Of a DNA stretch of 64,000 nucleotides, positions 1 to 64,000 are shown piece by piece. The stretch is from positions 76,909-140,908 of the forward strand of contig MGJA01000003.1 in the NCBI GenBank assembly GCA_001794025.1, given 5' to 3'. The position numbers were made by a program, and so were the translations under genes. The notes below the pieces were generated by a model. It did no database searches. It was not told the origin of the DNA and saw only the letters and a program-made list of their open reading frames with translations. Source of the stretch: Candidatus Yanofskybacteria bacterium RIFCSPHIGHO2_01_FULL_41_21 (lineage in GTDB: Bacteria > Patescibacteriota > Minisyncoccia > 2-02-FULL-40-12 > GWA2-44-9). The stretch's first letter is position 1, and the number at the start of each line of letters is the position of its first letter.

Positions 1-1
1 C

Positions 2-979
2 GGAGATGGTTATGTCAATGAAACGGTTGCAGTAACATGGTCATCTGATTATACAACGTCTTCAAAGTCGGCTGATTTTAACTCAAGCACGACCAGCACT
101 TATAATGGCACTCCTTTACCGTTCGGTCACAAGGTCCAGGTTTTCCAATATGGCGGTACTTTTGAAACTACCCCGATAACTTATGGAGTTATTACGGCCG
201 GGGATAGTTATGGAACGACTTGTAGTCCATCTTCGGGTTATTGGTATTGCGCTGTTCCATTGGCTAATACGGGAACTTCAGCTAGGTGGGCAGGTGGAAC
301 TATGCAAACAACGACTACAACATATACGGATAGAAGCACAGGAGGCGACGCTCAGACCTTATCAATCATAACTCCAGTAAGCAATATATCAGGTGGAGCA
401 GACCCGGACCCAACTCCGACCCCGACCCCAGATGCTTCACCAACTCCGACACCGGAACCTGGTGCTTCCCCGACCCCGACCCCAGATGCTTCACCAACTC
501 CGACACCGACTCCAAGTACTATTGTCACCCCAGCTTCTAGAGGATTCGTCAGTTTGGTGGCTTTAGGACTCAAAGAAGGGGATACGATTAGCGCTGCTGG
601 TTCTAGTGATCCCGATATCTATATTCCTAATATTTACGGTTATAAACGTCTATTCTTAAATCCAGCTATCTTTAATTTCTATGGACATCTCGGTGGATTT
701 AGAAATGTTAAAAACGCCACAGCTGTGACAAGAGATAAAATGGTAACTTCGGGTCTCTTTAGAAACTGTGAAACGAATGATCCCAAAGTATATGGTGTAG
801 AAATAAACGGCGAAGATACCGGTCTATTGCATTGGGTAAACACGACAGGAGCTCAAGCTATTGCCGATGATGCAAACTTCTTCAAAAAGGTATTCTGTAT
901 TAATACCAATGAATTTAACTGGTATTCCAAGGGCTCTAACTACACTTCAGTTAACCAAGTGCCTACATATACCCGATAA
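2..979 (+). CDS. 5'-truncated CDS; secreted/cell-surface protein with Pro-Thr-rich linker (DPDPTPTPTPDASPTPTP...) and C-terminal globular domain
   Basis: Frame 2 is open from window start through stop at 977-979. The ORF track only reports it from the internal Met at 260. PT-rich low-complexity linker encoded by a 54-nt tandem repeat. Confidence 0.7.
   Translation, partial: GDGYVNETVAVTWSSDYTTSSKSADFNSSTTSTYNGTPLPFGHKVQVFQYGGTFETTPITYGVITAGDSYGTTCSPSSGYWYCAVPLANTGTSARWAGGTMQTTTTTYTDRSTGGDAQTLSIITPVSNISGGADPDPTPTPTPDASPTPTPEPGASPTPTPDASPTPTPTPSTIVTPASRGFVSLVALGLKEGDTISAAGSSDPDIYIPNIYGYKRLFLNPAIFNFYGHLGGFRNVKNATAVTRDKMVTSGLFRNCETNDPKVYGVEINGEDTGLLHWVNTTGAQAIADDANFFKKVFCINTNEFNWYSKGSNYTSVNQVPTYTR
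409..525 (+). repeat. 54-nt tandem repeat (2 copies) encoding PT-rich linker
   Basis: ccgaccccgaccccagatgcttcaccaactccgacacc occurs at 416-453 and 470-507. Period 54 nt = 18 aa. Confidence 0.8.
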
Positions 980-997
980 ACTGTTGGTAGCTCAAAC

Positions 998-1047
998 AAA
1001 TCAATCCTGCCATGCCTGCCATGACGGGACTGATTTGTTTACTATTG
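998..1047 (+). terminator. Possible stem-loop terminator downstream of the first CDS
   Basis: aaatcaatcc ... ggactgattt imperfect 10-bp inverted repeat followed by a T-rich stretch. Weak. Confidence 0.25.
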
Positions 1048-1080
1048 GTTTATTGAAATTAATATAGTATTATAAAACAT

Positions 1081-1599
1081 ATGATAAAAAACACCTATAT
1101 TTATTTGATTGTTGTCGCGGCGGTTGTTGGAGGGGTAATTTTTTTGATGAATCGGGACAATAAGACCGATAATATTGGAGATACCTCGGATTTAGTCAGT
1201 TCAAGTTCGGAACCAGTTCAGTCATTGGTTCCAACCCCTACACCTACCCCAACTCCAAAATTAACTAAGAGCACCCCCAAACCATCTCCGAAGATAATTA
1301 TAACGGAAGTTAATCAATACCAATTTTTGGTTGATTGGCTGGACCCGTTAAATAGGCGCTTAACTCTTGATAGGGATTGTACGTCTATTGTGCCATCTCA
1401 AGTTGCCTACCCAAACAATACTCAAATTATGCTTGATAATACTTTTTCACCCAAAGCACAGGTTATAAAAATCGGTACCAAAGAATATTCGGTCACGGCT
1501 AACGGTTGGTTACTCGTTACTCTTGTCAGTTCAGAACTTCCCGCAAAGTTGACTATGTTCTGTGGATCTATGGAATTGGGTCAACTTGATTTACAATAA
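1081..1599 (+). CDS. Small membrane-anchored protein with N-terminal TM helix and PT linker (PTPTPTPK); function unknown
   Basis: ORF track. Hydrophobic N-terminus YIYLIVVAAVVGGVIFL, then a PT-rich segment. Confidence 0.6.
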   Translation: MIKNTYIYLIVVAAVVGGVIFLMNRDNKTDNIGDTSDLVSSSSEPVQSLVPTPTPTPTPKLTKSTPKPSPKIIITEVNQYQFLVDWLDPLNRRLTLDRDCTSIVPSQVAYPNNTQIMLDNTFSPKAQVIKIGTKEYSVTANGWLLVTLVSSELPAKLTMFCGSMELGQLDLQ

Positions 1600-1623
1600 C
1601 GTTCAGGACTCCACTTTGCATAT

Positions 1624-3309
1624 TTGATTCTCATGGTATTTATTAAGAAAAATATCGGCTATCTTATAGCCCTCTTTGGATTAGGATTTTTTCTTTACGC
1701 TTTTAATCTTCACGGCCCGCTTTTTTGGGATGATGCCGATTGGATTATTAATAATCCATACATTCACACACTAACGTGGGAAAATATTAAATTCATATTT
1801 ACTCACGATACGAATGCCGGCATTGGTCTTGTCTCAAATTATTATCGGCCATTTCTGTTCCTAACATTAATGGCTAATTATATTATTTCTGGATCAGAGT
1901 CGGTCTTATACCATCTGGTAAATAATATCATCCATATCGGGAACGGTATCCTTATCTTCTATCTTTTAAACCGATGGTTTAAACATCCACGAATTGCATT
2001 TCTATCTGCGTTGTTATTTGTTATTCATCCGTTACAAACCGAAGCAATAGTAATTGTTTCAGGAAGAGGAGACCCCTTGTCTGTTTTTTTAGTTTTGTTT
2101 GGAATAATTTCTTTTCTTGTACTTAAAGACAGGAATCGTTATTGGTTCGCATATGGTGTAGCAAGTATCGCCATGATCTTGGCGGTTTTAAGTAGGGAAG
2201 TCACAGTCCTATTTCCGGCTTATTTAGGGGTGGTTTTAATGGCGTTTGAAAATCAGGGCCGGTTTTTGGCTCGTTTTAAAAAATCATTTATTGCCGTGGT
2301 GCCATTTTTAGGTATTACGGTTGTATATGGCATTCTTCGTCTCACGGTTCTAAATTTTCAAAACACTCTTAATTTCTATCAACAGCAGAATATTTATAGT
2401 GAGAATTTGTTGTATCGTGTCTACACTTTCTTTCATGCTCTGGTTGTATATATTCGGTTAATTATTTGGCCAACGGGGCTACACATGGATAGAGATATTC
2501 CAGTCAGTACTCACATCTGGGACCCTTGGTCATGGCTGGGAGCATTGATAATTATCGGCTTGATTGTTTTGTTGATTTATTTATATCGTTCAGAAGTTAG
2601 TAAATTTAGAAATTCGAAATTAGAAATTAGTAATTATTCTTTCAATGTTTGGTTCTTCGGACTAGGAATATTTTTTGTGAATCTATTACCAACATCAGGA
2701 CTCATTCCAATAAATGCTCGTATCTATGAACATTGGCTTTATTTCTCGCTCTTTGGATTTTTTACAATTGCGGCTTTTTATCTGGACAAAATTCTTAGTT
2801 TTTTTAAAAATAAAGATTCTAAGTTCTACGTTCTAATTACTATTTCCTTCGTCATCTATTGTTTATTTCTTGGTGTTCAGACCATTCGTCGTAATTTACT
2901 CTGGAGTAATACAGAGAAATTTTATTTAAATATTCTTAAATATGAACCCGAGGATGTCCGGGTTATTAACAATTTAGGAAATTGGTACTCTGATCATGGA
3001 AATAATGATTTGGCAAAACCGCTTTATGAGCGAGCTATTGCCATTGATCCGAACCAACCCGCCCTGTATCATAACCTCGGAAATATTGCTCGTGATAGTG
3101 GTCAACTAGATCGGGCTGAAGAATTATACAAAAAAGCCATTTCTACCGATCCGACATTCCATTACGCTTATGGTAACCTCGCCCAGCTTTATCTTAATCA
3201 AAATAAAATAACTCAAGCATTAGAAATGCTTGAACAACTCCAAAAAATATATCCAACAATCCAAACCCAGCAAAATATAGAGATGTTACAGGGATTGGTT
3301 AATAAATAG
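1624..3309 (+). CDS. Polytopic membrane protein with C-terminal TPR repeats; TMTC/PMT_2 (DUF1736)-like putative protein O-mannosyl/glycosyltransferase
   Basis: Multiple predicted TM helices. C-terminal NLGNWYSDHGNNDLAKPLYERAIAIDPNQPALYHNLGN... are TPR units. Architecture matches the TMTC-like family. Confidence 0.6.
   Translation: MILMVFIKKNIGYLIALFGLGFFLYAFNLHGPLFWDDADWIINNPYIHTLTWENIKFIFTHDTNAGIGLVSNYYRPFLFLTLMANYIISGSESVLYHLVNNIIHIGNGILIFYLLNRWFKHPRIAFLSALLFVIHPLQTEAIVIVSGRGDPLSVFLVLFGIISFLVLKDRNRYWFAYGVASIAMILAVLSREVTVLFPAYLGVVLMAFENQGRFLARFKKSFIAVVPFLGITVVYGILRLTVLNFQNTLNFYQQQNIYSENLLYRVYTFFHALVVYIRLIIWPTGLHMDRDIPVSTHIWDPWSWLGALIIIGLIVLLIYLYRSEVSKFRNSKLEISNYSFNVWFFGLGIFFVNLLPTSGLIPINARIYEHWLYFSLFGFFTIAAFYLDKILSFFKNKDSKFYVLITISFVIYCLFLGVQTIRRNLLWSNTEKFYLNILKYEPEDVRVINNLGNWYSDHGNNDLAKPLYERAIAIDPNQPALYHNLGNIARDSGQLDRAEELYKKAISTDPTFHYAYGNLAQLYLNQNKITQALEMLEQLQKIYPTIQTQQNIEMLQGLVNK
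2598..2634 (+). repeat. Heptanucleotide tandem repeat (TAGAAAT-like, 4-5 units) inside the TMTC-like gene
   Basis: tagaaat tcgaaat tagaaat tagtaat. Confidence 0.75.
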
Positions 3310-3600
3310 ACACTCGTGAAGGTCATTACCATTCTCGACACGCCTCCGGCTCTCTCGGTCCTCTCCGAGCGACCTCATCGCCTCAGCTAAGCTCGCATTG
3401 CAGTTCGTTGGTTGATCGGCCTGCTGGCCATTAATTATATCAACCAACTCCTGCAACGTCTCGATTGTCTCGAATTGGCAATGACCATCACTCGTTTGGC
3501 TCTCTAGTTTTTAAGGATTTCCTTGTCTGTGGAGTGAGAAAAATAGTGAGGGCTTCGCTTTTGTTTAGATTTAAAAAATAAATAGGGACTGTAGCGACCG
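3301..3600 (+). repeat. GC-rich structured element A; inverted homolog of 61540-61815; putative ncRNA or structured 3'UTR element
   Basis: About 90% identical core (gcattgcagttcgttggttgatcggcctgctggccattaattatatcaaccaactcctgcaacgtctc) to the reverse complement of 61657-61735. Nested stems with compensatory changes. Starts at the stop codon of the upstream + gene. Confidence 0.6.
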
Positions 3601-3760
3601 ACACCCTAACCCCCAGCGAGAAGTCGCGCAGACCCCGAAGCTAGGATTATGTCGATGGGTGCGGAAGACATAATCCGAGGTGCTTGGTGAGGAACCGAGC
3701 GGTCTAGATAAAAACCTGCCGCTGGAACAGGTTTATTATCGGTCGAGTCGGGGGTTAGGG
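3595..3760. repeat. Long hairpin domain: 13-bp closing stem caccctaaccccc / gggggttagggtg enclosing ~125 nt with internal hairpin ggattatgtc...gacataatcc
   Basis: Perfect inverted repeats at 3596-3608 and 3741-3753. GC-rich relative to flanks. Sits in a 500-nt gap between convergent genes. Confidence 0.5.
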
Positions 3761-3812
3761 TGGAGGGAGCGAACTCCAAGAGGAAGCCATGAGGAAACCC
3801 CACAAAGAGCTA

Positions 3813-5324
3813 TTATTTTTGGATGAGGGGTAAATTTTGTTGGGTGCGACGGACGAAGATGACGACGGAGTCGTCCTGATAGACGAGGGGCCAATTTTTG
3901 TCTTGGGAGATGAAAGATAGGAATGTTTGGGCCCAAGGGGTGATGTCATGATAATCAAAAAAGACATAATTAATCTTGTATTGATCGGAATATTTTTTCC
4001 ACAATTCAGGTGATTGTTGCATTGGGATATAAATCTTTTGGAAAAAATCCACGGAATAGGCCTCGGGTCGGCCATCAACAAAAACTTTTTGATTTGGATA
4101 GAGTTTCCAAATCAAGTAACTACCGACGTCAAAGTTATTAAATACCGGCCCGGCGAGTTTATTATCTTTAACAAAATTGGCTCCACCTTCAGCACCAGCA
4201 GAGACCTCTAACCCAAAAATATCTCCGGAACCGGCCCACCTATAAAATTTATTATCAACTACAGCGTTTAGCGAAAATAAACAAATAGCGATAATTATAA
4301 CGTAAGTCCCCGCCTTAATTTTATAATTATTAAAAGTCGGGAATAGCCACGATTGAAGATTGAGGGCAAAGATAGGGATGAAAACAATTGCATATGGTCC
4401 AAGATTTCTAATCATATCAAAGCCCAAAATTGTGAAAGCCAAACCAGTACCAACTTCAAAAATATAACTCTTAAAACCGTGTCTTTTTAGAGCAGGAATA
4501 AAGCTTAACCAAAATAAAATAGTCGCTAAGATAAAAATATTAATTCTAGTAAGGAGAATGCCGTAATTTTTTATGAAAAGTATGGATTGGTTTTCCACAA
4601 TACTGTAGCCATAACTATTGAGAATATTAAAAGGCGTCAAAGCCCCATAAATACCGTTAGGATTTATTACGGTTGCTATCAAAGAAAAGCCGGTTATCTT
4701 CACGATTAAACGCCAATCGGGATCGCGATTTATCCAACGATCAATAGCGAATAACCCTAACAACATTGGCCCAAGAATAAAGTAGATATGCATATTGGTC
4801 CAAACTAATTGAACAAGAGGAGTCACATAGAGCCAAGTGTATTTTTGAGAATATTTTGCTTGAAAGATTGCGAATAAAAAATAGGCCAAGAAAAGGTAAC
4901 TGAATATTTCCGGCCGGACATCGGTGCGGTCTAACATAACCAACAATCCAACTAAGCCGGCAATGATAAATGGTAATGGCTCAATTTTTTTAGCCACAGA
5001 TCGCCACAAGAGCCAAAAAGTTGTGATTAAAATTCCGGCTTTAAATATAATTAGACCCTTTAATCCAATAAAGAGATTTAAAATATAAAAAACGACTTCA
5101 CTTAACCAATGATGGTTTATGAATGGAACATCTGGTTCGGTATATGAAAATAGGTTTGTTTCCGGAACATGTTTGGTCTCCAAGATAATTTTGCCAGTTT
5201 TAATGTGTCGACCAATGTCTTGATTAATAGAGCCAAGCGAATGAACAAAAACCGCACCTGCAAGTGCGAAAAATATTACCAAAGAAGTAAATTTAAAAAA
5301 TGTTGAGATTCTAATAGGACTCAT
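3813..5324 (-). CDS. Polytopic membrane protein with C-terminal extracytoplasmic domain; GT-C-like putative glycosyltransferase (function uncertain)
   Basis: ORF track. More than 10 hydrophobic segments followed by a soluble C-terminal region. Confidence 0.5.
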   Translation of the reverse strand: MSPIRISTFFKFTSLVIFFALAGAVFVHSLGSINQDIGRHIKTGKIILETKHVPETNLFSYTEPDVPFINHHWLSEVVFYILNLFIGLKGLIIFKAGILITTFWLLWRSVAKKIEPLPFIIAGLVGLLVMLDRTDVRPEIFSYLFLAYFLFAIFQAKYSQKYTWLYVTPLVQLVWTNMHIYFILGPMLLGLFAIDRWINRDPDWRLIVKITGFSLIATVINPNGIYGALTPFNILNSYGYSIVENQSILFIKNYGILLTRINIFILATILFWLSFIPALKRHGFKSYIFEVGTGLAFTILGFDMIRNLGPYAIVFIPIFALNLQSWLFPTFNNYKIKAGTYVIIIAICLFSLNAVVDNKFYRWAGSGDIFGLEVSAGAEGGANFVKDNKLAGPVFNNFDVGSYLIWKLYPNQKVFVDGRPEAYSVDFFQKIYIPMQQSPELWKKYSDQYKINYVFFDYHDITPWAQTFLSFISQDKNWPLVYQDDSVVIFVRRTQQNLPLIQK

Positions 5325-5348
5325 TTGAATTGATCTAATTAGGTCAAT

Positions 5349-6512
5349 TTATAGTAGTTTTTCTATTTTAAGAATAGTGACTTCAATATTAAAGGTGAAA
5401 AGAACACGTTGGTGGGCTTGAATTCCCATTTCATTAGCTCGTGATTCATTATCCAAGAACATAGTGACATGTTCTGAAATTTGATTTGAATTGCGAGGGT
5501 CAATAATATAGCCATTAACCCCATTTTCAATGATTTCGGGTATGGCGCCGACATTGGTGGCAATGATAGGTAATTTGGCCCCCATTGCCTCCAAAATGAC
5601 CCAAGGGAAGCCCTCTTTCACTGAAGGCAGGAGGAATACGTCAAAAGCGTTTAAATACCTTGAGGCCTGTTCTTTTCGGCCAACAAGTAATACTTTTTCG
5701 GTTAAACCATTTTCTTCTATCAGTTTATTAAGAGCATGACGTTCCGTACCGTCGCCGATAACACACCATACAACATCTTCACGATTAATTTTGGTTGCGG
5801 ATTCAATTAAATATTCCAATCCCTTGGTTGGGTAAAAATTTGCGATAGTGCCGATGATTTTTTTTGAATGCGGAAGACCTAATTGAGAACGGGCTTCATC
5901 TCTTTCCAGGAGATCTAGTTTGTATGGATCAAGACCATTATGAATTAAAACAATATCCTGACGGGGTTTAATGCCAATTTCTTTGGCCTTAATTAAATCA
6001 TAATTATTGTTAACGATAATAATATCTTTCCAAGATGCACTTATCTTTTCCAATGTTCTCCAAAGAGCTTTTTTCCAGGCCGGCCAAGGATCATTGAATG
6101 TCCAGCCCCCGATACGGTAGATGACCTTAGGTCGTAACTGTGACCACTGAGCCGCTAATGACCCAATAAACCCGGCTTTAGAACTTCCCAACAAAAGCGT
6201 GTCCGGTTTTAATTTTTGGATAAGTTTTTTTATTTGATCAACGGCCAGAATATCGTAAATTGGACTAATGTTTCGTTTCAACGCGGATAATACGAAAACC
6301 GGGACTCCCAGTTCTAATAGAGCTTGGGAGAATGAACCATCACCATCAGCACCGACCGCTACAGAAATATCATAGGCATCTTTTTTCGTGTGCCTGATAA
6401 ATTGAAGAATAAATTGCTGAGCACCACCAATTTCCGACTGGGTAATGATAAAGAGAACCTTCTTTTTAGGTGTTTGGCTGGCGCCACCAAAAGCATTGAT
6501 ACTAGTGTCCAT
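5349..6512 (-). CDS. Glycosyltransferase family 4 (GT-B)
   Basis: C-terminal EGFPWVILEAMGAKLPIIATNVGAIPEII (E-x7-E GT4 motif). Confidence 0.8.
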   Translation of the reverse strand: MDTSINAFGGASQTPKKKVLFIITQSEIGGAQQFILQFIRHTKKDAYDISVAVGADGDGSFSQALLELGVPVFVLSALKRNISPIYDILAVDQIKKLIQKLKPDTLLLGSSKAGFIGSLAAQWSQLRPKVIYRIGGWTFNDPWPAWKKALWRTLEKISASWKDIIIVNNNYDLIKAKEIGIKPRQDIVLIHNGLDPYKLDLLERDEARSQLGLPHSKKIIGTIANFYPTKGLEYLIESATKINREDVVWCVIGDGTERHALNKLIEENGLTEKVLLVGRKEQASRYLNAFDVFLLPSVKEGFPWVILEAMGAKLPIIATNVGAIPEIIENGVNGYIIDPRNSNQISEHVTMFLDNESRANEMGIQAHQRVLFTFNIEVTILKIEKLL

Positions 6513-6534
6513 TTATGGTAAAATATTAGCACAT

Positions 6535-7648
<1,114 letters not shown>

Positions 7649-7668
<20 letters not shown>

Positions 7669-8821
7669 TATTCTCATTGCGACCGGTATTTTTTCTCCAG
7701 ACATTGGTGGCCCAGCTTCATATGCTCAGACACTGGCCATGCGTTTGGCTGAATCAGAAAAAGTAACCATGGTCACCTATTCTTCTGTTTGGAGTTCGTC
7801 GGCTGATTTAAAGCTACCATTTCGGGTAGTAAGAATCTGGGCAAAATGGCCGAAGGGGATTAAACACGGAATATATTTTGTGAAGATGTTGCTGGAAGCA
7901 AGAAATTGTGGAGTTATATTTGCTTTGAATGCGGTGAGCGCGGGAATACCGGCCCGATTCGTGGCCCGTGTTTTTAAGCGAAAATTCATTGTAAAAATTG
8001 TCGGTGATTCCGCCTGGGAACGGGCGATTGGAAAAGGCAGGACCTCCCTACTTCTCAATGATTTTCAGAAAGTAAAACGTTCGGGTCGGGCGCGAATAAT
8101 GCACGCGCTTCAATTCTCAGTTTGCAAAGGCGCCCATATGATTATTGTTCCCTCGGAATATCTTAGAAATATTGTTGAAGGTTGGGGTATTTCAAAAGAA
8201 AAGATTAAAGTTGTTTATAATGGTTCTGATTTTAAGCCGTCTTTGTTATCTAAAGAAGAGTCCAAGAAAAAGCTGGGCATTACAGGAAACGTTTTATTTA
8301 CTTGGGGCCGGCTCGTGCCATGGAAAGGATTTAGAATGCTGATTAAAATAATGCCGAAGCTCGCTGAAATTAACCCATTTTTTAAGTTGGTTATTGTCGG
8401 TTCCGGTCCGGATAAATCTATCCTTGAGGCCATGATTAAAAACTTACGGCTTGAGCGAAAAGTTATCCTTGCTGGTCGAAAGAATCTGGAAGAAGTGGCC
8501 GAGTATTTAGCTACGGCTGACATGGCCGTTTTAAATAGTGGGTATGAGGGATTTTCTCACCAGCTTTTGGAGGCAATGATTGCCGGCGTGCCGTTGATTA
8601 CAACCAATGCCGGCGGGAATAGGGAGATAATCCACCAAGGCCAAAATGGAATTATGGTTAAATACAATGACGAGTTTAATTTGATTGAAGTGATTCGGGC
8701 AATTTGGAATAATCAGGAACTACAGGATCATTTTATAGCTGAAGGAAAGAAAACCGCATCCCATTTTAACGTTGAAAAAATGTTTAATGAGACATCTGCA
8801 TTATTAAAAACTCAGCTATGA
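7649..8821 (+). CDS. Glycosyltransferase family 4 (GT-B)
   Basis: GYEGFSHQLLEAMIAGVPLITTNAGGNREII. Start at Met 7649 (MKPLQNN...), overlapping the upstream stop. Confidence 0.8.
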
Positions 8822-9957
8822 GTAATCTTTTAATGATTTCAGGCGACCGTTCTTTAGCCGAAGGTAAACACGGCGCTTTTTATAACACTCTTGAAGAACT
8901 CCATAAACATTTTGAAAAAATAGATGTTATTTGTCCTAAAATTAGAAATTCGAAATTAGGAATTAGAAATTTCTTCGGTAACGTCGAAGTCCATCCTTCT
9001 CCATGGCCCTTAATATTACAGCCATTCTGGATTTATCGTCGAGGTCTTAAAATTTTGAAAGCTAATGGCTACTCGCTAATGACTAATAACTATCTTATGA
9101 CGGTCCACGACTATCCTCCGTTCTATAATGGATTTGGTGCATATTTATTATCTCTCGCGACTTGTGTGCCGTATATGTTGGAAATTATGCATATTCCCGG
9201 TTTGCCCAAAAGTGGGTCATCAAAAGAATTTATCTATAAATATTTAACCAAGTTTTTTATTCGTTTTGATGCGCATCGTGCCCGAGCGGTTCGAGTTATT
9301 AATCATAAACAGACCAAAGATTTTATAATTCAAGCCGGTGTGCCTGTTTCAAAAATAAAATATATTCCTGCTTTTTACATTAATCTTGATGTTTTTAAAC
9401 CAATCAGTTTGGAAAAAAAGTATGATTTAATTTTTGTCGGTCGCTTGGAATCCAACAAGGGCGTAGAGTTATTGTTTGAAGCAATAAAAAATCTCAAGCA
9501 CCAAATTCCAAATATCAAATGTCTGATTGTGGGAGAAGGTTCTCTTCTGAATCATTGTAAATTAGAAATTGTAAATTGGAAATTGCAGGACAACGTCCTG
9601 TTTAATGGTTTTGCAAAAGATTTTCTTGAAATAGCTCGTCTTATAAACGAATCAAAAGTATTGGTTATGCCATCGTATAATGAGGGCGGTCCGCGTGTAA
9701 TTTTAGAAGCGATGGCTTGTGGTGTCCCGGTTCTTGCTACACCGGTTGGAATTGTGTTAGATATAGTTAAAGATAAAGAGTCGGGTGTTATTATTGATTG
9801 GGATGGGGCCGATATCGCAAAAAAAATAAATATTTTGTTGAACGATAGGCAAATTTATAATAAATATCAGAGTGCCGGTTTGGAAATCGTTAAATTATTT
9901 GAACGTCAATCGGCAATTAAAAATTATGCCGAGAAGTTATCTTTATTAATAAAATGA
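8818..9957 (+). CDS. Glycosyltransferase family 4 (GT-B)
   Basis: PSYNEGGPRVILEAMACGVPVLATPVGIVLDIV. ATGA overlap with the upstream gene. Confidence 0.8.
   Translation: MSNLLMISGDRSLAEGKHGAFYNTLEELHKHFEKIDVICPKIRNSKLGIRNFFGNVEVHPSPWPLILQPFWIYRRGLKILKANGYSLMTNNYLMTVHDYPPFYNGFGAYLLSLATCVPYMLEIMHIPGLPKSGSSKEFIYKYLTKFFIRFDAHRARAVRVINHKQTKDFIIQAGVPVSKIKYIPAFYINLDVFKPISLEKKYDLIFVGRLESNKGVELLFEAIKNLKHQIPNIKCLIVGEGSLLNHCKLEIVNWKLQDNVLFNGFAKDFLEIARLINESKVLVMPSYNEGGPRVILEAMACGVPVLATPVGIVLDIVKDKESGVIIDWDGADIAKKINILLNDRQIYNKYQSAGLEIVKLFERQSAIKNYAEKLSLLIK
8941..8968 (+). repeat. Heptanucleotide tandem repeat (ATTAGAA-like)x4 inside GT4 coding sequence
   Basis: attagaa attcgaa attagga attagaa. Shares the identical 16-mer agaaattcgaaattag with 2607-2634. 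Confidence 0.8.
9559..9586 (+). repeat. Heptanucleotide tandem repeat (AAATTNN)x4 inside the same GT4 gene
   Basis: aaattag aaattgt aaattgg aaattgc. Confidence 0.75.
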
Positions 9958-10457
9958 AAAAAATTAAAAAAAGTTTGGTCAAAATCAAACCTTGTAAAAA
10001 AGTAAATACCTTTGATGTGAAGACCAAGAAATCTAACGGATGGCTCCTGGAGGTTATAAGCGATAGGGATGGATTTACGAAACACTTACGCGGACAAGTT
10101 TATTTGGCCGTTGCTGACCCCGGAGAATTTAAAGGTTTTCATCTCCATGCGGATGCTGATTATTTTGTGACGTGTTTGAAGGGTACTATTAAGCATGTTG
10201 TATACAAAACAATTAAAGAGAAGGAAGAGATTAAAATGGGAGACGATAATTTTAAAACGGTCTTCTTGCCTAAAGGGTATCCCCACGCTTTTGACAATAT
10301 TGGCAAGGAACCGGCGTATATTATGGTGTATCGTTACCCTGCTTGGTCGCCCGACATTAAAGAACAGTTTGATATACCAAAAAATCAAATAGAAAATCCT
10401 GAATCCTGGAAAAAGATACGCGCATTCATCAAAGATTTCAATAAAAGAAAATTATAA
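9954..10457 (+). CDS. Cupin-fold NDP-sugar ketoisomerase/epimerase (WxcM/FdtA/QdtA-like)
   Basis: GFHLHADADYFVTCLKGTIKHVVY His-rich cupin motif; size ~165 aa. ATGA overlap. Confidence 0.6.
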   Translation: MKKIKKSLVKIKPCKKVNTFDVKTKKSNGWLLEVISDRDGFTKHLRGQVYLAVADPGEFKGFHLHADADYFVTCLKGTIKHVVYKTIKEKEEIKMGDDNFKTVFLPKGYPHAFDNIGKEPAYIMVYRYPAWSPDIKEQFDIPKNQIENPESWKKIRAFIKDFNKRKL

Positions 10458-11681
10458 GACCTTAACCTTTGGCACCGGAATGATAAATTTTCCACCCTGC
10501 TTTCTATAGACATCCTCTTTCTTTAAAATTGCGTCCGAATAGTTCCAGGCCAAAAGAACTGTGTAGTCAGGTCGATTTTCTTTAAAATGTTCAGGGGGAT
10601 GAACAGGAATATGTCCGCCGGGTGTGTAGAGTCCTTGTTTAAATATCGTCGTATCCACCAAATAATCTACGGTCTTGTGATTAATTTTGCAGAAATTAAG
10701 AAGGGTATTCCCTTTAGCTGGAGCACCGTATCCGGCAATAGTTTTGCCTTGGCGTTTCAAATTTAATAATAATGAACGAAGGTCTTCCTGATTCTTTTTG
10801 ACCCTTAAAGCAAAGTTCTTATAGGTTGAAAGTTTTTCTAAACCGAGTTTGTACTCTCTGTTTAGAAGTGTTTGGACCGATTGTTGGACTGTTCGTGATG
10901 CGGATATAAATACTCGTAGAGTTGCTCCATGCATACTTGTAATTTGGGCATCAAAAATATTTAGTCCAAATTGTTCTGCAAGATGTTGTAATGAACGAAG
11001 GGAGTAATAGCATAAATGTTCGTGATAAATTTGATCAAAACCACCCTCATAAATCAGATTTCCAACCCAGTGGACTTCCATCACAAATACACCATTCTTT
11101 CCTATAATATGCTTAGCGCCACGAAATACATCATGCATATCATCAATATGAGCAAAGACATTGCTACCCGTCAGTATCGTCGCTGTCCCACGTTCGGCGA
11201 CAATCTTTTTCGCTAGTTCTTCGGAAAAAAATTCGGTGATAGTCGGGATTCCTTTAATCTGGGAAATCTGGGCTATATTTTTAGCCGGTTCTATATTGAG
11301 CACCCGGCATTTATTCTGGATGATTGATAAAAGAGGTCCGTCATTGCCACCGACTTCAACTACTAAATCATTCTTTGACTTAATAAATCTCCGAATTAAT
11401 TCTTCTCCGTATTCTCTAAAATAATCCACCAACGGCTTAGAAGCCGAAGTCATGTAGACATAGTGCCGAAATAAATATTTTGAATCTACCCGATCGCGGA
11501 GTTGGACAAGGGTACAGGAAGGACAAAAATACAAACGTAATGGGAATACTGCTTCCTGTTTAGGTATCTCCTCTTTTCCTAAGAATGAATTTGCCGGTGG
11601 CATAATGCCCAAGTCCAAAATTTTTATCATTTTAGAACTTCCACAAATCCGACATTGATTTTTATGAGTATAGCGTTTCAT
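10452..11681 (-). CDS. NDP-hexose C-methyltransferase (TylCIII/NovU family: Zn-ribbon + SAM-MT + C-methyltransferase C-terminal domain)
   Basis: N-terminal CRICGSS...CPSC zinc ribbon, SAM-binding VVEVGGNDG, C-terminal domain. The track ORF start (11735) is an artefactual extension into the 110-nt repeat; the true ATG 11679-11681 abuts the repeat. Confidence 0.8.
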   Translation of the reverse strand: MKRYTHKNQCRICGSSKMIKILDLGIMPPANSFLGKEEIPKQEAVFPLRLYFCPSCTLVQLRDRVDSKYLFRHYVYMTSASKPLVDYFREYGEELIRRFIKSKNDLVVEVGGNDGPLLSIIQNKCRVLNIEPAKNIAQISQIKGIPTITEFFSEELAKKIVAERGTATILTGSNVFAHIDDMHDVFRGAKHIIGKNGVFVMEVHWVGNLIYEGGFDQIYHEHLCYYSLRSLQHLAEQFGLNIFDAQITSMHGATLRVFISASRTVQQSVQTLLNREYKLGLEKLSTYKNFALRVKKNQEDLRSLLLNLKRQGKTIAGYGAPAKGNTLLNFCKINHKTVDYLVDTTIFKQGLYTPGGHIPVHPPEHFKENRPDYTVLLAWNYSDAILKKEDVYRKQGGKFIIPVPKVKVL

Positions 11682-11791
11682 CCCGTTAGAGATGTAACAG
11701 ACCGTCCACCGTCTTGAGGTGGTGGCTAGTTGCAATCATTTTTATATTATTGATTCTCATATTTATACCCGTAGGGTTCATCTCTAACGGG
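11682..11791 (-). repeat. 110-nt TIR element copy 1 (inverted relative to copies 2-5); carries mini-ORF 11686-11781 (-)
   Basis: cccgttagagatg ... catctctaacggg; ends exactly at the ATG of the C-methyltransferase gene. Both stem arms carry a compensatory A>G / T>C change. Confidence 0.9.
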
Positions 11792-11796
11792 ATTCA

Positions 11797-12621
11797 TTAC
11801 CATTCAGTATCAAGGTATTCTTTCAATGCATCTTGCCAGGGTCTTAGAAGGGTAGGATGGGGTTCCAGACCTTCATGAAGGCGATCGGCCGAGAGGCCGA
11901 AAGTTGTTGCTGGAACTGGTTTTACAATAGATTTTGAACCAATGATTTTGACTATTTCGTTGACCTCTTGGAAACGGGAACATACACCGGTATTCACAAT
12001 ATGAAATATACCCGTCGTTTCATTTGATAATATTTCCCGAATACCCGCGACTAGGTCCTTGCCATATGTAGGCGACCCAAAATGATCTTCAGTCGCTTGT
12101 ATTTCTGGTGTTCCCTGGGCTACTTTTTCCATTATTTTGCCGACAAGCTTCTTATCTTTACCACGTCCGCCACCAAATATCCAGCAGGTCCTAACGATGG
12201 CATAATTTTCCAATATTCCTCTGATCGAAAGTTCGCCAAGATATTTGGAACGACCGTATACATTTTGAGGATTGGGAGTGTCGGAAATTTTATACGATTC
12301 AGATTGTAACCCATCAAAAACAGAATTCGTAGAAATATATATCAGTTTTGCTCCAATCTCACGGGCTGCTAAGGCAATGTAATAAGTCCCAATAAAGTTT
12401 ACCCGATAAGCATAGTCGGGGTTTTCTTCACATTGCTTCAAGTCAGTGGCACCGGCAAGATGGATAATGGTTCTAGGTTTATATTTAGTTATAGTTTCAA
12501 ATACAGCTTTTTCATCCGTAATATCAAGCTGGTCATGAGTAAGCCGGATTCCGAAATCAATATAAGAACCAATCATTCCACCGGCTCCGGTAATTAAAGT
12601 TTTAGAAAAATCATCTTTCAT
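11797..12621 (-). CDS. rmlD: dTDP-4-dehydrorhamnose reductase-like (RmlD family NAD(P)-dependent reductase)
   Basis: TGAGGMIGS ... LDITD ... IIHLAGATD ... STNSVFDG pattern typical of RmlD. Confidence 0.65.
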   Translation of the reverse strand: MKDDFSKTLITGAGGMIGSYIDFGIRLTHDQLDITDEKAVFETITKYKPRTIIHLAGATDLKQCEENPDYAYRVNFIGTYYIALAAREIGAKLIYISTNSVFDGLQSESYKISDTPNPQNVYGRSKYLGELSIRGILENYAIVRTCWIFGGGRGKDKKLVGKIMEKVAQGTPEIQATEDHFGSPTYGKDLVAGIREILSNETTGIFHIVNTGVCSRFQEVNEIVKIIGSKSIVKPVPATTFGLSADRLHEGLEPHPTLLRPWQDALKEYLDTEW

Positions 12622-13367
12622 TTTGCTGTTGGCTCATGAAAAATTACGTGAGGGAAACCAAGTTTTGCACCGATATAAAACAATAGTATTTTGAGTGTTC
12701 GGAGAGAGTAGAGAATACTGTTTTTTAAACTGGCGCCCCGTTTATCGCCGGTGTAACTTACCTCAACCAGTACTTGGCTGACTTTGATTTTATGAAAGGC
12801 AGCTTGAGCTAAGAGTTCAATACTGAAAGCATAGTCCTTGGAATTTGCCATGAAATTTACCCGTTCCAATAATTTTCTTGTATAGACACGAAAACCTTGA
12901 TGATAATCATCTATCGGCAATCTTAAGACCACTTTAGATATCCAACCGAGCATTACAAGAGGCAGTAGTTTCCAAGCATACATACCATTTTCTGTCGGCT
13001 TGTGTCCTTTAAAAAACCTGTTTCCCAACACAAACTCGGACCCGTTTTCTATTTCCCTAATTGCGGGCAATATAGCCGAAGGTTTATATTCACCATCAGG
13101 ATGGATATCAATAATAATATCGGCTCCTTTTTCCAGGGCGATAGAAAGGGCTCGTTTTAGATTTCCGCCATATCCAAGATTAGTAGGATTTTTGTATGAT
13201 TCAATTCCTAGTCCTTGCGCCAATTCAAAAGTATTATCTTTTGAGTCATCGTCAACCAGAATAATTTCATCAAAGAGTTCTTTCGGCAGAGAACGATAAA
13301 GATTTTCCAGTGATTTCGCACAGTTATAGGCAATTAAAACGACGATAATTTTGGGCTTTTGTTCCAT
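12618..13367 (-). CDS. GT2 glycosyltransferase, polyprenyl-phosphate sugar synthase-like (Dpm1/ArnC/GtrB type)
   Basis: IIVVLIAYNCAKSL...EIILVDDDSKDNT...GYGGNLKRAL; ~250 aa. Confidence 0.7.
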   Translation of the reverse strand: MEQKPKIIVVLIAYNCAKSLENLYRSLPKELFDEIILVDDDSKDNTFELAQGLGIESYKNPTNLGYGGNLKRALSIALEKGADIIIDIHPDGEYKPSAILPAIREIENGSEFVLGNRFFKGHKPTENGMYAWKLLPLVMLGWISKVVLRLPIDDYHQGFRVYTRKLLERVNFMANSKDYAFSIELLAQAAFHKIKVSQVLVEVSYTGDKRGASLKNSILYSLRTLKILLFYIGAKLGFPHVIFHEPTAK

Positions 13368-13426
13368 GTAGGTGTAGCTATATTATCGCAAAGTCCCCTT
13401 CTTTTCAATAGTAAATAGAATAACTT

Positions 13427-14827
13427 TTAAGGTTGTTTTTCAACCGATTTGAGCTGATAGATCCTGTAACTACCGATTTGATTGAGAGGTTGATAGTAGG
13501 TATCAAGTATATTTTGATGGGGCACAACCATAGCGTTATCAGCGCTCTTGAAAACAATAAGTTGAGTCCTGAATGGATCCTTGATGAGGAGAGGATTAAA
13601 ACCAAGTTCGGGTACACCGACATATTTGACTATCTGATACCTTTGTTCGGTTGGTATCAATGAAGATACTTCAAGCGCGTTAATTATTCCGACTGACTGT
13701 TTGAGATTAGTAATGTAAGAAGCGGTATCTTGAGGGGAAGTATCTCTAACGTCACCACGAAATAGGAAAAGTTGTCCGATGTTAAGTAGAATCAAAAATA
13801 TCGTGATATATAAGCCGAGACGTTTCTTCCCTATAGATAAAATCGGATATAGGAATATTAAGGTTAATAACTCCAGAGGGAGCAGATAACGAAACCAGCC
13901 CGGACTACGCAGAAAATATATAATTAAAAAAGTAATATATATAAATGTAAAGAAATAAAGTTTCCTAAACTTTATTTCGGTTAACTGGTAGTTTTTAAAA
14001 ATAAATGATGTGATAACAATAAGTAGGAGGCCAAAATAAATAATAGTGCTGTGATTCCAATAAGTTTGAATATTGGAGATGACATTATTAAACAGGGAGG
14101 GCGAGTCAAACGGATTACGATAAAGATTGATTATTTCAATCCAATTTTTTGATGAGAAAATATTAGGCACAATAAGAATAAAGAATAGCGCAATAGGGCC
14201 GATACAACCGATAATAAAATCTTTAAGTTTCTGGAGTTTATTTTCTTCAAAAAAATAAAGATAAATTAGGAATGATGGTAATAGCAGAATATACATTGAT
14301 GGTTTACTGATTGCCGACAAACCAAAGAGAAGGCCGGTGAGTTTAAAATTTTGTTTTTGGATGAGTTGGTAGAGACCCCAAATAAGAAACACAAAACCCG
14401 GTATCTCACCCATAATCTGCATGCCGTTGCCATAAAAAGGAGCAAAGCTGGCCACGAGGGCTGTAGCGTACAAGCCGGCCGGTTGGCCCCAAAAGACCCT
14501 AACTACATAGAAAATGCTCCAGAGAGCAATTAAAAGCCATGCCAGCATCATCAGGCGACCGGAGACCAGATTGACATGACTAAGTTTGAAGATAAGGGCT
14601 AAGGGCAAAGATACGGTATAACCGGTAGCGTTAAAGAGATGTGAGTATCCACTGAAAATATTTGGGCTGACCATAATATCAAGCTTGCCATCTGTCGCAA
14701 AATTGCGGGCGGTTTCAACGATACCTGCTTCATCAAAGAAATAACGGGGTTGAGAAGTGAGTGTACGAAGCGAAACAAAAACCACAAAACTCATAATAAT
14801 TCCAAGGATGACATATGTGTATTTCAT
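13427..14827 (-). CDS. GT-C family membrane glycosyltransferase (ArnT/PMT-like)
   Basis: Polytopic; N-terminal extracytoplasmic loop with D/E motif region; paired downstream of a Dpm1-like GT2. Confidence 0.55.
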   Translation of the reverse strand: MKYTYVILGIIMSFVVFVSLRTLTSQPRYFFDEAGIVETARNFATDGKLDIMVSPNIFSGYSHLFNATGYTVSLPLALIFKLSHVNLVSGRLMMLAWLLIALWSIFYVVRVFWGQPAGLYATALVASFAPFYGNGMQIMGEIPGFVFLIWGLYQLIQKQNFKLTGLLFGLSAISKPSMYILLLPSFLIYLYFFEENKLQKLKDFIIGCIGPIALFFILIVPNIFSSKNWIEIINLYRNPFDSPSLFNNVISNIQTYWNHSTIIYFGLLLIVITSFIFKNYQLTEIKFRKLYFFTFIYITFLIIYFLRSPGWFRYLLPLELLTLIFLYPILSIGKKRLGLYITIFLILLNIGQLFLFRGDVRDTSPQDTASYITNLKQSVGIINALEVSSLIPTEQRYQIVKYVGVPELGFNPLLIKDPFRTQLIVFKSADNAMVVPHQNILDTYYQPLNQIGSYRIYQLKSVEKQP

Positions 14828-14921
14828 GGTTCTAATATAACAAAAGCTTGCCCGGTAGTGAAGTTTCTATAGTCGCATACACACGACTTTACCGTAGCTG
14901 GAGACCCTACTAAATTAGTGG

Positions 14922-17021
14922 TTATTGGAATTTAGAGTTGCTTATGGTATGTGGATTCATAATATATCGCATGATATATGGAGCAATGAATTTACTACCG
15001 TAAGGGCTTAGGTGATGTTTGTCGGAATAAAGAAGTACACCCCTATAAAGAATCGGGCATTGTTTATCTGTACACAAGAAAAGAAATGGATCAATGACAA
15101 TAAGATCACGTATCCCGTTGAATATTTTAATGTAGTCAGTCCTATCCCGTAAGACACTTTCTTTGTCTACAGCACATTCCATTTCCGTTAAAGTCCGGCC
15201 ATCAGAAAAAATTAGACAATCGCGGGGACTCATACTACCAGTTCCAGGATTCTCTGGTACATAAAAAACTTTCTTACCATTCCCATTGAGTAGGGAAACT
15301 GTGTCTGTCAGGCCATGAGAAAAAGTTTGTATTGGATTCTCTGATACAAAATCGGTATTTAAGGTAACTGCCTCTTCGCCTGTCAGGTACGTCAAGCCCC
15401 GCGTAGCAATAATCACAATCTCAATATCATTACTTTTCGTTAAAAATTCGAATATCTTTTCCGTCTTTTCCTTACATAATTTGCGATCATTAATATCTGC
15501 CCCCGCAATTACATTGTAAAAAGTCGGACATCCGCTAGTAGCAAGGAGTAACAGATTTTTTTTATATTTTTTAAGTTCATCTGCCAGTCCTTCAAATAAT
15601 GTCCCTGCGTGGGAATCTCCGATTAAAGCTACGGTGCCATTGCCATTAAGATTATTAAACCTACAGTAGTCAAAATCAGATTTACCAACACTGGTAAAAG
15701 TTAACTTTTGGCAAGCAGAATCTGTATGCACTTCCATTCCTTGGAGTTGTTTATAGTTTTCATCAAAGTTAGCGCCAAAAGTTTCATAGCGACCAGCAAA
15801 TCCAAACTTTCCTACCACCGTTGCCCCTAACATCCAGATTAAGAACATCAGGACAAGCAGAAACTTTGCCTTTGCTGGTTTATTTGACCCGAAACGAATC
15901 GGTTGTTCAATATACTTATATGTTCCCCAGGCAAGCACAAAGCTTAAACAGACCATCAATGCTATCACGTCGCTTCTTAAGGAAAACCCCCCTATTCTTG
16001 TAAACGACAGCAATGGCCAATGCCACAAATATAACGGATAGCTGATAAGCCCGACAAAAACGAGTATCCGATTAGAAAAAACTTTTCGGTTTAGCCATGC
16101 CTGCGGCCCAGTATATATAAGAAGTAATGTCCCCAAGGTCGGAAGTAATGCCCACCATCCCGGGAATTGTCTGGCTTCATTAATTAACAAAATCCCAGCA
16201 ATAACTAGTGCCAAACCAAGCCAAGCTAATATTTCCAACACTTTTTTTGAACTTAAAATTAAAGAAGAATAAAAAATAGAAATATAAGCCAGAAAAATTC
16301 CGAGAATTAATTCCCAAAAGCGTGTAAACGGAAAATAAAAAGCCGCGTCGGGTTGTAAATTTGTAAACCTAATATTAAACCAGAAAGAAATAAGAAAAAG
16401 TCCGGTAATAGCAACTAAGGGTTTGCGGATAAATTTCCAGGACAATAATAAAATCGCGGGAATAAACAGATAAAACTGCTCTTCAATACCGAGTGACCAC
16501 ATGTGCAGGAGGGGCTTATAATCTTTGGCCACATCAAAATATCCGGTCTCTAGATAGAGGACTATATTTGACAAAAATCCAGTTCCCCACATAACATGCT
16601 TACCAAGCGACATAAACTCATTTGGTAAAAGAATAAACCAACCCGTAACTAAAACAAAAATAAATACTACAATTATAGAAGGGAAGATACGGTTAATTCT
16701 ACGCGTATAAAAATCACGAAAGCTAAAAGTATTATTTTGCAACCCCTTAAATATAATTGTTGAGATAAGAAACCCCGATATGACAAAAAAAATGTCTACA
16801 CCTATAAACCCCCCTGGAATATTTACCAATGGGAAAGAGTGGAAAGCAAGTACTAAGAGAATAGCTATCCCGCGAAGTCCATCAATATCTGCTCGGTATT
16901 TTAAACGACTATCTAAATTATCTTTTGAGTTTGACAACATATAAAAATCATACCATGCCTTATAATAGCCAACAATCTTTGATTCAGATGGAGTTTTACA
17001 GCTAACTGCCAATAACATCAA
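14922..17021 (-). CDS. Acyltransferase-3 (OafA-like) membrane O-acyltransferase fused to SGNH hydrolase domain
   Basis: YRADIDGLRGIAILLVLAFHSF...GVDIFFVISGFLIS (AT3) plus C-terminal LIGDSHAG (SGNH). The real start may be the internal Met near 16940. Confidence 0.8.
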   Translation of the reverse strand: MMLLAVSCKTPSESKIVGYYKAWYDFYMLSNSKDNLDSRLKYRADIDGLRGIAILLVLAFHSFPLVNIPGGFIGVDIFFVISGFLISTIIFKGLQNNTFSFRDFYTRRINRIFPSIIVVFIFVLVTGWFILLPNEFMSLGKHVMWGTGFLSNIVLYLETGYFDVAKDYKPLLHMWSLGIEEQFYLFIPAILLLSWKFIRKPLVAITGLFLISFWFNIRFTNLQPDAAFYFPFTRFWELILGIFLAYISIFYSSLILSSKKVLEILAWLGLALVIAGILLINEARQFPGWWALLPTLGTLLLIYTGPQAWLNRKVFSNRILVFVGLISYPLYLWHWPLLSFTRIGGFSLRSDVIALMVCLSFVLAWGTYKYIEQPIRFGSNKPAKAKFLLVLMFLIWMLGATVVGKFGFAGRYETFGANFDENYKQLQGMEVHTDSACQKLTFTSVGKSDFDYCRFNNLNGNGTVALIGDSHAGTLFEGLADELKKYKKNLLLLATSGCPTFYNVIAGADINDRKLCKEKTEKIFEFLTKSNDIEIVIIATRGLTYLTGEEAVTLNTDFVSENPIQTFSHGLTDTVSLLNGNGKKVFYVPENPGTGSMSPRDCLIFSDGRTLTEMECAVDKESVLRDRTDYIKIFNGIRDLIVIDPFLFLCTDKQCPILYRGVLLYSDKHHLSPYGSKFIAPYIMRYIMNPHTISNSKFQ

Positions 17022-17097
17022 ACTATGTCAACCTCAAAATTAGCTATCGGGCTTGTAAAAATAGATAATTAATCATATCATACAATAAATTTATACC

Positions 17098-18147
17098 ATG
17101 TCCAGAAATATCCTTATAATCACCCAGAAGGTTGATGAACAAGATGATCTTCTTGGCTTTTTTGTTGATTGGATAGGGGAATTTGCGAAACATTTTGATA
17201 GGGTATTTGTAATAACCCTTGCCGAGGGTAAGTATGATTTACCCAATAATGTCTCCGTGTATTCTTTGGGTAAAGAGAGGAATAATTCAAAAATAGCCCG
17301 TTTTTTTAATTTTTATAAATATCTATTTAAACTGGTTCCGCAATCAAGCAGTATTTTTGCTCATATGTCTCCTGTATTTGTGATTGCTTCCTGGCCGGTT
17401 ACTTTTATTTATAGAAGAAAAATAATTTTATGGTATCTTCATCGTTCAGTTACTTTTCGTCTAAAAGTAGCCGAGAAACTGTGTTATAAAATCGTAACCG
17501 CCTCTAAAGAAAGTTTGAAATTCACCAGCGATAAAATAATAGAAACAGGACACGGCATTAATATAAATAAATTTAGGACTGACAGAAATTGGGGTAATGG
17601 TCAGCTAAAAATATTAAGTGTAGGGAGAATATCAAAAATAAAAAATTACGAAACCCTAATTGAATCGGCTAGAATTCTAAAAGACAAAAACATAGATTTC
17701 GGTCTTAAAATTATTGGTCAGCCGGTAATGGCTCCTGACTTTGAATATTTTGAACATTTGAAATTATTGAAGGAAAAACTTAATTTGAATGATTCTGTTC
17801 AGTTTGTGGGATTTATGCCTCATAATAAAATTCCCGACTATTATAAAGAATCCGATGTCGTTGTCGGCCTAACTCCGAAAGGGGGAATAGATAAAGCAAT
17901 TCTTGAGGGTATGGCTTCGGGGTGTATTACTATTACCTCCAACAATGCCTGTAAAAAATATTTTGGGGAATATTCGGATAAACTAATATTTGAATATAAT
18001 AATCCTGAAAATTTAGCCGAAAAAATTAAAAACCTTACTCTCCTTTCAATAAAAGAAAAAGAGGAAGTATCTAACTTCCTCTTTTTCTCAGTCACTAATC
18101 ACCATGACCTGGCAGGACTTATCAGTAAGATATCAGGTATTTTTTAG
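17098..18147 (+). CDS. Glycosyltransferase, GT-B fold (GT4-like)
   Basis: C-terminal GGIDKAILEGMASGCITITSNN. Confidence 0.65.
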   Translation: MSRNILIITQKVDEQDDLLGFFVDWIGEFAKHFDRVFVITLAEGKYDLPNNVSVYSLGKERNNSKIARFFNFYKYLFKLVPQSSSIFAHMSPVFVIASWPVTFIYRRKIILWYLHRSVTFRLKVAEKLCYKIVTASKESLKFTSDKIIETGHGININKFRTDRNWGNGQLKILSVGRISKIKNYETLIESARILKDKNIDFGLKIIGQPVMAPDFEYFEHLKLLKEKLNLNDSVQFVGFMPHNKIPDYYKESDVVVGLTPKGGIDKAILEGMASGCITITSNNACKKYFGEYSDKLIFEYNNPENLAEKIKNLTLLSIKEKEEVSNFLFFSVTNHHDLAGLISKISGIF

Positions 18148-19157
18148 AAAGGGTTTAAGAAGTCAATCTTTCCTTTGGCGAAATTTATATATTCTTTCAA
18201 AATATCATCTAAGGAAAATCTTGGTTTCCATTTAAGATCGTGAATTACACGGCTTGGGTCGGCTACCTTATTCCAGGCCTCTTCATAAAGCGGTCCATAA
18301 ATTTTCTTGGGGTCCACGTGCTTAATTTTGCTTTTTGAACCGGATAATCGAACAATGCGTTCGGCCAGTTTTTGTATGGAACACAAATTTCCAGGATTGC
18401 CGATGTTGTATATTTTACCAGTGTAATTGGTCTCCATTAGGTCAACCATGGGCTGAACTATATCTGTAACGTGGGTAAAGGTTCTTTTTTGTTTTCCGTC
18501 TCCAAATATAGTTAAGGGCTTATTTGCTAATGCAGCTTCAACAAATCTCGGGACTACAAATCCTGCTTCTCCGTTTTGATATGGACCGATAATATTAAAA
18601 GGTCTTATCAAATTAAGTTTGAGAGGTCTAACTTTGGAAAGATTTAGCAAAACAATCTCAGACAATAATTTAGATACTCCATATTCAAGACGAATAGTAA
18701 TATTGGCCGGCACAATTTTAGGGATGTCTTCCTGCTGGGGCTTACCTCCCTCAGGGTGGCTTCCATATACTTCTGATGTAGACATGGACAAAAGTTTGGC
18801 GTTATTTTTGAGCGCCAGGTGGGCCATAATTAGAGAATCGTCGACTATCATTGCCCCCATTCTCCCGGCATACTTAAGGACACCGGCAGGACCAACCGGA
18901 CTTGCCAGATGAAAAATCAAGTCGTAAGTTCTATTTTTGGGGGACTTGAATGTTTCTACCGACGTTTCATAAAAAACAATACCATGTCGCTTAAAAAATA
19001 TTTTTCTTTCTTTACGGAAAGAAGAATTAGATAAATTATCTACAACATCAATTTGTGGATTTTTATATCGACGAACTAACTCATTTATAAGGTGGGTTCC
19101 AATAAAACCAATTCCGCCGGTGACAAGAATTTTTAATGGTTTGCTCGTTTTTTTCAT
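18144..19157 (-). CDS. NAD-dependent epimerase/dehydratase (UDP-glucuronate decarboxylase / UXS-like)
   Basis: ILVTGGIGFIGTHL Rossmann; MSTSEVYG...YGVSK catalytic Y-x3-K. Confidence 0.7.
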   Translation of the reverse strand: MKKTSKPLKILVTGGIGFIGTHLINELVRRYKNPQIDVVDNLSNSSFRKERKIFFKRHGIVFYETSVETFKSPKNRTYDLIFHLASPVGPAGVLKYAGRMGAMIVDDSLIMAHLALKNNAKLLSMSTSEVYGSHPEGGKPQQEDIPKIVPANITIRLEYGVSKLLSEIVLLNLSKVRPLKLNLIRPFNIIGPYQNGEAGFVVPRFVEAALANKPLTIFGDGKQKRTFTHVTDIVQPMVDLMETNYTGKIYNIGNPGNLCSIQKLAERIVRLSGSKSKIKHVDPKKIYGPLYEEAWNKVADPSRVIHDLKWKPRFSLDDILKEYINFAKGKIDFLNPF

Positions 19158-19225
19158 ATTGATTCTTATTGTATTTTAAGATATTATGCCATGTAAGGTA
19201 CTATAAATCAAAATGAGAGTCAATA

Positions 19226-20317
19226 ATGAGAATTTTATATTTTGGCACATACAATCCGACCTATGTCCGAAATAGCGTCTTAATGGATGGTCTAAGGGCA
19301 AATGGCATGAAAATTATAGAATGCCATGACGATTCTCCCGGGTTGAAGAAGTTTGTAAAGTTATTTTTTAAACATTGGAAATTGCGCAACCAATACGACG
19401 TGATGGTCGTAGGTTTTTTGGGTCAGGTCATTATGCCATTGGCAAAAATAATAAATTTTCCTCTAGTTTCATTCAGGCCAACTAAGCCGATTGTTTTTGA
19501 TGCTTTTATGTCCTTGTATGATTCAAATGTATTTGGAAGAGAAAAAATAAAACCCAAAAGCATCAAGGCCTATTATTATTGGCTTTTAGATTGGTTTTCT
19601 ATGAGTTTGGGAGATTTAGTTCTGTTTGATACTCAACAGCATATTAATTACGCATCAAATGAGTTTGGAATAAAAAAAAGAAAACTTGCAAAAATATTTA
19701 TAGGAGCCAAGGAAGATATATTTTACCCTCGTCCATTCGAAAAAAATAAAGATAAGTTCAAGGTATTATTTCATGGTACATTTATAAAATCTCAAGGTAT
19801 AGAGTTTATATTACAGGCGGCAAAACTACTGGAAGGATACAGTGATATAAGTTTTACGTTTGTAGGAGACGGGCAGGTGAGGATAAAAATGGAAAAATTA
19901 GCGTATGATTTAAAATTAGGTAATGTAACTTTTACGGGTCTCATGCCCATATCGGAAATTCCCAATTATATTGCGGGGGCAGATGTTTGTCTCGGTCTTT
20001 TTGGGAAAGCGGAAAAAATTCAAAGGGTTATTGCCACAAAAGTATTTGAATGCGTTGCTATGGGTAAAACGGTACTCACGGCCGATACTCCGGCTATTAG
20101 AGAATTATTTGATGATAAAGATCTGATGTTGGTTGATATAGCTGATGCTCAGGGGATAGCTGACGGTATCTTAAAATTAAGATCCGATCAGGATTTATCC
20201 GGAGAATTAGCCAAAAACGGATATAAAAAATTTGTGGAGCATGCCTCCACCAACATATTGGGGAAAGAATTTGCAGATTTAATATTGGGTCTTGAAAAAA
20301 GAACAAAAAGTGTGTAG
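19226..20317 (+). CDS. Glycosyltransferase, GT-B fold (GT4-like)
   Basis: C-terminal KVFECVAMGKTVLTADTPAIRELF. Confidence 0.6.
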   Translation: MRILYFGTYNPTYVRNSVLMDGLRANGMKIIECHDDSPGLKKFVKLFFKHWKLRNQYDVMVVGFLGQVIMPLAKIINFPLVSFRPTKPIVFDAFMSLYDSNVFGREKIKPKSIKAYYYWLLDWFSMSLGDLVLFDTQQHINYASNEFGIKKRKLAKIFIGAKEDIFYPRPFEKNKDKFKVLFHGTFIKSQGIEFILQAAKLLEGYSDISFTFVGDGQVRIKMEKLAYDLKLGNVTFTGLMPISEIPNYIAGADVCLGLFGKAEKIQRVIATKVFECVAMGKTVLTADTPAIRELFDDKDLMLVDIADAQGIADGILKLRSDQDLSGELAKNGYKKFVEHASTNILGKEFADLILGLEKRTKSV

Positions 20318-20342
20318 TGTTTCAATTTAACTGAATATAAAT

Positions 20343-21119
20343 ATGGTAAATATAACCAATTTTGTTAAGGCCCCGAAAAATATTAAAGAGTTACATTATT
20401 TGAAAAGAAAATATTATCACCTAGTTATAAGAGTAATAAATCTCTATAATCATTTGGTAAGAATCTCTAACCCTCAAAAAATAAATTCATCAGGGCTAAA
20501 AGAATTAGACGAAATAAGACGACGTTCTTTTAAAAGGACCGATATCAGTGATCACCTGGTGAGTTTATTTGAAGAATCATTAGATATAAAACCAAAATTA
20601 ATAGTGGAGCTTGGCGTGGGACCCGGAGAGAGTAGTTTTGTTTTGGAAAGCGTATCTAGGATATATGAAGCCAATTTGGTAAGCGTTGATAAAAACTCAA
20701 AAACAGTGGGGACGAATTCCTCTCATCGTTTTTTTATAAATATGGACGACATTGAATTTGCGAAAAATTTTAAAAATTGGTGCCATGATAGGAATATCGA
20801 TCCTTTAATAGACGTTCTTTTTATTGATACCAGTCATAAATATTTACACACTAAAGATGAGATAGAACACTGGTTTAATTTTTTATCCGCGCGAGCTAAG
20901 GTTTTTTTCCACGATACTAATGTGAGAGCTATTTATTGGCGCGAAGATGGGAGTGTGGGAGTAACTTATGCCCACGAACCTAGAGGCGTGATGAGGGCGA
21001 TTGAAGAATTCCTAGACGCATCATTTAATGAAAAAGAAAAATTCCTTGATATTAGAAACGGTTGGAAAATAAAGCATAATCCTTTGTGTAACGGGTTTAC
21101 CATACTTAATAAAATATAA
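20343..21119 (+). CDS. Class I SAM-dependent methyltransferase (Methyltransf_24 / CmcI-like sugar O-methyltransferase)
   Basis: LIVELGVGPGESS ... LFIDTSHKY. Confidence 0.6.
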   Translation: MVNITNFVKAPKNIKELHYLKRKYYHLVIRVINLYNHLVRISNPQKINSSGLKELDEIRRRSFKRTDISDHLVSLFEESLDIKPKLIVELGVGPGESSFVLESVSRIYEANLVSVDKNSKTVGTNSSHRFFINMDDIEFAKNFKNWCHDRNIDPLIDVLFIDTSHKYLHTKDEIEHWFNFLSARAKVFFHDTNVRAIYWREDGSVGVTYAHEPRGVMRAIEEFLDASFNEKEKFLDIRNGWKIKHNPLCNGFTILNKI

Positions 21120-21128
21120 ATTTAAATC

Positions 21129-22286
21129 ATGAGCGTTCTTGTTGCCGGATATACATACATTCATAGTTCGTATTTTAATACTTTTCGAAATTATCCCGGT
21201 GATATATTTTTTTTACTTCCAAAAATATGGAAGGCAAAAGGTGGAAGAGTTGTATATACTCCTCCTGTCGGTGATAACGTCATTACCGCCACGACCGTAT
21301 TTTCACATTCCCACTATCCTATTATCGGTGGTCTATTGAAAGGATGGATGCCCGCATTCCCTCTGGTGTTATGGCGGGAGAAAAAAAGAAAAAAAATCGG
21401 ACTTGTTTTCAGTTGTGGTGAACCGACTTTGCTCTCTACCCTCTATAACGCTTTTTGGTCAAAGATGTTTGGTCTAAAACATATTCCATTCAGTTGGGAG
21501 AATATTCCGTATACCATAAAATTTAAAGGTATTTCCGGATTGCTTCACTATCTAATACTTCGGGCATGCCTAGCTCTCTCGGATGGAATCATTTGCGGTA
21601 ATTCTAAAGGTAGAGATATTTTCATGACTATTACAAAAAAACCTATTGCCGTGATTCCTCTTATTGGTGTAGACGAAGAATTTTTTAAACCGTTCAATAC
21701 GGAGAAAAAATTTATGGGTAAGGACTTCTTAGGAAAGACGGTCTTTACATTCGTTGGCGCCCTTGGTTATCGAAAAGGCATCCATCTTGCCATAAGCGTT
21801 TTTCAGAAGGTTGTGGACAGTGTTCCTAATGCTGTGCTGGTCGTTGCCGGTACAGGTGAATATGAACAAGAACTTGAAAATTTAATAAAGGAAAAGTCGC
21901 TTCAGGATGTTGTTTTTCGTTTTCCATGGCTTGATCATGGTCAACTCAAAGAACTTCTGGCTGTTTCCGATATTTTTTTATACCCTAGTTTTTCATTTGG
22001 CGGATGGGAAGAACAATTTGGATATTCTATGGCTGAAGCATCATTGATGGAACTTCCCGTGATCTCTACTTGCTCTGGATCAATATCTGATGTTATAGTT
22101 GATGGACAGACAGGAATTCTAGTAAAACCGGAAAGTTCTGAAGAGCTTGCAAAAGCGATGATTACTCTTGGCCAGGACAGAGAACTTTGTGTACGTTTAG
22201 GTAAAGCTGGCCGCCTTTATATAGGTGAACGTTTTAACTCTAATAGAGTTGCCACAATGTTCTATAATTTTTTTAAACAAATATGA
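21129..22286 (+). CDS. Glycosyltransferase family 4 (GT-B)
   Basis: FGYSMAEASLMELPVISTCSGSISDVIVDGQTGILV. Confidence 0.75.
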   Translation: MSVLVAGYTYIHSSYFNTFRNYPGDIFFLLPKIWKAKGGRVVYTPPVGDNVITATTVFSHSHYPIIGGLLKGWMPAFPLVLWREKKRKKIGLVFSCGEPTLLSTLYNAFWSKMFGLKHIPFSWENIPYTIKFKGISGLLHYLILRACLALSDGIICGNSKGRDIFMTITKKPIAVIPLIGVDEEFFKPFNTEKKFMGKDFLGKTVFTFVGALGYRKGIHLAISVFQKVVDSVPNAVLVVAGTGEYEQELENLIKEKSLQDVVFRFPWLDHGQLKELLAVSDIFLYPSFSFGGWEEQFGYSMAEASLMELPVISTCSGSISDVIVDGQTGILVKPESSEELAKAMITLGQDRELCVRLGKAGRLYIGERFNSNRVATMFYNFFKQI

Positions 22287-22981
22287 AGATATCTATTATT
22301 ATCCCGGCCTATAACGAGAAAAATACAATTTTGGGTATATTGGAGGCGGTAGAAAATGTTCAATTGCCTGGCATAGAAAAAGAAATTATCGTTATTGATG
22401 ATGGTTCCACTGATGGAACTCGTGATTTATTGAAAGGATTTTCCGAAAAACATACAATTGTATTTCACGAAAAAAATAAGGGCAAAGGCGGAGCATTACG
22501 AACTGGATTTGCCCGGGCGACTGGCGATTACATAATCATTCAAGATGCGGATTTAGAATATGACCCAAATGATTACCGAGTCCTAGCTGAACCAATCCAA
22601 GCCGGAAAGGCGGACGTTGTTTTTGGTTCCCGCCGCCTTGATTCAGAAAAAAATCGTTACGCATATGAACGGTATAGGTTGGGAGGTATGCTGGTCGGCG
22701 CCCTTGTAAATATTTTTTCTGGTATCAGGTTGCACGATGTTTTATCAATGAGTAAGATATTTCCTCGAAGTGCTCTCTCCAAGATTAATCTAAGGAGTGG
22801 TGGTTTTGAAATGGATATAGAACTTAATATCAAATTAGTGTTGGCGGGCTACCGAATAGCTGAAGTACCAATTTCCTATCAGGCCCGGACAATCCAAGCC
22901 GGTAAAAAAGTTCGACCATCCGATGCGATAAAAATTCTTAAGGTGGCAATCCAATCAAGATGGCAAAAATTATCAGCATAA
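22283..22981 (+). CDS. GT2 polyprenyl-phosphate sugar synthase-like (Dpm1/ArnC/GtrB type)
   Basis: ISIIIPAYNEKNTI ... IIVIDDGSTDGT ... IIQDADLEYDP. Confidence 0.8.
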   Translation: MKISIIIPAYNEKNTILGILEAVENVQLPGIEKEIIVIDDGSTDGTRDLLKGFSEKHTIVFHEKNKGKGGALRTGFARATGDYIIIQDADLEYDPNDYRVLAEPIQAGKADVVFGSRRLDSEKNRYAYERYRLGGMLVGALVNIFSGIRLHDVLSMSKIFPRSALSKINLRSGGFEMDIELNIKLVLAGYRIAEVPISYQARTIQAGKKVRPSDAIKILKVAIQSRWQKLSA

Positions 22982-24291
22982 TTAAGAGACATAAATTAAT
23001 TACCGGGATTATTTTTGTTGGTCTTCTGGTGACTCTCTCATATTCATTTTATTTTCAAGTTCGGGTTGCGGTAGATGCAAAGGCCTATGACAGTATTGCC
23101 TGGAGTTTGGTACAGGGAACAGGATATACTGAAACAACCAGCTCCATCCCTAATTCATCAGTTGGGCGATCGGGGCCCGGCTATGAATTTTTTCTGGCGT
23201 TTTGGTATTTAATTTTTGGTCATAATCTTTGGATTATTTGGATTGTCCAATCCTTAATACATGCCGGTTCGGCCCTCCTGGTCTATTTAATTATTAAACA
23301 ATTACTTGATGATTCTCGAAGCGAATTGTTTGCCTCTCTCGGGGCGGGATTTTATATTTTTTTCATTGATCTTTTAGAAATGCCGTCTATGATATTGACT
23401 GAAACATTGTATATGTTTCTGATTTTATACGGTGTCCACTTATCTATTAAGTTGTGGGGAAAACCAACATTTAAGATTACTGCCGAAATAGCTGTTTTCT
23501 TTACCCTCGCGGTTCTTATCAGACCCCAAGCAGCATTACTCTTGGTGTTTACTTTAGGATTTTTACTTTGGAACCGTCTTTACCGGCATGCTTTAGTATT
23601 AATAATGGTGACAGTTATCCTGATGACTCCATGGACCATTCGCAACTACAGAGTATTTAATAAATTTATCCCTACCGGTATGCAACTGGGATATAATTTG
23701 TGGGTCGGCAACAGCCCTGATTCAAAATTTGTCGGGGAGATGGTTGCGACTAAAGAGATAGATAAGTATGCCGAGGAGTACGGTTATTTCGCCGCCAATG
23801 AGCGGGGAATACAGGAAGTGAAGAATCTTGCCCTACGTCACCCGCTCACGTTTCTGAAGCTTCAGCTGGTCAAAACGTCGGTATATTTTAGCGTTGCCCG
23901 ACCGGCAGCATTCTGGTTCCATCTTAAGGGATTATCTCAACTAGTAACCATTGGATTTTCCAGTTTATTTGCTTTCATTGTATTTATTTTCGGGCTAGCC
24001 GGATTTTGGCGTTTTGTAAAAAAGAAAGACATTGTTTCTCGGATGTTCGTATTATTTACATTAGCTGCTCCGGTCGGGGTTATTTGGACTATTGTGGAGA
24101 CGAGATATCGCTATCAATTATATCCGTTTGCGATTGTTTTGGGCGTTATGTTTTTAGCCGAATTTATTAAAAACAAAAAAGAGCTCTCTCGTATTCTTTT
24201 GGTTACCGCCATGCTTGTTACAGCCAACACTCTTTTTGATTTCATTCACAATTCGGCACGTGTGATAGAGCGTCTTCAGCGACTCTGGTAG
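22960..24291 (+). CDS. GT-C family membrane glycosyltransferase (ArnT/PMT_2-like)
   Basis: Polytopic membrane protein immediately downstream of and overlapping the Dpm1-like GT2. Confidence 0.55.
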   Translation: MAKIISIIKRHKLITGIIFVGLLVTLSYSFYFQVRVAVDAKAYDSIAWSLVQGTGYTETTSSIPNSSVGRSGPGYEFFLAFWYLIFGHNLWIIWIVQSLIHAGSALLVYLIIKQLLDDSRSELFASLGAGFYIFFIDLLEMPSMILTETLYMFLILYGVHLSIKLWGKPTFKITAEIAVFFTLAVLIRPQAALLLVFTLGFLLWNRLYRHALVLIMVTVILMTPWTIRNYRVFNKFIPTGMQLGYNLWVGNSPDSKFVGEMVATKEIDKYAEEYGYFAANERGIQEVKNLALRHPLTFLKLQLVKTSVYFSVARPAAFWFHLKGLSQLVTIGFSSLFAFIVFIFGLAGFWRFVKKKDIVSRMFVLFTLAAPVGVIWTIVETRYRYQLYPFAIVLGVMFLAEFIKNKKELSRILLVTAMLVTANTLFDFIHNSARVIERLQRLW

Positions 24292-24293
24292 GA

Positions 24294-25082
24294 TTGTTTC
24301 CAATGAACAAAGAAGAAATAAAAACAATAATGGATGTTGAGGGCTACACTTCTTTGAAAGAGGGTTTGTTTTTATATTCTCTGGCGGGCACTCTTATAAA
24401 TTCTCCGGTTATGGTTGAAATTGGAAGCTGGAAGGGGCGTTCCACAATTTGGTTAGCCAGTGGTTTGAGAGACGGCACTGGCAGTGGCCGAGTTGTGGCC
24501 GTAGATCATGGTGTTGGTGATTCGGATGCCGGTATTCAGCAGACAGCGGAAATTTTTTCTGCCAATATAAAAAAAAGTAATGTCGCTGAAATGATAACCA
24601 CAATTTTTAAGAAATCCGAAGAAGCTATTAGTAACTGGTCAGATCCTGTTGATATGCTTTTTATTGATGGGGCTCATGATTACGAAAATGTAAAAAGAGA
24701 TTTTGCGTGGGAGGAGTTCTTAAAAGATGGTGGTTGGTTGGTTATGCACGATGTTCTTAATCCTGCGGAAGGACCCGCACGTATGTTTTTGGAAAGGGTT
24801 ATCAAAACAAACGGTTTTAAAAATTTTGGCACCGTTGATTCAATTCTTTTTGCCCAAAAAGGAGAAGGACTTAAACGGTATGATTTAAGAAAAACAATTA
24901 TTGGGATACTCTTGAGATTTTGTCTTATTTTAACCAAAGTCAATAAAAAACTTCCCAAAAATGGTTTACCTAAAAAAATTGTAAGGATTTTAATGAAGGA
25001 TATTGTTAGGGGTTTAATTACTAAGGTCGCAAATTTTAAACTTGTCGGTTTTGATAAAATAAAGACCGAATTAACGCAATGA
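24294..25082 (+). CDS. Class I SAM-dependent methyltransferase (Methyltransf_24-like O-methyltransferase)
   Basis: MVEIGSWKGRST ... LFIDGAHDYENV ... GGWLVMHDV. Confidence 0.65.
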   Translation: MFPMNKEEIKTIMDVEGYTSLKEGLFLYSLAGTLINSPVMVEIGSWKGRSTIWLASGLRDGTGSGRVVAVDHGVGDSDAGIQQTAEIFSANIKKSNVAEMITTIFKKSEEAISNWSDPVDMLFIDGAHDYENVKRDFAWEEFLKDGGWLVMHDVLNPAEGPARMFLERVIKTNGFKNFGTVDSILFAQKGEGLKRYDLRKTIIGILLRFCLILTKVNKKLPKNGLPKKIVRILMKDIVRGLITKVANFKLVGFDKIKTELTQ

Positions 25083-25084
25083 GT

Positions 25085-25194
25085 CCCGTTAGAAATGAAC
25101 CCTACGGGTATAAATATGAAAATCAATAATATAAAAATGATTGTAACCAGCCACCACCTCAAGACGGTGGACGGTCTGTTACATTTCTAACGGG
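25085..25194 (+). repeat. 110-nt TIR element copy 2; mini-ORF 25095-25190
   Basis: cccgttagaaatg ... catttctaacggg; immediately followed by ATG 25195. Confidence 0.9.
25095..25190 (+). CDS. Conserved 31-codon mini-ORF inside the repeat (MNPTGINMKINNIKMIVTSHHLKTVDGLLHF); TAA 4 nt before the downstream ATG
   Basis: Intact, same length and frame in all 5 repeat copies. Could be a leader peptide or a coincidence of a structured element. Confidence 0.3.
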   Translation: MNPTGINMKINNIKMIVTSHHLKTVDGLLHF

Positions 25195-26226
25195 ATGAAG
25201 ATATTATATATTTCTCCACACGGTGATTTTACCGACCAGATGAAGAGGGTTTTTATTGAAAATGGTGTAGAGATTATTTATATTGATGATAGAAAGAATT
25301 ATTTTATGCCGTGGTTATTGAGAGGGTCTTTAATTTGGAAGATAACTAGACGGATAAATTTCATAAGAAGAAAAAGTAATGAAATTCTAAATGAAAAAGC
25401 GATAGAATTATGCCGGAAACATCACCCAGATTTTTTGTTTACAGGGAAAGGGATGAACATAAAGGTCTCAACTGTTTTAAAAATTAAAAGCATGGGCATA
25501 AAAACGGTAACTTGGTTTATGGAAAATACCTATCAGGAAAGGTATTTTAATTGGTTTTCTAATAATTATCTAAATTATGATTACGTATTTACCAATGATT
25601 CATATTTGTTTGATAAATTTTTTAATAAATCCTCTGCAAAACTGTGTAATATTTCAATGACCATTGACCCCGATTGTTATAAGGAACAAACTTTAAACAA
25701 AGAAGAGGCAGAAAAATATTCCTGTGATGTTTGTTTTGTGGGTGCATTTGATCAAAACAGAGAAAGAATTCTTAGTAAGGTAAACGAGATAAAAGGACTT
25801 AATCTAAAAATTTTTGGCTGGGTCGGCTGGAAAAACTCTTCTTTAGCGTCTTTATACCACGGTCCCCTTAATCTTGAACAAATGGCTAAACTTTACAGGT
25901 CTGCTAAAATTTGTCTCAATATAAATGGTCGAAATAAAAGTACTGATCCAGTAATGAATGGTGTTAGTTTAAAGACCTTTGAGATTCCGGCTTCAAATGG
26001 GTTTCAAATATCTGATTATCGTAAAGACGTAGAGGATCTTTTTAAAATAGGAGAAGAAATTGAAATATTCAGAAGTGATGATGAGTTGATTGATAAGATT
26101 AAATTTTATTTAAATAATGAAGAGGCCAGAAATAAAATTGCTGAAGCCGGCCACAAAAGAGTTTTAACGAGTCATACTCTTGATAAGCGGGTCAAAGATA
26201 TATTGAATTTTATTCAGACCAATTGA
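25195..26226 (+). CDS. CgeB-like / DUF3880 glycosyltransferase-family protein
   Basis: C-terminal half resembles CgeB-type glycosyltransferase-like domain (FEIPASNGFQISDY...). Confidence 0.45.
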   Translation: MKILYISPHGDFTDQMKRVFIENGVEIIYIDDRKNYFMPWLLRGSLIWKITRRINFIRRKSNEILNEKAIELCRKHHPDFLFTGKGMNIKVSTVLKIKSMGIKTVTWFMENTYQERYFNWFSNNYLNYDYVFTNDSYLFDKFFNKSSAKLCNISMTIDPDCYKEQTLNKEEAEKYSCDVCFVGAFDQNRERILSKVNEIKGLNLKIFGWVGWKNSSLASLYHGPLNLEQMAKLYRSAKICLNINGRNKSTDPVMNGVSLKTFEIPASNGFQISDYRKDVEDLFKIGEEIEIFRSDDELIDKIKFYLNNEEARNKIAEAGHKRVLTSHTLDKRVKDILNFIQTN

Positions 26227-26232
26227 ATGAAT

Positions 26233-26342
26233 CCCGTTAGAAATGAACCCTACGGGTATATGTATGAAAATCAATAATATAAAAATGATTGCAACTGGCC
26301 ACCATCTCAAGACGGTGGATGATCAGTTACATCTCTAACGGG
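26233..26342 (+). repeat. 110-nt TIR element copy 3; mini-ORF 26243-26338
   Basis: Same element; followed by ATG 26343. Confidence 0.9.
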
Positions 26343-27368
26343 ATGAACAACAAAGTAAAAATCGGAATTTTGGGATGTGCGGATATTGCCAAGAGATATG
26401 CAATTAAAGCATTCCAATCAATAGATAATTGCGAAGTCGTCAGTATCGCCAGTCGTAATCCCGTAAAGGCCAAAGAATGGGCGTTGGATTTTAATATACA
26501 AGCGGAAGAATCATACGATTCTTTGTTGAACAATAAAGACATAGATGCGGTCTATATACCCCTACCGGTGGGATTACATAAAGAATGGGCCCTCAAAGCA
26601 GTTGCGGTCGGCAAACATATTATCTGCGAGAAATCTTTGGCTGAGGATTTTGAATCCGTAAAAAGTATAGTGTCTGCTTGCCAATCTAAAGGAGTAGTTT
26701 TGTACGAGAATTTTATGACCGATTTTCATCCTCAACATCAAAAAGTATTATCTATTATTGAGAATGGGGATATTGGCGAGCCATTTATATTTAGAAGTTT
26801 TTTTGGTTTTCCTCCACTAAAAAAGGACAACATTAGATACGACAGTAAACTTGGCGGGGGTTGCCTTAATGATGTCGGTGCGCATATCGTCTTTATGGCG
26901 CGGAAGATTTTTAAAAAAGAACCCGTTTCGGTTATGTGTAATTTGATAAACGACAAAAAGCTTGGCGTTGATACGGGAGGTACAGCGGTGCTTGAATTTT
27001 CAGATGGCCAAGCAGCGTTAATGGGCTTTAGTTTTTGTTCATCCTATCAAAATAATTATTCTGTGTGGGGGAGCAAGGCCGTGCTTAATGTGAAACAGGC
27101 CTATTCTATAAGGCCAGACACGAAACCAATCGTTGAGCTTACTCAAATTCAGAACTACCAGGAGGTAGTAACCCAAATCAACGCACCTTCAGCCAACCAG
27201 TTTGAAATACTTTTTCATGATTTTTGCGATACTATCTTAAATCAGGAAAACAGGGCTGAAAAAATTAATAATATCTATTTACGTCTTCTGGCTCAAGCCA
27301 AGGTTTTAGAAGCCATGCGCCTGTCCGCTTTGGAGAATAGAATGGTTGAGGTTAAGGAAATTAAATGA
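26343..27368 (+). CDS. Gfo/Idh/MocA-family NAD(P)-dependent oxidoreductase (putative NDP-sugar keto-reductase/dehydrogenase)
   Basis: KIGILGCADIAKRYAIKAF Rossmann N-terminus. The track ORF (26289, TTG) is an artefactual extension into the repeat. Confidence 0.75.
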   Translation: MNNKVKIGILGCADIAKRYAIKAFQSIDNCEVVSIASRNPVKAKEWALDFNIQAEESYDSLLNNKDIDAVYIPLPVGLHKEWALKAVAVGKHIICEKSLAEDFESVKSIVSACQSKGVVLYENFMTDFHPQHQKVLSIIENGDIGEPFIFRSFFGFPPLKKDNIRYDSKLGGGCLNDVGAHIVFMARKIFKKEPVSVMCNLINDKKLGVDTGGTAVLEFSDGQAALMGFSFCSSYQNNYSVWGSKAVLNVKQAYSIRPDTKPIVELTQIQNYQEVVTQINAPSANQFEILFHDFCDTILNQENRAEKINNIYLRLLAQAKVLEAMRLSALENRMVEVKEIK

Positions 27369-27382
27369 TCTAGTATAAAAAA

Positions 27383-27404
27383 GGGGCCGGCATAAGCCGG
27401 CCCC
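27383..27404. terminator. Bidirectional stem-loop terminator (ggggccggc-ataa-gccggcccc), stronger on - strand
   Basis: 9-bp GC stem between convergent genes; A6 upstream gives a U-tract on the minus strand. Confidence 0.75.
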
Positions 27405-27419
27405 CATTCAACGACGGTC

Positions 27420-28058
27420 TTACTTATCTCTGTTAGTTAAATAACTAAGGATTTCCTTGGGCAGAAGCATGTCTCCCTTTTGAGAGTACACACCCAAGCG
27501 TGTCCATTCAGTGGCCAGAAGTTCTAGTCGTGTCCCGGCTACTTTTCCTTGAGAATGTCTCACGACATTTTGCCAAGGAAGAGGTGAACCTCGTTGGGCA
27601 TAGAGCTTCAGTTTAGGGTAGAATTTAATGGCACAACTTACCGCTGTGACGAAGGCTCGGACGAGGTGAAATTCAGGAGCAACTATGCCGACTGATTCCA
27701 GACCTTTGTCTTTTGCGAAGTTAATCAAAGCTTTTAACTCCGTGTAAGTATTGAATACATCTTCAGAGAGATTGGAATTAAAGATTGGACCAGAGTATCC
27801 TTTTTCCTTCAAATTGGCCCTAATGTATTCGGCCCCCGAATAACCATTTCTAGTGTGCCCGGTGCAGATAATGATAGCTCGGCTTCGGTCGCAGGAATAG
27901 CAGTCGACGGCTCCATTAATGCTGGAGTCCTGATTGTCAGTGGTCTCTCCCACGACATAACAGGCATCGATAGGTTTGAGTGGGAGGGTATCGCACAAAA
28001 TTCTCGTTGTTAATTGGCTGACTTCTTCTTGGTTTTGGGCGTAGGTGGGCACAGTCAC
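27420..28058 (-). CDS. Hypothetical protein, possibly DUF218 (YdcF/ElyC-like)
   Basis: Weak resemblance (IIICTGHTRNGYSG ... VGIVAPEFHLVRAF). Confidence 0.35.
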   Translation of the reverse strand: MTVPTYAQNQEEVSQLTTRILCDTLPLKPIDACYVVGETTDNQDSSINGAVDCYSCDRSRAIIICTGHTRNGYSGAEYIRANLKEKGYSGPIFNSNLSEDVFNTYTELKALINFAKDKGLESVGIVAPEFHLVRAFVTAVSCAIKFYPKLKLYAQRGSPLPWQNVVRHSQGKVAGTRLELLATEWTRLGVYSQKGDMLLPKEILSYLTNRDK

Positions 28059-28116
28059 TCCTTGTTAATGATTAAATTTTTTTAAAACTCTCGTCATAAA
28101 TTGTAGTATTTAATTA

Positions 28117-28128
28117 TAATTTTGTCAA
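28117..28128. promoter_or_regulatory. Second occurrence of palindrome TCAATATTGA in divergent promoter region
   Basis: ttttgtcaatattgaataat between divergent genes 27420-28058(-) and 28185(+). Confidence 0.35.
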
Positions 28129-28184
28129 TATTGAATAATTATGATAATAATGCTAGAGTTGGAAAACCAAAATAGCTATTCCTT

Positions 28185-28574
28185 ATGAAATTCACAAAGC
28201 AAATTAAGCCGGAGTTTGTTGATTCCCGTGGCGGAATCACTAAATTACTTGATGATGGTAAAACAAATATTAAAAGTATTCTGCTTATTACTTCAAAAAC
28301 AGGCAGTATTCGCTCTAATCATTATCACAAAAAAGATGCCCATTATATTTATATGATTTCCGGAGCAATGGAATATTTTGAAAAGCCGGTTAAAGGAAAT
28401 ACTAAAACAAAAAAAGTGGTTGTGAATGCGGGAGATATGGTCTATACGCCACCGATGGCGATTCATACCTCTAGGTTTACAAAGAATTCTGTTTTTATGG
28501 CGTTTTCTATTAAATCTAGAAACCAAAAGGCCTATGAAAAGGATACTATCCGTGTTCCATGTCTGATAAAATAA
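28185..28574 (+). CDS. Cupin-fold NDP-sugar ketoisomerase/epimerase (WxcM/FdtA-like), second paralog
   Basis: IRSNHYHKKDAHYIYMISG His motif; ~129 aa. Confidence 0.55.
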   Translation: MKFTKQIKPEFVDSRGGITKLLDDGKTNIKSILLITSKTGSIRSNHYHKKDAHYIYMISGAMEYFEKPVKGNTKTKKVVVNAGDMVYTPPMAIHTSRFTKNSVFMAFSIKSRNQKAYEKDTIRVPCLIK

Positions 28575-29818
28575 TGGCGATTATAAAAAAAAATCTTGCC
28601 TGCAGAGCATGTGGTTCTCGTGAACTGGAAGAGTTTTTGTCTTTGGGCAAGACACCGCCGGCAAATGCGTTTCTTAAAAAAAAGGACTTCAATAAAGAAA
28701 AGTTCCATCCATTACGGGTTGGTGTTTGTCGTTCGTGCAAATTAGTTCAACTTCTAGATGTTGTAAGCAAAGAGCATCTATTTTCTCATTATGTCTATTT
28801 TTTTTCAGCGATGCCGACGGCTTCCAATCATTTCGGTGTTTATGCTCAAGATATAATCAGGAGATTTATAAAAGATCCAGTTAATAACCTTATTGTTGAG
28901 TTAGGGAGCAATGACGGTCTTCTTCTCAAATCCTTTCAAGGAAAAGGATGCAAGAAAGTACTTGGAATTGATCCAGCCAAAAATATTGTAAAATTTGCGA
29001 ATGACCAAGGTGTTCCGACCTTGGCCGATTTTTTTAGTCAGAAATTGGCACGTAACATTGCAAAAACTAAAGGCAAGGCCCAAGTTATAATCGGGAATAA
29101 TGTAGTGGCCCATATTGACGACTGGCAGGACTTAGCCAAAGGGGTGGATGAGCTTCTTTCTCAAGACGGCGTCTTTATTTTTGAGGCGCCGTATTTGATG
29201 GATATGTTTGAAAACCTTGCCTATGATTCTATCTATCATGAACACCTCTCTTATTTATCAGTTGCTCCCCTTGTCCGTTTCTTTAAGAAATACAAGATGG
29301 ATGTATTTGATGTTCAACCGTCTCAACGCCAAGGTCATTCAATCCGTGTCTTTGTATCTCGTATGGGTGAGTATAAAATATTGGCGAGTGTTAAGAAATT
29401 TCTAGATAAAGAAAATAAAGCCGGTTTGGGTAAGATGAGTTCATATCATGCGCTTGCCAAAAGAATTCAATCCTCGCGTGACCAACTCGTCGCGACCCTT
29501 AAAAATTTGAAGGATAAGAAGAAAATAATTGCTGCCTATGGCGCTCCGGCTCGTGGCAATACACTTTTAAACTACGGCAAAATTGGCACCAAACTAATTG
29601 ATTTCGCTACCGAAGAACTTCCTTTAAAAATAGGTTTATATAGTCCTGGGATGCATATTCCCGTTAAACATATTGATGATGCCAGAAAAAATCCACCCGA
29701 TTATTATTTAATGTTGGCTTGGAATTATAAAGACCAGATTATAAAAAAAGAGCCGGAATTTGTTAAGCAGGGCGGTAAATTCATTATTCCTATCGGTGAT
29801 AAAGTGGAGCTTATTTAA
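28574..29818 (+). CDS. NDP-hexose C-methyltransferase (TylCIII family), second paralog
   Basis: CRACGS...CRSC zinc ribbon; same architecture as 10452-11681. Start at 28574 aligns the N-termini (the alternative ATG 28559 is also possible). Confidence 0.8.
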   Translation: MAIIKKNLACRACGSRELEEFLSLGKTPPANAFLKKKDFNKEKFHPLRVGVCRSCKLVQLLDVVSKEHLFSHYVYFFSAMPTASNHFGVYAQDIIRRFIKDPVNNLIVELGSNDGLLLKSFQGKGCKKVLGIDPAKNIVKFANDQGVPTLADFFSQKLARNIAKTKGKAQVIIGNNVVAHIDDWQDLAKGVDELLSQDGVFIFEAPYLMDMFENLAYDSIYHEHLSYLSVAPLVRFFKKYKMDVFDVQPSQRQGHSIRVFVSRMGEYKILASVKKFLDKENKAGLGKMSSYHALAKRIQSSRDQLVATLKNLKDKKKIIAAYGAPARGNTLLNYGKIGTKLIDFATEELPLKIGLYSPGMHIPVKHIDDARKNPPDYYLMLAWNYKDQIIKKEPEFVKQGGKFIIPIGDKVELI

Positions 29819-29819
29819 T

Positions 29820-30860
29820 ATGATAAAAAATTCTCAAAAGAAATTATTAATTACTGGCGGAGCCGGTTTTATCGGTTCAAACTTTATTCATTTTATTTAC
29901 AATAAGTATCCCAATTACATAATTTATAATCTGGATTTACTAACCTATGCAGGGAATATAAGGAATATGGATAATTTGAAAGACATTAAGGGTTCAAAAA
30001 GGTATTTTTTTATTAAAGGTGATATTTGTGATGCTAAACTTGTGGGTGGTCTTTTCAAGAAACATAAATTTGATATTGTCGTGAATTTTGCGGCTGAAAG
30101 CCATGTGGATCGTTCTATTTCAAATGACTATCATTTCTTCAGAACTAATTTTACAGGAGTTCATAATCTCATTGCTTTAGTGCGAAAGTATGCCATCCCG
30201 AGATTTATTCAAATTTCTACCGATGAAATTTATGGGGATGTTCATAAGGGCGCTTCAGGGGAATCACACCCAATGCACCCTTCAAATCCTTATGCAGCTT
30301 CAAAAGCTGCAGCTGATCTTGTCGTGCAGTCGTACATGAGAACCCACAAACTACCCTTACTAATCGTCCGGGGCTCCAATAATTATGGCCCTTATCAGTA
30401 TCCTGAAAAACTTATCCCTCTGACTATTACTAATTTATTAGAAGATAAAAAAATTCCCATCCATGGCGACGGTCAACAACTACGACGCTGGCTTCATGTG
30501 GAGGATTTTTGTCGAGCCATAGATTTAATAATGAATAAAGGGAAGGACTTTAGTATTTACAATGTAGCAGGTAGTGAAACTTCAAATCTTAATATCGTAA
30601 TAATGGTTGCCAAAGTTCTCAAGAAAGATCCAAAAAAGTTTATTTTTTTCATTAATGATCGACCGGGCGGAGATCGTCGTTATGCGCCCGATGCAACCAA
30701 AATAAAAAAAGAGTTGGGATGGAGTCCCCAATATCACATTAAAAATCATCTTGTGAATGTTGTTGGTTGGTATTTAAATAACGAACAATGGTGGCAGGAT
30801 ATAAAAAAGAAGCAGGCATTCAAGGCATATTACAAGAAACAACTCCGTTCCGAGTATTAA
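29820..30860 (+). CDS. rfbB: dTDP-glucose 4,6-dehydratase
   Basis: LLITGGAGFIGSNF ... AAESHVDRSI ... YAASKAAADLVVQSY; classic RmlB signature. Start at Met 29820. Confidence 0.85.
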   Translation: MIKNSQKKLLITGGAGFIGSNFIHFIYNKYPNYIIYNLDLLTYAGNIRNMDNLKDIKGSKRYFFIKGDICDAKLVGGLFKKHKFDIVVNFAAESHVDRSISNDYHFFRTNFTGVHNLIALVRKYAIPRFIQISTDEIYGDVHKGASGESHPMHPSNPYAASKAAADLVVQSYMRTHKLPLLIVRGSNNYGPYQYPEKLIPLTITNLLEDKKIPIHGDGQQLRRWLHVEDFCRAIDLIMNKGKDFSIYNVAGSETSNLNIVIMVAKVLKKDPKKFIFFINDRPGGDRRYAPDATKIKKELGWSPQYHIKNHLVNVVGWYLNNEQWWQDIKKKQAFKAYYKKQLRSEY

Positions 30861-30870
30861 CCACTCTCTT

Positions 30871-32013
30871 ATGGTAAGGATTCTGTATGTTGTTAATCAA
30901 AGAATGCCAACAGAAAAGGCATACGGGATTCAAATTGCTAAAATGTGTGAAGCATTTGCCTTGAATGTTGTGGACGTTACTCTTTTGATGCCCCAAAGAG
31001 GGAATCCCAGCAGAAAGACCGTCTTTGAATATTATGGCACAATAAATAATTTTAAAATTATTCAGTTACGTTGCCTAGATTTTTATTGGCCCGGAATTTT
31101 TGATAAAATCGCTTTTCTTATAAAACAGACCATCTCCGCTTTAGTTTTAGTTTGTATTGCTCTCCGAAATAAATACGACGTAATATATTCTCGAGATGAG
31201 TTACCTCTTTTTCTACTAAGTTTTTTTAGAAAAAATTTAATTTTTGAAGCCCATCGGTTTTCTAAAAAAAGAAATATATTTTACAGACGTTTCAAAAAAA
31301 ACAATATAAAAATAATTGTTATTTCTCAAGGGTTGAAGGATAAATTTGCCCAATACGGATTTGCTACAAAAAATATCTTAGTTGCCCATGATGGTGTGGA
31401 TTTAGAACAATTTAAAATTAATAAAACACAACCGGAATGTAGAAATATCTTAAAATTACCACTCAATAAAACTCTGGTATTATACACTGGACATCTCTAC
31501 GAATGGAAAGGGGCCAGCGTGCTTTTGGAAGTAGCGCGCAATTTCCAAAATAAAGAAGATATTTTATTCGTTTTCGTGGGTGGAACAGATTCTGATATCA
31601 GAGATTTCAGAGAAAGAGTTAAGATAATGGAATTAAATAATGTAATGATTGTTGGTCTAGTGCCACATAATGAGGTATCTTTGTATCTGAAGGTGGCTGA
31701 TATTCTTGTGTTGCCGAATTCTGGAAAGGAAGACATCTCACGTTTATACACTTCTCCTTTGAAGATGTTTGAATATATGGCCAGCGGTAAACCAATTATT
31801 GCTTCAGATTTACCGTCTATTAGAGAAGTTTTAACGGATTATTCGGTATTTTTTTCAAGACCTGATGATGTGGAAAGCTTGATAACTGTGATTAATGAAG
31901 TTATAAATAACATGCCAGAAGCAGAAAAACGTGCTCAACGGGCTCTACAGGAGGTAGTTAAGTACAGTTGGAATGCACGGGCTGGAAATATTTTAGATTT
32001 TATTAAATCATAA
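30871..32013 (+). CDS. Glycosyltransferase family 4 (GT-B)
   Basis: FEYMASGKPIIASDLPSIREVL. Confidence 0.75.
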   Translation: MVRILYVVNQRMPTEKAYGIQIAKMCEAFALNVVDVTLLMPQRGNPSRKTVFEYYGTINNFKIIQLRCLDFYWPGIFDKIAFLIKQTISALVLVCIALRNKYDVIYSRDELPLFLLSFFRKNLIFEAHRFSKKRNIFYRRFKKNNIKIIVISQGLKDKFAQYGFATKNILVAHDGVDLEQFKINKTQPECRNILKLPLNKTLVLYTGHLYEWKGASVLLEVARNFQNKEDILFVFVGGTDSDIRDFRERVKIMELNNVMIVGLVPHNEVSLYLKVADILVLPNSGKEDISRLYTSPLKMFEYMASGKPIIASDLPSIREVLTDYSVFFSRPDDVESLITVINEVINNMPEAEKRAQRALQEVVKYSWNARAGNILDFIKS

Positions 32014-32020
32014 CCTAATA

Positions 32021-32752
32021 ATGAATATTTGTGTTACAGGGGCATCATCTGGTATTGGACGTGAGTTGGTAAAACAACTTATAAAAGATGGACATATTGT
32101 CTGGGGAATAGCCCGCCGAGAAAATTTACTGGAGGAACTCAAAAAAGAACTTGGCTCCGATAGTCAGTTCTTTTATTCTGTTTGTGATGTCAGTGTTCAG
32201 GATGATGTATTAAGCGTTGTGCATATAATGGAACAGGATGGATTCATTTTAGATGCGGTAATTATGGGTGCCGGTGTCTTTTTGAACGATATCTCTAGTG
32301 GATTTGATTACAAACTTTTTAAAAAAGTTATTGATACAAATCTTTATGGTTCTTTAAATTTTGTAGATGTCTTTCTTCCTAAATTTCTAAAGCAGGGTTA
32401 CGGGCAGTTTATAGCCATTTCTTCTATCACAGCCCTAAAGCCGAGTTTGCGCGGTGTTGGTTATCCGGCCAGTAAATCGGCTTTAGGAATTGCTTTTCGG
32501 TGTTTAGATTTAGCATATCGCAAGAAGAATGTTATTTTCTCTACTATATACTTGGGGCCAGTGGCAACAGATATGTGGAATGCTAAAAAATCATTTGCCG
32601 TTGCGGACAAAAAGCAAATAGCATCTACCGTCAAACATGTCCTAAAAACCAAAAAATCGGTCTATTATGTTCCATTCTGGTCCACACTTATTTCCAGAAT
32701 AAGTTTTTTACCTGACAGATGGTACATAACATTAACCGAACTATTTCGTTAA
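32021..32752 (+). CDS. Short-chain dehydrogenase/reductase (SDR)
   Basis: ICVTGASSGIGRELVKQL; Y-x3-K region YPASKSAL. Confidence 0.75.
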   Translation: MNICVTGASSGIGRELVKQLIKDGHIVWGIARRENLLEELKKELGSDSQFFYSVCDVSVQDDVLSVVHIMEQDGFILDAVIMGAGVFLNDISSGFDYKLFKKVIDTNLYGSLNFVDVFLPKFLKQGYGQFIAISSITALKPSLRGVGYPASKSALGIAFRCLDLAYRKKNVIFSTIYLGPVATDMWNAKKSFAVADKKQIASTVKHVLKTKKSVYYVPFWSTLISRISFLPDRWYITLTELFR

Positions 32753-32759
32753 AATAAGT

Positions 32760-32869
32760 CCCGTTAGAAATGAACCCTACGGGTATAAATATGAAAATCA
32801 ATAATATAAAAATGATTGTAACCAGCCACCACCCCAAGACGGTGGATGGTCTGTTACATTTCTAACGGG
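32760..32869 (+). repeat. 110-nt TIR element copy 4; mini-ORF 32770-32865
   Basis: Same element; followed by ATG 32870. Confidence 0.9.
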
Positions 32870-33604
32870 ATGAACTCTAAAGAAACAAATAAAACTCCAG
32901 AGTTATCTATAGTGGTTTTGTGTTACCGAAGCGGTAAAACAATAATTCCTTTCTTGGAAAAAATGAAACAAGAATTTAAAGAAGGAGAGATGGATGATTA
33001 CGAGTTGGTTTTGGTAGGAAATTATTTTCCCGGGACCGACGATACAACCCCGAACGTGGTTAGGGAATTGGCAAGAAATAATCCCAAAATAGTGTCCGTG
33101 ACATTAGAGAAAAAAGGAATGATGGGTTGGGACACCATTAGTGGATTGAATGCCGCCAGTGGGCGTGCGATTGGTTTTATTGATGGCGATGGACAGATGC
33201 CCTCGCGGGATATCGTGCGGCTCTATAAGGTTTTAAAAAGCGGTGAGTTTGACTTGGTAAAGACATTTCGTAAAACACGTATGGACAGCGCTTATCGGAA
33301 GTTTATCTCCGGTTGTTATAATCTGATATTCCATATACTTTTCCCAAGTGCGACATTTAGAGATGTGAATGCTAAACCAAAATTAATGACCATGGAGGCC
33401 TATAAGAAGATGAAGCTTTCCTGTGACGGTTGGCTGATTGACGCGGAAATAATGTTAGAGTCAATGCGTCTGGACTTGAATGTGGCCGAAGTGCCTACCG
33501 TTTTTTATAAAAACGAATGGCGGGGAAGTTTTGTAAAGATTTGGACAATTTTTGAATTTTTAATTAATTTAGTTGTTTATAGGTTTAAGTACTGGTTTAA
33601 ATAA
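32870..33604 (+). CDS. GT2 glycosyltransferase (Dpm1-like polyprenyl-phosphate sugar synthase type)
   Basis: LSIVVLCYRSGKTI ... GFIDGDGQMP. The track ORF 32846 extends into the repeat. Confidence 0.7.
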   Translation: MNSKETNKTPELSIVVLCYRSGKTIIPFLEKMKQEFKEGEMDDYELVLVGNYFPGTDDTTPNVVRELARNNPKIVSVTLEKKGMMGWDTISGLNAASGRAIGFIDGDGQMPSRDIVRLYKVLKSGEFDLVKTFRKTRMDSAYRKFISGCYNLIFHILFPSATFRDVNAKPKLMTMEAYKKMKLSCDGWLIDAEIMLESMRLDLNVAEVPTVFYKNEWRGSFVKIWTIFEFLINLVVYRFKYWFK

Positions 33605-34398
33605 TGAAAATCACCGATCCAAAATTTCAAGCGTCTCTAAAAGAACCAATTTCAGCGCACGGAGGGCAAGGTGCGGAAGATGGCACTGTTTCAAATCGGG
33701 TCAAAACTTTAGCTAAGAGATGGCCCGGACTTTATAATTTTCTTAAGAAAACTGTCGGGCCAAGTAACTCGCTCGGGAATCATTATAATCTCAAAAATCG
33801 TATTCAAAAATTATTCGGAGACAAGATAGACGATAAACTTATTTTAAATCTTGGTTCCGGTACATATCGTATCCATCCCGAAATTATTAATGTGGACTTG
33901 TTTGCTTTCAAAGAGGTAGATATAGTGGCGGATATTTGCGACACTCCATTTAAAGACGGTTCGGTTGACGGAATAATATGTGAAGATGTTTTGGAGCACG
34001 TTGCCCAAGCTCCCAAATTATTTAAAGAGATGTCCAGAATTTTAAAACCGGGTGGTATGATTATAATAAAAACGCCATTTGTATATCCATATCATTCTTC
34101 TCCAAATGATTTCTTTAGATGGACGGACGAAGGTCTAAAATATATTCTTAAAGAAAATAATTTTAGCGTTAAAAAATCCGGTATAACCGGTGGTCCCATG
34201 TGTACTCTGCAGGCGATTTTAATGCATGTTTTTGCGATGATTTTTTCTTTCGGCTCAAGGTCTCTTTATTTTATTTTAGTTCAATTTTTTATGGTTATAT
34301 TTTCCCCTTTGAAATTACTTGATCCATTGTTTCTTTTATCTCCATTTGCCACAGATATATCCTCTCATATTTTTGTAATTGCTGAGAAAAATATGTAA
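33604..34398 (+). CDS. Class I SAM-dependent methyltransferase (Methyltransf_11-like) with hydrophobic C-terminus
   Basis: LNLGSGTYRI ... ICEDVLEHV ... LKPGGMIII. Confidence 0.65.
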   Translation: MKITDPKFQASLKEPISAHGGQGAEDGTVSNRVKTLAKRWPGLYNFLKKTVGPSNSLGNHYNLKNRIQKLFGDKIDDKLILNLGSGTYRIHPEIINVDLFAFKEVDIVADICDTPFKDGSVDGIICEDVLEHVAQAPKLFKEMSRILKPGGMIIIKTPFVYPYHSSPNDFFRWTDEGLKYILKENNFSVKKSGITGGPMCTLQAILMHVFAMIFSFGSRSLYFILVQFFMVIFSPLKLLDPLFLLSPFATDISSHIFVIAEKNM

Positions 34399-34404
34399 AA
34401 AGAC

Positions 34405-36222
34405 ATGTTGATACAGAAAATAAAACCATTATTTATACAATATTGGCTAGTGCTCGTGTGCTCTGTTTTTGTAGGCGCTGTTTGTTCTTTTGGACAATAT
34501 TATTCAATCTATAAGTTAGGAAATGAATATCACGGAGTCCCATATCTCTACCAAGACAATGATGATGTTTATATGTCTCGTATCCGAGAATTAGTAGAAG
34601 GTCGTGATGCTATCAGTTCGCCCTATTTTTTTGAATATAAAGATGCATCTGCTCCGCTTTTACCTTATGGTGAAATGTTTTATGCCCTGCCGGTTAAATT
34701 GCTAAATTTTAATCTCATAACGTTTGTCCATTTATCCAAGTTTCTTTTTCCGGCGATTCTTTTTGGTCTGGTTTTTTCGCTGATTCATTTATTGTTAAGA
34801 AAAAGGTCTATGCTCACAGCGTTGGTCGGCGCAACGTTGATTATATTAGCACCGGACATTTTGAGTTTGGGGTATGTCAAAAATATTTTTGATACCCAAA
34901 ATCCGTTTCTTCTCTCTATTTGGACGCGCTTGGTGAATCCCATCACCGGCGCGTTGTTATTGTTCTCGTTTTTTATTGTTCTGGTAAAAATTAGAGAATG
35001 TTCCATTTTGTCCATAATATTCTCCGGTCTTTTATTGGGATTTATGCCGGGATATTTTTTCTCTTTTGCTTTGGCTAGTTTGACTACGATTTTTCTTCTT
35101 TTATTTTTGGTGCTGGGAAAAAATTACCGGGTCGCTCTACGTTTATCTTTGGTTTTTCCTATTGCTTTTCTTGTAAGCGCGAAATATTTTATAACCCAAA
35201 TTCAAGGCATAATATCCGGAGGTACGCTTGCCACTTCCTTGCGTAATGGTCTTTTGATTACTCATAGCCCATTGTCTAATAACACACTAATTCTTGGACT
35301 GGTTATTTTATTAAGTGTCGGCGCTTTCCTTTTTTTGAAAAAGAAAGATGAATATTTGGAGGAGAAGTCATCCATACAATTTCTGTTTGCCGGATTACTG
35401 GCTGGCCTAGTGGCGTTTAATCAACAAATTATTACTGGTAAAACGATATGGCCATTTCATTTTGTTCAGTACACCAAGCCACTAGTTTTTATAGCCATAC
35501 TTTATTGCGGATATCTTTTATTTTCTAAATATACTAAATTTTGGCGCGCAATAATGATTTTTTCTCTGATTTTTATTTTCGGGATTGGTATTAAGGGGGC
35601 TTTGAGTTACCAGTCCAATCTTGAACAGTATCGGGAGTATCAACGCTATGGTGCGGTTGCGGGTTGGCTTAATTCCAATGCGACAAAGGATTGCGTGATT
35701 ATCGCTAAAGAGGCCGATGGTCTTCGTCGAAGTTCGGGCAGTATTATTGAAAAGTTACATCTGCTTGTCCCAGCGGTAACAAGATGTGATTCATATATAA
35801 GCTTATACACATTCTTTAATGTGCCTCAGGAGAGGATCTATCATAATTATTTAGCGTATCTTCGTATTAATGGAGTAACTATCAAAACAATTGATAAATT
35901 TCTTAAAGAAAATCGTCGTCAGATGATTAACGTATTTTTCTCCGATTGGAACGAGATGTTTTACAATGGTCCCAATAATTCTTGGCTTGTCTCTGTTTCC
36001 GACGTGCCGGCAATTGAGAGAAAAGTTGATAATATCGCACAAAAAATCGCGACTGATTATCCAATTTTTATGCGCCAAGATTTCGGTCTATTTCTGAAAC
36101 AATATCGGGTTGATTATTTTATCTATGATGAAAAATATGGCGGTTTGTGGAATAACGAATGGAATAAATTTTTAAATAAAGAAACCGAACTTGGCGATTT
36201 TGTGGTTTACAGTTTTAGGTAA
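34405..36222 (+). CDS. Large polytopic membrane protein, function unknown (possible glycan polymerase / GT-C-like)
   Basis: Many hydrophobic helices over 600 aa. Confidence 0.4.
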   Translation: MLIQKIKPLFIQYWLVLVCSVFVGAVCSFGQYYSIYKLGNEYHGVPYLYQDNDDVYMSRIRELVEGRDAISSPYFFEYKDASAPLLPYGEMFYALPVKLLNFNLITFVHLSKFLFPAILFGLVFSLIHLLLRKRSMLTALVGATLIILAPDILSLGYVKNIFDTQNPFLLSIWTRLVNPITGALLLFSFFIVLVKIRECSILSIIFSGLLLGFMPGYFFSFALASLTTIFLLLFLVLGKNYRVALRLSLVFPIAFLVSAKYFITQIQGIISGGTLATSLRNGLLITHSPLSNNTLILGLVILLSVGAFLFLKKKDEYLEEKSSIQFLFAGLLAGLVAFNQQIITGKTIWPFHFVQYTKPLVFIAILYCGYLLFSKYTKFWRAIMIFSLIFIFGIGIKGALSYQSNLEQYREYQRYGAVAGWLNSNATKDCVIIAKEADGLRRSSGSIIEKLHLLVPAVTRCDSYISLYTFFNVPQERIYHNYLAYLRINGVTIKTIDKFLKENRRQMINVFFSDWNEMFYNGPNNSWLVSVSDVPAIERKVDNIAQKIATDYPIFMRQDFGLFLKQYRVDYFIYDEKYGGLWNNEWNKFLNKETELGDFVVYSFR

Positions 36223-36259
36223 AAAAAAGATCGGGTGGCTCCGTTACGGATCCACCCGA
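36222..36259 (-). terminator. Rho-independent terminator for the DUF457 gene (tcgggtgg-loop-ccacccga with A8/T8 run)
   Basis: 8-bp stem with a nested ccg-tta-cgg loop; A8 at 36222-36229 gives U8 on the minus-strand transcript. Confidence 0.7.
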
Positions 36260-36268
36260 CCGACATGT

Positions 36269-36844
36269 CTACCACGTCCACGTAATTACACCGATTGAGA
36301 GCACGAGAGAGCACCACGCCAGAATTGAATGGGACGACACACCCAAGTAGTAACGAGTGATCCACTCTTTGAATTCCATTGGCCGTCGACGAGCTATCTC
36401 TTCTGCTGTCCAGGTGGTAACAAAATGACGTTTACCGTCTTTTGTTTGAAAAAACGCGAAACTATGTTTAGAGAACGGCCAAAACCACTTTAGTCCCCAT
36501 CCACCCTCATCAAAGCCAATGCTGTCATGCAGGAAATGAAGAAGGAGACTGGCTGCAGCTATTGTTCCGAATAACGGCGAGAATAGTGTAGCGGAGAGGG
36601 CTACCCCAATAACAACAAGAGGTAGGTGGGTCAGATCTCGATGGTGGGTATCAAGTTTTTTTGAGAAGAAAATCTGAAGCCCTGTGTCAATGTCTGGTAG
36701 AAGTGCGAAGAACACGCTTGCCAGATACATTTCAAATGTTCTGCGGTTGACTAGTTTCGTAGTCACATGGGCGACCAGAAGGCCCATCGAGATGTCGGGG
36801 AATGTAGTCTGGACAAGCTCAAAGATTATACTCCTTAATTTCAT
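36269..36844 (-). CDS. Membrane-bound metal-dependent hydrolase (DUF457/YdjM-like)
   Basis: HRDLTHLPL and HFLHD histidine motifs, TM segments. Confidence 0.55.
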   Translation of the reverse strand: MKLRSIIFELVQTTFPDISMGLLVAHVTTKLVNRRTFEMYLASVFFALLPDIDTGLQIFFSKKLDTHHRDLTHLPLVVIGVALSATLFSPLFGTIAAASLLLHFLHDSIGFDEGGWGLKWFWPFSKHSFAFFQTKDGKRHFVTTWTAEEIARRRPMEFKEWITRYYLGVSSHSILAWCSLVLSIGVITWTW

Positions 36845-36981
36845 TGCGGATTCTCTTTCTGACGCACGTGGCGTCTATTTAAAGTGGGTTGTTAAGGGTC
36901 TTTTCTTTGTAGAATAGACGTCGTCCATATTCTACGCCTATATTGGTAAAATGTCAATGTTTTACTTCAGTAGAGCAAAAA

Positions 36982-37902
36982 TTAAAGATTAGATGAATCT
37001 TTAAGATAAAAATAGTGGATTGCAAGGGGTAGACCGACGAGCATGAACAGAAAATAACTCAAGAATGAGTAAGAGAATCCTACGGCCAGCGCTTGGGCGG
37101 ATGTGGCATAAGTTGCGAATAGAGCGATGATGGCACTGTCTCGGATGCCGATACCGCCTATACTGACAGGTATGAGTCCGGCAAAAAGCGTAATCGGGAG
37201 ATAAGCAATGACAGCAATAAACGGTATTGTTGTGTTAAATGCTTGAAATAGAAAATAAGCAGAAGTAATTGAACTTAACCAGTTTGTCATTGAGACGAGA
37301 CCAGCTGTAACCAAATAAACCGGCTTATTTGGAATTTTAACGGCGGTTGTAACTTTATTAACAAAACCAATTTTCGTAAGACCAAATTTTGGTCCTATTT
37401 TTTTTACTATTATAACACCGATAATTACAGAAATCGCGACCGCGAGAGTTATTAAACTGTAAATATTTTGGTTCAAAATCTTTAATCCAATAGTAGCAAT
37501 AAGAAGGAGAACAATAACATCAATTATTTTCTCAACGATAACCGAACCCACCGATTCGGCCGGAGAAATATTATCTTTCGTGAAATAACTTCGGACAAAA
37601 TCACCCAGTCGGCCGGGGATTAGAATAAAGGCATAACTCGCGGTTATGGCATGGAATATCGTCTTAAATTTGAGATTATAACCATATGCTTTGAGGACGA
37701 AGAACCAGCGGAGAGGATTAAGAATAAAAGTCGGTAAAATAGCTAAAAGGGCATACCAGAGAAAATTAATGTTGGTTTCTTTTGTGGTTTTTAAAAATGT
37801 TTGAGTATCAACGGTTACTTTGAAAATAATAAAAAGAATGACAACCGTACCAATACCGAGAAAGATAACTTTTTTTAATGGAATTTTTTTGATTATATCC
37901 AT
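36982..37902 (-). CDS. UPF0104 / lysyl-phosphatidylglycerol-synthase-TM-like membrane protein (putative flippase-like)
   Basis: 8 TM segments; NPLRWFFVLKAYG motif region typical of the UPF0104 family. Confidence 0.5.
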   Translation of the reverse strand: MDIIKKIPLKKVIFLGIGTVVILFIIFKVTVDTQTFLKTTKETNINFLWYALLAILPTFILNPLRWFFVLKAYGYNLKFKTIFHAITASYAFILIPGRLGDFVRSYFTKDNISPAESVGSVIVEKIIDVIVLLLIATIGLKILNQNIYSLITLAVAISVIIGVIIVKKIGPKFGLTKIGFVNKVTTAVKIPNKPVYLVTAGLVSMTNWLSSITSAYFLFQAFNTTIPFIAVIAYLPITLFAGLIPVSIGGIGIRDSAIIALFATYATSAQALAVGFSYSFLSYFLFMLVGLPLAIHYFYLKDSSNL

Positions 37903-37905
37903 TGG

Positions 37906-39498
37906 TTAAAAATTTCTGGCTATAGTGAGCTTTCCGGTTTTGTTCAATGTCTCGGTTTCAGAACTATAATTCTGCCACGGCATGAGGGTACTGGTGGTAA
38001 AGGCCTGACCGGTGGCGACATAGATTGCCGTAAAATCAGTTGGGACATATATTTTAGTGAAGTTTTTTTCAGTGGTCGTTATTGTGTCTGTCAGGATAAC
38101 CTTACCATGTTGAAATGAAAAACGACGTTCCAGTTTGGTGGCGGTCGATGATTTTGAAACGATAAGTATTTTCTGGAGAATAACTCTAATAATTCTACTG
38201 AACCTTCTACCAAGTCCAAGCGTTATCATCCTGAATACTAATTGTTTGAATGGAGATGGTAGGACTTGAGAATAGTTGTAGAAATTGGCTTCTATGACAA
38301 GTTCTTCGTTTGAAATGGAAAATTCCGGTTCCGCACTCCACATTTGAGAGATGATTTTTTTACCGTTTTGTTTCTCTAATATCAATCCACAATCACTGGT
38401 TATAAGAGTTTCTTTTTGAAAGAGTTTAAAGACCCCACCTTTTTTGATTGAACAGATTAAAAAAGAATCATTTTTGTTTCTAATAAACAGTCCGGCATGT
38501 TTAAATAATTTTTGGTATTCATGGGGTCGTTCCTGATTCGGTAAATTATTATCATGATTTAAAAAGGCCTGGAGATAATTATAAATATAATGGTTGAATA
38601 TCCGATCATCATCAATTCTGGACCGAGTTTTATCAGCCAAACTTTTCAGAAACATATTTCTGATGTAAGTGGCTTCAGGAAATTGGCGAGCGAGGATTTC
38701 AAAACCATTGGGAACAAAATGGGATGTATTGCGGGAACCGTATTCACCGCCATAACTACCGTCGGGGTGGATGGTTAAGAAACAAAAATGGACTGCCTTT
38801 TCAAGGGCTGATTTAATTTCAACATTTTCAGGATTTTTTTGAAGATATTTCGCCAGAAAATCTATCGTGAATGTTAGATAGCCCGGATCACAACCCTCAT
38901 ATTCTTGAAACCATCCCTCCGAAGATTGATAAGAAAGCACTTCTTGTATTTTTTCTTCGGCGTGGAATTTTAATTCCGTGTCTTTAGTAATAAGAAAAAC
39001 ATTATAAAGAGCCAAAGCAGATAAGGCGTGATGATTAGCCAGTATGCCGGATTCTTTTTTGTTTATGATAAACTGGGCCCGTTTTTTGAAAAAGGTCTCT
39101 ATTTCGTTATCTTTAATATCTAATAATAGATACGCTTCGGTGCAGGCATAGAGAGAAAAAGCCGTTGCTCCGAGAGCTTCTTCGTTTGGATAATAATCAT
39201 CGGATGAACCGTTTGAACGAGAACTTGTTTTGGCAAAATTAATCCCGGCCATTACATATTCTTTAATTCGCGAATTGTTAAAATAAACATTTCCAGCAAA
39301 ATCAGTGGTATAGATTAATGCGAGAGTAAGAACACACTCTTCATACATGCCACTTGGAAAATCCTTAGCTTTATAGTGCCAAAATTCCCGGTCAAAACAA
39401 CCGTAGGTCTTGCTGATGGGAGACCGATCAAGTATCTCTAAGATATGAGGAATGTAGGAGAGGGCTTCTTGTAAATAGAGTTCTTTCGGGTAATCCAT
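37906..39498 (-). CDS. Hypothetical soluble protein (~530 aa), possibly an alpha/alpha-toroid polysaccharide-modifying enzyme
   Basis: No confident motif identified by eye. Confidence 0.3.
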   Translation of the reverse strand: MDYPKELYLQEALSYIPHILEILDRSPISKTYGCFDREFWHYKAKDFPSGMYEECVLTLALIYTTDFAGNVYFNNSRIKEYVMAGINFAKTSSRSNGSSDDYYPNEEALGATAFSLYACTEAYLLLDIKDNEIETFFKKRAQFIINKKESGILANHHALSALALYNVFLITKDTELKFHAEEKIQEVLSYQSSEGWFQEYEGCDPGYLTFTIDFLAKYLQKNPENVEIKSALEKAVHFCFLTIHPDGSYGGEYGSRNTSHFVPNGFEILARQFPEATYIRNMFLKSLADKTRSRIDDDRIFNHYIYNYLQAFLNHDNNLPNQERPHEYQKLFKHAGLFIRNKNDSFLICSIKKGGVFKLFQKETLITSDCGLILEKQNGKKIISQMWSAEPEFSISNEELVIEANFYNYSQVLPSPFKQLVFRMITLGLGRRFSRIIRVILQKILIVSKSSTATKLERRFSFQHGKVILTDTITTTEKNFTKIYVPTDFTAIYVATGQAFTTSTLMPWQNYSSETETLNKTGKLTIARNF

Positions 39499-39507
39499 GA
39501 AGTTTTA

Positions 39508-40383
39508 TTATGACCGTTTGGTTGCGACGATGAGTTCCGCAAGAAGACCAAGGGCAAAGAGTTGGATAGCAAGCATAAGTATTATGACATCACTTGTTTT
39601 TACATAATTCAGGAGTATCTTGTGCTGGATAGAAAGAAAGGAACCTACAATGAAAAATATAAATGACAATTGTCCAAAAACTCTCATTGGCGCGAAAAAT
39701 AACACGAGCCGAATAATCGTTGAAAAATATTTCAATGTATCTTTGATGGGGTGGAATTTTGATTTACCGATCCGATTATAGTATTCCGTGCTGACATATT
39801 TAACCCGATAGCCGTTACAGAGGAAGGCCAAGGTCATTGTCGTGACACAGGAGAAGCCGTCAGGAATTACCCACATATAACGCAACATGATATCTCGCTT
39901 AAAAATTTTAAAACCAGTATTAAGATCGGGGATTTTGGTCTTAGCAAGATATGAAGCAAATTTTCTTAAAAACCATTTTGCCGGCGTTCGTAAAATTTTC
40001 ATGGTGCCCATCTCTTTTGTTCGGGCACCGTTGACCTGGTCGTATTCCGGGAAAAAAGAAATCATTTCTGGTAATCTGCTAATATCATAGGAACCATCAA
40101 CATCAAACATAGCGATAAGCTCACCTTGGGCTACCCTGATGCCGGTTTTTCTAGAAGCGCCGGAACCGCCGTTTACAGTTCGGCGGATGACAGTTACATT
40201 TTCTTTGGTCGCAATTTCGCCGGTTTTATCGGTTGAGTTGTCATCAACTACGATAATTTCGTAACGTAAGAGAGGTAATTTTTGCATTACCTCGCGGACT
40301 TGGCGGATAGAGTGGCCGACAGCCAGTTCTTCGTTATAAGCCGGTAGGACGAAACTGATATAAGGATTTATTTTTGTCTCCAT
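39508..40383 (-). CDS. GT2 polyprenyl-phosphate sugar synthase-like with C-terminal TM helices
   Basis: ISFVLPAYNEE ... IIVVDDNSTDKT ... MFDVDGSYD. Confidence 0.75.
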   Translation of the reverse strand: METKINPYISFVLPAYNEELAVGHSIRQVREVMQKLPLLRYEIIVVDDNSTDKTGEIATKENVTVIRRTVNGGSGASRKTGIRVAQGELIAMFDVDGSYDISRLPEMISFFPEYDQVNGARTKEMGTMKILRTPAKWFLRKFASYLAKTKIPDLNTGFKIFKRDIMLRYMWVIPDGFSCVTTMTLAFLCNGYRVKYVSTEYYNRIGKSKFHPIKDTLKYFSTIIRLVLFFAPMRVFGQLSFIFFIVGSFLSIQHKILLNYVKTSDVIILMLAIQLFALGLLAELIVATKRS

Positions 40384-40469
40384 TAGTTTTTAAACTATAC
40401 CACAAAATTTTAATATTCGCAATGGGGGATGTTGCCCTATTTTTATGATATAATAATATCATATTTGAG

Positions 40470-41831
40470 ATGAATCTTATTAAAAATAACAAGCTTATTA
40501 TCTTTTTATTTATTTTCGCCGTGGCCACGGGATTATTTTGGAATCAGAAATTATTCGGCCAACCCATTGCTTCAGATCAGCTTATGTATGACGGTATCGC
40601 TCAAGATGTTTTAACCAAAGGGACTTATACGTATCTTGGAGAGGAGACGGAAATAGAACCAGGTTATCCATATTTTCTTGTCGGAATCTATAAGGTCTTT
40701 GGACATAATTACGATACTGTTAGGATTATCCAGATTCTGTTGTTTGCTCTTTTGGTGTGCATCATCTTTATTTTGACGAGAGAACTATTTGGTATCAGAG
40801 TTGCTTTAGGGGCCAGTGTCTTAACGGCTTCGTTTTATGCTTTAGCAAATCAAGCTGGCTTGATCCAAAGGGAAACTCTTTTTACTTTTCTGCTGGTGTC
40901 GTTAGTATTTTGTCTGCATAAAACTAAAAATACCAGATTTAAGTGGTGGATTTTGGCGGGAATAATTTTGGGCCTTGCTACCCTTGTTAAAGGTAGTATG
41001 CAATTATTTCTTGTTCCAGTTATTGGATATATGCTCTATATTTATTGGGGACAAATTTCTTTCAGAAAAATATGTTTCAAGGTGTTGGCTTTAGTGATTG
41101 GATTTTCAGTTATCGTTGGGCCATGGCTGATTAAAGAAAGAATGTTAGGGGGTGAATTTGGTGTAGCACCAAAAGGTGGCGGTTTAGTGTTATCTACGAC
41201 CGGAGTGGCGGAACGATTGTCCCAAAATTACACGGGTAACTTCATTGGGTTTTTCTTGGGTTACTATTTTGCCCAAAAACTCTATCCGGAAATAAATCCC
41301 ATAGCTTTTAGAGACACATCTAAGATGGATGATGGAATTGCTAAGTTAACAAAAGAAGGTAAGAACTTGCGGGAGATTGATGCCATATTTTATCAAGAAG
41401 CAAAGGAATATATCATTCAGAATCCTCAAAAATATATGTATATGGCAGTTTTAAACTTTATCAGTTTGAATAGTCCGATTCTTACTAAGGGTCCATTGTG
41501 GCTGAATGTGACGGCGATTCATCCTATGTTTGCCGATGGACGTCATCCCGAGTCATCCGATTTAGCAAAAACCGTTTTTGCGCTTGGTATCAGGGCTATA
41601 TGGTTTGCCATGTTCTTCTTTGTGGGCTACGGAATTTGGTATCAGAGAAAAAAGTTACACTTACTGGCCTGGATACTGTTGCTGGTTTTATATTTGAACG
41701 TCTTTTACAGTTTGGTCTGGGCTATCCCTCGGTTTGCTTTACCTATGTATCCGTTTTATTTCATCCTTGCTATTGTTGGGTTTTACCAATTCTGGGTCAA
41801 TAATAAGTGGCGCATCTCTGCCTCCTTGTAA
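40470..41831 (+). CDS. GT-C family membrane glycosyltransferase (ArnT/PMT-like)
   Basis: Polytopic; divergently paired with the GT2 at 39508-40383. Confidence 0.6.
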   Translation: MNLIKNNKLIIFLFIFAVATGLFWNQKLFGQPIASDQLMYDGIAQDVLTKGTYTYLGEETEIEPGYPYFLVGIYKVFGHNYDTVRIIQILLFALLVCIIFILTRELFGIRVALGASVLTASFYALANQAGLIQRETLFTFLLVSLVFCLHKTKNTRFKWWILAGIILGLATLVKGSMQLFLVPVIGYMLYIYWGQISFRKICFKVLALVIGFSVIVGPWLIKERMLGGEFGVAPKGGGLVLSTTGVAERLSQNYTGNFIGFFLGYYFAQKLYPEINPIAFRDTSKMDDGIAKLTKEGKNLREIDAIFYQEAKEYIIQNPQKYMYMAVLNFISLNSPILTKGPLWLNVTAIHPMFADGRHPESSDLAKTVFALGIRAIWFAMFFFVGYGIWYQRKKLHLLAWILLLVLYLNVFYSLVWAIPRFALPMYPFYFILAIVGFYQFWVNNKWRISASL

Positions 41832-41881
41832 AAAATAGAAAAATGGGGTATATTTTGGGACATAAAAAGCCCTGATTCCTT

Positions 41882-42862
41882 ATGGAAAATAAAGAAAAAA
41901 TTGTTGTTGTTGGATACGGCTGGGTTGGCCAAGCCAATGCTTTAGCGTTGAAGAAAATGGGCTATCCCGTCAATTATTACGACATAACCACTCCCGTAAA
42001 AAATTATTCTGATTACGAAGACATCTATTCTCAAATCAAACCTCTGGGTAGTGTTCTTGAGAAAGATGATGAAAATACTTGGTATATTGTTTGTGTCGGT
42101 GACAAAGTTCTTCCCGATGGAACCCAAGATATTTCAGCCATAGAGAAAGCTCTGGATTCAATTAAGACAGCAAAAGGGAAAGTTGTTTTGCGTTCTACGG
42201 TTTTACCCCGTTCGTTGAAGAATCTTAGATTTGATTGTTATATGCCCGAGTTTCTTCACGAGAAAAAAGGCGTTGAAGAGTGTGTTCAGCCGTATTATTT
42301 TGTTGTCGGAAATAGGAATGTAAAGAAATGGCCGAGCTTTATTAAAAGATGGATGAACAAAACCGATAAGACATTTGAAGGTTCACCGGAACAGGCGTCT
42401 TATATTAAGTATCTTTCCAATATTTGGAACGCGAGTAGAGTGGCTTTGGTAAATGAATTTGGTGATGCAATGCATGGTAATGGGTTGGAGGGACAAAATG
42501 TTGAAGAAGTCATAGATTTTATTTTTAATAAAAGGAATTATCTGAAGTACGGCAAATCGTTTGGGGGACATTGTCTACCAAAAGATATGAACGCTTTTAG
42601 CCAAGATCATAATTCAACACTATTTAAAGCCGTCCTGACATCCAATACCAACCACCAAGAGATTGAGTCCCAACGAAATCTCAAAGAGTGGTTTTCATAT
42701 TGGGATTATCAAGCTACCATCAGTTTCAAAAAGCTATTCTCTATATTATTCAGGAAGTCCCATCCAGTTGAACTGGCCAAGTCAATTAAGATGAAATCCG
42801 AACCCGTTGCTCAACTTCTTATGGCCCCATTCAGAAAGGACAAAAATGAACCAAAAATATAA
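41882..42862 (+). CDS. Nucleotide-sugar dehydrogenase family protein (UDP-glucose/GDP-mannose dehydrogenase-like, short form)
   Basis: N-terminal VVGYGWVGQANALAL and catalytic-Cys motif GGHCLPKD. Confidence 0.5.
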   Translation: MENKEKIVVVGYGWVGQANALALKKMGYPVNYYDITTPVKNYSDYEDIYSQIKPLGSVLEKDDENTWYIVCVGDKVLPDGTQDISAIEKALDSIKTAKGKVVLRSTVLPRSLKNLRFDCYMPEFLHEKKGVEECVQPYYFVVGNRNVKKWPSFIKRWMNKTDKTFEGSPEQASYIKYLSNIWNASRVALVNEFGDAMHGNGLEGQNVEEVIDFIFNKRNYLKYGKSFGGHCLPKDMNAFSQDHNSTLFKAVLTSNTNHQEIESQRNLKEWFSYWDYQATISFKKLFSILFRKSHPVELAKSIKMKSEPVAQLLMAPFRKDKNEPKI

Positions 42863-43844
42863 AAAGATATTAATTACCGGCGGGGCGGGGTTTATTGGGT
42901 ACCACTTAGCTAAGAGATTAGCTCAAGAGGGTCACGAGATAGTTATAGCAGATAATTTTTTTCGCAGTGTTCATGATGCCGATTTGGCATCGCTTCTTGA
43001 ACAAAAAAATGTAACTCTTTTTGAAGTTGACCTGACTCAAGGAGAAGCTTGGGATAAAATAGGTATCGGATATGATTTTGTCTACCATCTGGTAGGTATC
43101 AACGGCACGAAATTTTTCTATGATATACCACATGAAGTATTGCGCATCGGGGTTTCCACCACCATGAATGTTTTAGATTGGTTCCATAAGAAAAACGGGA
43201 AGCCAAATGCAAAAATCCTTTATACGTCTTCCAATGAGGCCTATGCGGGGGCGCTGGAGGCCTTCGGCAAACTACCGCTTCCGACTCCAGAAAATGTCCC
43301 GTTGATTATAGCCGATACCTATAATCCCCGCTGGTCGTATGGGGGACAGAAACTAATCGGTGAACTTTTCTTTATCCATTACAGCAAGGCCTATAATTTC
43401 AGGATGTCGATAGTCAGACCCCATAATTTTTACGGACCAAGGGCTGGTTACCAGCATGTTATCCCAGAAATCGTTGGCCGGATAAAAGATAAAGTTGAGC
43501 CCTTCCCCATGTTCGGCGCAGATGAGACACGCTCATTTTGTTATATAGATGACGCGGTTGAGGCCATTCAGACCGTGATGGAATCAGAAAAGACAGATGG
43601 AGGCACATATCACATTGGTACTCACAAGGAGACAGTCATCAAGGAACTTATTGAAAAGATGTTTGAAATAATGCGATGGACACCTAGTAAATTTGATATA
43701 AAAAATTCTCCCGAGGGTAGTGTCAAACGTCGTTTGGCTGATGTTTCCAAAATTAAGATGGATACTGGTTGGGAAGCAAAGACAGAGCTTGAAGATGGTC
43801 TCAAGAAAACAATTGACTGGTACCTGGCCAATCCGAAGAAGTAA
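42846..43844 (+). CDS. NAD-dependent epimerase/dehydratase family protein
   Basis: ILITGGAGFIGYHL; YGGQK Y-x3-K. Start at Met 42846. Confidence 0.7.
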   Translation: MNQKYKKILITGGAGFIGYHLAKRLAQEGHEIVIADNFFRSVHDADLASLLEQKNVTLFEVDLTQGEAWDKIGIGYDFVYHLVGINGTKFFYDIPHEVLRIGVSTTMNVLDWFHKKNGKPNAKILYTSSNEAYAGALEAFGKLPLPTPENVPLIIADTYNPRWSYGGQKLIGELFFIHYSKAYNFRMSIVRPHNFYGPRAGYQHVIPEIVGRIKDKVEPFPMFGADETRSFCYIDDAVEAIQTVMESEKTDGGTYHIGTHKETVIKELIEKMFEIMRWTPSKFDIKNSPEGSVKRRLADVSKIKMDTGWEAKTELEDGLKKTIDWYLANPKK

Positions 43845-43846
43845 AA

Positions 43847-44395
43847 ATGATTAAAAAATGGAAAAAATCGGGACCGGAAAAAGTTATACTTGAAAAGTTT
43901 GGTAAATTTTCCAAGAGACAATATTTTGTTGATCCTCGAGACGGGAGCAAGCAGGAATATATATTTGTAGGTGAACAAAATTCAGTCGGTGTTGTCGCTC
44001 TTACAAAAGATAATAAAATAATCCTTACGGAGCAGTTTATGCAAGCTGCCAACGAAGTACTGGTTGAAGTTCCCGCCGGGGTGATTGATAAAGGTGAGAC
44101 CCCATTAATGGCAGTGAAGAGAGAGCTTGAAGAAGAGACAGGTTATGGTTCTAAAAATTTCAAGGAAATCGGAAAATTCATGAGATCAACCAGGAGTATT
44201 CCGACATGTTCGTATTGTTTTTTGGCCACTGATTGCAAAAAGATAAAAAATCCCAAAATTGATAAAGAAGAGGATTTAGGAGTAATAATCAAACCGTTTA
44301 AAAATTGGGTAAAAGAAATTGAAAAAGGTAAAACTCTTGATTGTCTCTCGGTTATCGCCACCTTTTTGGCGGAAAAGCATTTAAAAGATGAATAA
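43847..44395 (+). CDS. NUDIX hydrolase
   Basis: Nudix box GVIDKGETPLMAVKRELEEETGY. Confidence 0.75.
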   Translation: MIKKWKKSGPEKVILEKFGKFSKRQYFVDPRDGSKQEYIFVGEQNSVGVVALTKDNKIILTEQFMQAANEVLVEVPAGVIDKGETPLMAVKRELEEETGYGSKNFKEIGKFMRSTRSIPTCSYCFLATDCKKIKNPKIDKEEDLGVIIKPFKNWVKEIEKGKTLDCLSVIATFLAEKHLKDE

Positions 44396-45521
44396 TAAAA
44401 AGTTAAAAATCGGATGCGTGACGTCATCCGTTTCCTATTATGGTGGGTGGGATACTTTATCAAAAGGGATAGTTGGAGCAGTGGCGAAACAGCACGATGT
44501 CATTGCGCTGACTTCGATGGGTTATAAAAACGACCCGGTTCCATATCCTGTTTATTCCGTTTTACCCCATCATTACATTAGTTTCGGTTTGGGTAATCAA
44601 ATCAGCGTCTTTTGGAATTGCATAAAATATTTCAGAGGATGCGATGCTATCCATACTTTCATTGAGCCATTTACGCCCGGGGCGGCATTTGCAAGTAAGG
44701 TGTTAGGTATACCTCTTTTTATCACACTTGCCGGTACGTATTGTGTGATTCCGAAACACGGTGGTCTGCGGGGTTTTGCGAAACGAACGATGATGAAATT
44801 CATGTACAATCAAGCCAGCTTCATCGCCACCGGTTCATACAAAAATATTGAACTTATTGAAGAGGTAATGTCTCTGGATAAAAAATGGGAATTTGTTCCA
44901 TTCGGTGTTGATCCAGAAAAGTTTAAAATAACCAAGACATACGAACCGTCGCCGTATCCATTTTTATTTACCGTCGGTGAAGTAAAAGCCCGTAAGGGTG
45001 CCGATTATATCATTAAGGCCCTGGCGATTCTGAAAGATGAATTTCCAGACCTTAGATATAAAATTGCCGGTAACGATAAAACGAAACCGAGTTTCGTGGC
45101 GGGTCTCAAAAAATTAATCGTTGAAAATGGTCTTGAAAGCCGGGTGGAATTATTGGGCCGAGTGAGCGAAGAAGATTTATTGCGCTACTATAGTACCTGC
45201 ACGGCGTTCGTCTTGGCTGCTCAAACCATAGATGGGGCGTTTGAGGGATTCCCGATGGTGTTCTATGAATCCCATTCTTATGGCGCGCCCCTGATTGCTA
45301 CTAAGGGCTACGGTTCCGAATATGTTATTAAAGACGGCTATAACGGATTTCTCGTTCCCCAAAACAATGTTGAAGAATTAGTTGTGGCAATTCGTAAAAT
45401 TGTCAGCAACCCCGCTCTTCGTAATGAAATGTCTCAACATGCAATTTCCGAAGCTCAAAAGCATTCTTGGGGTGCTATCAGCGTCCAGTATTTGGATGCG
45501 TATCAGAGGCTAATTAAATAG
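44388..45521 (+). CDS. Glycosyltransferase family 4 (GT-B)
   Basis: FEGFPMVFYESHSYGAPLIATKGYGSEYVIKDGYNGFLV. Confidence 0.75.
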   Translation: MNNKKLKIGCVTSSVSYYGGWDTLSKGIVGAVAKQHDVIALTSMGYKNDPVPYPVYSVLPHHYISFGLGNQISVFWNCIKYFRGCDAIHTFIEPFTPGAAFASKVLGIPLFITLAGTYCVIPKHGGLRGFAKRTMMKFMYNQASFIATGSYKNIELIEEVMSLDKKWEFVPFGVDPEKFKITKTYEPSPYPFLFTVGEVKARKGADYIIKALAILKDEFPDLRYKIAGNDKTKPSFVAGLKKLIVENGLESRVELLGRVSEEDLLRYYSTCTAFVLAAQTIDGAFEGFPMVFYESHSYGAPLIATKGYGSEYVIKDGYNGFLVPQNNVEELVVAIRKIVSNPALRNEMSQHAISEAQKHSWGAISVQYLDAYQRLIK

Positions 45522-45579
45522 GGGATTTCCAATTGGTTTACATTGACTTAGGGCCTATTTTTAGGTACTATCTGATGGC

Positions 45580-46305
45580 ATGTTAGATGAACAAGGAGCG
45601 CAAAATTATTGGGGAAAGCAGGTTGAAAAAGGGGGAATGGAACCCTGTCACTATTTGAATAAATGGCAGGATAAATACGCCTTTGAAATTAGAACATCTG
45701 TTTTTAGAAGAAGTGATTTTCGGGGCCTTAAAAAGATAGTCGATATCGGATGTGGGGTTGGGGACTATACCGCGAAGATGTTCAAGCTTATTGATAGTGA
45801 TGCTCATATAGTTGGTTTTGATTTCCCTTTTAATATTGAAATTGCCCGCAAGAAACATAGGGATTTAAAGAACATTGTTTTCAAAGAAGGTTCGGTACCC
45901 GATGAAAACATTGAGTCGGACATAAAAAGCGCGGATGCGGTTATCATGACCACCGTCTATACCCATTTGACACCAGATTCCCGAGAAATTTTACTGGGCT
46001 ATTTTGAAAAAATGAAATCCGGTGCGAAAATGTTTATTCTGGAATATTTTCCCGAAGTTGTGCCGGAGTTTCAGAAGAATCAAGCCCATAAGATCGTTGA
46101 ATCATCTAAAGAAGTCCAGGTTCGTTTTATAAACCATGGTCTCCAGGTATTAGAAGTCCGTCCCGTTAATTATATTGATAGTTTCCTGTTCTTCCATTGG
46201 GGTAAAAATTGGTTCGTGTATTTTATAACCAAATGGCTGGATAATTTTGTTAGAGTTTTTAAATATTATCGTTCAAAATACAAGTTAATTATTTTTACAA
46301 GATGA
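45580..46305 (+). CDS. Class I SAM-dependent methyltransferase
   Basis: VDIGCGVGDYTAKMF. Confidence 0.65.
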   Translation: MLDEQGAQNYWGKQVEKGGMEPCHYLNKWQDKYAFEIRTSVFRRSDFRGLKKIVDIGCGVGDYTAKMFKLIDSDAHIVGFDFPFNIEIARKKHRDLKNIVFKEGSVPDENIESDIKSADAVIMTTVYTHLTPDSREILLGYFEKMKSGAKMFILEYFPEVVPEFQKNQAHKIVESSKEVQVRFINHGLQVLEVRPVNYIDSFLFFHWGKNWFVYFITKWLDNFVRVFKYYRSKYKLIIFTR

Positions 46306-47402
46306 AAATACAATTTCTATCGCCAAACTTAAATAAAAAAGATATCCAAGAAGCTGTCAAAGTTCTTAAATCGGGCTGGATTACCTATGGGCCGGTGACC
46401 GAAAAATTTGAAGAAATTTTTGCCGGATATGTCGGATCTAAAAAAGCGGTTTTTAATTCCAGTGGCACGGCGGCTCTGCACGTGGCGTTATTGGTAGCTG
46501 GTGTTGGTCCTGGCGATGAAGTCATCACAACTCCTCTTTCATATGTGGCAACCAGCAATGTTATTTTATATGTCGGTGCTACACCCGTATTTGTGGATGT
46601 GGATGCAAAGATGGGTCTTATAGATCTTAATAAAATTAAGGGAGCAATCACATCCAAAACCAAAGCTGTTATCCCGGTCCATTTATATGGCCAGATGGTG
46701 GATATGAAAAAGTTAAAGAAGATCTGTGGTGCTAAAATTAAGATTATTGAAGATTCGGCTCATGCTATTGAATCCGAACGGGATGGCATTAAACCTGGCC
46801 AGTTAAGTTTCGCATCTTGCTTCAGTTTTCATGCCGCAAAAAATATAACTTCCGGAGAAGGCGGAGCAGTTACGGTTAATGATGATAAATTGGCTCACGA
46901 ATTAAAATTATTGTGTGAAGGTGGAGTAGAAAGAACGAGTACGGGAAGGTTCATGACTTTATTGGGATATAAATATTCAGCCACAACTTTCCAGGCGGCG
47001 ATGTTGATTTCTCAGATGAAGCGTATCAATTCCGATTGGAAGAAGAGAAAAATTTTATGGGAACGTTACAAAAAGGGTTTAACTGGAGTTGCGGGTGTTT
47101 CTTTCCCTGAACAAGTACCAAACTCACGGCATGGATATAATATGTTTGTTATTTGGGTTGAACCGACCCGTCGAGATATACTAAGGGAAAAACTTGGTCA
47201 AGCCGGTATTCAAACATCCATTCATTTTAATCCGATTCACTTGGAACCACATTACAAAAAATCATTCGGTTATAAAAAAGGCGATTTTCCGGTTACTGAA
47301 AAACTTGGATTTTCCTCTATTACACTTCCTCTCCACCAAAAACTGACGAAAGAGAATCAAGATTACATAGTAGATAAAATTAAGGAATTATTGGAGGTCT
47401 AA
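46302..47402 (+). CDS. DegT/DnrJ/EryC1/StrS-family PLP-dependent sugar aminotransferase
   Basis: SSGTAALHVAL ... SFHAAKNITSGEGGAV (PLP Lys). Confidence 0.85.
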   Translation: MKIQFLSPNLNKKDIQEAVKVLKSGWITYGPVTEKFEEIFAGYVGSKKAVFNSSGTAALHVALLVAGVGPGDEVITTPLSYVATSNVILYVGATPVFVDVDAKMGLIDLNKIKGAITSKTKAVIPVHLYGQMVDMKKLKKICGAKIKIIEDSAHAIESERDGIKPGQLSFASCFSFHAAKNITSGEGGAVTVNDDKLAHELKLLCEGGVERTSTGRFMTLLGYKYSATTFQAAMLISQMKRINSDWKKRKILWERYKKGLTGVAGVSFPEQVPNSRHGYNMFVIWVEPTRRDILREKLGQAGIQTSIHFNPIHLEPHYKKSFGYKKGDFPVTEKLGFSSITLPLHQKLTKENQDYIVDKIKELLEV

Positions 47403-47406
47403 ATAT

Positions 47407-48141
47407 ATGGCAAAAAAAATAAGACAACGTATTGTCAATTTTTTTATAGATATCTTAAGTAAACCCTCAATTAGATATCGGTTCCTGTTGCCTTTGTCCA
47501 CGCTAATTTCAAAAAATCCTGATGAAGAGATATTGGAAAAGGCAATGAAATTTGCGGCTCATGTCGGTATAGGTGGGGATTATCTGGAATTTGGTGTTTG
47601 GAAAGGGCGCTCATTTGCTCGGGCGTATCATATGAGAAAATATATTAAAGACGCCAAACTTAACGGTATGAAATTTTATGCCTTTGACTCGTTTCAGGGT
47701 TTACCCGAAATAAAAAATGAACATGACACCAGTTCTTCCGAATTTAAAAAAGGTGATTACGCCTGCGACATAGGAACATTTAGACATAATCTTATCAATA
47801 AAGGTGTTGATCTTAAGGAGGTAACAATTATTCCCGGCTGGTACGAAGAAACTTTGAATGAAGAGACCAAAAATAAGTTGTCTCTTAAAAAAGCGTCAAT
47901 TATTTTTGTTGATTGCGATATTTATGAGTCAGCCGTTTCTGTTCTTAATTTTATAACCGATTATGTGGTAAATGGTACAATTATCATTTTTGATGATTGG
48001 TTTGCTTTCAGTGGCGACCCCGAAAAAGGTGAACAACGGGCTTTTAAAGAATGGTTGGAACGCAATCCAAATATCAAGGCCGTTGAATGGCAAAGAGTAA
48101 ATTGGAAAAGCAATTCGTTTATCTTAAACAAATCCCGTTAG
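47407..48141 (+). CDS. TylF/MycF-family sugar O-methyltransferase
   Basis: GDYLEFGVWKGRS ... IFVDCDIYES ... GTIIIFDDW. Its stop codon TAG lies inside the 5' TIR of repeat copy 5. Confidence 0.75.
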   Translation: MAKKIRQRIVNFFIDILSKPSIRYRFLLPLSTLISKNPDEEILEKAMKFAAHVGIGGDYLEFGVWKGRSFARAYHMRKYIKDAKLNGMKFYAFDSFQGLPEIKNEHDTSSSEFKKGDYACDIGTFRHNLINKGVDLKEVTIIPGWYEETLNEETKNKLSLKKASIIFVDCDIYESAVSVLNFITDYVVNGTIIIFDDWFAFSGDPEKGEQRAFKEWLERNPNIKAVEWQRVNWKSNSFILNKSR

Positions 48142-48243
48142 AAATGAACCCTATGGGTATAATAATGAAAATCAATAATATAAAACTGATTGTAACTAGC
48201 CACCACTCCAATATGGTGGACGGTTTGTCACATTTCTAACGGG
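48134..48243 (+). repeat. 110-nt TIR element copy 5; mini-ORF 48144-48239
   Basis: Most diverged copy but same length, TIRs and ORF frame; followed by ATG 48244. Confidence 0.9.
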
Positions 48244-49617
48244 ATGGATAGGCCAACCATATTTTTATCAAATTTTCATCCGTTTGTAACCAAGAATACT
48301 TTAAATTCCGGTGTTTTGGATGCCTTAGCTTCTCAATCTAAGGTTATTATTTTAGTTAGTAAAGAAAAGGAAGAATATTTTAAACAAATCTATGAAAAAG
48401 AAAATATTATTGTTGAGGGGATTAATTTAGACCCGTATATTAAAAGCGGTAAGAATAAAATTTTCATTCGTTTATCGGAATTACTGTTGGATACAAACGT
48501 GACCAGATTCCATCAGATGGAAGCATGCGTAAAAGACGGCAATTGGTTTAAATATTATTTCTTTCGGGCTTTCACAAGGACCTTGAGTCATTTTTTATTA
48601 TTTAAAAAATTAGTCCACGTGCTTGACTTTAAGATTGATAACCCAAAACCTTTCCAAAACATTTTTGAACATTACAAACCGCTGGCGGTTTTTGCGACCG
48701 ATGCTTTCGGGGATCACGATGTTTTTTTACTGAAAAATTCCAAATCTGCCGGAATAAAAACTATAGCTATGGTCCGTTCATGGGATAATACGACATGCCG
48801 TGGCTATCTGCGTTTCGTACCGGATAAACTTATAGTTCATAATGAGGTTATGAAAGCAGAGATGGTTAAATATCACGATATTGATATAGACACTATCAAT
48901 CTTAGTGGTGTGCCTCAATTTGAAAAATATATAGGTCTGAAAGCAAGTCCTAGAGATGAATTTTTTAATAGGATTGGAGCTAATCCGAATAAGCGTATGA
49001 TTTTATTTACGCCGGCCGGACAGTTTTTTATAGATTCCGACTGGCAGATATGCCAAATTCTTAAAGAACTTTATCTTGAGGAAAAGATTCCTCAAGATGT
49101 TCAATTTGTCGTGCGATTGCACCCATTTTTGCCAGTAGATTTATTAAGTTTTGAACCGGATGAAAATTTTATTATTGATGTGCCCGGTCCGGCAAAATTC
49201 AATAAACTGGAGAAAGACAAAAAAGAAGGTGAATTAGACACATTTTTCTTTCAACATATTTATGATTCTATCTATCATGCCTCGCTTGTCATCAATACAA
49301 TATCGTCAATTATTATTGATACGGCTATTTTTGATAAACCATTGATTACGATTAATTTTGACGGTTGGTTAAAAGACCCGCCCTTGCTGAGGAGTATATT
49401 GAAGCGTTGGCGGTTTGAGGAAAACCAGATTAATTGGATGAGTATCGGTTCTACGCGTCTGGCCGGAAGCAAAGAGGAATTGGCGAAATGGATTAATGAG
49501 TATCTTGAGCATCCGGAAATTGATCATGATAAAAGAGAAATTTTCAAACAGAAATACTGTTGGAAATATGACGGGAAATCGGCGGAAAGAATTGCCTCAA
49601 TTGTTCTGAGTAACTAA
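48244..49617 (+). CDS. Polysaccharide/teichoic-acid-type biosynthesis protein (TagB/TagF- or capsule-synthesis-like GT-B), uncertain
   Basis: Weak resemblance (MILFTPAGQFF ... VRLHPF). Confidence 0.35.
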   Translation: MDRPTIFLSNFHPFVTKNTLNSGVLDALASQSKVIILVSKEKEEYFKQIYEKENIIVEGINLDPYIKSGKNKIFIRLSELLLDTNVTRFHQMEACVKDGNWFKYYFFRAFTRTLSHFLLFKKLVHVLDFKIDNPKPFQNIFEHYKPLAVFATDAFGDHDVFLLKNSKSAGIKTIAMVRSWDNTTCRGYLRFVPDKLIVHNEVMKAEMVKYHDIDIDTINLSGVPQFEKYIGLKASPRDEFFNRIGANPNKRMILFTPAGQFFIDSDWQICQILKELYLEEKIPQDVQFVVRLHPFLPVDLLSFEPDENFIIDVPGPAKFNKLEKDKKEGELDTFFFQHIYDSIYHASLVINTISSIIIDTAIFDKPLITINFDGWLKDPPLLRSILKRWRFEENQINWMSIGSTRLAGSKEELAKWINEYLEHPEIDHDKREIFKQKYCWKYDGKSAERIASIVLSN

Positions 49618-49636
49618 AATGTTAATATAATAAAAT

Positions 49637-50350
49637 ATGTCTAAAGTTATTACCATCATCCCCGCCCGGGGCGGAAGCAAAGGGGTACCAAGAAAGAACA
49701 TTAAGTCCCTGAACGGCAAACCCTTAATTGCTTATGCTATAGAAGCTGCCCTAAAATCAGGCGTTATTGACCGGGTTATTGTCTCAACTGAAGACAAAGA
49801 AATAGCCGAAGTGGCGAAGCAGTATGGGGCTGAAGTCATTAATCGTCCTGAAGATTTGGCGGGAGATAAGGTAACACTTGACCCGGTTATAAAGCAGGCC
49901 TTGGAGTTTTTGGAGACACAGGAAAATTATATTCCTGATTTTGTATCGTGTATTCAACCGACTTCCCCGTTATTGAAGTCGGAAATAGTGAAGGCGTGCG
50001 TTGGTAAAGTGGTAGATGAAGGTTTTGATTCATGTATTGCAGCTTTTTTACCCGATACATATGAATGGAAATGGAAGCCGGTATACGATGTATCGGGAAA
50101 AGAGATTTCTTTTGAACCGGAGTTTCCGGTTATGCAACGAGTTGTACGGCAGGATTTGCCCAAGGTCTATCATGAGAACGGAGCTTTTTATATCACAAAG
50201 TTATCATTATTTAAAAAAATCGGTCATCGTTGGGGCGGGAAAATGGCCGTGGTTGAAATGAGCGAAGAGGACTCCATTCAGATTGATAATCTGAATGAAT
50301 TTTGGATGATTGAACAGATTTTAAAGAGAAGACAAGGCGAAGTACAATAA
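49637..50350 (+). CDS. Acylneuraminate (nonulosonic acid) cytidylyltransferase, NeuA/LegF/PseF family
   Basis: IIPARGGSKGVPRKN ... GKPLIAY ... QPTSPL. Confidence 0.8.
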   Translation: MSKVITIIPARGGSKGVPRKNIKSLNGKPLIAYAIEAALKSGVIDRVIVSTEDKEIAEVAKQYGAEVINRPEDLAGDKVTLDPVIKQALEFLETQENYIPDFVSCIQPTSPLLKSEIVKACVGKVVDEGFDSCIAAFLPDTYEWKWKPVYDVSGKEISFEPEFPVMQRVVRQDLPKVYHENGAFYITKLSLFKKIGHRWGGKMAVVEMSEEDSIQIDNLNEFWMIEQILKRRQGEVQ

Positions 50351-50365
50351 TAATTATTTAAAAAA

Positions 50366-50392
50366 GTCCCGCCGGTGGTGTGCCGGCGGGAC
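50366..50392. terminator. Stem-loop terminator (gtcccgccgg-tggtgtg-ccggcgggac), U-tract on - strand
   Basis: 10-bp GC stem between convergent genes; A-run immediately upstream. Confidence 0.7.
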
Positions 50393-50409
50393 AAGGAAAG
50401 GTTCCAAAA

Positions 50410-52212
50410 CTACAGAGAAAGGATATCAAGTGTCCGACCGTTGTCGATACACTCTCTAACCTTAAGGAACTGATCGTTAGACATGTCACTGAAGTTGAGA
50501 GGTTCGCCCCCGACTTCAAGGACTTTTGTAGCGTCGTCCAGCTCCCGAAGATAATGGTGAAACTTTTCATCCATTACAGGATCCCATTCCACGATATTGG
50601 GATTGGTGGCAACTCGTTGGAACGACAGTCCGAACACGCGTGAAAGCTCGGCGCGGACTTTGTTGTTATTGATGAGGGTTACCCCCGGATACCAGGTCAT
50701 CGTGAACATTCGGGAGTTTACCGCTTCAGGTTTGGTTCCGAATTGCGAGTAGTACTCCATTTGCCATTGAATGAAGCGGACACTTTCTTGTACGTCTTTA
50801 ATCTTTTCAGTGGGTGAGCCGACAATCCAAGTACAATTGCCGTGGATACCGACCCGGGCTGCTTCTTGGATACCGACAATCATGGATGTAGGGAAGGAAT
50901 GCTTTCTCCCGCCGACCATAACCTCGGTGAAACCGTTGGTTAACGTGTGGCCACCTTTGCCGATGGCTTCCAGTACTTTTGCGCTGGCACTTTCGGGACC
51001 GAAGCCGATATATTTGCATCCGGCCTTGGCCATTATTTCGGCGGTGCCTTTCGTGGTTGCATTGAGACCGGCGACTTCATCAAGCCGAGTGTGGGTACCC
51101 CAGGCGACCAGGTTATTCAGATCCTTAATTCGACTAAGGGTAACCGCAAAATTGTCGTCGGGAAATCCATGAAACTTAATGTCGTAGCGTTCAATATGTT
51201 CCATGAGCTCTCGCATGATATGTCCCGCTGAACGGACACCCCAATTGCGTTCGCCTTGGGTCTTACGAAAGCAGTACTTACAACCGAACGGACAACCACG
51301 ACTGGATACCGACGTGGTTTTGGGAACCACATCTTTATCCTGCCAAGGTGCCGCAGATGAATTATTGGCGTTTGCACTCCAGGCCGGTACTTGCAGGTAC
51401 CAATCAAGGAGAGGATTGCCGTCAACATCCTCACGTAGAAGCTCGAGGTCGACGAAGGGGAGAGCGTCCAAATCTTTTGGTCGATCTCCCGCATATACGA
51501 AGCGATGTCGATCCCAAACTTTACCAATGTAGTAAGGTTCCAACTTGTCACTTGCAACAGCACTTCTCCATCCCTGTTGTTTGATGATTTTCGCATCGTG
51601 CACGATTTTGACAATGATATCGTCTCCTTCGGAATGAGCGGCCGCGTCAAGCTCGGGGATATAAAAAAACATACCCATTTTGAGCTCAGTCGCAAGACCG
51701 CCACCGGAGACAATGAACACATCGGGCAGAATGTTGCGGACCATCTTAACAACTTCTTCCTGCCACCTAAGCGTTGTGATTTTACCCGACAATGCGACGA
51801 GTTCAGGTTCGCCATGCCGAGCGATGTGACGTCGGATAAGTCCGAACGTTTCCTCTCCAGAAAGATGACGACCATGAACGAGACCTCGTTTTTTGGCGGT
51901 CTCATCTTTGATGCGATATGCATTCAGGTCAATAATCGTCGCATTGACACCGAATTCTTTACGAAGGCGGGTGACCAGAAGGAGTGGTCCTTCCGGTGTA
52001 GTGTTCGGGCGAGCTGATTCACGCAAGGGCATGTTGATGAACAAGACCTTAGCATCGGCAATTTCTCGGCGGGTGATGTTGGCGATGATATCTGCGGGGT
52101 GCGTGTGAGCACTGACCACAGGTACGAAAGGAGCGACAGGTAGAAGGGTTGTGCTCACAGTAACCTCACTTTCTTTGAGTTTTAAAGGGACTATTCCCGA
52201 AGCAATTATCAT
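50410..52212 (-). CDS. B12-binding (cobalamin-dependent, class B-like) radical SAM enzyme, putative sugar C-/unusual methyltransferase
   Basis: SRGCPFGCKYCF CxxxCxxC ~300 aa from the N-terminus, preceded by a B12-binding-like domain. Gene is visibly GC-richer than all neighbours. Confidence 0.7.
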   Translation of the reverse strand: MIIASGIVPLKLKESEVTVSTTLLPVAPFVPVVSAHTHPADIIANITRREIADAKVLFINMPLRESARPNTTPEGPLLLVTRLRKEFGVNATIIDLNAYRIKDETAKKRGLVHGRHLSGEETFGLIRRHIARHGEPELVALSGKITTLRWQEEVVKMVRNILPDVFIVSGGGLATELKMGMFFYIPELDAAAHSEGDDIIVKIVHDAKIIKQQGWRSAVASDKLEPYYIGKVWDRHRFVYAGDRPKDLDALPFVDLELLREDVDGNPLLDWYLQVPAWSANANNSSAAPWQDKDVVPKTTSVSSRGCPFGCKYCFRKTQGERNWGVRSAGHIMRELMEHIERYDIKFHGFPDDNFAVTLSRIKDLNNLVAWGTHTRLDEVAGLNATTKGTAEIMAKAGCKYIGFGPESASAKVLEAIGKGGHTLTNGFTEVMVGGRKHSFPTSMIVGIQEAARVGIHGNCTWIVGSPTEKIKDVQESVRFIQWQMEYYSQFGTKPEAVNSRMFTMTWYPGVTLINNNKVRAELSRVFGLSFQRVATNPNIVEWDPVMDEKFHHYLRELDDATKVLEVGGEPLNFSDMSNDQFLKVRECIDNGRTLDILSL

Positions 52213-52313
52213 ACCAGAAAATTAATTAAAATCAAGTTATTTCTTGACGTAATCAATTTTTTATATTACTTTATTACACGAATGTCCCTTGAAAACTTAT
52301 AAGGAGAATGTTG

Positions 52314-53030
52314 ATGTCTAAGCATAGAATCGTGACCATCATCCCCGCCCGGGGCGGAAGCAAAGGAGTGCCAAGAAAAAACATCAAGCTTTTGAACGGT
52401 AAACCCTTAATTGCTTATACCATTGAGGCCTCCCTAAAATCAGGCGTTATTGATAGAGTCATTGTTTCAACGGAAGACAAAGAAATAGCCGAAGTCGCAA
52501 AACAATATGGCGCTGAAGTCATTGTGAGACCTTCTGAGCTCGCTCAGGATCACTCATTGACCGACCCAGTCATGTTGCATGCGTTGGAAGAGTTAGAGAA
52601 ATCAGGGTACTATCCCGATTTAATTTCTCTGATTCAACCGACGTCACCGCTCTTGAACGCAGAATCGATTAAGATTGCGGTTGAAGCGGTTATCCAAAGG
52701 AATTTTGATTCATGTTTTACCGCTTTTTTGCCGGGAGGGTATGAGTTCAAATGGAGACATGTTGAAAAAGGAATTTTTGAACGTGCGGATTATCCATTGG
52801 AAAAAACTCCTCGCCGTCAGGATTTGCCAAAAATCTACCATGAAAATGGTGCATTCTACATAACTCGGACCGACCTTTTCAAGAGAACGGTAAATCGCCT
52901 TGGGGGAAGCAACGCTCGAATCTCTCTGGTTGAGATGAACCTAGAGGATTCTCTTCAGATTGATACTGTCTACGACTTCTGGCTTATTGACCAGATTTTA
53001 AGGAAAAGAGAGGAAGAAAACAGTGACTAA
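52314..53030 (+). CDS. Acylneuraminate cytidylyltransferase, second paralog
   Basis: N-terminal 68 aa and ~200 nt nearly identical to 49637-49840, remainder ~50% identical. SD aaggag 7 nt upstream of ATG 52314. Confidence 0.8.
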   Translation: MSKHRIVTIIPARGGSKGVPRKNIKLLNGKPLIAYTIEASLKSGVIDRVIVSTEDKEIAEVAKQYGAEVIVRPSELAQDHSLTDPVMLHALEELEKSGYYPDLISLIQPTSPLLNAESIKIAVEAVIQRNFDSCFTAFLPGGYEFKWRHVEKGIFERADYPLEKTPRRQDLPKIYHENGAFYITRTDLFKRTVNRLGGSNARISLVEMNLEDSLQIDTVYDFWLIDQILRKREEENSD

Positions 53031-54213
53031 AAAAGTAGAAGATATGCCCGGTACTCCGCCTCATCAGAAAAAAGCATTTTCTTGTAAGAGATACAGAGAA
53101 AATATCACCCCAGTTTCAATCCGAAAGCTTATTGTTTTGGTGGAATTGGAGAAACAAAATAGACGGTCTCCGTATTCAGAAAAGGTCCTGGCCGGTGTAA
53201 TTGATTTTCTTCTGAATACCGATTTTCATAATCTTGAAGGTCGGGGAATGAAGAAATCTTTTGCCAGGACCGAGCTTGAAACAGCCGTTTCTTACCTGGA
53301 TGAAAATCTTACTATCCAGTACCTGGTCTATCGGTACAAGTTTGCCGTCTATTCGGTAAATAGGATTGTGAATGATTTTCCTATTGTCTTGGCCATTGAA
53401 CCGACCAGTTTGTGTAATCTCAAATGTACGATGTGCTTTCAAGCGGATAGGTCGTTTTTCACATCCAAACCTCTGATGGGGTTTATGGATATGGATTTGT
53501 ACCGTCGTATAATTGATGAGGCCAATGAACATCAGTTGTGTTCTATTGTTTTGGCGAGTAGAGGTGAGCCCATGCTTCACAAAAACCTCGCCGAGATGAT
53601 TAGGTATGCAAACCGAAAAAGAATCATTGATGTCAAACTCAATACCAACGCGACTCGTCTTACGGAAGAAAAAAGTAGGGAGTTGCTTGAAGCAGAACCA
53701 AAGACCCTCGTTTTTTCCGTAGATGCTGGCAACAAGGAAGAGTTTGAAGCCATTCGGGTTGGAGCTGATTTTGATAAGGTTGTTCAGAACATCACCAGAT
53801 TCAATGATATTCGGGCGAAAGAATTTTCTCACTCTCAAACGAGAACCAGGATCTCAATGACCGTTTTTCGCGCCACTCAAGATGTCAAAGAAGCCGAAAA
53901 TTGCTGGTCTGGGTTGGTGGATGAATTTGCGGTTAATCCTTCCGACTATCGGTTGGATATTTACGAGCATCCGCCCCTGCCGGACGAAACTAAGGCCTGC
54001 AGTTTGTTGTGGGAACGACTCTATATCTGGTGGGACGGGAAAGTAAATCCTTGCGATATTGACTACAAGTCATGTCTGCACTTGGGTACTGTTGACGAGA
54101 ATACATCAGTGCAGTCCATTTGGCTCGGCGAGAAAATGCAATCCTTGCGGAAGAGCCATAGTGAAGGACGCAAGAATGACAATTACCCGTGTAGCCAGTG
54201 CTACGGATCCTAG
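53023..54213 (+). CDS. Radical SAM enzyme with C-terminal SPASM/twitch Cys cluster
   Basis: CNLKCTMCF plus C-terminal CDIDYKSC ... YPCSQC. Confidence 0.7.
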   Translation: MTKKVEDMPGTPPHQKKAFSCKRYRENITPVSIRKLIVLVELEKQNRRSPYSEKVLAGVIDFLLNTDFHNLEGRGMKKSFARTELETAVSYLDENLTIQYLVYRYKFAVYSVNRIVNDFPIVLAIEPTSLCNLKCTMCFQADRSFFTSKPLMGFMDMDLYRRIIDEANEHQLCSIVLASRGEPMLHKNLAEMIRYANRKRIIDVKLNTNATRLTEEKSRELLEAEPKTLVFSVDAGNKEEFEAIRVGADFDKVVQNITRFNDIRAKEFSHSQTRTRISMTVFRATQDVKEAENCWSGLVDEFAVNPSDYRLDIYEHPPLPDETKACSLLWERLYIWWDGKVNPCDIDYKSCLHLGTVDENTSVQSIWLGEKMQSLRKSHSEGRKNDNYPCSQCYGS

Positions 54214-54222
54214 GGGGTTATT

Positions 54223-55239
54223 GTGAGTAAACATTATCACGGAGTATTGTGGATAGGATTTGGGAGTTTCGCTAAACGACTCCTGCCTTATGTAGAGGAA
54301 TATCCCGGTGTCAGGATAAAAACGTATTTTCATCCCGACCGGGAAGAAGCGATAAAAAGGTTCGGCTCTAAGGCCAGCTGGGATATCGATGAGGCGATGG
54401 CCGATCCGGAGATTACTACGGTGTTTATCACGACACCAAACGATCTTCATTCCGAGTTTATCAAGTCCGCTCTTCTGGCCCGGAAACATGTGTTTGTGGA
54501 AAAACCGATAACCGCTTTCTACAGAGAAGCTGTTCAACTTTTGCCCACTATTCGTGCCAGTAAGTCGGTTTTGGCCGTGGGTCATCACATGAGACGCGAA
54601 GCCACTATCAGAAAAGCAAAGGATATTATTTCCGAGGGTGGTATCGGAAGAATTGTCAGCGTATATGCCAATCATTCTACTGGGTTCGCCTTTAATATGG
54701 ATAAGACCAACTGGCGGTTTTTCTCTTCCCGACATCGGGAAGGGCCGTTATTGACGGTTGGCGTCCATCTTGTGGAAGTATTGCATTACCTTTTGGGTCT
54801 GGTGGACTCTGTGTCGGCCGTGATAAAAAATCGTTCACTTCGGACGGATGCTCCGGATTCTAACGCGGTATTGTTGAGTTTCAAGGGTGGCGCTTCTGCT
54901 TTCCTTGAATCCAACTACAGCGTGTTATCCGAAAGCATGTTCCATATTCACGGTACGGAAGGTACGATTTATATAGATCGGGGGCAGTTACGGTTGCGTG
55001 TGGGACGCGATGTGGATAGGATTCCCACTGTTCCCTGTCTGATTCCATTGAACCCAGTCAATCCGTTTAAGGAAGAGATTGACGAATTTTTTGATGTAAT
55101 TGAAGCGAAAAAATCCACACCAGAAACCGGCTATCAAGAAGCCGTAAACGCTTTAGCGGTAATCGAGGCCTGTTACCGAAGTTCTTTGAAAGAAAAGATT
55201 GTAAGTATGAAATCTTTTCGAGGGTACTATTCCAAATGA
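54223..55239 (+). CDS. Gfo/Idh/MocA-family oxidoreductase
   Basis: GTG start preceded by AGGGGG SD; VFVEKPIT, Rossmann N-terminus. Confidence 0.7.
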   Translation: MSKHYHGVLWIGFGSFAKRLLPYVEEYPGVRIKTYFHPDREEAIKRFGSKASWDIDEAMADPEITTVFITTPNDLHSEFIKSALLARKHVFVEKPITAFYREAVQLLPTIRASKSVLAVGHHMRREATIRKAKDIISEGGIGRIVSVYANHSTGFAFNMDKTNWRFFSSRHREGPLLTVGVHLVEVLHYLLGLVDSVSAVIKNRSLRTDAPDSNAVLLSFKGGASAFLESNYSVLSESMFHIHGTEGTIYIDRGQLRLRVGRDVDRIPTVPCLIPLNPVNPFKEEIDEFFDVIEAKKSTPETGYQEAVNALAVIEACYRSSLKEKIVSMKSFRGYYSK

Positions 55240-55304
55240 CCAACCGTCGGTTACACCGATGGTTGGTCATTTATTTATTTTATAGCATGGATACCCCAAC
55301 AACC

Positions 55305-56588
55305 TTAGGTTCTATGTTTTCTAATCTCGGTCTCCAATAAATAGAAATTGTGAATTATGTTAACGATATAAACTATTAATATAGAAGCAATCACTCCCCA
55401 TATTCCATATAATCTGCCGAGAACTATATAGAGAGTTATTTTAATAATACTGGCACCTAAACTACTGTAATATAAAGGACGAACCATTTTATGGGCGCTA
55501 AAAATTCCGCTTATGTAATTGGCTGGAAGAGCAAATATCAGTGTAAGAGAAAAAACCTGTGAAAAGGTTATGGCATCCAAATATTTAGGCAGGAAAATTT
55601 TATAAAAAATCGGGGACAAGAGAATGTATGTGGCACTCATTAATGTTCCGATTAACATTCCTTGAAATACTCTCTTGTAAAAACTTTTATGGATATCCTC
55701 AAATGTTTTTTCAGCCAGTTTTGGCATTATCATAACGCCTAAATTTTTTACATATCCCCGTATCCTTTCCGGAATTGCCAGAGCCAAACCATATACCGCC
55801 AACTCAATAGCCCCCAGATAATGGAAAATTACAAGCTTATCAACGTATTGGGCTATACCGGATAAGACGTGCATGAAACTTAGGTGTCCAGTGTAGGTAA
55901 GGAGTTCTGTTTTTTGTTTTTCTTCTAGAATGATTTCGGACTTATGTAATTTAAGGGTTCTAAAATAAAAAAACAAAGTTGGACCAAGAATTGAAAGCGC
56001 ATAGGTTATAACTAAAGTAAATATATCATTCGTAAGTAGTGCCACTGTTATCAAAGATATTATTTGAATGGAGGAAGAAATGGTTCCATAGATTGAGCCT
56101 CTTTTGAAGTCCTTTTTTCCGGTCAAAAAAGCGCCGTAAGTATTAAAAGTGGTAGCCAGAGGAAAGGTAATTCCTAAAACAAATAAACATTTAGCTAATA
56201 GATTATTGCTGTTAAGAAAATAGTAGACGGATAATCCGGTTAAGACCGCTGAGAATATGAAGTTCCATTTAAGTTGAATTTTGACCGCATAGGAGAGTAT
56301 AGACGAAGAACCAGATTTTGCGGTGGCTTGGGCAACGGCATCATTCATGCCCGTAAGAGTAAGAAAAGAAAATGCGCCAGCTAAAGATAAAATGTATTTA
56401 TACGTGCCGTATGTTTCTTTCGGTAAAAAATTAGCAAAAACAATGACTTGAACCAAGCCAAGGATAGAACTTAAAAAAAATGCTGCCGTCAACCAAAAGC
56501 CACCCCGGGCAAGATAGAGAGTGTCAACATGCAGGTATTCTTGCAATTTAATAAGTGAGTTTTTGATTTTTTGTTTGACAGAAAACAT
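55305..56588 (-). CDS. Wzx-type polysaccharide flippase (MOP superfamily)
   Basis: 12+ TM helices; N-terminal polysaccharide-biosynthesis-protein pattern. Confidence 0.6.
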   Translation of the reverse strand: MFSVKQKIKNSLIKLQEYLHVDTLYLARGGFWLTAAFFLSSILGLVQVIVFANFLPKETYGTYKYILSLAGAFSFLTLTGMNDAVAQATAKSGSSSILSYAVKIQLKWNFIFSAVLTGLSVYYFLNSNNLLAKCLFVLGITFPLATTFNTYGAFLTGKKDFKRGSIYGTISSSIQIISLITVALLTNDIFTLVITYALSILGPTLFFYFRTLKLHKSEIILEEKQKTELLTYTGHLSFMHVLSGIAQYVDKLVIFHYLGAIELAVYGLALAIPERIRGYVKNLGVMIMPKLAEKTFEDIHKSFYKRVFQGMLIGTLMSATYILLSPIFYKIFLPKYLDAITFSQVFSLTLIFALPANYISGIFSAHKMVRPLYYSSLGASIIKITLYIVLGRLYGIWGVIASILIVYIVNIIHNFYLLETEIRKHRT

Positions 56589-56692
56589 GTCCCGGAAATA
56601 TTTATATCTCGTAATACATATAGTAACGATTTTTTGTTTTTAAATAAACACCCAGTTTCTTTAATTAAGGATAGTTTACAATATAATATAAA

Positions 56693-56714
56693 TATCAATA
56701 TGTCAATATTGATT
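56693..56714. promoter_or_regulatory. Palindromic candidate operator ATCAATAT-GTCA-ATATTGAT containing TCAATATTGA, in divergent promoter region
   Basis: Perfect 8-bp inverted repeat; same 12-mer tgtcaatattga recurs at 28117-28128 in another divergent promoter region. Confidence 0.4.
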
Positions 56715-56780
56715 TAATCTTTAAAAAGTTTATTATATGGACGGTTCTTTGGCAACGATGTTTCATTAAGGAGAAGATAC

Positions 56781-57647
56781 ATGGCAAAAGTGATGATTGG
56801 GAAGACGTTGGTTGGGTCTACCAAACCATGTTTCGTGGTTGCCGAAATCGGCATTAACCACAACGGCAGTTTGGAAATCGCCAAGAAACTGATTGATATG
56901 GCGGTCGAGGCGGGATGCGATGCCGTCAAGTTTCAGAAGCGGACCATTGACGTGGTCTACACGGCCGCGGAGCTTGCCAAGCCAAGGGAAAGCATTTTCG
57001 GTGAAACAAACGGTGATTTGAAACGCGGTCTTGAATTTGGTCGCAAACAGTACGAAGCGATTGATGCCTATTGTCGGGCAAAAGATATCTTGTGGTTCGC
57101 GTCCTGCTGGGATGAAGACAGCGTCAGTTTCATCCGGCAGTTTGATCCGCCATGCTACAAGATTGCGTCGGCATCGTTAACGGATGATGACTTGCTCGCG
57201 TATACTCGTGATCAAGGTAAGCCCATTATCCTTTCCACGGGGATGAGTACTCTTGAAGAGATTTACCACGCTGTCCGTATTTTGGGACGTAGTGAACTCG
57301 TGATTCTCCATGCGGTATCAACCTACCCATCGGAGGACAGAGACACAAATCTCAAAGTCATGGGCACGTTGCGTAAGAATTTCCCCGGAGTGCCTATCGG
57401 ATACAGTGGTCACGAGAAAGGAATTTCTCTGACCCTTGCAGCCGTGGTTATGGGAGCATGCATGGTTGAACGCCACATCACGTTGGAGAGAATGATGTGG
57501 GGTTCTGATCACTCCGCCAGTTTGGAACCCGAGGGGCTCAAAAAAGTTGTTCGGGACATTCGGAAGTTTGAATTGGCCCGAGGTGATGGGGTCAAGCGAG
57601 TTCTGCCGGCAGAACTTCCGATTAAGAATAAGCTCAGGAGGAAGTAA
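56781..57647 (+). CDS. Nonulosonic acid synthase (NeuB/LegI/PseI family), short form apparently lacking the C-terminal SAF domain
   Basis: KPCFVVAEIGINHNGSLEIAKKLIDMAVEAGCDAVKFQKR; canonical SD AAGGAG 8 nt upstream. Confidence 0.8.
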   Translation: MAKVMIGKTLVGSTKPCFVVAEIGINHNGSLEIAKKLIDMAVEAGCDAVKFQKRTIDVVYTAAELAKPRESIFGETNGDLKRGLEFGRKQYEAIDAYCRAKDILWFASCWDEDSVSFIRQFDPPCYKIASASLTDDDLLAYTRDQGKPIILSTGMSTLEEIYHAVRILGRSELVILHAVSTYPSEDRDTNLKVMGTLRKNFPGVPIGYSGHEKGISLTLAAVVMGACMVERHITLERMMWGSDHSASLEPEGLKKVVRDIRKFELARGDGVKRVLPAELPIKNKLRRK

Positions 57648-57659
57648 CTCTTTGATTTG

Positions 57660-57688
57660 GGCCCCGCGGTGGGGCCCTCTTTTTTTTG
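57660..57688 (+). terminator. Rho-independent terminator (gggcccc-gcggt-ggggccc + T8)
   Basis: 7-bp GC stem followed by TTTTTTTT. Confidence 0.85.
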
Positions 57689-57740
57689 ATTAATTTCCTA
57701 TATTAGATATGATGTATCTAACTATAGTTATACCAAAGTT

Positions 57741-59072
57741 ATGTCCTTACGGCTTTCATTTATAAGAGAACAGGTAATATATTTTCGTCAGCATTGGTTT
57801 GTTAAGAATTTGGCCATCTTACAGGTGGGGAATTTTAGTAATACGTTTATTCAAGGATTAACAGGTATTATTATTGCGCGGTTACTTCAGCCGGAACTAT
57901 TTGGTGTTTATGCTATTTCGTTTAGTTTAGCGGGTTTACTTGTTTTGGTAGTGAGTTTTGGCATCCAAGATACAGGTGCGACTATTGTCAGCGGGACTTA
58001 TGCTCACGAAGAACATAAAGGGACCAGAGAGGCCTTTATGTTTCTGGGCCGAATGGTGTCTCTTATTGCTGTTCTTTCAATCATTGTCACGCTTATCGCT
58101 CCGTCGTTAGCCGGAAAAATTTATCACAATCCATTGATTGGTTGGTATGCCGGTATTTTGGTGATGGCGTCATTTATATCCAATACTTTTTTGAATTTTT
58201 CAGCTTTAGCGTATCTGGTGCTAGGAAAGGTAAAGCAAATGACCCTGCTCACTTTTACCGATCAGACATTACGCAACGTTTTATCCGTTTTGTTAATTGT
58301 TGGTGGTCTAGGGATTACCGGTGCCATGAGCGGTCACTTATTTGGAGCGGTCATTATGTTGATTGTTTCAATAATTCTTTGGGAACGTCTTCGTAGAGAA
58401 CATTCAATATTTCCTTCAGTCAGAGAATTTTTTACGCGATCCGCTGGTCTCCAAGTGAGAAAACACATTAGTTTTAGTGCTTGGGTGGCTCTGGACAAGA
58501 ATATTGCCACCCTTTTTAATCTGTTGCCGGTATTAATGGTAGCACTATATGTTTCTGCAACCGATGTGGGTTATTTTAAAATTTCTTTGGCCTATGTAAA
58601 TTTAGTTATTGGTCTGATGGGTCCCATATCCACTCTTTTAAATGTAGAATTACCGCGAATGCGCGAAGAGAATCCTGAGACCCTACGGAAAAATTTTATC
58701 CGTGTCTCCTTGTATTCATTAATGTTTTCGGTATTACTAACAGTCGGAGCTTTAATTGTATCGCCTTTTGCTCTTCGGATTTTATATGGTGTTAATTTTG
58801 TCCCGGGGGTTAAATATATTCTAGGGTTAGGAGTTTATGGGGCATTTTTGGGTATTGGAGTTGGTCTTGGTTCAATGTGGCGGGCAATTAATAAAGTGAA
58901 AATTTCCATACTTATTAACACAATAACACTGGGTATAGGTATACCTGGAGGACTCTTTTTGATTAAACACTTTGGTGTGTGGGGGGCGGTGATTATGGTA
59001 AGTGTCTGGTTTACGGTTTCCCATTTTGTCTCCTTCTTTTATATTTTAAGATATACGCGCCTTGTGAAATAA
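57741..59072 (+). CDS. Polysaccharide biosynthesis protein / Wzx-type flippase (MOP superfamily), second
   Basis: Polytopic, 12-14 TM segments. Confidence 0.55.
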   Translation: MSLRLSFIREQVIYFRQHWFVKNLAILQVGNFSNTFIQGLTGIIIARLLQPELFGVYAISFSLAGLLVLVVSFGIQDTGATIVSGTYAHEEHKGTREAFMFLGRMVSLIAVLSIIVTLIAPSLAGKIYHNPLIGWYAGILVMASFISNTFLNFSALAYLVLGKVKQMTLLTFTDQTLRNVLSVLLIVGGLGITGAMSGHLFGAVIMLIVSIILWERLRREHSIFPSVREFFTRSAGLQVRKHISFSAWVALDKNIATLFNLLPVLMVALYVSATDVGYFKISLAYVNLVIGLMGPISTLLNVELPRMREENPETLRKNFIRVSLYSLMFSVLLTVGALIVSPFALRILYGVNFVPGVKYILGLGVYGAFLGIGVGLGSMWRAINKVKISILINTITLGIGIPGGLFLIKHFGVWGAVIMVSVWFTVSHFVSFFYILRYTRLVK

Positions 59073-59075
59073 TGT

Positions 59076-61361
59076 TTGCCAGTCACAGTTTTTTGCGATA
59101 ATATAATAATAATGAGCATATCTAAGATATTAAAATACTGTATTTATGCCACGGCATTCATACCGTTGATTATATTTTCGCAGTATATGTCACCGTTTCA
59201 TTTTGGGAAGGTTGTTGTCTTCAGGAGTGTTATTGAAGCGATGGCCGTGCTGTATATATTACTTGTTATACTCCACCGTGAATACAAGCCCCGCGTTGAT
59301 AAATTATTTTGGGCATTTCTGACTTTCACTATCGTATACACACTCACTACTCTTACAAGTGTAAATACCTATCAGAGTTTCTGGGGGACGCTTGAACGAA
59401 TGGGTGGGGCGTACAGTTTTTGGCACTATTTTGTATTTTATATTATTCTCACTTCTGTTTTGCGAACTAAAGAAGAATGGATGACGTTTTTAAAAATAAC
59501 CGTCGTGGTTGGTGTCCTTTCAGCTTTCTACGGATTTGGTCAACGAATTCCAGCTTGTTCTCCTGGTAACCCTGATTGTTTTGGTTCATTTTTCATTGGG
59601 GGAGGAGGTCGGGAACGTATTTTCGGGACAATCGGTAATGCTGCTCTCTTTGCGGGCTATCAGATTTTAAATGTTTTCTTGGCTCTTGTTTTGGGTTTTG
59701 GGGCAACCAAGAAAAAGGAACGTAACTTTTTATTAATTTCAGCCGGAATAATGGGTCTTGCGGTATTTATGACCGCAGTTAGAGGTTCACTCCTTGGATT
59801 AAGTGTCGGAATTATAGTTTTTGCGGGATTATATTTTTATAAAACTAATTCAGCACAATCCCGAAAGATTTTTTTGGGACTTGTAGGTCTGGCAATCTTA
59901 TTTTTTGGATTTGCTCTTTTGTTCAAAAACACTTCTTTCGTTCAGGACTCGCCGTACTTGCGTCGTATTACTAATTTTTCCGTTTCTAATTATACGGTTC
60001 AAACACGATTCTGGGCTTGGCAGGCCGGTTTGAAAGGTTGGAGCGAAAATCCGAAGACAATTCTGGTTGGTTGGGGTCCGGAGAACTTTAATATTCCTTT
60101 TTCTAAATATTTTAATCCAAAATTCTTTGCCGGTCCTGGTTCAGAAACATTGTTTGATCGGGCCCATAACATGTTTGTTGAGGTTTTGGTGACCATGGGG
60201 TTGGTTGGTTTCCTGATTTACCTAGCTCTATTTGTTGTGATATTAAAATCACTATGGCGCCTAAAAGAAAAGCCAGAGTTTCGCATTCCGGCAATCGGAT
60301 TCATATCTATGACTATTGCCTATATGATTCATAATGCCTTTATCTTTGATACCTCTGCTAATTTTCTGGTATTTTTCAGTATCTTCGGGTTTATGACTTG
60401 GATGAATCGTTCAGAACCGGTGCCGGTTAAATCATTACACGAGACCACCTCTTCTAATCTCGTAATCATCACAGGTCTAGTGTTGGTTATTGGTGTCAGT
60501 ATTTTGATTTATCAAACAAATATCAAAACCGCAATTGCTAATTATGCCACAACTCGAGGTATTGTTGCCGGTTGGAATAAGGACTTCAATGGTGCCATAG
60601 CCAAGTATAGGGAAGCTACTTCATATAATGTGGCAGGTAGATATGAATATCGGAATCGTTATGCCCAATATTTATTAGATTTTAGTTCTTCTATTGATGT
60701 ATCTGCACCTAATGCCCAGTCAATTTTTAAAGAGGTTATTGCCTTAGAAGAAAAAAATGCTACCGAAAATCCGAAAGATTATTTACCGGAACTCTATCTT
60801 TCACGACTGAATATTGTTCTTGGAAAATCAGAACCCGAATCCCCTTATAATGATGAGTCCTTGAAGCATTCATTAAAAGCGTTGAGTTATGCGGAGACAT
60901 TTGTCCGTACCTACTATGAAATTGGTCAAGGATATCTAAATAAAAAGGACTACCAGAATGCCCAGATTGCTTTTCAAAAAGCGATTGATTTAAATCCGGA
61001 TGTTGGCGTTTCGTATTGGTATCTGGGATCCGTGCAGATGCAATCAAACCAAATTGAAAAAGCTCTGGTTAATATAGACATGGCGATTAAAAAAGGATAT
61101 ATCCTTTCCGAAAATGATTATCTTAATGTTGCAAACATCTACGTCAAAAAAAATGATTTTCAACATCTTATAACCATTTATGAAGGTCTACTGAAGCTTA
61201 AACCAACTAGCGCTCAATATATGGCTTCTCTTTCAGTTGTCTATAGTAAAGTTGGTCGGATTGATGATGCTGTTCGATTAGCTCGTCTGGCCGCTCAAAC
61301 TGATCCAAATTTCGAACCGGAAGCGATACGATTCGTTCAATCACTTGGCCGGCAATGGTAA
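59076..61361 (+). CDS. O-antigen ligase/polymerase-like (Wzy_C) membrane protein with C-terminal TPR domain
   Basis: AHNMFVEVLVTMGLVGFLIY Wzy_C loop motif; C-terminal TPR units. The real start may be Met 59112. Confidence 0.65.
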   Translation: MPVTVFCDNIIIMSISKILKYCIYATAFIPLIIFSQYMSPFHFGKVVVFRSVIEAMAVLYILLVILHREYKPRVDKLFWAFLTFTIVYTLTTLTSVNTYQSFWGTLERMGGAYSFWHYFVFYIILTSVLRTKEEWMTFLKITVVVGVLSAFYGFGQRIPACSPGNPDCFGSFFIGGGGRERIFGTIGNAALFAGYQILNVFLALVLGFGATKKKERNFLLISAGIMGLAVFMTAVRGSLLGLSVGIIVFAGLYFYKTNSAQSRKIFLGLVGLAILFFGFALLFKNTSFVQDSPYLRRITNFSVSNYTVQTRFWAWQAGLKGWSENPKTILVGWGPENFNIPFSKYFNPKFFAGPGSETLFDRAHNMFVEVLVTMGLVGFLIYLALFVVILKSLWRLKEKPEFRIPAIGFISMTIAYMIHNAFIFDTSANFLVFFSIFGFMTWMNRSEPVPVKSLHETTSSNLVIITGLVLVIGVSILIYQTNIKTAIANYATTRGIVAGWNKDFNGAIAKYREATSYNVAGRYEYRNRYAQYLLDFSSSIDVSAPNAQSIFKEVIALEEKNATENPKDYLPELYLSRLNIVLGKSEPESPYNDESLKHSLKALSYAETFVRTYYEIGQGYLNKKDYQNAQIAFQKAIDLNPDVGVSYWYLGSVQMQSNQIEKALVNIDMAIKKGYILSENDYLNVANIYVKKNDFQHLITIYEGLLKLKPTSAQYMASLSVVYSKVGRIDDAVRLARLAAQTDPNFEPEAIRFVQSLGRQW

Positions 61362-61456
61362 TCGCTCCGCCCTTCCCATTTCTCTCGCTGTTCTCTCCGC
61401 CTGTCTCGTAACCTCAAGCTTTTCATTGCTTCCGAACAAATAGGCCACCTTGCCTC

Positions 61457-61485
61457 AACCCCGCTATTAGCGGGGTTTCGGTTCC
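61457..61485 (+). terminator. Putative terminator hairpin aaccccgc-tatta-gcggggtt + T-rich
   Basis: 8-bp stem ~95 nt downstream of the ligase gene. Confidence 0.4.
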
Positions 61486-61539
61486 TATTTGTTACCGGAA
61501 GAATTTCAAAGCTTTTCGGACGAGAAGACGGCGTCGTTC

Positions 61540-61815
61540 AACGCTCAGAAATGGAAAGGACTTTGCTCTTTTTTAAAACAAGCGAGGCCATAATTATTTA
61601 CTCACATCTGCACGATTGGTAAAAATGCTAAGCGAGTTGAGTTGAAAGCCATCAGAGACAATTGAGACGTTGCAGGAGTTGGTTGATATAATTAACGGTC
61701 AGCAGACCGATCAACCAACGAACTGCAATGCGAGTTTAGCTGAGGTGACGAAGGTAGCCCGAAGGGTACCGAGGATCCGGAGGCGTGTCGGTTGATGGCT
61801 TTCAACTCAACGAGC
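61540..61815 (-). repeat. GC-rich structured element B; inverted homolog of element A (3301-3600); putative ncRNA or structured 3'UTR element
   Basis: Core ~90% identical to the reverse complement of element A. 18-bp perfect closing stem gttgagttgaaagccatc / gatggctttcaactcaac. Abuts the stop codon of the - strand gene 61819-63129. Confidence 0.6.
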
Positions 61816-61818
61816 GTC

Positions 61819-63129
61819 CTATTTGCCGGCTTGGGAGAGGGCGATACGGATTGTTTTGAGGATTATACCGAGGTCAAGAAGGAAAGAACGATTTTTAATA
61901 TAATAGAGGTCATATTTTAATTTTTCGGCGGCATCTTTAACCGAAGCTCCATAGGGGTAATTAATTTGGGCCCAACCGGAAAGACCAGGTTTAATTAAAT
62001 AGCGTTCTTCATAAAATGGTACTTCGCGTTTGAGGGTCTCATGGAATTCCGGTCGTTCCGCCCGCGGACCAACCAGAGACATCTCGCCTTTGATGATATT
62101 CCAAAGTTGAGGAAGTTCATCAATTCTGGATCGGCGTAGGAATTTTCCAATCCCGGTAACCCGTTGGTCATCATCTTTAGCCCAAACTGCTCCCGTTGAA
62201 GCTTCTGCATCTAAAATCATCGTCCGGAATTTAATCATCTTAAATGACTTTCCTAGTCGGCCAATTCTGGTTTGAGTGTAAAATAACGGTCCCGGTGAAC
62301 CGAGTTGGATGGAAATAATAACAAAGGGATAGAGGACCAGAGAAATAGTTCCAAAAATAAGGCCAAAGATAATATCATAGAAACGTTTCAATGTTTCGTA
62401 AACCCGTTTATTCCCTTCGCTTAAATTTTCCAGAAACCAAATTTGATCTATTGCATCCAGTGGCACTCTACCCGTCAGTCGTTCATAGAAAGTTGCCAGA
62501 CCATAAAAGTTTATTTTTTGACCAAGTGCTTTGTAGAAAATATCTCTAATTTCCGGGGTCTGATAAGCGCTAGGACTGATGACAATTGTATCAAGGTTTG
62601 CGGTTGTCATTACTTCAGAAAGATGAGCGGTCTGTTGAATATCAATTATTTCTTTGACGGTATAGCCCAATTGGGGGTTTTCTTTAATAAATAATGTCAA
62701 TTCTTGGGCCTGTTCATTATCCCCAACAATCAGAATTAATTTTTTAAACCTTGTTTCAACGATGCTATTAAAAAGAGAACGTCCGCCGAATTCCAACATT
62801 GTAAATATGAGTATAAATAGTGCCAGGTTGGTCTTGGGAGCAATTCCGAAGAATGGGATTAGGTAAAAGAAACTGGTTGATATGACCGTAGCGACGATGA
62901 TTGCTTCAAAAAGTCGAGAATAAAAAAAGATTGTATTTCTAAGAGTGCGTTGATCATAAAGATTGGAGATATAAAAAATGACTAACCAAATAACGAAAAT
63001 AATGGTGAGAGGCAATAAATGGATCGCAAATTGTCCGCCTAGATTACTTTGATAACGTAAAGCGAGCATCGCTACAAGCGAACCGTAAAGGAGAGCAACA
63101 TCAATTAATAGAAGGGTGGTCTTACGCAT
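61819..63129 (-). CDS. Polyprenyl-phosphate hexose-1-phosphate transferase (bacterial sugar transferase, WbaP/PglC-like initiating enzyme)
   Basis: C-terminal PGPLFYTQTRIGRLGKSFKMIKFRTM ... DELPQLWNIIKGEMSLVGPRAERP signature. Confidence 0.85.
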   Translation of the reverse strand: MRKTTLLLIDVALLYGSLVAMLALRYQSNLGGQFAIHLLPLTIIFVIWLVIFYISNLYDQRTLRNTIFFYSRLFEAIIVATVISTSFFYLIPFFGIAPKTNLALFILIFTMLEFGGRSLFNSIVETRFKKLILIVGDNEQAQELTLFIKENPQLGYTVKEIIDIQQTAHLSEVMTTANLDTIVISPSAYQTPEIRDIFYKALGQKINFYGLATFYERLTGRVPLDAIDQIWFLENLSEGNKRVYETLKRFYDIIFGLIFGTISLVLYPFVIISIQLGSPGPLFYTQTRIGRLGKSFKMIKFRTMILDAEASTGAVWAKDDDQRVTGIGKFLRRSRIDELPQLWNIIKGEMSLVGPRAERPEFHETLKREVPFYEERYLIKPGLSGWAQINYPYGASVKDAAEKLKYDLYYIKNRSFLLDLGIILKTIRIALSQAGK

Positions 63130-63241
63130 AGGTTACTTTAAAATGATACCATGTTTTTAAAATAATGCAACCCAAATCTATATGATTATATTACTCCTAA
63201 TTATGATACAATAAAATCAATTCTTGAACGTATAAACCTTT

Positions 63242-64000
63242 ATGTATCACCACTCCAAGCGTCTTAAGATATATTTTTTTGTCGCGGTTGTTATTTTATT
63301 TGGTCAATTGGGGACCAACAATATCTTAGCCGACACTCTTGGTGAGCATCATACTTTTTTTGTAAATCCGACTTTTGATGCGACGGAACGAACAAGTATT
63401 CAGGCCACACTTGAATATGTCGGTACCCACGCCTATTTTTATGTTGATGACTCATATTTGAATGGTCTTAACTCTTATGAGCGGGCCATTTTTAATCAGC
63501 AAGTTATCAGTACGGCCCAAGAATTTGATAATAATATTTATCCTAAAGAAACAACCTTTTGGGGTTCAGAACCAAATCCCGGCATTGATAATGACCCAAA
63601 AATTACAATTCTTCTTGAACGTCTCACCGCCGGTACGGGTGGCTATTTTGACAGCATAAATGGATTTTCAACGTCACAGGCAAATCGTACCAATCAACGA
63701 GAGATGATTATCGCTAACGCTCTTTCGGTTGGCACGAACCGATTAAAAATATTTTTGGCTCATGAGTTTCAACATCTTATCTCGTTTAACCAAAAAGAAC
63801 TTTTACGAGATTCTTCTGAAGATGTTTGGCTCAACGAACTTCGCTCGCAATACGCCATTACCGTAGCGGGATACAATGATGATTTTAGAAACTCTGATCT
63901 TTCTCAACGTCTGCAAACTTTTTTGAGTAATCCAACCGATAGTGTTACGGAATGGCCCAATACAAATCTTGATTATGCTTCGGTAACACTATTTGGTCAG
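63242..64000 (+). CDS. 3'-truncated CDS; secreted putative Zn-metallopeptidase (HEXXH: LAHEFQHL)
   Basis: Open frame from ATG 63242 to window end; hydrophobic signal-like N-terminus. Confidence 0.5.
   Translation, partial: MYHHSKRLKIYFFVAVVILFGQLGTNNILADTLGEHHTFFVNPTFDATERTSIQATLEYVGTHAYFYVDDSYLNGLNSYERAIFNQQVISTAQEFDNNIYPKETTFWGSEPNPGIDNDPKITILLERLTAGTGGYFDSINGFSTSQANRTNQREMIIANALSVGTNRLKIFLAHEFQHLISFNQKELLRDSSEDVWLNELRSQYAITVAGYNDDFRNSDLSQRLQTFLSNPTDSVTEWPNTNLDYASVTLFGQ

Follow-up and report, generated by a model that had tools for sequence, protein, structure and literature searches.

Surface-sugar genes carry in-frame arrays of about 30 bases at matching positions in about 60% of 80 related species of ultra-small CPR bacteria. 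We describe these arrays here from a stretch of 64,000 nucleotides, hereafter the window, whose source organism is Candidatus Yanofskybacteria (CPR) from the Rifle aquifer. On balance, the arrays of the window are probably short coding heptanucleotide microsatellites of one genome-specific family, seated in conserved "slots" of CPR glycan-synthesis genes, with a latent instability and with a length that is fixed here.

Results

Heptanucleotide arrays in the window

All heptamer runs of the window lie within ORFs and are read through in frame (Table 1). They fall at about codons 325 and 400 of the membrane protein, at about codon 186 of GT4#1, and at about codons 41, 86, 228 and 247 of GT4#2. 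TPR families are the sole Pfam matches of OGM98160 (residues about 438-560), and the AlphaFold2 model of OGM98165 has a pLDDT of 91. An Rfam scan of the window gave 0 matches.

The preliminary description had listed four loci, three with four tandem units and one with four to five. Tandem Repeats Finder placed all four within a few bases of the positions given there and with period 7, although the run at 2592 contains an indel and only the run at 7091 is perfect. The array that had been written as (ATTNGAA)x4 is present, but one of its units is off the pattern. The tracts hold 4-6 copies; the sole perfect tract is that at 7091-7121, and the others have 80-84% matches. All window arrays are at most one or two mismatches away from T-R-GAAA-Y on one strand or the other.

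Table 1. Genes and repeat features of the window (positions counted from its first nucleotide).
Feature	Position	Strand	Basis
Multi-pass membrane protein with C-terminal TPR repeats (NCBI OGM98160; "TMTC-like" in the preliminary description)	1624..3309	+	ORF
Site A: degenerate array, unit AGAAATT, about 6 copies, one indel	2592..2636	+	Tandem Repeats Finder
16-mer AGAAATTCGAAATTAG, two copies	2608..2623 and 8944..8959	+	Exact-match search
Site A2: weak array TTCTAAG x2.9 (reverse complement of AGAACTT)	2817..2835	+	Tandem Repeats Finder, lag score
GT4 glycosyltransferase (GT4#1), 377 aa, OGM98163; longer ORF from 6445	6535..7668	+	ORF, Pfam
Site B: perfect (AGTTTCC)x4.4, reverse complement GGAAACT	7091..7121	+	Tandem Repeats Finder, 100% matches
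GT4 glycosyltransferase (GT4#2), 379 aa, OGM98165	8818..9957	+	ORF, Pfam
Site C: array AAATTAG x4.7	8939..8971	+	Tandem Repeats Finder, 84% matches
Site C2: weak array CTAATGA x2.4, peptide LMTNNY	9076..9092	+	Period-7 run
Pre-strand site: weak array CAAATNN x3, directly before KCLIVG strand	9501..9520	+	Period-7 run
Site D: array NAAATTN x4.6, 14-nt super-period	9554..9585	+	Tandem Repeats Finder

In the membrane protein, site A (period 7, 6.1 copies, 80% matches, 10% indels in Tandem Repeats Finder) encodes SKFRNSKLEISNY, a loop that joins two hydrophobic segments, and TCG and TAT stand where an in-frame TAG would fall. Relatives L015 and L019 have an array at the matching residue. Site A2 covers residues about 401-411, where L018, L019 and L034 carry strong arrays. 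Synonymous resampling gave p = 0.003 for site A and p = 0.0015 for site A2.

Site B of GT4#1 encodes FPVSSFQFPV, the interdomain linker directly after the IPNGVD motif, with a unit that has no stop triplet in any coding-strand frame. Its orthologs carry a perfect (CAGTTTC)4.7 in L095, and a perfect (CAATTTT)4.4 in L096; in L094 the units alternate, and L010 and L093 have a GC hairpin in place of the array. Site C of GT4#2 encodes KIRNSKLGIRNF, with the in-frame TAGs changed to TCG and TTC. It forms a surface loop between strands 34-39 and 50-52, the lowest-confidence part of the AlphaFold2 model, and a 7-aa-periodic peptide of variable length occupies this position in nearly all of 60 orthologs. 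Site D (period 7 x4.6, or period 14 x2.3 at 94% matches) encodes HCKLEIVNWKL, which in the AlphaFold2 model is helix 244-253 after the GxG motif and a core helix; its orthologs keep the length unchanged and differ in unit, for example a perfect (AAAATTC)4 in L010.

For each of the weak runs (2817-2835, 9076-9092 and 9501-9520), relatives carry a strong array in the matching place. Site C2 matches a strong array in L046 and a 5-copy CAATTNN array in L124; the pre-strand site matches strong arrays in L013, L038, L031, L034, L052 and L064 and in paralogous GT4 families.

Period 7 exceeds chance expectation

We called a period-7 run at a lag score of at least 9 and took the expectation from block shuffles. 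The window has 5 strong runs at period 7 versus 0.15 expected, whereas periods 4-6, 8 and 10-13 are at background (0-1 runs each versus 0.15-0.65 expected) and period 9 has 2 runs versus 0.25 expected. The remaining 54 kb of the window has no period-7 runs at this threshold. The comparison set, loci from the genomes of 80 related CPR species (1.34 Mb), holds 143 period-7 runs versus 0.33 expected, and 8, 17 and 19 runs at periods 3, 6 and 9. Tandem Repeats Finder reported 358 arrays in these 80 loci, with 132 at period 7 (median 4.6 copies), 59 at period 14 and 12 at period 21.

Lag-7 identity is higher than the encoded peptides require (mean z = 3.6 over 110 arrays; p = 0.0005-0.02 at the window sites), in a synonymous-site test that carries an ascertainment bias in that its arrays were preselected for periodicity. 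Subject to that bias, synonymous resampling rules out a periodicity driven by the peptide. Chance, codon bias or an assembly artefact might have been suspected in an AT-rich genome, where peptides rich in K, N, I, L and F favour AAA, AAT, ATT and TTA words. However, shuffles produce almost none of the runs observed either in the window or in the 80 loci, other periods stay near background, synonymous resampling does not regenerate the periodicity, and the same sequence was obtained identically in assemblies from different groups and assemblers. This explanation is effectively refuted.

Stop codons constrain the units

As had been reported, an identical 16-mer is shared by two genes. AGAAATTCGAAATTAG has exactly 2 exact occurrences, and allowing up to 2 mismatches gives 3 matches versus 0.26 expected. 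The preliminary description had taken it as a sign that a small module was inserted or had spread. On its own it is not evidence of this; the 16-mer is (AGAAATT)2.3, one unit with a single TAG to TCG change at the in-frame stop position in both copies. Because (AGAAATT)n has TAG in every frame, three of the four window tracts are necessarily degenerate. Units with a stop triplet would be forced to carry stop-killing substitutions, which would account both for the shared 16-mer and for (GTTTCCA)n as the sole perfect run. Perfect arrays number 28 of 70 where the unit is stop-free, compared with 3 of 40 where it contains a stop triplet.

Arrays at matching positions across CPR relatives

The runs of relatives are typically 30-35 nt long and occupy the protein positions seen in the window, with units that are lineage-specific. 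The slots recur in orthologs and in paralogous GT4 families: the loop of the N-terminal hairpin, the interdomain linker, the stretch that leads into the KxLIVG strand and the helix that follows GxG. No array is found in 31 of the 80 loci, and some loci have 6-8, which suggests a genome-level factor.

Units are identical in 6.1% of within-genome pairs versus 1.7% between genomes (permutation p about 0.002), and one unit recurs at 3-4 sites in L076 and in L081. Between lineages, all copies of a unit change together. At site D, 7 of 28 positions distinguish the window from L010, and every one of these is a variable position of the unit, which has two. Lineage-specific units at constant sites point to concerted evolution at the DNA level. 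A DNA-level rather than a protein origin had been proposed before, and the comparison bears it out: orthologs are periodic at matching sites with different units, with an excess of lag-7 identity, and orthologs that keep the peptide without nucleotide periodicity, the finding set in advance as contrary, were clearly not observed. The arrays are shown to be a DNA-level feature.

Run density per 10 kb is 1.76 in GT4 genes, 0.21 in other genes and 3.4 outside ORFs. Of the 143 heptamer runs in the 80 genomes, 113 are read through in frame and no more than one is frameshifted.

Several further features of the arrays were seen. Their length peaks at 30-35 nt (about 32 nt) both within and between genes. 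Adjacent arrays are inverted in 13 cases and direct in 4, with 8 ties; some relatives have long perfect inverted array pairs (for example L081, 7297-7441), and in some relatives GC-rich palindromes occupy array sites.

Copy number is constant in this strain and varies in some relatives

The gain or loss of a single unit would shift the reading frame, and this earlier arithmetic is correct. The copy number of the window tracts was identical in 4-9 independent assemblies, all of them consensus sequences of 99.9-100% identical strains. The invariance of repeat number that had been set in advance as a refuting finding was thus seen at the level of such assemblies only. In one assembly the perfect run at 7091-7121 carries a point substitution, not a slippage change. 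None of eight predicted OFF-allele products (site B +/-1 and +/-2, site C, site D +/-1, site A -1) was present among 15 billion proteins, and the 90% protein clusters of the three window genes contain differing start-site calls only, with no other length variants. The window arrays look fixed in length, and therefore a working ON/OFF switch is not demonstrable in this strain. The classic phase variation of the preliminary description is not supported for these loci, given three degenerate tracts of four, a copy number that is invariant among the consensus assemblies, and the absence of OFF products.

Two apparent variants were rejected. One of 2 frameshift candidates, L018:12326-12367, is a run at the boundary between two adjacent GT4 genes which are fused in L025, and is not an OFF allele; a 36-nt "insertion" of L007 at window position 7706 is an N-filled scaffold gap and not a repeat variant. 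A metagenome scan for close relatives of GT4#1 added orthologs and did not return contigs of the identical population.

Length changes were found in relatives at site C. Strains with at least 90% protein identity (P0067 cluster) have 12, about 16 and 21 units, in in-frame steps of 21 nt; copy numbers of 12-21 units occur in this single cluster of relatives only. In co-occurring aquifer CPR of the site C orthogroup, a 41-nt frameshifting unit is present once (16 contigs) or twice (24 contigs) in DNA that is otherwise identical, and at site C relatives also have 17-nt frameshifting repeat alleles in otherwise identical strains.

Mosaic blocks begin or end at array sites

The window and its closest relative, L010, are 90-100% identical save for blocks of 49-73% identity at 7080-7380, 9000-9180 and 9450-9630, and these low-identity blocks start or end at array sites. 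A mosaic block starts at site B, where L094 is window-like and immediately downstream is L010-like. For the block 9440-9640 the nearest sequence is L022 (83%), whose protein has an overall identity of only 57%. L124 keeps 96-98% identity to the window up to and including site C, and the similarity collapses exactly at the C2 array.

Discussion

The microsatellite reading, which we lean towards, would work as follows. Slipped-strand or out-of-register template-switch events may create and homogenise the arrays. Since three units make 21 nt, or 7 codons, frame-preserving arrays alone would survive, and their peptides may be tolerated as a surface loop, a linker or an amphipathic helix. The array sites would then be places of latent instability; in relatives these sites vary in length, now and then lose the frame, and coincide with the boundaries of exchanged segments. 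Two observations run against this reading: simple slippage predicts many short arrays with a broad spread of lengths, and the observed peak is at 30-35 nt; and array position is kept across paralogs of 25-30% identity, which is hard to obtain with neutral microsatellites. A more tentative proposal, which we consider possible and would not put at even chances, is a CPR-wide architecture of genome-specific arrays of about 30 nt, seated in conserved slots of glycosyltransferase and other envelope genes and actively kept periodic at the DNA level, in which segment-exchange joints and occasional frameshift switches would make up a dedicated system by which episymbiotic bacteria diversify their surface glycans.

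The arrays might instead be true contingency loci, where 7-nt gain or loss reversibly switches glycosyltransferases and gives combinatorial glycan variation (for example with respect to phages or host attachment). Seven is no multiple of 3, and it is glycan genes that contain the arrays; the arrays are 8-fold enriched in GT4 genes relative to other genes, as in known phase-variable bacteria; many arrays of relatives are perfect; a homogenisation that keeps length constant would pass most easily through +1/-1 states; the 41-nt and 17-nt frameshift alleles segregate in the site C orthogroup of co-occurring aquifer CPR; and with NeuO a switch built on a coding heptanucleotide is already known. 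We nevertheless regard this as unlikely, as the window tracts are short, at 4-5 copies, with three of the four degenerate, neither the 4-9 consensus assemblies nor the 15 billion proteins yielded a length variant or an OFF product, and copy number is near-constant across lineages. Genome sequences often catch classical contingency loci in the OFF state, but of the roughly 114 heptamer arrays that lie in genes of the 80 genomes, no more than one is out of frame.

It is less likely again that the arrays are recombination joints, that is, shared periodic tracts of about 30 nt, equivalently placed in different GT4 genes or alleles, that promote the exchange of GT4 segments, or are scars of it, and so give mosaic glycosyltransferases. 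The block boundaries at arrays in the comparisons with L010, L094, L022 and L124 speak for such a role, as does the recurrence of one unit at different sites and genes within a genome. However, these are a handful of cases whose boundaries were read from identity blocks, the pattern would be equal if surface loops merely tolerated both arrays and crossovers, arrays occur between genes too, and the genes that would have to pair usually differ in unit sequence. We find it very improbable that the arrays are cis-acting DNA or RNA elements (the site of a periodic binder, or hairpin arms) in which length and periodicity outweigh sequence. A preferred length of about 32 nt, whether or not the DNA is coding, and the excess of inverted over direct neighbours (13 versus 4, 8 ties) would fit, but the units are extremely diverse even inside one gene, the window has no Rfam match, its neighbouring arrays are direct rather than inverted, and no candidate binder was found. 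The idea that UAG-N4 repeats are bound by a HutP- or TRAP-like factor was dropped because units vary widely among sites and lineages.

Standard repeat-based predictors would label these genes phase-variable, and the comparative data indicate that this inference is unsafe here. That coding DNA has more runs of period 7 than of period 3, 6 or 9, together with the preference for about 32 nt, points to a mutational or selective process. Since CPR live attached to other cells, the glycans on their surface probably play a central part in recognising hosts and evading phages. If true, a conserved system of in-frame arrays would be a concrete, testable handle on glycan diversification in CPR.

Searching the literature on CPR/Patescibacteria for phase variation, heptanucleotide repeats or simple sequence repeats brought up NeuO and the classical pathogens alone, and nothing relevant. 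Among known systems the nearest is NeuO of E. coli K1, the polysialate O-acetyltransferase of prophage CUS-3, which has a coding heptanucleotide, AAGACTC, three units of which encode the heptad RLKTQDS (PMC3046976). Slipped-strand mispairing alters the copy number, and full-length protein is made only at copy numbers that keep the frame (PMC3046976). NeuO has one tract, two nucleotides past the start codon, with 2-93 perfect copies that form a dispensable N-terminal extension, and its switching has been demonstrated. Like this poly-psi VNTR, the arrays described here have a heptanucleotide unit within the gene of a surface-glycan enzyme and three units per heptad, and the P0067 cluster varies in heptad steps. 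They differ from it in that a gene holds several tracts, which sit at structural positions within the protein rather than in a 5'-end extension; in having 4-6 mostly degenerate copies, with no variation among the consensus assemblies of this strain; and in the protein fold, which here is GT4.

The SSR contingency loci of Haemophilus, Neisseria, Campylobacter and Pasteurella consist of homopolymer or tetranucleotide tracts with strain-variable copy number and frequent OFF alleles. They share with the CPR arrays frame-breaking units that are concentrated in surface-glycan genes, where ON/OFF switching by repeat change is the expected mechanism. In the CPR arrays, in contrast, copy number is almost constant, heptamer OFF alleles are almost absent, and array positions are conserved across paralogs and phyla.

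Heterocystous cyanobacteria reportedly have STRR heptanucleotides, described by Mazel et al. in 1990 as genome-specific, short, dispersed tandem arrays mainly between genes. Genome-specific heptanucleotide families in dispersed short tandem arrays are common to both, but here the host is CPR and 113 of 143 runs lie in frame inside genes, at conserved protein positions. Rickettsia palindromic elements, said to have been reported by Ogata et al. in 2000, are families of 100-150-bp palindromes of conserved sequence, a selfish DNA inserted in frame within genes. In both cases repetitive DNA lies within ORFs at surface-exposed positions and adds a peptide while the fold is kept; unlike the Rickettsia elements, the arrays described here are direct tandem arrays of about 30 nt, built from dozens of different units.

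Period-7 arrays in three genes of the window

The preliminary description listed four heptanucleotide runs in the window and a 16-mer common to two of them. Sequence reading and Tandem Repeats Finder (TRF) confirmed all four runs (sites A, B, C and D), and the 16-mer AGAAATTCGAAATTAG is indeed present at 2608-2623 and 8944-8959. A lag-identity scan over periods 4-15, with block shuffles as background, gave five period-7 runs against 0.15 expected, and none of them was in the remaining 54 kb. Periods 4-6, 8 and 10-13 were at background level (0-1 runs each), and period 9 gave two runs against 0.25 expected. Every run sits in an open reading frame and is translated through in frame, and all arrays are within one or two mismatches of T-R-GAAA-Y on either strand.

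Repeat features, their host genes and recurrent positions in the encoded proteins (window coordinates unless a locus is named)
Feature	Position	Description	Basis	Recurrent position
Host of A, A2	1624-3309	Membrane protein, C-terminal TPR repeats
Site A	2592-2636	AGAAATT, about 6 copies, 80% matches, one indel	TRF and sequence reading	TPR membrane protein, residue about 338
Site A2	2817-2835	Fifth period-7 run	Lag-identity scan	TPR membrane protein, residues 401-411
Host of B	6535-7668	GT4 glycosyltransferase
Site B	7091-7121	AGTTTCC x4.4, perfect	TRF and sequence reading	GT4, interdomain linker after IPNGVD
Host of C, C2, D	8818-9957	GT4 glycosyltransferase, 379 aa
Site C	8939-8971	AAATTAG x4.7, 84% matches	TRF and sequence reading	GT4, N-terminal loop
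Site C2	9076-9092	Weak run	Lowered scan threshold	GT4, residue about 95
Weak run	9501-9520		Lowered scan threshold
Site D	9554-9585	Period 7 x4.6 or period 14 x2.3	TRF and sequence reading	GT4, helix after GxG
Further recurrent position				GT4, segment preceding KxLIVG strand
122-nt repeat	11677-11798 (-); 25078-25199, 26226-26347, 32753-32874, 48127-48248 (+)	Interspersed, five copies
17-nt alleles	L119/L120 about 1680-1725, compared with L118	Site C in relatives' loci

Other repeats also occur in the window. The copies of the 122-nt repeat are 88-98% identical, lie between or abut genes of the glycan region, and have 15-nt terminal inverted repeats (ATCCCGTTAGAAATG ... CATTTCTAACGGGAT) around an inner GC hairpin; in one copy the terminal stem is changed on both sides (GAGATG ... 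CATCTC). No Rfam match was found for this repeat, which may be a MITE-like element or else a structured RNA. At 401-520, a tandem repeat of 54 nt (also 30/24 nt) encodes a low-complexity stretch rich in Pro, Thr and Asp; it lies in an ORF of 239 aa (260-979) whose only Pfam match is a weak, PARP-like one. There are also a duplication of about 0.7 kb (49652-50341 and 52335-53018, 75-86% identity, 2.7 kb apart) and a 97-nt inverted pair (3375-3471 and 61655-61751, 93% identity, separated by 58 kb).

Recurrence of the arrays in related genomes

Three ortholog loci contained 2, 4 and 6 period-7 runs, compared with at most 0.05 expected, at the same sites as in the window and with different units. 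We then surveyed 80 loci (one genome per species, 1.34 Mb in total) from MAGs labelled Yanofskybacteria, Paceibacteria, Parcubacteria, Peregrinibacteria or Peribacteria, and from many others labelled 'uncultured Candidatus Saccharibacteria'. The survey yielded 143 period-7 runs against 0.33 expected; periods 3, 6, 9 and 12 gave 8, 17, 19 and 9 runs. Among the 358 arrays that TRF independently reported, 132 had period 7 (median 4.6 copies), 59 period 14 and 12 period 21. At least one run was found in 49 of the 80 loci, some with 6-8, and 31 had none. GT4 genes had 1.76 runs per 10 kb, compared with 0.21 for other genes and 3.4 for sequence outside ORFs. Run lengths peaked at 30-35 nt both within and between genes; a length of about 32 nt and a period of 7 are thus both sharply preferred.

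When mapped onto the window proteins, the runs fell at a few recurrent positions (see table), in several paralogous GT4 families. In an AlphaFold2 model of the 379-aa GT4 (pLDDT 91), site C falls in a surface hairpin loop, the part modelled with least confidence, and site D in a well-predicted helix. In L013, L020, L023, L024 and about 25 other surveyed loci the match spans about 1.6 kb rather than 1.1 kb, probably because a match in the C-terminal domain of an upstream paralogous GT4 was joined on.

Stop codons limit the perfection of the arrays

Because 7 and 3 have no common factor, translation of any array of at least three units runs through every phase of the unit. An (AGAAATT)n array would read R-N-stop-K-L-E-I and therefore cannot be perfect within a gene. 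The in-frame TAG positions are occupied by TCG and TAT at site A and by TCG and TTC at site C. Since TAG has become TCG at both sites, the shared 16-mer is one unit carrying one stop-killing substitution in both places, read in the sole way open to it. TAG has eight sense codons as one-step neighbours, so that TCG at both site A and site C is a chance agreement with odds of about 1 in 8, unless it came from exchange between them. Orthologs have S, Y, W or L at the stop position, all with codons a single step from TAG. GTTTCCA, which has a stop triplet in no coding-strand phase, forms the one perfect array of the window. The rule holds generally: among the in-frame arrays of the 80 related genomes, 28 of 70 were perfect where the unit was free of stop triplets, compared with 3 of 40 where it contained one.

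Origin at the DNA level and mosaic boundaries

The preliminary description had attributed the arrays to events in the DNA, and this view was supported by different units at the same sites in orthologs, by an excess over redrawn codons and by the likeness of units within a genome. At site B, the window's unit forms a perfect array in an ortholog of 69% protein identity; one of 67% has a perfect (CAATTTT)4.4, one of 84% alternating units, and the ortholog reported as closest (82%) a GC-rich palindrome in place of the array. At site D, the window and the related locus L010 are equal in length; the 7 of 28 bases that differ all fall on the unit's two variable positions, and the units of L010 are perfectly homogenised. 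When peptides were fixed and codons redrawn from local usage, lag-7 identity was far above expectation (mean z 3.6, 110 arrays; p = 0.0005-0.02 for the window sites), a significance that is overstated because the arrays were picked for their periodicity. Units were more similar within than between genomes.

GC-rich palindromes take array sites in some relatives. The one at site B (CCGCCAACTGGCGG, L010 about 3480-3530, also in L093) has heptamer remnants on either side. The 'PRGSTSGGFEVEPL' peptide class at site C (P0016, P0028, P0030, P0034, P0041, P0053) looks, at the protein level, like a translated hairpin. Adjacent arrays were inverted in 13 cases and direct in 4, with 8 ties. In loci labelled Peregrinibacteria or Peribacteria, inverted pairs 10-70 nt apart are frequent (L081 7297-7441 and 13933-13998; L076 12674-12742; L086 11149-11205, labelled only 'Patescibacteria group') and have potential hairpin arms of about 30 nt; one unit is repeated at 3-4 separate genes of a single genome.

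The window is 90-100% identical to L010 outside three blocks of 49-73% identity (7080-7380, 9000-9180 and 9450-9630), each of which is bounded by array sites. L094 is 87% identical to the window at site B; over the next 240 nt it is 80-97% identical to L010, whereas the window is 60-65% identical to both. For block 9440-9640 the nearest relative is L022 (83%), although its protein is 57% identical overall. Protein P0017 is 58% identical overall, yet 100% through residue 53; its locus, L124, is 96-98% identical in DNA through site C, but the identity breaks down at the C2 site, and L124 has a 5-copy array there. These patterns suggest that gene segments may have been exchanged with junctions at the arrays.

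Frame and length alleles

The 379-aa GT4, annotated by NCBI as Candidatus Yanofskybacteria (CPR/Parcubacteria lineage), was identical on 17 contigs from Rifle aquifer metagenomes. At the consensus level we compared the window with nine loci, each from an independent assembly and 99.9-100% identical to it. No array length differences were found in these consensus assemblies (A/A2, n = 4; B, n = 7; C/D, n = 9), and the sole array difference was a point substitution that turns GTTTCCA into GATTCCA in a single assembly. In L007, what looked like a 36-nt insertion was a scaffold gap. The 90% protein clusters of the three host genes contained no length variants except start-site calls, and none of eight products predicted for alleles that had gained or lost one or two units was present among about 15 billion proteins.

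Among the 143 surveyed runs, 113 were spanned in frame by homologs, 28 were intergenic or without a homolog, and 2 were frameshift candidates. One candidate (L018 12326-12367) proved to be a 6-copy run exactly at the junction of two adjacent GT4 genes. These two genes, which stay apart in most genomes, are a single ORF of 727 aa in L025 (5257-7440). On these counts, consensus genomes nearly always keep heptamer arrays in frame.

When orthologs are clustered at 90% protein identity, site C does vary inside clusters. In one of them there are 4, 5 or 7 heptads (TMNHEPR), corresponding to heptamer arrays of about 12, 16 and 21 units. In another, co-occurring aquifer Yanofskybacteria, 3.9 kb were 100% identical between contigs save for a 41-nt unit at site C: with two copies the GT4 is intact (24 contigs; L116/L117 1619-1700), and with one it is broken into two ORFs of 60 and 288 aa (16 contigs; L113/L114 1342-1382). 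This is a natural polymorphism of the ON/OFF type. In a Paceibacterota population, one contig has a frameshifted GT4 because a 17-nt unit (TCCAACAAGCGAAGCGA) has been lost from site C, against at least 24 intact contigs. The 41-nt and 17-nt alleles therefore show that repeat-mediated frame loss segregates in nature at site C of this orthogroup. In consensus assemblies no such alleles were seen with short heptamer arrays, nor in the window's strain. Classic phase variation, as proposed in the preliminary description, is arithmetically possible but unsupported for the window tracts, whose lengths are constant in the consensus assemblies and whose predicted switched products are absent from the protein collection.

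Comparison with known systems

The comparative data favour reading the arrays as coding microsatellites that evolve in concert, are filtered by selection and are latently unstable; a role as recombination junctions is possible. The window arrays are a local sign of a much wider feature, and our literature searches found no description of such arrays in CPR bacteria. They resemble the STRR heptamers of cyanobacteria and the in-frame palindromic elements of Rickettsia, but lack defining features of each. The nearest known parallel is NeuO of E. coli K1, which has a heptanucleotide VNTR in the 5' part of its coding region, with three units encoding a heptad, and which is ON only in frame (PMC3046976). 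The present arrays share with NeuO its unit arithmetic and the link to glycan genes. Unlike NeuO, they are internal, several per gene and short, keep their positions across paralogs and phyla, and hardly vary in copy number.

Follow-up and report, generated by a model that had tools for sequence, protein, structure and literature searches.

Bacterial MITEs, of which the Correia elements of Neisseria are one example, are about 100-150 bp long, end in inverted repeats and are flanked by a short target duplication; they lack a transposase of their own, occur in many copies with insertion polymorphism, lie next to genes with which they are co-transcribed, and can form a long RNA stem from their inverted repeats (PMC10969869, PMC3184786). 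Correia elements have 26-bp repeats and a TA duplication, contain promoters as well as an IHF site, and are able to invert (PMC10969869, PMC3184786). The MIRUs of Mycobacterium (Supply et al. 1997), as one review summarizes them, are 40-100-bp units with imperfect inverted repeats only, forming minisatellite (VNTR) loci; they are intergenic in polycistronic operons, at filled or empty sites with tetranucleotide direct repeats, their ends overlap the adjacent genes, and they include small ORFs and form part of the operon transcript (PMC3184786). [quoted passage not shown] 2008), at 178-235 bp with 21-bp repeats and 9-bp duplications, is AT-rich with a very stable RNA fold, and the review summaries of it describe no start-codon precision (PMC10969869, PMC3184786). 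Neisseria REP2 and the inverted-repeat sequences of Borrelia are repeats directly upstream of many genes, ATG included; they bring a promoter as well as a ribosome-binding site, and no inverted repeats with target duplications delimit them (PMC3184786). Finally, REPINs and REP elements, mobilized by RAYT, are hairpin formers of about 25-110 nt with two inverted short repeats around a spacer.

The window analyzed here, a stretch of 64,000 nucleotides from Candidatus Yanofskybacteria bacterium RIFCSPHIGHO2_01_FULL_41_21, carries five copies of an element of exactly 110 nt, each where the original prediction had placed it (Table 1), and they align without gaps at 83.6-98.2% pairwise identity. Inverted repeats with the sequence CCCGTTAGARATG bound all five. 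The 13-mer CCCGTTAGAAATG, with up to two mismatches allowed, has 10 matches in the window that make up exactly five pairs, compared with 2.0 ± 1.6 in shuffled sequences, of which 0 of 100 reach 10; a relaxed core search and a covariance-model search found no further copies in the window. The repeat, first described as 13 nt and extendable to about 15, does extend to 15 bp when the T that precedes CCCG and the first base of the ATG are counted in, which places the start codon's A and U inside the predicted stem. Every copy is followed immediately by an ATG, the start of an ORF of between 244 and 457 codons; the Pfam domains of the five ORFs (C-methyltransferase, Glyco_trans_1_2/CgeB-like, GFO_IDH_MocA, Glycos_transf_2 and Glyphos_transf) are those named in the original prediction for its five glycan genes. 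The upstream gene stops 1-7 nt before the element in c1-c4, and in c5 its TAG falls within the 5' repeat; a locus identical to that of c5 is present in one of the compared contigs (L075).

Table 1. Element copies and internal ORFs in the window, with flanking 4-mers (left / right) and neighboring genes
Feature	Position	Strand	Core; covariance-model score	Flanking 4-mers; match	Upstream gene	Downstream gene
Copy c1	11681..11792	(-)	110-nt core 11682-11791 + terminal T (11792), A (11681); 139 bits	TGAA 11793-11796 / TGAA 11677-11680 (minus-strand reading); 4/4	RmlD-like, ends 11797	C-methyltransferase 10452-11681; A of ATG at 11681
Copy c2	25084..25195	(+)	25085-25194; 143 bits	TGAG 25080-25083 / TGAA 25196-25199; 3/4	methyltransferase, stop TGA 25080-25082	CgeB-like glycosyltransferase, starts at A 25195
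Copy c3	26232..26343	(+)	26233-26342; 127 bits	TGAA / TGAA; 4/4	glycosyltransferase, stop TGA 26224-26226	Gfo/Idh/MocA, starts at A 26343
Copy c4	32759..32870	(+)	32760-32869; 142 bits	TAAG / TGAA; 2/4	SDR, ends 32752	GT2, ATG at 32870
Copy c5	48133..48244	(+)	48134-48243; 133 bits; diverged subfamily a2	CAAA / TGGA; 1/4 (no match)	TylF-like methyltransferase, ends at TAG 48139-48141	TagF-like, starts at A 48244
Internal ORF in c2	25095..25190	(+)	31 codons; 5'-repeat ATG to 3'-repeat TAA, 4 nt before the gene's ATG
Equivalent ORF in c1	11686-11781	(-)
Equivalent ORF in c3	26243-26338
Equivalent ORF in c4	32770-32865
Equivalent ORF in c5	48144-48239

Judged by its sequence, the element is a short non-autonomous transposon in which unrelated cargos share one set of ends. 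Its own ends have the form T-CCCGTTAGA(R)ATG ... CAT(Y)TCTAACGGG-A. Among the Patescibacteria-type groundwater and sediment contigs compared, we found 83 distinct elements of 50-135 nt with the same inverted repeats; their cargos differ, and some are whole tRNA genes. The shortest members are 25 nt, consist of the inverted repeats only, and are also flanked by TGAA. The bases just outside CCCG and CGGG are complementary in 74 of 76 elements (T..A in 46, C..G in 28), and the next four are the same on both sides in 39 of the 76. The flanking target duplication is 4 bp long and of the form TNNA, mostly TGAA, with A-TGAA-T as the preferred context; the invariance of the inner bases leads us to favor a 4-bp duplication plus a terminal T and A, although the same flanks might be read as a 6-bp duplication. 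Like MITEs as non-autonomous DDE-type DNA transposons, the element is short, has no internal transposase gene (the sole ORF in its 110 nt has 31 codons), ends in 15-bp inverted repeats that are perfect or near-perfect in all copies, is flanked by target-site duplications, and occurs at orthologous sites that are filled in some genomes and empty in others. Against such a reading, the 4-mers beside the element agree only imperfectly at c2 and c4 and do not agree at c5 (Table 1). As had been noted, the window contains no transposase or recombinase: none of the 29 ORFs scanned has such a domain, and six have no Pfam match of any kind. Since neither the window nor 722 kb of compared loci yielded an autonomous element or a transposase with these ends, we infer that the element moves in trans, by means of a transposase that would be supplied elsewhere. 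MAGs labelled Patescibacteria and Yanofskybacteria carry copies of the family, and the window locus recurs across several groundwater metagenome assemblies. One window protein has a 45%-identical homologue named as from a Parcubacteria-group bacterium.

Orthologous sites show the insertions directly. The junctions that hold c2 and c3 are element-free in three syntenic clusters (L099, L100 and L101; proteins 77-90% identical), where the same gene pairs have stop and start codons that overlap or adjoin; the empty c2 junction reads ..taATGAGG.. in L099, ..taATGAAA.. in L100 and ..acATGAAG.. in L101. At the yidD/yidC junction of an rnpA/yidD/yidC locus, one genome is empty (L068, cgTAATGAGTtc), and two others carry, at the same nucleotide, insertions from two different subfamilies, a 108-nt relative (L063) and a 110-nt copy (L008). 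Three more empty sites were found, and L099 and L100 each retain a decayed solo 3' end before the ATG of another gene. Since each of the empty sites already has the ATG, gene starts are targeted by the element rather than created by it; of the two forms in which a MITE-like mobile leader had been proposed, the first is thus upheld by the terminal repeats, the 4-bp duplications, the filled and empty sites and the varied cargos, and the second falls. Copies at orthologous sites are more similar to each other (91-95%) than are the flanking genes (71-89%), which could reflect constraint and not only recurrent insertion.

We therefore regard it as very probable that the five repeats are copies of a MITE that prefers ATGA-type junctions, where its 4-base target duplication rebuilds both a stop and a start codon. 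Why, then, does each copy look fused to a start codon? Only 16 of the 235 ATGAA/TTCAT sites in the window are start codons, yet all four insertions into ATGAA are at start codons. ATGAA.. begins many genes in this AT-rich genome, and the preferred context is also that of the ATGA/TAATG stop-start junctions in operons whose genes are tightly packed. Once the element has inserted, the upstream gene still has its TGA or TAA from the left duplicate, and the terminal A of the element together with the right duplicate (TG..) would re-form the downstream ATG. Both reading frames would survive, so that insertions at start-codon sites would escape purifying selection, while those at the approximately 93% of ATGAA/TTCAT sites away from start codons, nearly all of them intragenic, would be lost. 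The apparent fusion would thus arise because junction insertions are tolerated and the others are not. A bias toward gene starts shows in the wider set too, where 37 of the 83 elements lie directly before an ATG that opens an ORF of 70 codons or more.

A tolerated insertion would still have to be translated past. The AUG would be buried in the 15-bp terminal stem of the mRNA; the insertion is probably tolerated because ribosomes that complete the upstream gene come to a halt within the stem or 1-7 nt short of it, and melt it. The same ribosomes might, in the 110-nt family, begin again at the 5'-repeat ATG and translate the 31-codon ORF across the element, stopping 4 nt before the AUG of the gene, in what would amount to a relay of translational coupling.

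Compared with the described systems, the element differs from Correia elements in its unrelated 15-bp repeats, its TNNA duplication and its lack of a sigma-70 promoter consensus, and in always being co-oriented with a downstream gene whose ATG it abuts exactly; repeat sequence and length, duplication and promoter all place it outside the Correia (CREE) family. With MIRUs it shares intercistronic operon positions and tetranucleotide direct repeats, and by analogy they are the closest functional counterpart of an insertion that preserves stop and start. Here, however, the copies are single and non-tandem, have perfect 15-bp inverted repeats, belong to a different phylum, and hold an internal ORF that does not overlap the flanking stop and start codons, so that the resemblance is functional and not one of sequence membership. 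Like Chunjie, it is AT-rich with a very stable predicted RNA fold. Unlike REP2 and the Borrelia repeats it has no promoter or Shine-Dalgarno signal, and its ATG pre-exists in empty sites.

The orientation of the copies leaves room for more than tolerance. Every copy points the same way as the gene behind it, at about 16 independent sites of the family and at about nine of a second cargo family; minus-strand copy c1 takes the direction of its gene rather than that of the replichore. Inverted repeats, being symmetric, do not account for this lock on their own, and the lock suggests that some strand-specific property matters; strict co-orientation also leaves room for an effect at the transcript level and for an acquired function. 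It is possible, though we hold it only tentatively, that copies of the MITE have been exapted as intercistronic translational couplers or attenuators, in which the AUG stays hidden in the stem as long as neither the upstream gene nor the 31-codon ORF is being translated; such a function would be compatible with a MITE origin and would add selection to it. In its favor, besides orientation, the gene's own ATG lies in a GC-rich, paired context without the Shine-Dalgarno sequence seen at other window genes, conservation at orthologous sites is higher in the copies than in their flanks, and the ORF spans the element from repeat to repeat. It is open in 13 of 14 family sequences and starts about 2-18 nt after the upstream stop; with the orientation reversed the ORF would be ATG-TAA, and there would be an in-frame upstream start 26 codons before the gene's ATG. 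Despite 38 variable sites the 14 sequences contain no indels, and the frame is kept for that reason. Yet the substitutions in the ORF look neutral (10 synonymous and 32 non-synonymous, with 16/14/12 by codon position), only 2.2% of possible changes would create a stop, and neither the substitution pattern nor the stop probability lends statistical support to a ribosome relay. A through-ORF is missing from the diverged relatives (106-109 nt) and from other cargo families that sit at gene starts, and related genomes manage without the element at the same junctions. With one column taken out, counts of G.U against A.C pairs do not favor the sense strand, and the antisense strand folds (-41.1 kcal/mol, z = -5.0) as well as the sense strand (-39.6 kcal/mol, z = -6.05). 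A ribosome relay between genes is a putative function of the 31-codon ORF.

A broader version of this idea is doubtful. It would make the CCCGTTAGA-ended elements a Patescibacteria-wide system of orientation-locked mobile cassettes, some of them translated leaders that insert at start codons and relay ribosomes through the repeat-to-repeat ORF, and others cassettes of complete tRNA genes, with the acceptor stem extended by the repeat stem, that insert into resident tRNA genes of the same amino-acid family and replace them in function.

It is unlikely that the element is an intervening sequence removed at the RNA level, its stem cut by RNase III or a similar enzyme so as to separate the cistrons or restore the junction. 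Correia element stems are RNase III substrates (PMC10969869), and in the relatives with tRNA cargo the acceptor stem is prolonged by the repeat stem, in the manner of a processing stalk. Here, though, the stem is 15 bp plus short helices, the sequence marks no cleavage sites, and removal from RNA would leave the target duplications in the DNA unexplained.

The original prediction saw in the copies the signature of a structure-constrained element, and a dedicated cis-regulatory leader akin to a riboswitch or thermosensor, having evolved to block access to the initiation region of glycan genes, would fit the strong predicted fold, the paired A and U of the AUG, a few compensatory changes, and the presence of all five window copies within one glycan cluster. 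We consider it very unlikely. The signature can be read otherwise: the stem is the inverted repeat of a transposon, in which co-variation of the two ends is expected, and although the double substitution reported for copy 1 (G...C) is real, copy 3 has the 3' change only and an A.C mismatch. Internal covariation is modest, with five pairs altered in both partners, compared with 2.5 ± 1.0 after shuffling. In Rfam 15 no match in the window reaches its gathering threshold, and those at E <= 10 are at chance level, scoring 11.8-16.4 bits where the gathering score of each family is far higher. Variable and AT-rich, the central region offers no conserved unpaired core like a ligand pocket, and the element contains no terminator signal. 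The same element precedes unrelated genes (yidC, yidD) in other genomes, the stem is common to elements with unrelated cargo including tRNA genes, and close relatives run the same operon without it. Insertion polymorphism, with target duplications and empty sites that show recent insertion, largely refutes such a leader. That the stem would bury the AUG if it formed in mRNA stands from the earlier claim; that it exists for this purpose does not follow, and the start-codon fusion is no evidence for a dedicated regulatory RNA.

Hardly credible is a REPIN/REP-type or IS200/IS605-derived palindrome that a Y1 transposase (RAYT/TnpA) mobilizes, or an attC recombination site as in integrons, even though the whole element can fold as a hairpin, its 25-nt members resemble REP palindromes, and GTTAGAA fits the attC core GTTRRRY at six of seven positions. 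To our knowledge Y1-type elements do not duplicate their target and carry subterminal hairpins rather than true terminal inverted repeats, whereas this family has true terminal repeats, empty sites and duplications in 39 of 76 elements, which sets it apart from REPINs, REP elements and IS200/IS605-derived PATEs. An attC site has the order RYYYAAC...GTTRRRY and comes with a cassette array and a nearby intI; here the order is reversed (GTTAGAA...TTCTAAC, each core 6/7), and the window holds no integrase domain or cassette array.

For the organism, then, the five copies are best read as MITE insertions that its operons tolerate. If copies have in addition been exapted, they would tie downstream glycan genes to the translation of the genes upstream, and if translated-leader cassettes of the wider kind exist, they would rewire translational coupling in surface-glycan operons.

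The repeat in the window is best read as a mobile element. A MITE-like mobile leader had been one of the readings offered in the original prediction, and it is the one that the evidence upholds: shared ends enclose varied cargo, the flanks carry target duplications, filled sites can be paired with empty ones, and five of the six features of the structural MITE definition are present. We take it to be a start-codon-targeting MITE of a superfamily apparently undescribed in Patescibacteria (Candidate Phyla Radiation); our literature search found no paper on this repeat, or on MITEs in these bacteria.

The five copies (c1 to c5) stand where they were first reported, align without gaps over 110 nt at 83.6-98.2% identity, and are each followed directly by the ATG of an ORF of 244-457 codons whose Pfam domains match the gene identities originally assigned. 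The window contains exactly ten occurrences of their terminal 13-mer, which make up five inverted pairs; shuffled windows gave 2.0 +/- 1.6 matches, and none of 100 attained ten. Neither relaxed core searches nor a covariance model based on 19 members of the family detected a sixth copy in the window. The inverted repeat, reported as extendable to about 15 nt, is indeed 15 bp long: it takes in the T preceding CCCG and, at the other end, the A of the start codon, whose A and U thus lie within the predicted stem. Of the compensation seen in the terminal stem, the G...C double change of c1 is real, but in c3 the 3' change stands alone and produces an A.C mismatch. The upstream stop codon lies 1-7 nt before the element, except at c5, where a TAG falls within the 5' repeat instead. 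The whole window is a surface-glycan cluster, and, as predicted, no transposase or recombinase domain turned up in the 29 ORFs scanned. Copies c2 and c3 form direct repeats around one glycosyltransferase gene, a composite-transposon-like arrangement that could delete or mobilise it; they did not import the gene, since relatives have it at the same place without elements.

How far does the family extend beyond this locus? Exact-protein look-up found the locus on several groundwater metagenome contigs, all with the elements. In a one-genome-per-species scan true copies occurred in only two MAGs, labelled Patescibacteria group and Candidatus Yanofskybacteria, and a match in a Methylococcaceae MAG (L007; L-numbers denote loci in other contigs or metagenomes) was rejected as a chance 21-mer. 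A homologue of one glycosyltransferase of the window, 45% identical, is named as belonging to a Parcubacteria-group bacterium. When JGI/ENA metagenomes were scanned with the two inverted repeats alone, leaving a free gap of 74-104 nt, 78 loci were recovered; relaxed matching within the collected loci yielded 95 distinct repeat-bounded elements of 25 to about 430 nt, 83 of them 50-135 nt long, with mutually unrelated interiors. Common ends around arbitrary cargo have the look of a transposase recognition site, unlike a dedicated RNA. The original prediction proposed a search for whether every copy abuts an ATG; 37 of the 83 elements do, counting ATGs that open an ORF of at least 70 codons. Elements also occur close together: a 69-nt element at the rnpA-yidD junction and a 108-nt element at yidD-yidC in L063, with a third copy about 700 nt beyond; three copies inside 5.7 kb in L030; and the five within 37 kb of the window. 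Such clustering is consistent with local hopping or permissive operons. A cognate transposase or autonomous partner was found neither between repeat pairs 0.5-3.5 kb apart, nor at solo ends, nor elsewhere in the collected loci; the pairs are separate MITE copies flanking host genes, apart from one chance repeat, and the few solo ends lie mostly near contig ends.

The flanks define the target. Taking x as the six bases before CCCG and y as the six after CGGG, x6 and y1, the two bases next to the repeats, pair as complements in 74 of 76 elements (T..A 46 times, C..G 28 times), and x2-x5 equals y2-y5 in 39 of 76. TGAA is dominant among the duplicated 4-mers, which also include TAAA/TTTA, TCAA/TTGA, TGGA/TCCA and TGCA, and the palindromic consensus T-N-N-A is as expected for a dimeric transposase. 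Where the two hexamers differ, they do so nearly always at the outermost base (x1 or y6). Because the inner pair is so regularly complementary and mismatches are outermost, we count that pair as part of the element and take the duplication to be 4 bp, giving R|TNNA|Y as the putative target preference. In symmetric cases the duplication may be 6 bp; insertion regenerates the start codon under either length. Elements with C..G ends recurrently have GGTTGAC(A/C), a -35-like hexamer, as a duplicate in both flanks; this points to a different preferred target for the subtype, G|TTGA|C, perhaps located in promoter regions.

Sites without the element are seen in related genomes. Three syntenic clusters, whose glycosyltransferase is 90% (L099), 85% (L100) and 77% (L101) identical to that of the window, have the methyltransferase, glycosyltransferase and Gfo/Idh/MocA genes in the window's order, and at the junctions corresponding to c2 and c3 the element is absent, with stop and start codons either overlapping or next to each other. 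At c2 the left TGAG retains the state of the closest relative (ATGAGG). The yidD/yidC junction is likewise empty in L068 (ccgTAATGAGTtct) and holds a 108-nt family member in L063, the two loci being 88% identical over the joined flanks of the site; in L008, which is more distant, a 110-nt copy from a different subfamily has inserted at that same nucleotide, so this hot spot was struck more than once. Three additional filled/empty pairs were found. Among near-identical strains there was no polymorphism, every one carrying the element, and empty sites appeared only at 77-90% protein identity. Copies at "orthologous" sites are 91-95% alike, against 71-89% for the surrounding genes, a difference due at least in part to repeated insertion at hot spots. 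In L099 and L100 a solo decayed 3' end (..CATCTTAACTTTCTAACGGG in L099) stands directly before the ATG of a Methyltransf_24 gene and resembles the remnant of an old insertion whose 5' half is gone.

Why should the copies adjoin start codons? The suggestion that the element targets or creates gene starts survives in its first half: an ATG is already in every empty site, so the element creates none. With insertion at A|TGAA, the element's terminal A and the duplicated TG would form an ATG on the right, while the left duplicate would preserve the TGA of the upstream gene, or an adjacent TAA. Sixteen of the 46 genes in the window begin with ATGAA. Start codons account for only 16 of its 235 ATGAA/TTCAT sites and for all four insertions at ATGAA; nearly all the other sites are intragenic in so compact a genome. 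Purifying selection is enough to explain the pattern.

Orientation is a separate matter. At all of about 16 independent insertion sites, the 110-nt family and its relatives point the same way as the downstream gene, including one site (L013) where the element lies 6 nt upstream of the ATG and not on it, and about nine sites of family b, a second, AT-rich cargo family with the same ends, are likewise co-oriented. With the covariance model, sense-strand scores of family copies are 89.6-144 bits (127-144 for 110-nt copies), and antisense scores are 27.6-39 bits. Since the minus-strand copy c1 has its gene's orientation and cumulative GC skew climbs almost monotonically across the window, orientation tracks the gene, not replication; and since the inverted repeats are symmetric, codon regeneration cannot cause the lock. 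It could be explained by a 31-codon ORF that runs from an ATG in the 5' repeat to a TAA in the 3' repeat that lies 4 nt short of the gene's ATG: ribosomes that complete the upstream gene would stop up to about 18 nt before the repeat ATG, restart there, melt the structure and terminate beside the real start. In the reverse orientation the ORF would shrink to ATG-TAA and an in-frame start would arise 26 codons upstream of the gene. The ORF is open in 13 of 14 family sequences, with no indels and 38 variable sites, but only 2.2% of possible changes give a stop, so that this openness is not significant; substitutions look neutral (10 synonymous, 32 non-synonymous; codon positions 16/14/12), which rejects peptide-level selection, and other cargo families sit at gene starts without a through-ORF. 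The difference in open stretches between forward and reverse orientations is suggestive for the 110-nt family only. Equally open is the alternative that the transposition complex reads its target asymmetrically (TGAA versus TTCA). An A-rich leader fails as a general rule: A-over-T skew is about +0.2 in the 110-nt family and about 0 in family b.

The other reading originally offered, a structure-constrained regulatory RNA, fares less well than the MITE. The sense strand has a predicted fold of -39.6 kcal/mol (z = -6.05), and the hand-drawn structure is 94.7% paired across 19 family sequences; the antisense strand folds equally well (-41.1 kcal/mol, z = -5.0). Two-sided pair changes number five, against 2.5 +/- 1.0 in shuffles, 11 of 500 of which attain five, and among them is a G-C to U-A exchange, present in three sequences, at the repeat's inner end. 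This covariation support is modest, and is weakened because two of the five pairs belong to the inverted repeat, whose arms would be expected to co-vary in any case. The alignment has 37 G.U pairs to 14 A.C mismatches; a single column contributes 16 of the G.U cells, and the remaining 21 versus 14 is not decisive for a strand-specific RNA structure. Scans of the element for sigma-70 promoters and intrinsic terminators gave nothing consistent on either strand, and Rfam gave no match at gathering threshold and nothing above chance level at E <= 10. With these scans negative and the structural support modest, we do not accept an evolved regulatory RNA. REPIN/RAYT, IS200/IS605-type and attC readings do not fit the target duplication and the motif order.

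The same inverted repeats also enclose complete tRNA genes (Leu-CAG, Leu-TAG, Thr-TGT, Thr-CGT, Val-CAC and Ala-CGC), which score 50.6-75.4 bits against the Rfam tRNA model where scanned. Base 1 of the tRNA is the last G of ..GAAATG, and in the Leu elements the C-A of CATTTC provides bases 72-73, so that there the acceptor stem is lengthened by the repeat stem. The cassettes lie in decayed tRNA gene fragments, of the same amino-acid family where identifiable; one flank is canonical (..TTCA|C-CCCG or CGGG-G|TAAA), the other is rearranged, and no clean target duplication was found at them. The Leu-CAG cassette was seen in at least four distinct contexts, in one case inside another cassette of this kind. 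A reading of the outer tRNA halves as an intron-containing tRNA was rejected: ARAGORN, allowing introns, did not call them, and Rfam matched the inner genes only. The literature on tRNA insertions in Patescibacteria concerns group I introns.

Elements within the window and at related loci.
Feature	Location	Detail
c1	window 11682-11791(-)	before C-methyltransferase gene
c2	window 25085-25194	before CgeB-like glycosyltransferase gene
c3	window 26233-26342	before Gfo/Idh/MocA gene
c4	window 32760-32869	before GT2 gene
c5	window 48134-48243	before TagF-like gene
Direct repeats c2/c3	window 25085-26342	enclose one glycosyltransferase gene
c2 junction, filled	window	..gcaATGAGT[element]ATGAAG..
c2 junction, empty	L099; L100; L101	..ttataATGAGG..; ..gcataATGAAA..; ..ttaacATGAAG..
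c3 junction, filled	window	..ttgaATGAAT[element]ATGAAC..
c3 junction, empty	L099; L100; L101	..ttaatATGGAC..; ..aactgATGAGC..; ..ttaatATGAAT..
Solo 3' ends	L099:9091-9113; L100:9202-9224	none at window counterpart, ~24290-24302
Genes called into element	window 10452-11735(-); 26289-27368; 32846-33604	in-element TTG/ATG starts
Upstream regions mostly lacking Shine-Dalgarno, several with TATAAT-like box	window genes at 1081, 13427, 39508, 49637	examples
Local clusters	L063:2999-3406; L030:5997-11665	L063 at rnpA / yidD / yidC
C..G-terminus elements	L024:2385-2482; L072:573-672; L029:91-195; L046:8282-8345; L049:12873-12963	GGTTGAC(A/C) flanks
tRNA cassettes (among others)	L026:8013-8119; L038:3196-3298; L044:6144-6247; L046:4770-4874; L048:593-694; L049:6674-6778; L051:392-498; L065:440-544	complete tRNA genes, same ends
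110-nt family and diverged relatives		106-110 nt
Family b		AT-rich; GGGATYCA...GTCGTTTAATTAAA...GGCGTTTGCGCC
GC-rich forms		64-69 nt
Bare palindromes		25 nt

The closest functional analogues are MIRUs, which are intercistronic, have tetranucleotide direct repeats and ends that overlap neighbouring genes, and contain small ORFs (PMC3184786); the 31-codon ORF scheme resembles the restart-and-terminate scheme proposed for them. Chunjie is a MITE within an operon that it leaves undisturbed (PMC10969869). Both differ from the present element in sequence, repeat architecture and host. Correia elements share with it an RNA stem formed by inverted repeats and co-transcription with genes, and have TA duplications, promoters and IHF sites (PMC10969869). 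The ATG-containing REP2 repeats of Neisseria supply their own promoter and ribosome-binding site (PMC3184786).

The elements bear on annotation as well, for they break assemblies and mislead the calling of start codons. When ORFs are called mechanically, three of the downstream genes gain extensions that begin at TTG or ATG codons inside the element; public gene calls for L001 place the start of the GT2 gene at the same in-element ATG. A Shine-Dalgarno sequence is missing from most window genes, and several show a TATAAT-like box just 5-10 nt ahead of the ATG, a hint that translation in this organism may start in a leaderless or Shine-Dalgarno-independent way.

In conclusion, ordinary transposon mechanics explain the five-start-codon pattern and remove a riboswitch-like reading that was tempting but unsupported. 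The element is ordinary in mechanism and unusual in its target precision, its orientation lock and its tRNA-carrying relatives. As 110-bp direct and inverted repeats in a surface-glycan cluster, its copies could in principle drive deletions or inversions. Patescibacteria genomes are tiny, gene-dense and almost without intergenic space, and a mobile element can persist in them by landing on stop-start junctions where both codons are rebuilt.

Follow-up and report, generated by a model that had tools for sequence, protein, structure and literature searches.

Most annotated radical SAM enzymes that depend on cobalamin (Cbl) seem to be methylases (PMC9204698), and Fom3, a member of class B, methylates a CMP-activated substrate (PMC8158854). 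The B12-domain radical SAM protein described here (rSAM) is built like TokK, CysS, Fom3, GenK, TsrM and OxsB: at the N-terminus stands a Rossmann domain of the cobalamin type, and behind it a radical SAM barrel with a CxxxCxxC motif. The protein keeps the AxS, GG and GE cobalamin-motif positions, and the solved structures that match it best, in fold and in sequence, are those of class B members. As with Fom3, a cytidylyltransferase is paired with it, so rSAM may act on a CMP-activated substrate. It differs from the class in its lower-axial residues, in its identity of only 12–15% to any solved member and in falling below every specific NCBIfam cut-off, and its context, NeuB-type ulosonic-acid synthesis in Patescibacteria, is new. 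AprD4, which with the reductase AprD3 forms the apramycin 1,2-diol dehydratase system, has a comparable two-domain fold (TMt 0.64), a sugar substrate and an oxidoreductase encoded nearby, as are SDR genes in several loci related to ours. AprD4 is not known to use cobalamin, whereas the rSAM family retains the cobalamin motifs, and the sequence match between the two covers the radical SAM core only (E = 2e-4).

Two cytidylyltransferases of the locus (cyt1 and cyt2) match the NeuA/PseF/LegF family (CTP_transf_3) over their full length and, as in Pse and Leg clusters, their genes adjoin NeuB, aminotransferase and dehydratase genes. Unlike the known systems, both stay below the PseF equivalog cut-off, and two paralogs, one of them very probably recombinant, accompany a single NeuB. 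The relationship between them resembles gene conversion in O-antigen and capsule loci, in that co-resident paralogs share a short homogenised tract with a sharply defined breakpoint, a lowered dS and a phylogenetic signal at odds with the rest, all in a block-mosaic glycan locus; here, however, the tract is a nucleotide-binding module, the genome is a CPR one, and the event is old (86% identity, dS 0.74), not ongoing. A second radical SAM enzyme of the locus has BtrN as its closest solved relative by sequence (E = 1e-8) and resembles it in having a C-terminus of the auxiliary-cluster SPASM/twitch type and in its carbohydrate context, but the two are only weakly similar, within the radical SAM core alone, and the protein (396 aa) carries a complete SPASM domain as well as 115 additional residues at its N-terminus.

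Gene content of the ulosonic-acid module

The window, a stretch of 64,000 nucleotides, belongs to an uncultured groundwater bacterium of the Patescibacteria (CPR). The region considered here forms the centre of a module for a ulosonic acid, a sugar like sialic acid, within a surface-glycan locus of more than 60 kb:

48244..49617, + strand: TagF-like putative transferase (Pfam PF04464, Glyphos_transf; weak match to NCBIfam BFO_1060)
49637..50350, + strand: cyt1, CTP_transf_3 cytidylyltransferase, 237 aa (Pfam PF02348)
49652..49840, + strand: very probable exchange tract, cyt1 copy, codons 6-68, CTP-binding module (86.2% identity to 52335-52523)
50366..50392, - strand: terminator-like hairpin past the rSAM stop, 10-bp stem with 9 GC pairs, then a T run (consensus scan only)
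50410..52212, - strand: rSAM, B12-domain radical SAM of class B architecture, 600 aa (Pfam Radical_SAM and weak B12-binding)
52213..52313, no strand: AT-rich intergenic stretch from which rSAM and the cyt2 operon diverge (from sequence)
52314..53030, + strand: cyt2, apparently chimeric CTP_transf_3 cytidylyltransferase (Pfam CTP_transf_3, tract comparison)
52335..52523, + strand: very probable exchange tract, cyt2 copy, pairing with 49652..49840
53023..54213, + strand: radical SAM/SPASM enzyme (Pfam Radical_SAM and SPASM)
54223..55239, + strand: GFO/IDH/MocA NAD(P)-dependent sugar oxidoreductase, GFO (Pfam)
55234..55272, + strand: terminator-like hairpin closing the cyt2-SPASM-GFO operon, 18-bp stem (consensus scan only)
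55305..56588, - strand: flip1, MOP-family flippase (NCBIfam and Pfam Polysacc_synt; GC 0.352)
56781..57647, + strand: NeuB-type ulosonic-acid synthase, 288 aa (NCBIfam NeuB_NnaB, 262 bits vs a cut-off of 399.65)

The same arrangement is present on six independent metagenome contigs at 99.9–100% identity, so it is no assembly artefact. Open reading frames and Pfam matches agree with the original description of a 600-aa B12-type radical SAM gene lying antisense between two cytidylyltransferase genes. The TagF-like gene sits immediately 5' of cyt1, the resident cytidylyltransferase, of CMP-ulosonate type. The rSAM gene looks monocistronic, and the hairpin past its stop falls within the 59-nt convergent gap to cyt1. 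Near its 5' end a GAGG is followed by a GTG, and the true start is probably this GTG at 52158, which would give a protein of ~582 aa. The cyt2 ORF spans 52308-53030 (+, 240 aa), with ATG 52314 as the likely start (238 aa) because of an AAGGAG site. The SPASM gene overlaps the cyt2 stop by 8 nt, and the two appear to be translationally coupled. The best NCBIfam match of cyt1 is PseF, a model against which both cytidylyltransferases stay below the cut-off (162 bits for cyt1 and 170 for cyt2, cut-off 205.7), and their closest solved relatives are CMP-Neu5Ac synthetases (E = 1e-34 to 1e-28). The NeuB-type synthase scores 198 bits with the PseI model (cut-off 340) and falls ~40 residues short of the length of the NeuB and PseI models.

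Position and composition of the radical SAM gene

An earlier proposal was that two paralogs were already in place when an rSAM gene of foreign composition came to be inserted between them, perhaps accompanied by its own cytidylyltransferase. In favor of this, its GC (0.498) and GC3 (0.511) exceed the means of the window genes, a baseline made up entirely of glycan genes (GC 0.388, sd 0.040; GC3 0.363, sd 0.061), by roughly +2.4 to +2.8 sd; it also lies antisense to both neighbours, between 189-nt direct repeats, and is seemingly monocistronic with its own terminator. While the gene is indeed GC-richer than the window as a whole (0.387), it is not unique: NeuB reaches 0.502, and GFO (0.459), SPASM (0.437), cyt2 (0.434) and cyt1 (0.420) follow, which makes 49.6–57.6 kb a GC-rich patch broken by the AT-rich flippase gene. 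The excess is moreover found in relatives. The rSAM GC lies above that of its own locus by +0.08 to +0.16 in L007, L008, L088 and L089, and ortholog GC3 z-scores are +1.6 to +2.6 in 8 of 8 related loci tested, despite saturated silent sites: 61–74% of four-fold sites differ between orthologs, and GC4 is still 0.45–0.62. It appears that GC-richness is a trait maintained in this gene family against an AT-rich glycan locus and no scar of recent import.

The position of the gene points the same way. Orthologs occupy the same place, with syntenic flanks, in L092, L088, L089 and L091. In L092, the closest relative, the genes run TylF-TagF-cyt1-[MT-unk]-rSAM(-)-[unk]-flip1(-)-[HAD]-NeuB, at 67–82% identity to the window (cyt1 82%, rSAM 80%, NeuB 79%, TagF 73%, flip1 68%). 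NeuB is found beside rSAM, within ~7 kb, in 14 of 16 loci (the window, L007/L090, L008, L009, L010, L012, L088, L089, L091, L092, L093, L095, L096 and L097); the remaining two, L011 and L013, are contigs that break off at rSAM. Eleven of the NeuB-linked loci also hold a cytidylyltransferase: in L010 it forms a tight rSAM-cyt-NeuB operon, and orthologs of cyt1 adjoin rSAM in L092 (82%) and L093 (74%). Relatives show one cytidylyltransferase in the stretch fetched, and the two-paralog state is therefore derived. A scan of the window for tRNA, integrase and transposase or other mobility genes found none. We consider insertion largely refuted and very improbable, and it is quite likely that rSAM is instead a resident of the module, positionally conserved, with a NeuB-type synthase nearly always next to it and, in most cases, a cytidylyltransferase too. 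It should be noted that in comparison with L091 the TylF-to-NUDIX block is 63–84% identical and rSAM only 54%; the locus is a mosaic of blocks with differing histories. "Resident" therefore means positionally conserved, and rSAM may have undergone allelic replacement via homologous recombination among related CPR genomes. At least 754 rSAM homologs exist, every named one from Patescibacteria, Yanofskybacteria or Parcubacteria, and the family is compact and mostly patescibacterial.

What is specific to this lineage is the cyt2-SPASM rSAM-GFO operon on the upstream, divergent side of rSAM, followed, like rSAM itself, by a terminator-like hairpin in the consensus scan. A GFO homolog was sought in the related loci and found in none. 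The operon fills the place held in relatives by other tailoring genes (HAD phosphatase, SDR, unknown ORFs). The idea of cassette acquisition thus survives in spirit, with cyt2, SPASM and GFO in place of the radical SAM gene first suggested. Residency of rSAM, the lineage-specific operon and the cyt2 chimera rest on comparative sequence evidence; the pathway functions discussed further below are what we infer.

Sequence exchange between the cytidylyltransferase genes

The first ~200 nt of cyt1 and cyt2 had been described as near-identical. A shared tract of 189 nt (49652-49840 and 52335-52523) does contain perfectly matching stretches of 32, 18, 22 and 23 nt, but with 26 mismatches and no gaps its identity is 86.2% (92% for amino acids), so "near-identical" was an overstatement. 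The ~50% identity given for the remaining two-thirds is borne out (58% nt, 51–52% aa). The phylogenetic signal along the paralogs is not uniform: between tract and remainder the nearest neighbours differ. In 95% of bootstraps cyt1 and cyt2 are each other's nearest neighbour, but this holds within the tract only; in the C-terminal part, cyt1 goes with P0123 (0.83) and cyt2 with P0143 (0.63). The maximum chi-square breakpoint lies at aligned nt 204, and its chi-square was reached in 0 of 2,000 permutations.

Could cyt2 be a local duplicate of cyt1 whose sugar-binding C-terminal part diverged fast as it neofunctionalised, with purifying selection preserving the CTP-binding N-terminus and no recombination involved? 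The N-terminal ~65 residues are intrinsically the best conserved, KdsB structures align only over residues 7-72 or so, and for homolog pairs whose C-terminal parts are 50–55% identical, N-tract identity averages 0.663 (sd 0.061). Still, the 0.923 of cyt1 and cyt2 exceeds this expectation by 0.27 (4.5 sd, rank 2 among 6,786 homolog pairs), and silent sites disagree with duplication as well: dS is 0.74 in the tract (dN 0.029) and 2.5, i.e. saturated, in the rest, and it is saturated also between cyt1 and its own 82% ortholog. Identical residues in the tract use the same codon in 41 of 60 cases (68%) vs 145 of 447 (32%) for other pairs (p = 1.3e-7) and vs 47% in the rest of cyt1 and cyt2 (p = 0.016). 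Moreover, in the N-tract cyt1 resembles cyt2 (0.92) more than it does its own 83% orthologs (0.83), and the cyt2 C-terminal part is 56–64% identical to another subfamily vs 51–53% to the cyt1 clade (52% to cyt1 itself). No relative above 64% identity was found for this part among 5.8 billion proteins. Duplication without recombination is highly improbable on these grounds, and exchange of the tract between cyt1 and cyt2, as foreseen in the proposal of gene conversion or recombination at the 5' ends, is very probable. Protein cyt2 is a chimera whose N-terminal module is like that of cyt1, while its C-terminal two-thirds come from a different subfamily.

The direction of exchange is harder to call. 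We lean towards cyt1 as donor: identity between the cyt2 tract and the cyt1 clade is 0.765, which matches the within-clade value (0.76) and exceeds that between clades (0.65), and the cyt1 N-tract is 0.83 identical to its orthologs, as expected from its C-terminal 0.83, so cyt1 looks unaltered. The call involves 63–65 residues with ~0.9 bootstrap support. An unlikely variant of the same exchange has cyt2 as donor to cyt1, or the tract as the crossover joint of an incoming cyt2-SPASM-GFO cassette. Apart from the limited bootstrap value, it can draw on the IVSTED residues, which resemble the cyt2-like relative L094, although EIAEVAK..GAEVI resemble the cyt1 clade. High N-terminal with low C-terminal identity also occurs in P0183 paired with P0151 and P0163, and L097 holds a 162-nt 5' partial duplicate of its cytidylyltransferase, which makes the 5' end of these genes a recurrent recombination site. 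A single crossover joint, however, would not leave cyt1 intact 2.68 kb away, and comparison of the regions upstream of cyt1 and cyt2 revealed no similarity. Our favored course is that an internal 5' patch of cyt2 (~codons 6-68) was homogenised with resident cyt1 by gene conversion or homologous exchange, after the split from the closest sampled relative and yet long ago (dS about 0.7), with the sugar-binding C-terminal parts remaining distinct and both copies under strong purifying selection.

Proposed pathway and radical SAM chemistry

The overall explanation, combining a resident rSAM, a chimeric cyt2 and a ulosonic-acid module, is one that we consider reasonably probable. In it NeuB would make a ulosonic acid, and cyt1 and cyt2 would each couple a different acid to CMP: one the parent, the other a variant that SPASM and GFO had oxidised or epimerised. 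The window has one NeuB for two cytidylyltransferases, and the cyt2 substrate is therefore a guess. The B12-domain rSAM likely acts in the NeuB pathway, where it would tailor the acid or its CMP ester by radical chemistry, most plausibly by methylating an unactivated carbon in a cobalamin-dependent reaction; installing the sugar might then fall to the TagF-like enzyme and glycosyltransferases.

C-methylation of the sugar, as suggested originally, is a reasonable idea, and we assign rSAM as a C-methylase tentatively. The cysteines of CxxxCxxC (C307/C311/C314) are invariant across the family, and ALS140-142, GG170-172 and SEG194-196, all invariant or nearly so, align with the Cbl motifs of TokK as defined earlier (PMC9204698). 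The Pfam B12-binding match is sub-threshold (22.5 vs 32.1 bits). In the AF2 model (pLDDT 86.7, residues 1-34 disordered) the fold matches TsrM, OxsB, TokK, AprD4 and CysS. Since AprD4 is among the top fold matches, methylation is not secured. A non-methylase role, namely 1,2-diol dehydration with a partner reductase as in AprD4, epimerisation, or an OxsB-like rearrangement of the ring or carbon skeleton, strikes us as doubtful, and yet several observations fit it. The best fold matches include both AprD4 and OxsB (TMq 0.53); an SDR reductase adjoins in L088, L089, L091, L095 and L097 and lies at the edge of L096, and GFO is near rSAM in the window; all specific NCBIfam class B families, the methylase models included, are missed by wide margins (e.g. 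PhpK, 50 vs 600 bits); and Lys144 and Thr146 stand at the lower-axial Tyr and Trp positions of TokK. Against it, SDR is absent from the window and L092, the family keeps its Cbl-binding motif positions invariant, and in sequence the rSAM family profile matches best with the Cbl domain of the methylase TokK (E = 5.5e-9).

Gene content around the radical SAM gene

The entire 64-kb window is a glycan super-locus, in which Pfam and tRNA searches found no housekeeping, tRNA or mobility genes. The open reading frames (ORFs) that we found at the site under study match those of the original prediction:

49637-50350, + strand: cyt1, a cytidylyltransferase ORF (Pfam CTP_transf_3)
50410-52212, - strand: rSAM, an ORF of 600 aa (Pfam Radical_SAM and a sub-threshold B12-binding match)
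52308-53030, + strand: cyt2, a cytidylyltransferase ORF (Pfam CTP_transf_3)

Upstream of cyt1 lie genes for a TagF-like transferase, TylF and other methyltransferases, a DegT aminotransferase, a GT4 glycosyltransferase, a NUDIX hydrolase and an epimerase/dehydratase. On the other side, cyt2 is followed by a radical SAM/SPASM gene (SPASM) that has an 8-nt overlap with the end of cyt2, a GFO/IDH/MocA oxidoreductase gene (GFO), an antisense flippase gene (flip1) and the gene of a short NeuB-type synthase. Terminator-like hairpins 3' of the rSAM and GFO stops suggest that rSAM is monocistronic and that cyt2-SPASM-GFO form an operon. An AAGGAG site places the probable start of cyt2 at 52314, while for rSAM a GAGG element followed by GTG at 52158, the lengths of the orthologs and the disorder of residues 1-34 in the structural model suggest a protein of ~582 aa.

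The PF04055 score of rSAM (51.9 bits, cut-off 29.5) places it in the radical SAM superfamily; the cysteines of its CxxxCxxC motif for the [4Fe-4S] cluster (C307/C311/C314) are invariant in 37 homologs, and the structural model and fold matches agree with this assignment. For the N-terminal Rossmann-type cobalamin-binding domain expected of class B enzymes, the B12-binding profile PF02310 gives 22.5 bits, below its cut-off of 32.1, though many orthologs have a precomputed match to it. Among the NCBIfam class B models, rSAM scores far below the cut-offs for PhpK (50 versus 600 bits), BchE (52 versus 481), HpnJ, BzaD and RiPP C-methylases, all others scoring under BchE and PhpK. Both cytidylyltransferases are clear CTP_transf_3 members (103 bits for cyt1 and 107 for cyt2, cut-off 22.6), and for both the best NCBIfam match is PseF (TIGR03584), whose cut-off of 205.7 bits neither reaches (161.8 and 170.0, respectively). 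The NeuB-type protein contains the Pfam NeuB domain but stays under equivalog level (NeuB_NnaB, 262 versus 399.65; PseI, 198 versus 340), with 288 aa against models of ~329 positions.

Elsewhere in the window there are two genes for Methyltransf_14-type sugar C-methyltransferases (10452-11735, - strand; 28559-29818, + strand), three PMT_2 (GT-C) glycosyltransferases and one AT3-SGNH acyltransferase, and it is likely that conventional enzymes, too, methylate and acylate the predicted glycan heavily. ORFs of 200-600 aa with no Pfam match occur at 3813-5324 (-), 34405-36222 (+) and 37906-39498 (-); two more, at 260-979 (+) and 27420-28058 (-), are GC-rich (0.45-0.46).

Position and composition of rSAM

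It had been proposed that rSAM is a foreign gene inserted between the two cytidylyltransferase genes. This is contradicted by its position in related loci, its linkage to NeuB and the high GC3 of its orthologs. In L092, the closest relative of the window locus, as well as in L088, L089 and L091, rSAM occupies the same site, from which an island would be expected to be absent. The two closest loci are arranged as follows (differing genes in round brackets, (-) for antisense genes).

Gene order in the window and in its closest relative
Window: TylF-TagF-cyt1-rSAM(-)-(cyt2-SPASM-GFO)-flip1(-)-NeuB
L092: TylF-TagF-cyt1-(MT-unk250)-rSAM(-)-(unk192)-flip1(-)-(HAD)-NeuB

Genes common to both are 67-82% identical, and rSAM, at 80%, is one of them. 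A NeuB-type gene lies within ~7 kb of rSAM in 14 of 16 ortholog loci (45-86% identity), the two exceptions being contigs that end at rSAM; a cytidylyltransferase is present in 11 ortholog loci, and in one (L010) rSAM, the cytidylyltransferase and NeuB form a tight operon. An island brought in by a tRNA-linked or mobile element was rejected as well, as no tRNA, integrase or transposase genes were found in the window. Taken on gene order and homology, rSAM is neither foreign nor inserted but a long-standing resident.

It should be noted, however, that resident here means positionally conserved and not strictly vertical, since the locus is a mosaic of blocks. Compared with the window, L091 has a TylF-to-NUDIX block of 63-84% identity, while its rSAM is 54% and its TagF 35% identical, which points to different histories of whole glycan-locus blocks and to block exchange between lineages. 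The block in question (TylF-DegT-MT-GT1-NUDIX) spans L091:13439-17733 and 43847-48141 of the window.

The claim that rSAM is markedly GC-richer than the rest of the window holds, but the gene is not alone in this. Its GC (0.498) and GC3 (0.511) exceed the gene means of 0.388 (sd 0.040) and 0.363 (sd 0.061), and with a GC3 z of about +2.4 against the window genes its composition is atypical, as would be expected of an island; NeuB, however, is just as rich (GC 0.502), with GFO, SPASM, cyt2 and cyt1 intermediate. Orthologs behave in the same way: the GC excess of rSAM over its own locus is +0.08 to +0.16 in L007, L008, L088 and L089, and its GC3 z lies between +1.6 and +2.6 in each of the eight related loci compared, where NeuB is often GC3-rich too. 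Four-fold sites differ between rSAM orthologs at 61-74%, that is, they are saturated, and GC4 is nonetheless 0.45-0.62. Because GC3 and GC4 stay high in spite of this turnover, GC-richness is a trait that the gene has kept up. The AT-richness of the glycan locus accounts for some of the contrast. In L007 the locus without rSAM has 40% GC and rSAM 49%; the host genome presumably has 43%, if its label ('FULL_43_17') gives GC by the naming convention. The case is a warning to those who scan genomes: marked as the anomaly in composition is, it does not stand for a recent insertion here. rSAM is GC-rich in every close relative though its silent sites have wholly turned over. The anomaly is common to both conserved core enzymes, rSAM and NeuB; NeuB genes (window 56781-57647, L089:5991-6863, L092:15328-16194) reach a GC3 of up to 0.70 in relatives.

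Recombination between the cytidylyltransferase genes

The other part of the original prediction, that cyt1 and cyt2 are mosaic through recombination or gene conversion at their 5' ends, is borne out. Positions 49652-49840 and 52335-52523 form an ungapped 189-nt alignment with 26 mismatches (86.2% identity), including exact runs of 32, 18, 22 and 23 nt, while outside this tract the genes share 58% of nucleotides and ~52% of residues. Assembly artefact is excluded because six independent metagenome contigs from aquifer and groundwater samples carry the same, identical arrangement. The N-terminal module is intrinsically conserved across the family, so the tract has to be read against homologs: among 6,786 pairs in all, those with 50-55% C-terminal identity have a mean N-tract identity of 0.663 (sd 0.061), and the value of 0.923 for cyt1 and cyt2 lies 4.5 sd over the trend, second in rank among all the pairs. 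Even the orthologs of cyt1, 83% identical to it in the tract and in the remainder (C part), are less similar to it in the tract than is cyt2 (92%). Silent sites decide the question.

Divergence of cyt1 from cyt2 and other homologs inside and outside the shared 5' tract
dN, cyt1 versus cyt2: tract 0.029; rest 0.435
dS, cyt1 versus cyt2: tract 0.74; rest 2.5
dS, cyt1 versus its 82% ortholog: tract saturated; rest 2.1
Identical codons at identical residues, cyt1 versus cyt2: tract 41/60 (68%); rest 38/80 (47%)
Identical codons at identical residues, all other pairs pooled: tract 145/447 (32%); rest not pooled

The difference in tract codon identity (68% versus 32%) is significant (Fisher test, p = 1.3e-7). 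The maximum chi-square falls at aligned nt 204, and its value of 42 was not attained in any of 2,000 permutations; mismatches make up 16% to the left of this breakpoint and 42% to its right. In a bootstrap nearest-neighbour test of incongruence, each of cyt1 and cyt2 has the other as its nearest neighbour in ~95% of bootstraps of the tract, whereas the nearest relatives of their C parts differ (P0123, 0.83, for cyt1 and P0143, 0.63, for cyt2), so the phylogenetic signal is not uniform along the paralogs. A bounded tract with a breakpoint, lower dS inside it (0.74 versus 2.5) and incongruence, three marks of gene conversion or intragenic recombination between paralogs, are thus all found. An alternative is that cyt2 is a fast-diverged duplicate of cyt1, retaining similarity where the family is conserved; this is excluded by the silent sites and by the C part of cyt2, whose identity is 56-64% to another subfamily but 51-53% to the cyt1 clade. 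For the 168 C-terminal residues of cyt2 no match above 64% identity exists among 5.8 billion proteins searched.

Direction can be suggested with modest support. The cyt2 tract is 0.765 identical to the cyt1 clade, which is the level within that clade (0.76) and not that between clades (0.65), and the identity of the cyt1 tract to its orthologs is exactly that expected from their C-terminal identity; on these grounds, transfer from cyt1 to cyt2 is favoured. A tract dS of 0.74 makes the exchange old, yet it is younger than the split from the L092 lineage. Both genes are under purifying selection, as judged from dN/dS (~0.04). A second, weaker patch is seen at the 3' ends (50250-50341 versus 52927-53018; 92 nt, 75% nucleotide identity), with amino acid identity of just ~50-55%, and possibly represents another exchange tract, older or eroded.

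Upstream of their start codons cyt1 and cyt2 show no similarity, so the exchange was an internal patch. Duplication of promoter and 5' end is therefore excluded for the window. It is the arrangement of L097, where a 162-nt direct repeat (L097:9841-10002 and L097:10527-10688, 91% identity) takes in 34 nt upstream of the start and yields a 109-aa 5' fragment of the cytidylyltransferase; over its first 44 aa this fragment matches the full gene at 98%, and it is found immediately before that gene, beside an rSAM ortholog. This repeat is independent evidence that 5' ends of cytidylyltransferase genes are prone to recombination, and together with other pairs of high N-terminal and low C-terminal identity it suggests that the breakpoint is recurrent in the family. 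One such case, which also takes in L098 and L099, is P0183, which shares its sample (ERZ4903072) with the window contig and compares with P0151 and P0163 at 0.91-0.94 in the N-terminal and 0.54-0.56 in the C-terminal part; a check for co-residence found one cytidylyltransferase per contig. At its locus a KpsS/KpsC-like Capsule_synth gene and a methyltransferase gene accompany the cytidylyltransferase, HAD and NeuB genes, and a 617-aa ORF there is a Wzy/TPR protein, not rSAM.

The gene orders of the window and L092 differ at cyt2-SPASM-GFO, and it is these three genes, rather than rSAM, that are the lineage-specific unit. GFO has no homologs in any related locus, and SPASM only distant ones. 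The closest solved relative of the SPASM enzyme, a weak one (E = 1e-8), is the radical SAM dehydrogenase BtrN, and enzymes of the GFO family are NAD(P)-dependent sugar dehydrogenases; by analogy, this likeness suggests that the two would oxidise or epimerise a sugar hydroxyl, and cyt2 would then activate the resulting variant acid with CMP. The closest solved relatives of cyt2 over its full length are CMP-Neu5Ac synthetases, while several KdsB structures match best at residues ~7-72 only. From this match the exchanged tract is best read as a nucleotide-binding module common to the superfamily, so that its exchange would be tolerated. The chimeric cytidylyltransferase is a case of module-level exchange, the nucleotide-binding part being shared and the sugar-binding part distinct; in this hyper-mosaic glycan locus it goes along with the swap of a cassette.

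The NeuB-linked radical SAM family and its predicted function

Gene conversion between paralogs, cassette swapping in glycan loci and class B radical SAM enzymes are all well known. The most valuable lead is the uncharacterised, NeuB-linked family to which rSAM belongs: we found no description in the literature of this family, of a B12-type radical SAM enzyme linked to NeuB-type ulosonic-acid synthesis, or of a module like this among members of the Candidate Phyla Radiation (CPR), whose cell surfaces mediate an episymbiotic lifestyle. The family has at least 754 members at 90% clustering, and its named members are all from Patescibacteria, Yanofskybacteria or Parcubacteria MAGs. It is compact, sharply delimited and tied to NeuB-type synthesis in CPR, falling into roughly twelve clusters when grouped at 50% identity and over 750 when grouped at 90%. 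An exhaustive profile search returned about a dozen full-length clusters at 50% identity before the scores dropped sharply to generic class B enzymes; a profile scan of metagenome contigs gave mostly such generic enzymes (21-28% identity), with true orthologs in L008-L013 only, and scanning genome contigs with the single rSAM protein gave one locus, L007.

The AlphaFold model of rSAM is confident (pLDDT 86.7). Its best fold matches, all at 12-15% identity, are the cobalamin-dependent radical SAM enzymes TsrM, OxsB, TokK, CysS and MgmA, as well as AprD4, a cobalamin-independent sugar diol-dehydratase. The family profile best matches the cobalamin (Cbl) domain of TokK (E = 5.5e-9). As cobalamin motifs, PMC9204698 defines an Ala-x-Ser loop, a Gly-Gly and a Gly-Glu; the ALS, GG and GEG motifs of TokK align with ALS140-142, GG170-172 and SEG194-196 of the window enzyme, and in the family S142, G170, G172 and G196 never vary, while S194 and E195 hardly do. 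At the lower-axial positions, where TokK has Tyr and Trp, the window enzyme has Lys144 and Thr146.

Given its genomic context, rSAM probably acts in the NeuB pathway. Genes for making the precursor vary by locus (HAD, SDR, SIS, AKR, transketolase, aminotransferases, or SPASM and GFO), while rSAM, NeuB and the cytidylyltransferase genes are constant; we infer that rSAM would tailor the ulosonic-acid scaffold that the loci have in common, or its CMP ester. That an enzyme of this kind can need a CMP-activated substrate is known from Fom3 (PMC8158854). Most annotated class B members are methylases (PMC9204698), and methylation, most likely at carbon, is our tentative prediction for the reaction. 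The main rival is radical chemistry other than methylation, of the AprD4 or OxsB type and involving nearby reductases; both enzymes are among the best fold matches. It is possible, if rather unlikely, that the family carries out an undescribed radical modification of a free or CMP-activated ulosonic acid, such as C-methylation, which would target an unactivated carbon in the part that such acids share (C1-C3 or core). Were this true, Patescibacteria would carry a new class of sialic-acid-like sugars on their surfaces and, with their tiny genomes, would have to scavenge cobalamin for the enzyme. Its conservation (53-86% identity across sampled Patescibacteria), its persistently GC-rich codons and the repeated invasion of its Fe-S motif by inteins would then mark a key, highly expressed surface-glycan enzyme. 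In any case rSAM, NeuB and the cytidylyltransferase constitute an expressible target set for new sugar chemistry.

Some family members are 886-919 aa long (P0082, P0095 and P0277). A LAGLIDADG domain (PF14528) is present in P0082 and P0095, and the intein of P0082, ~340 aa long, sits exactly at the third cysteine of CxxxCxxC (C314 of the window enzyme). A second, shorter B12-binding radical SAM gene lies beside the rSAM ortholog in two relatives (L091:6484-7905, 473 aa; L097:11376-12899, 507 aa), its products just ~24% identical to the window enzyme. For ORFs without annotation that accompany rSAM in relatives, Pfam found methyltransferase folds and nothing more. ThDP enzymes (transketolase-like, acetolactate-synthase-like and E1) and SIS isomerases also occur near rSAM and NeuB (L093:379-4210, L097:3970-5952), a hint at unusual or branched aldose precursors in some relatives.
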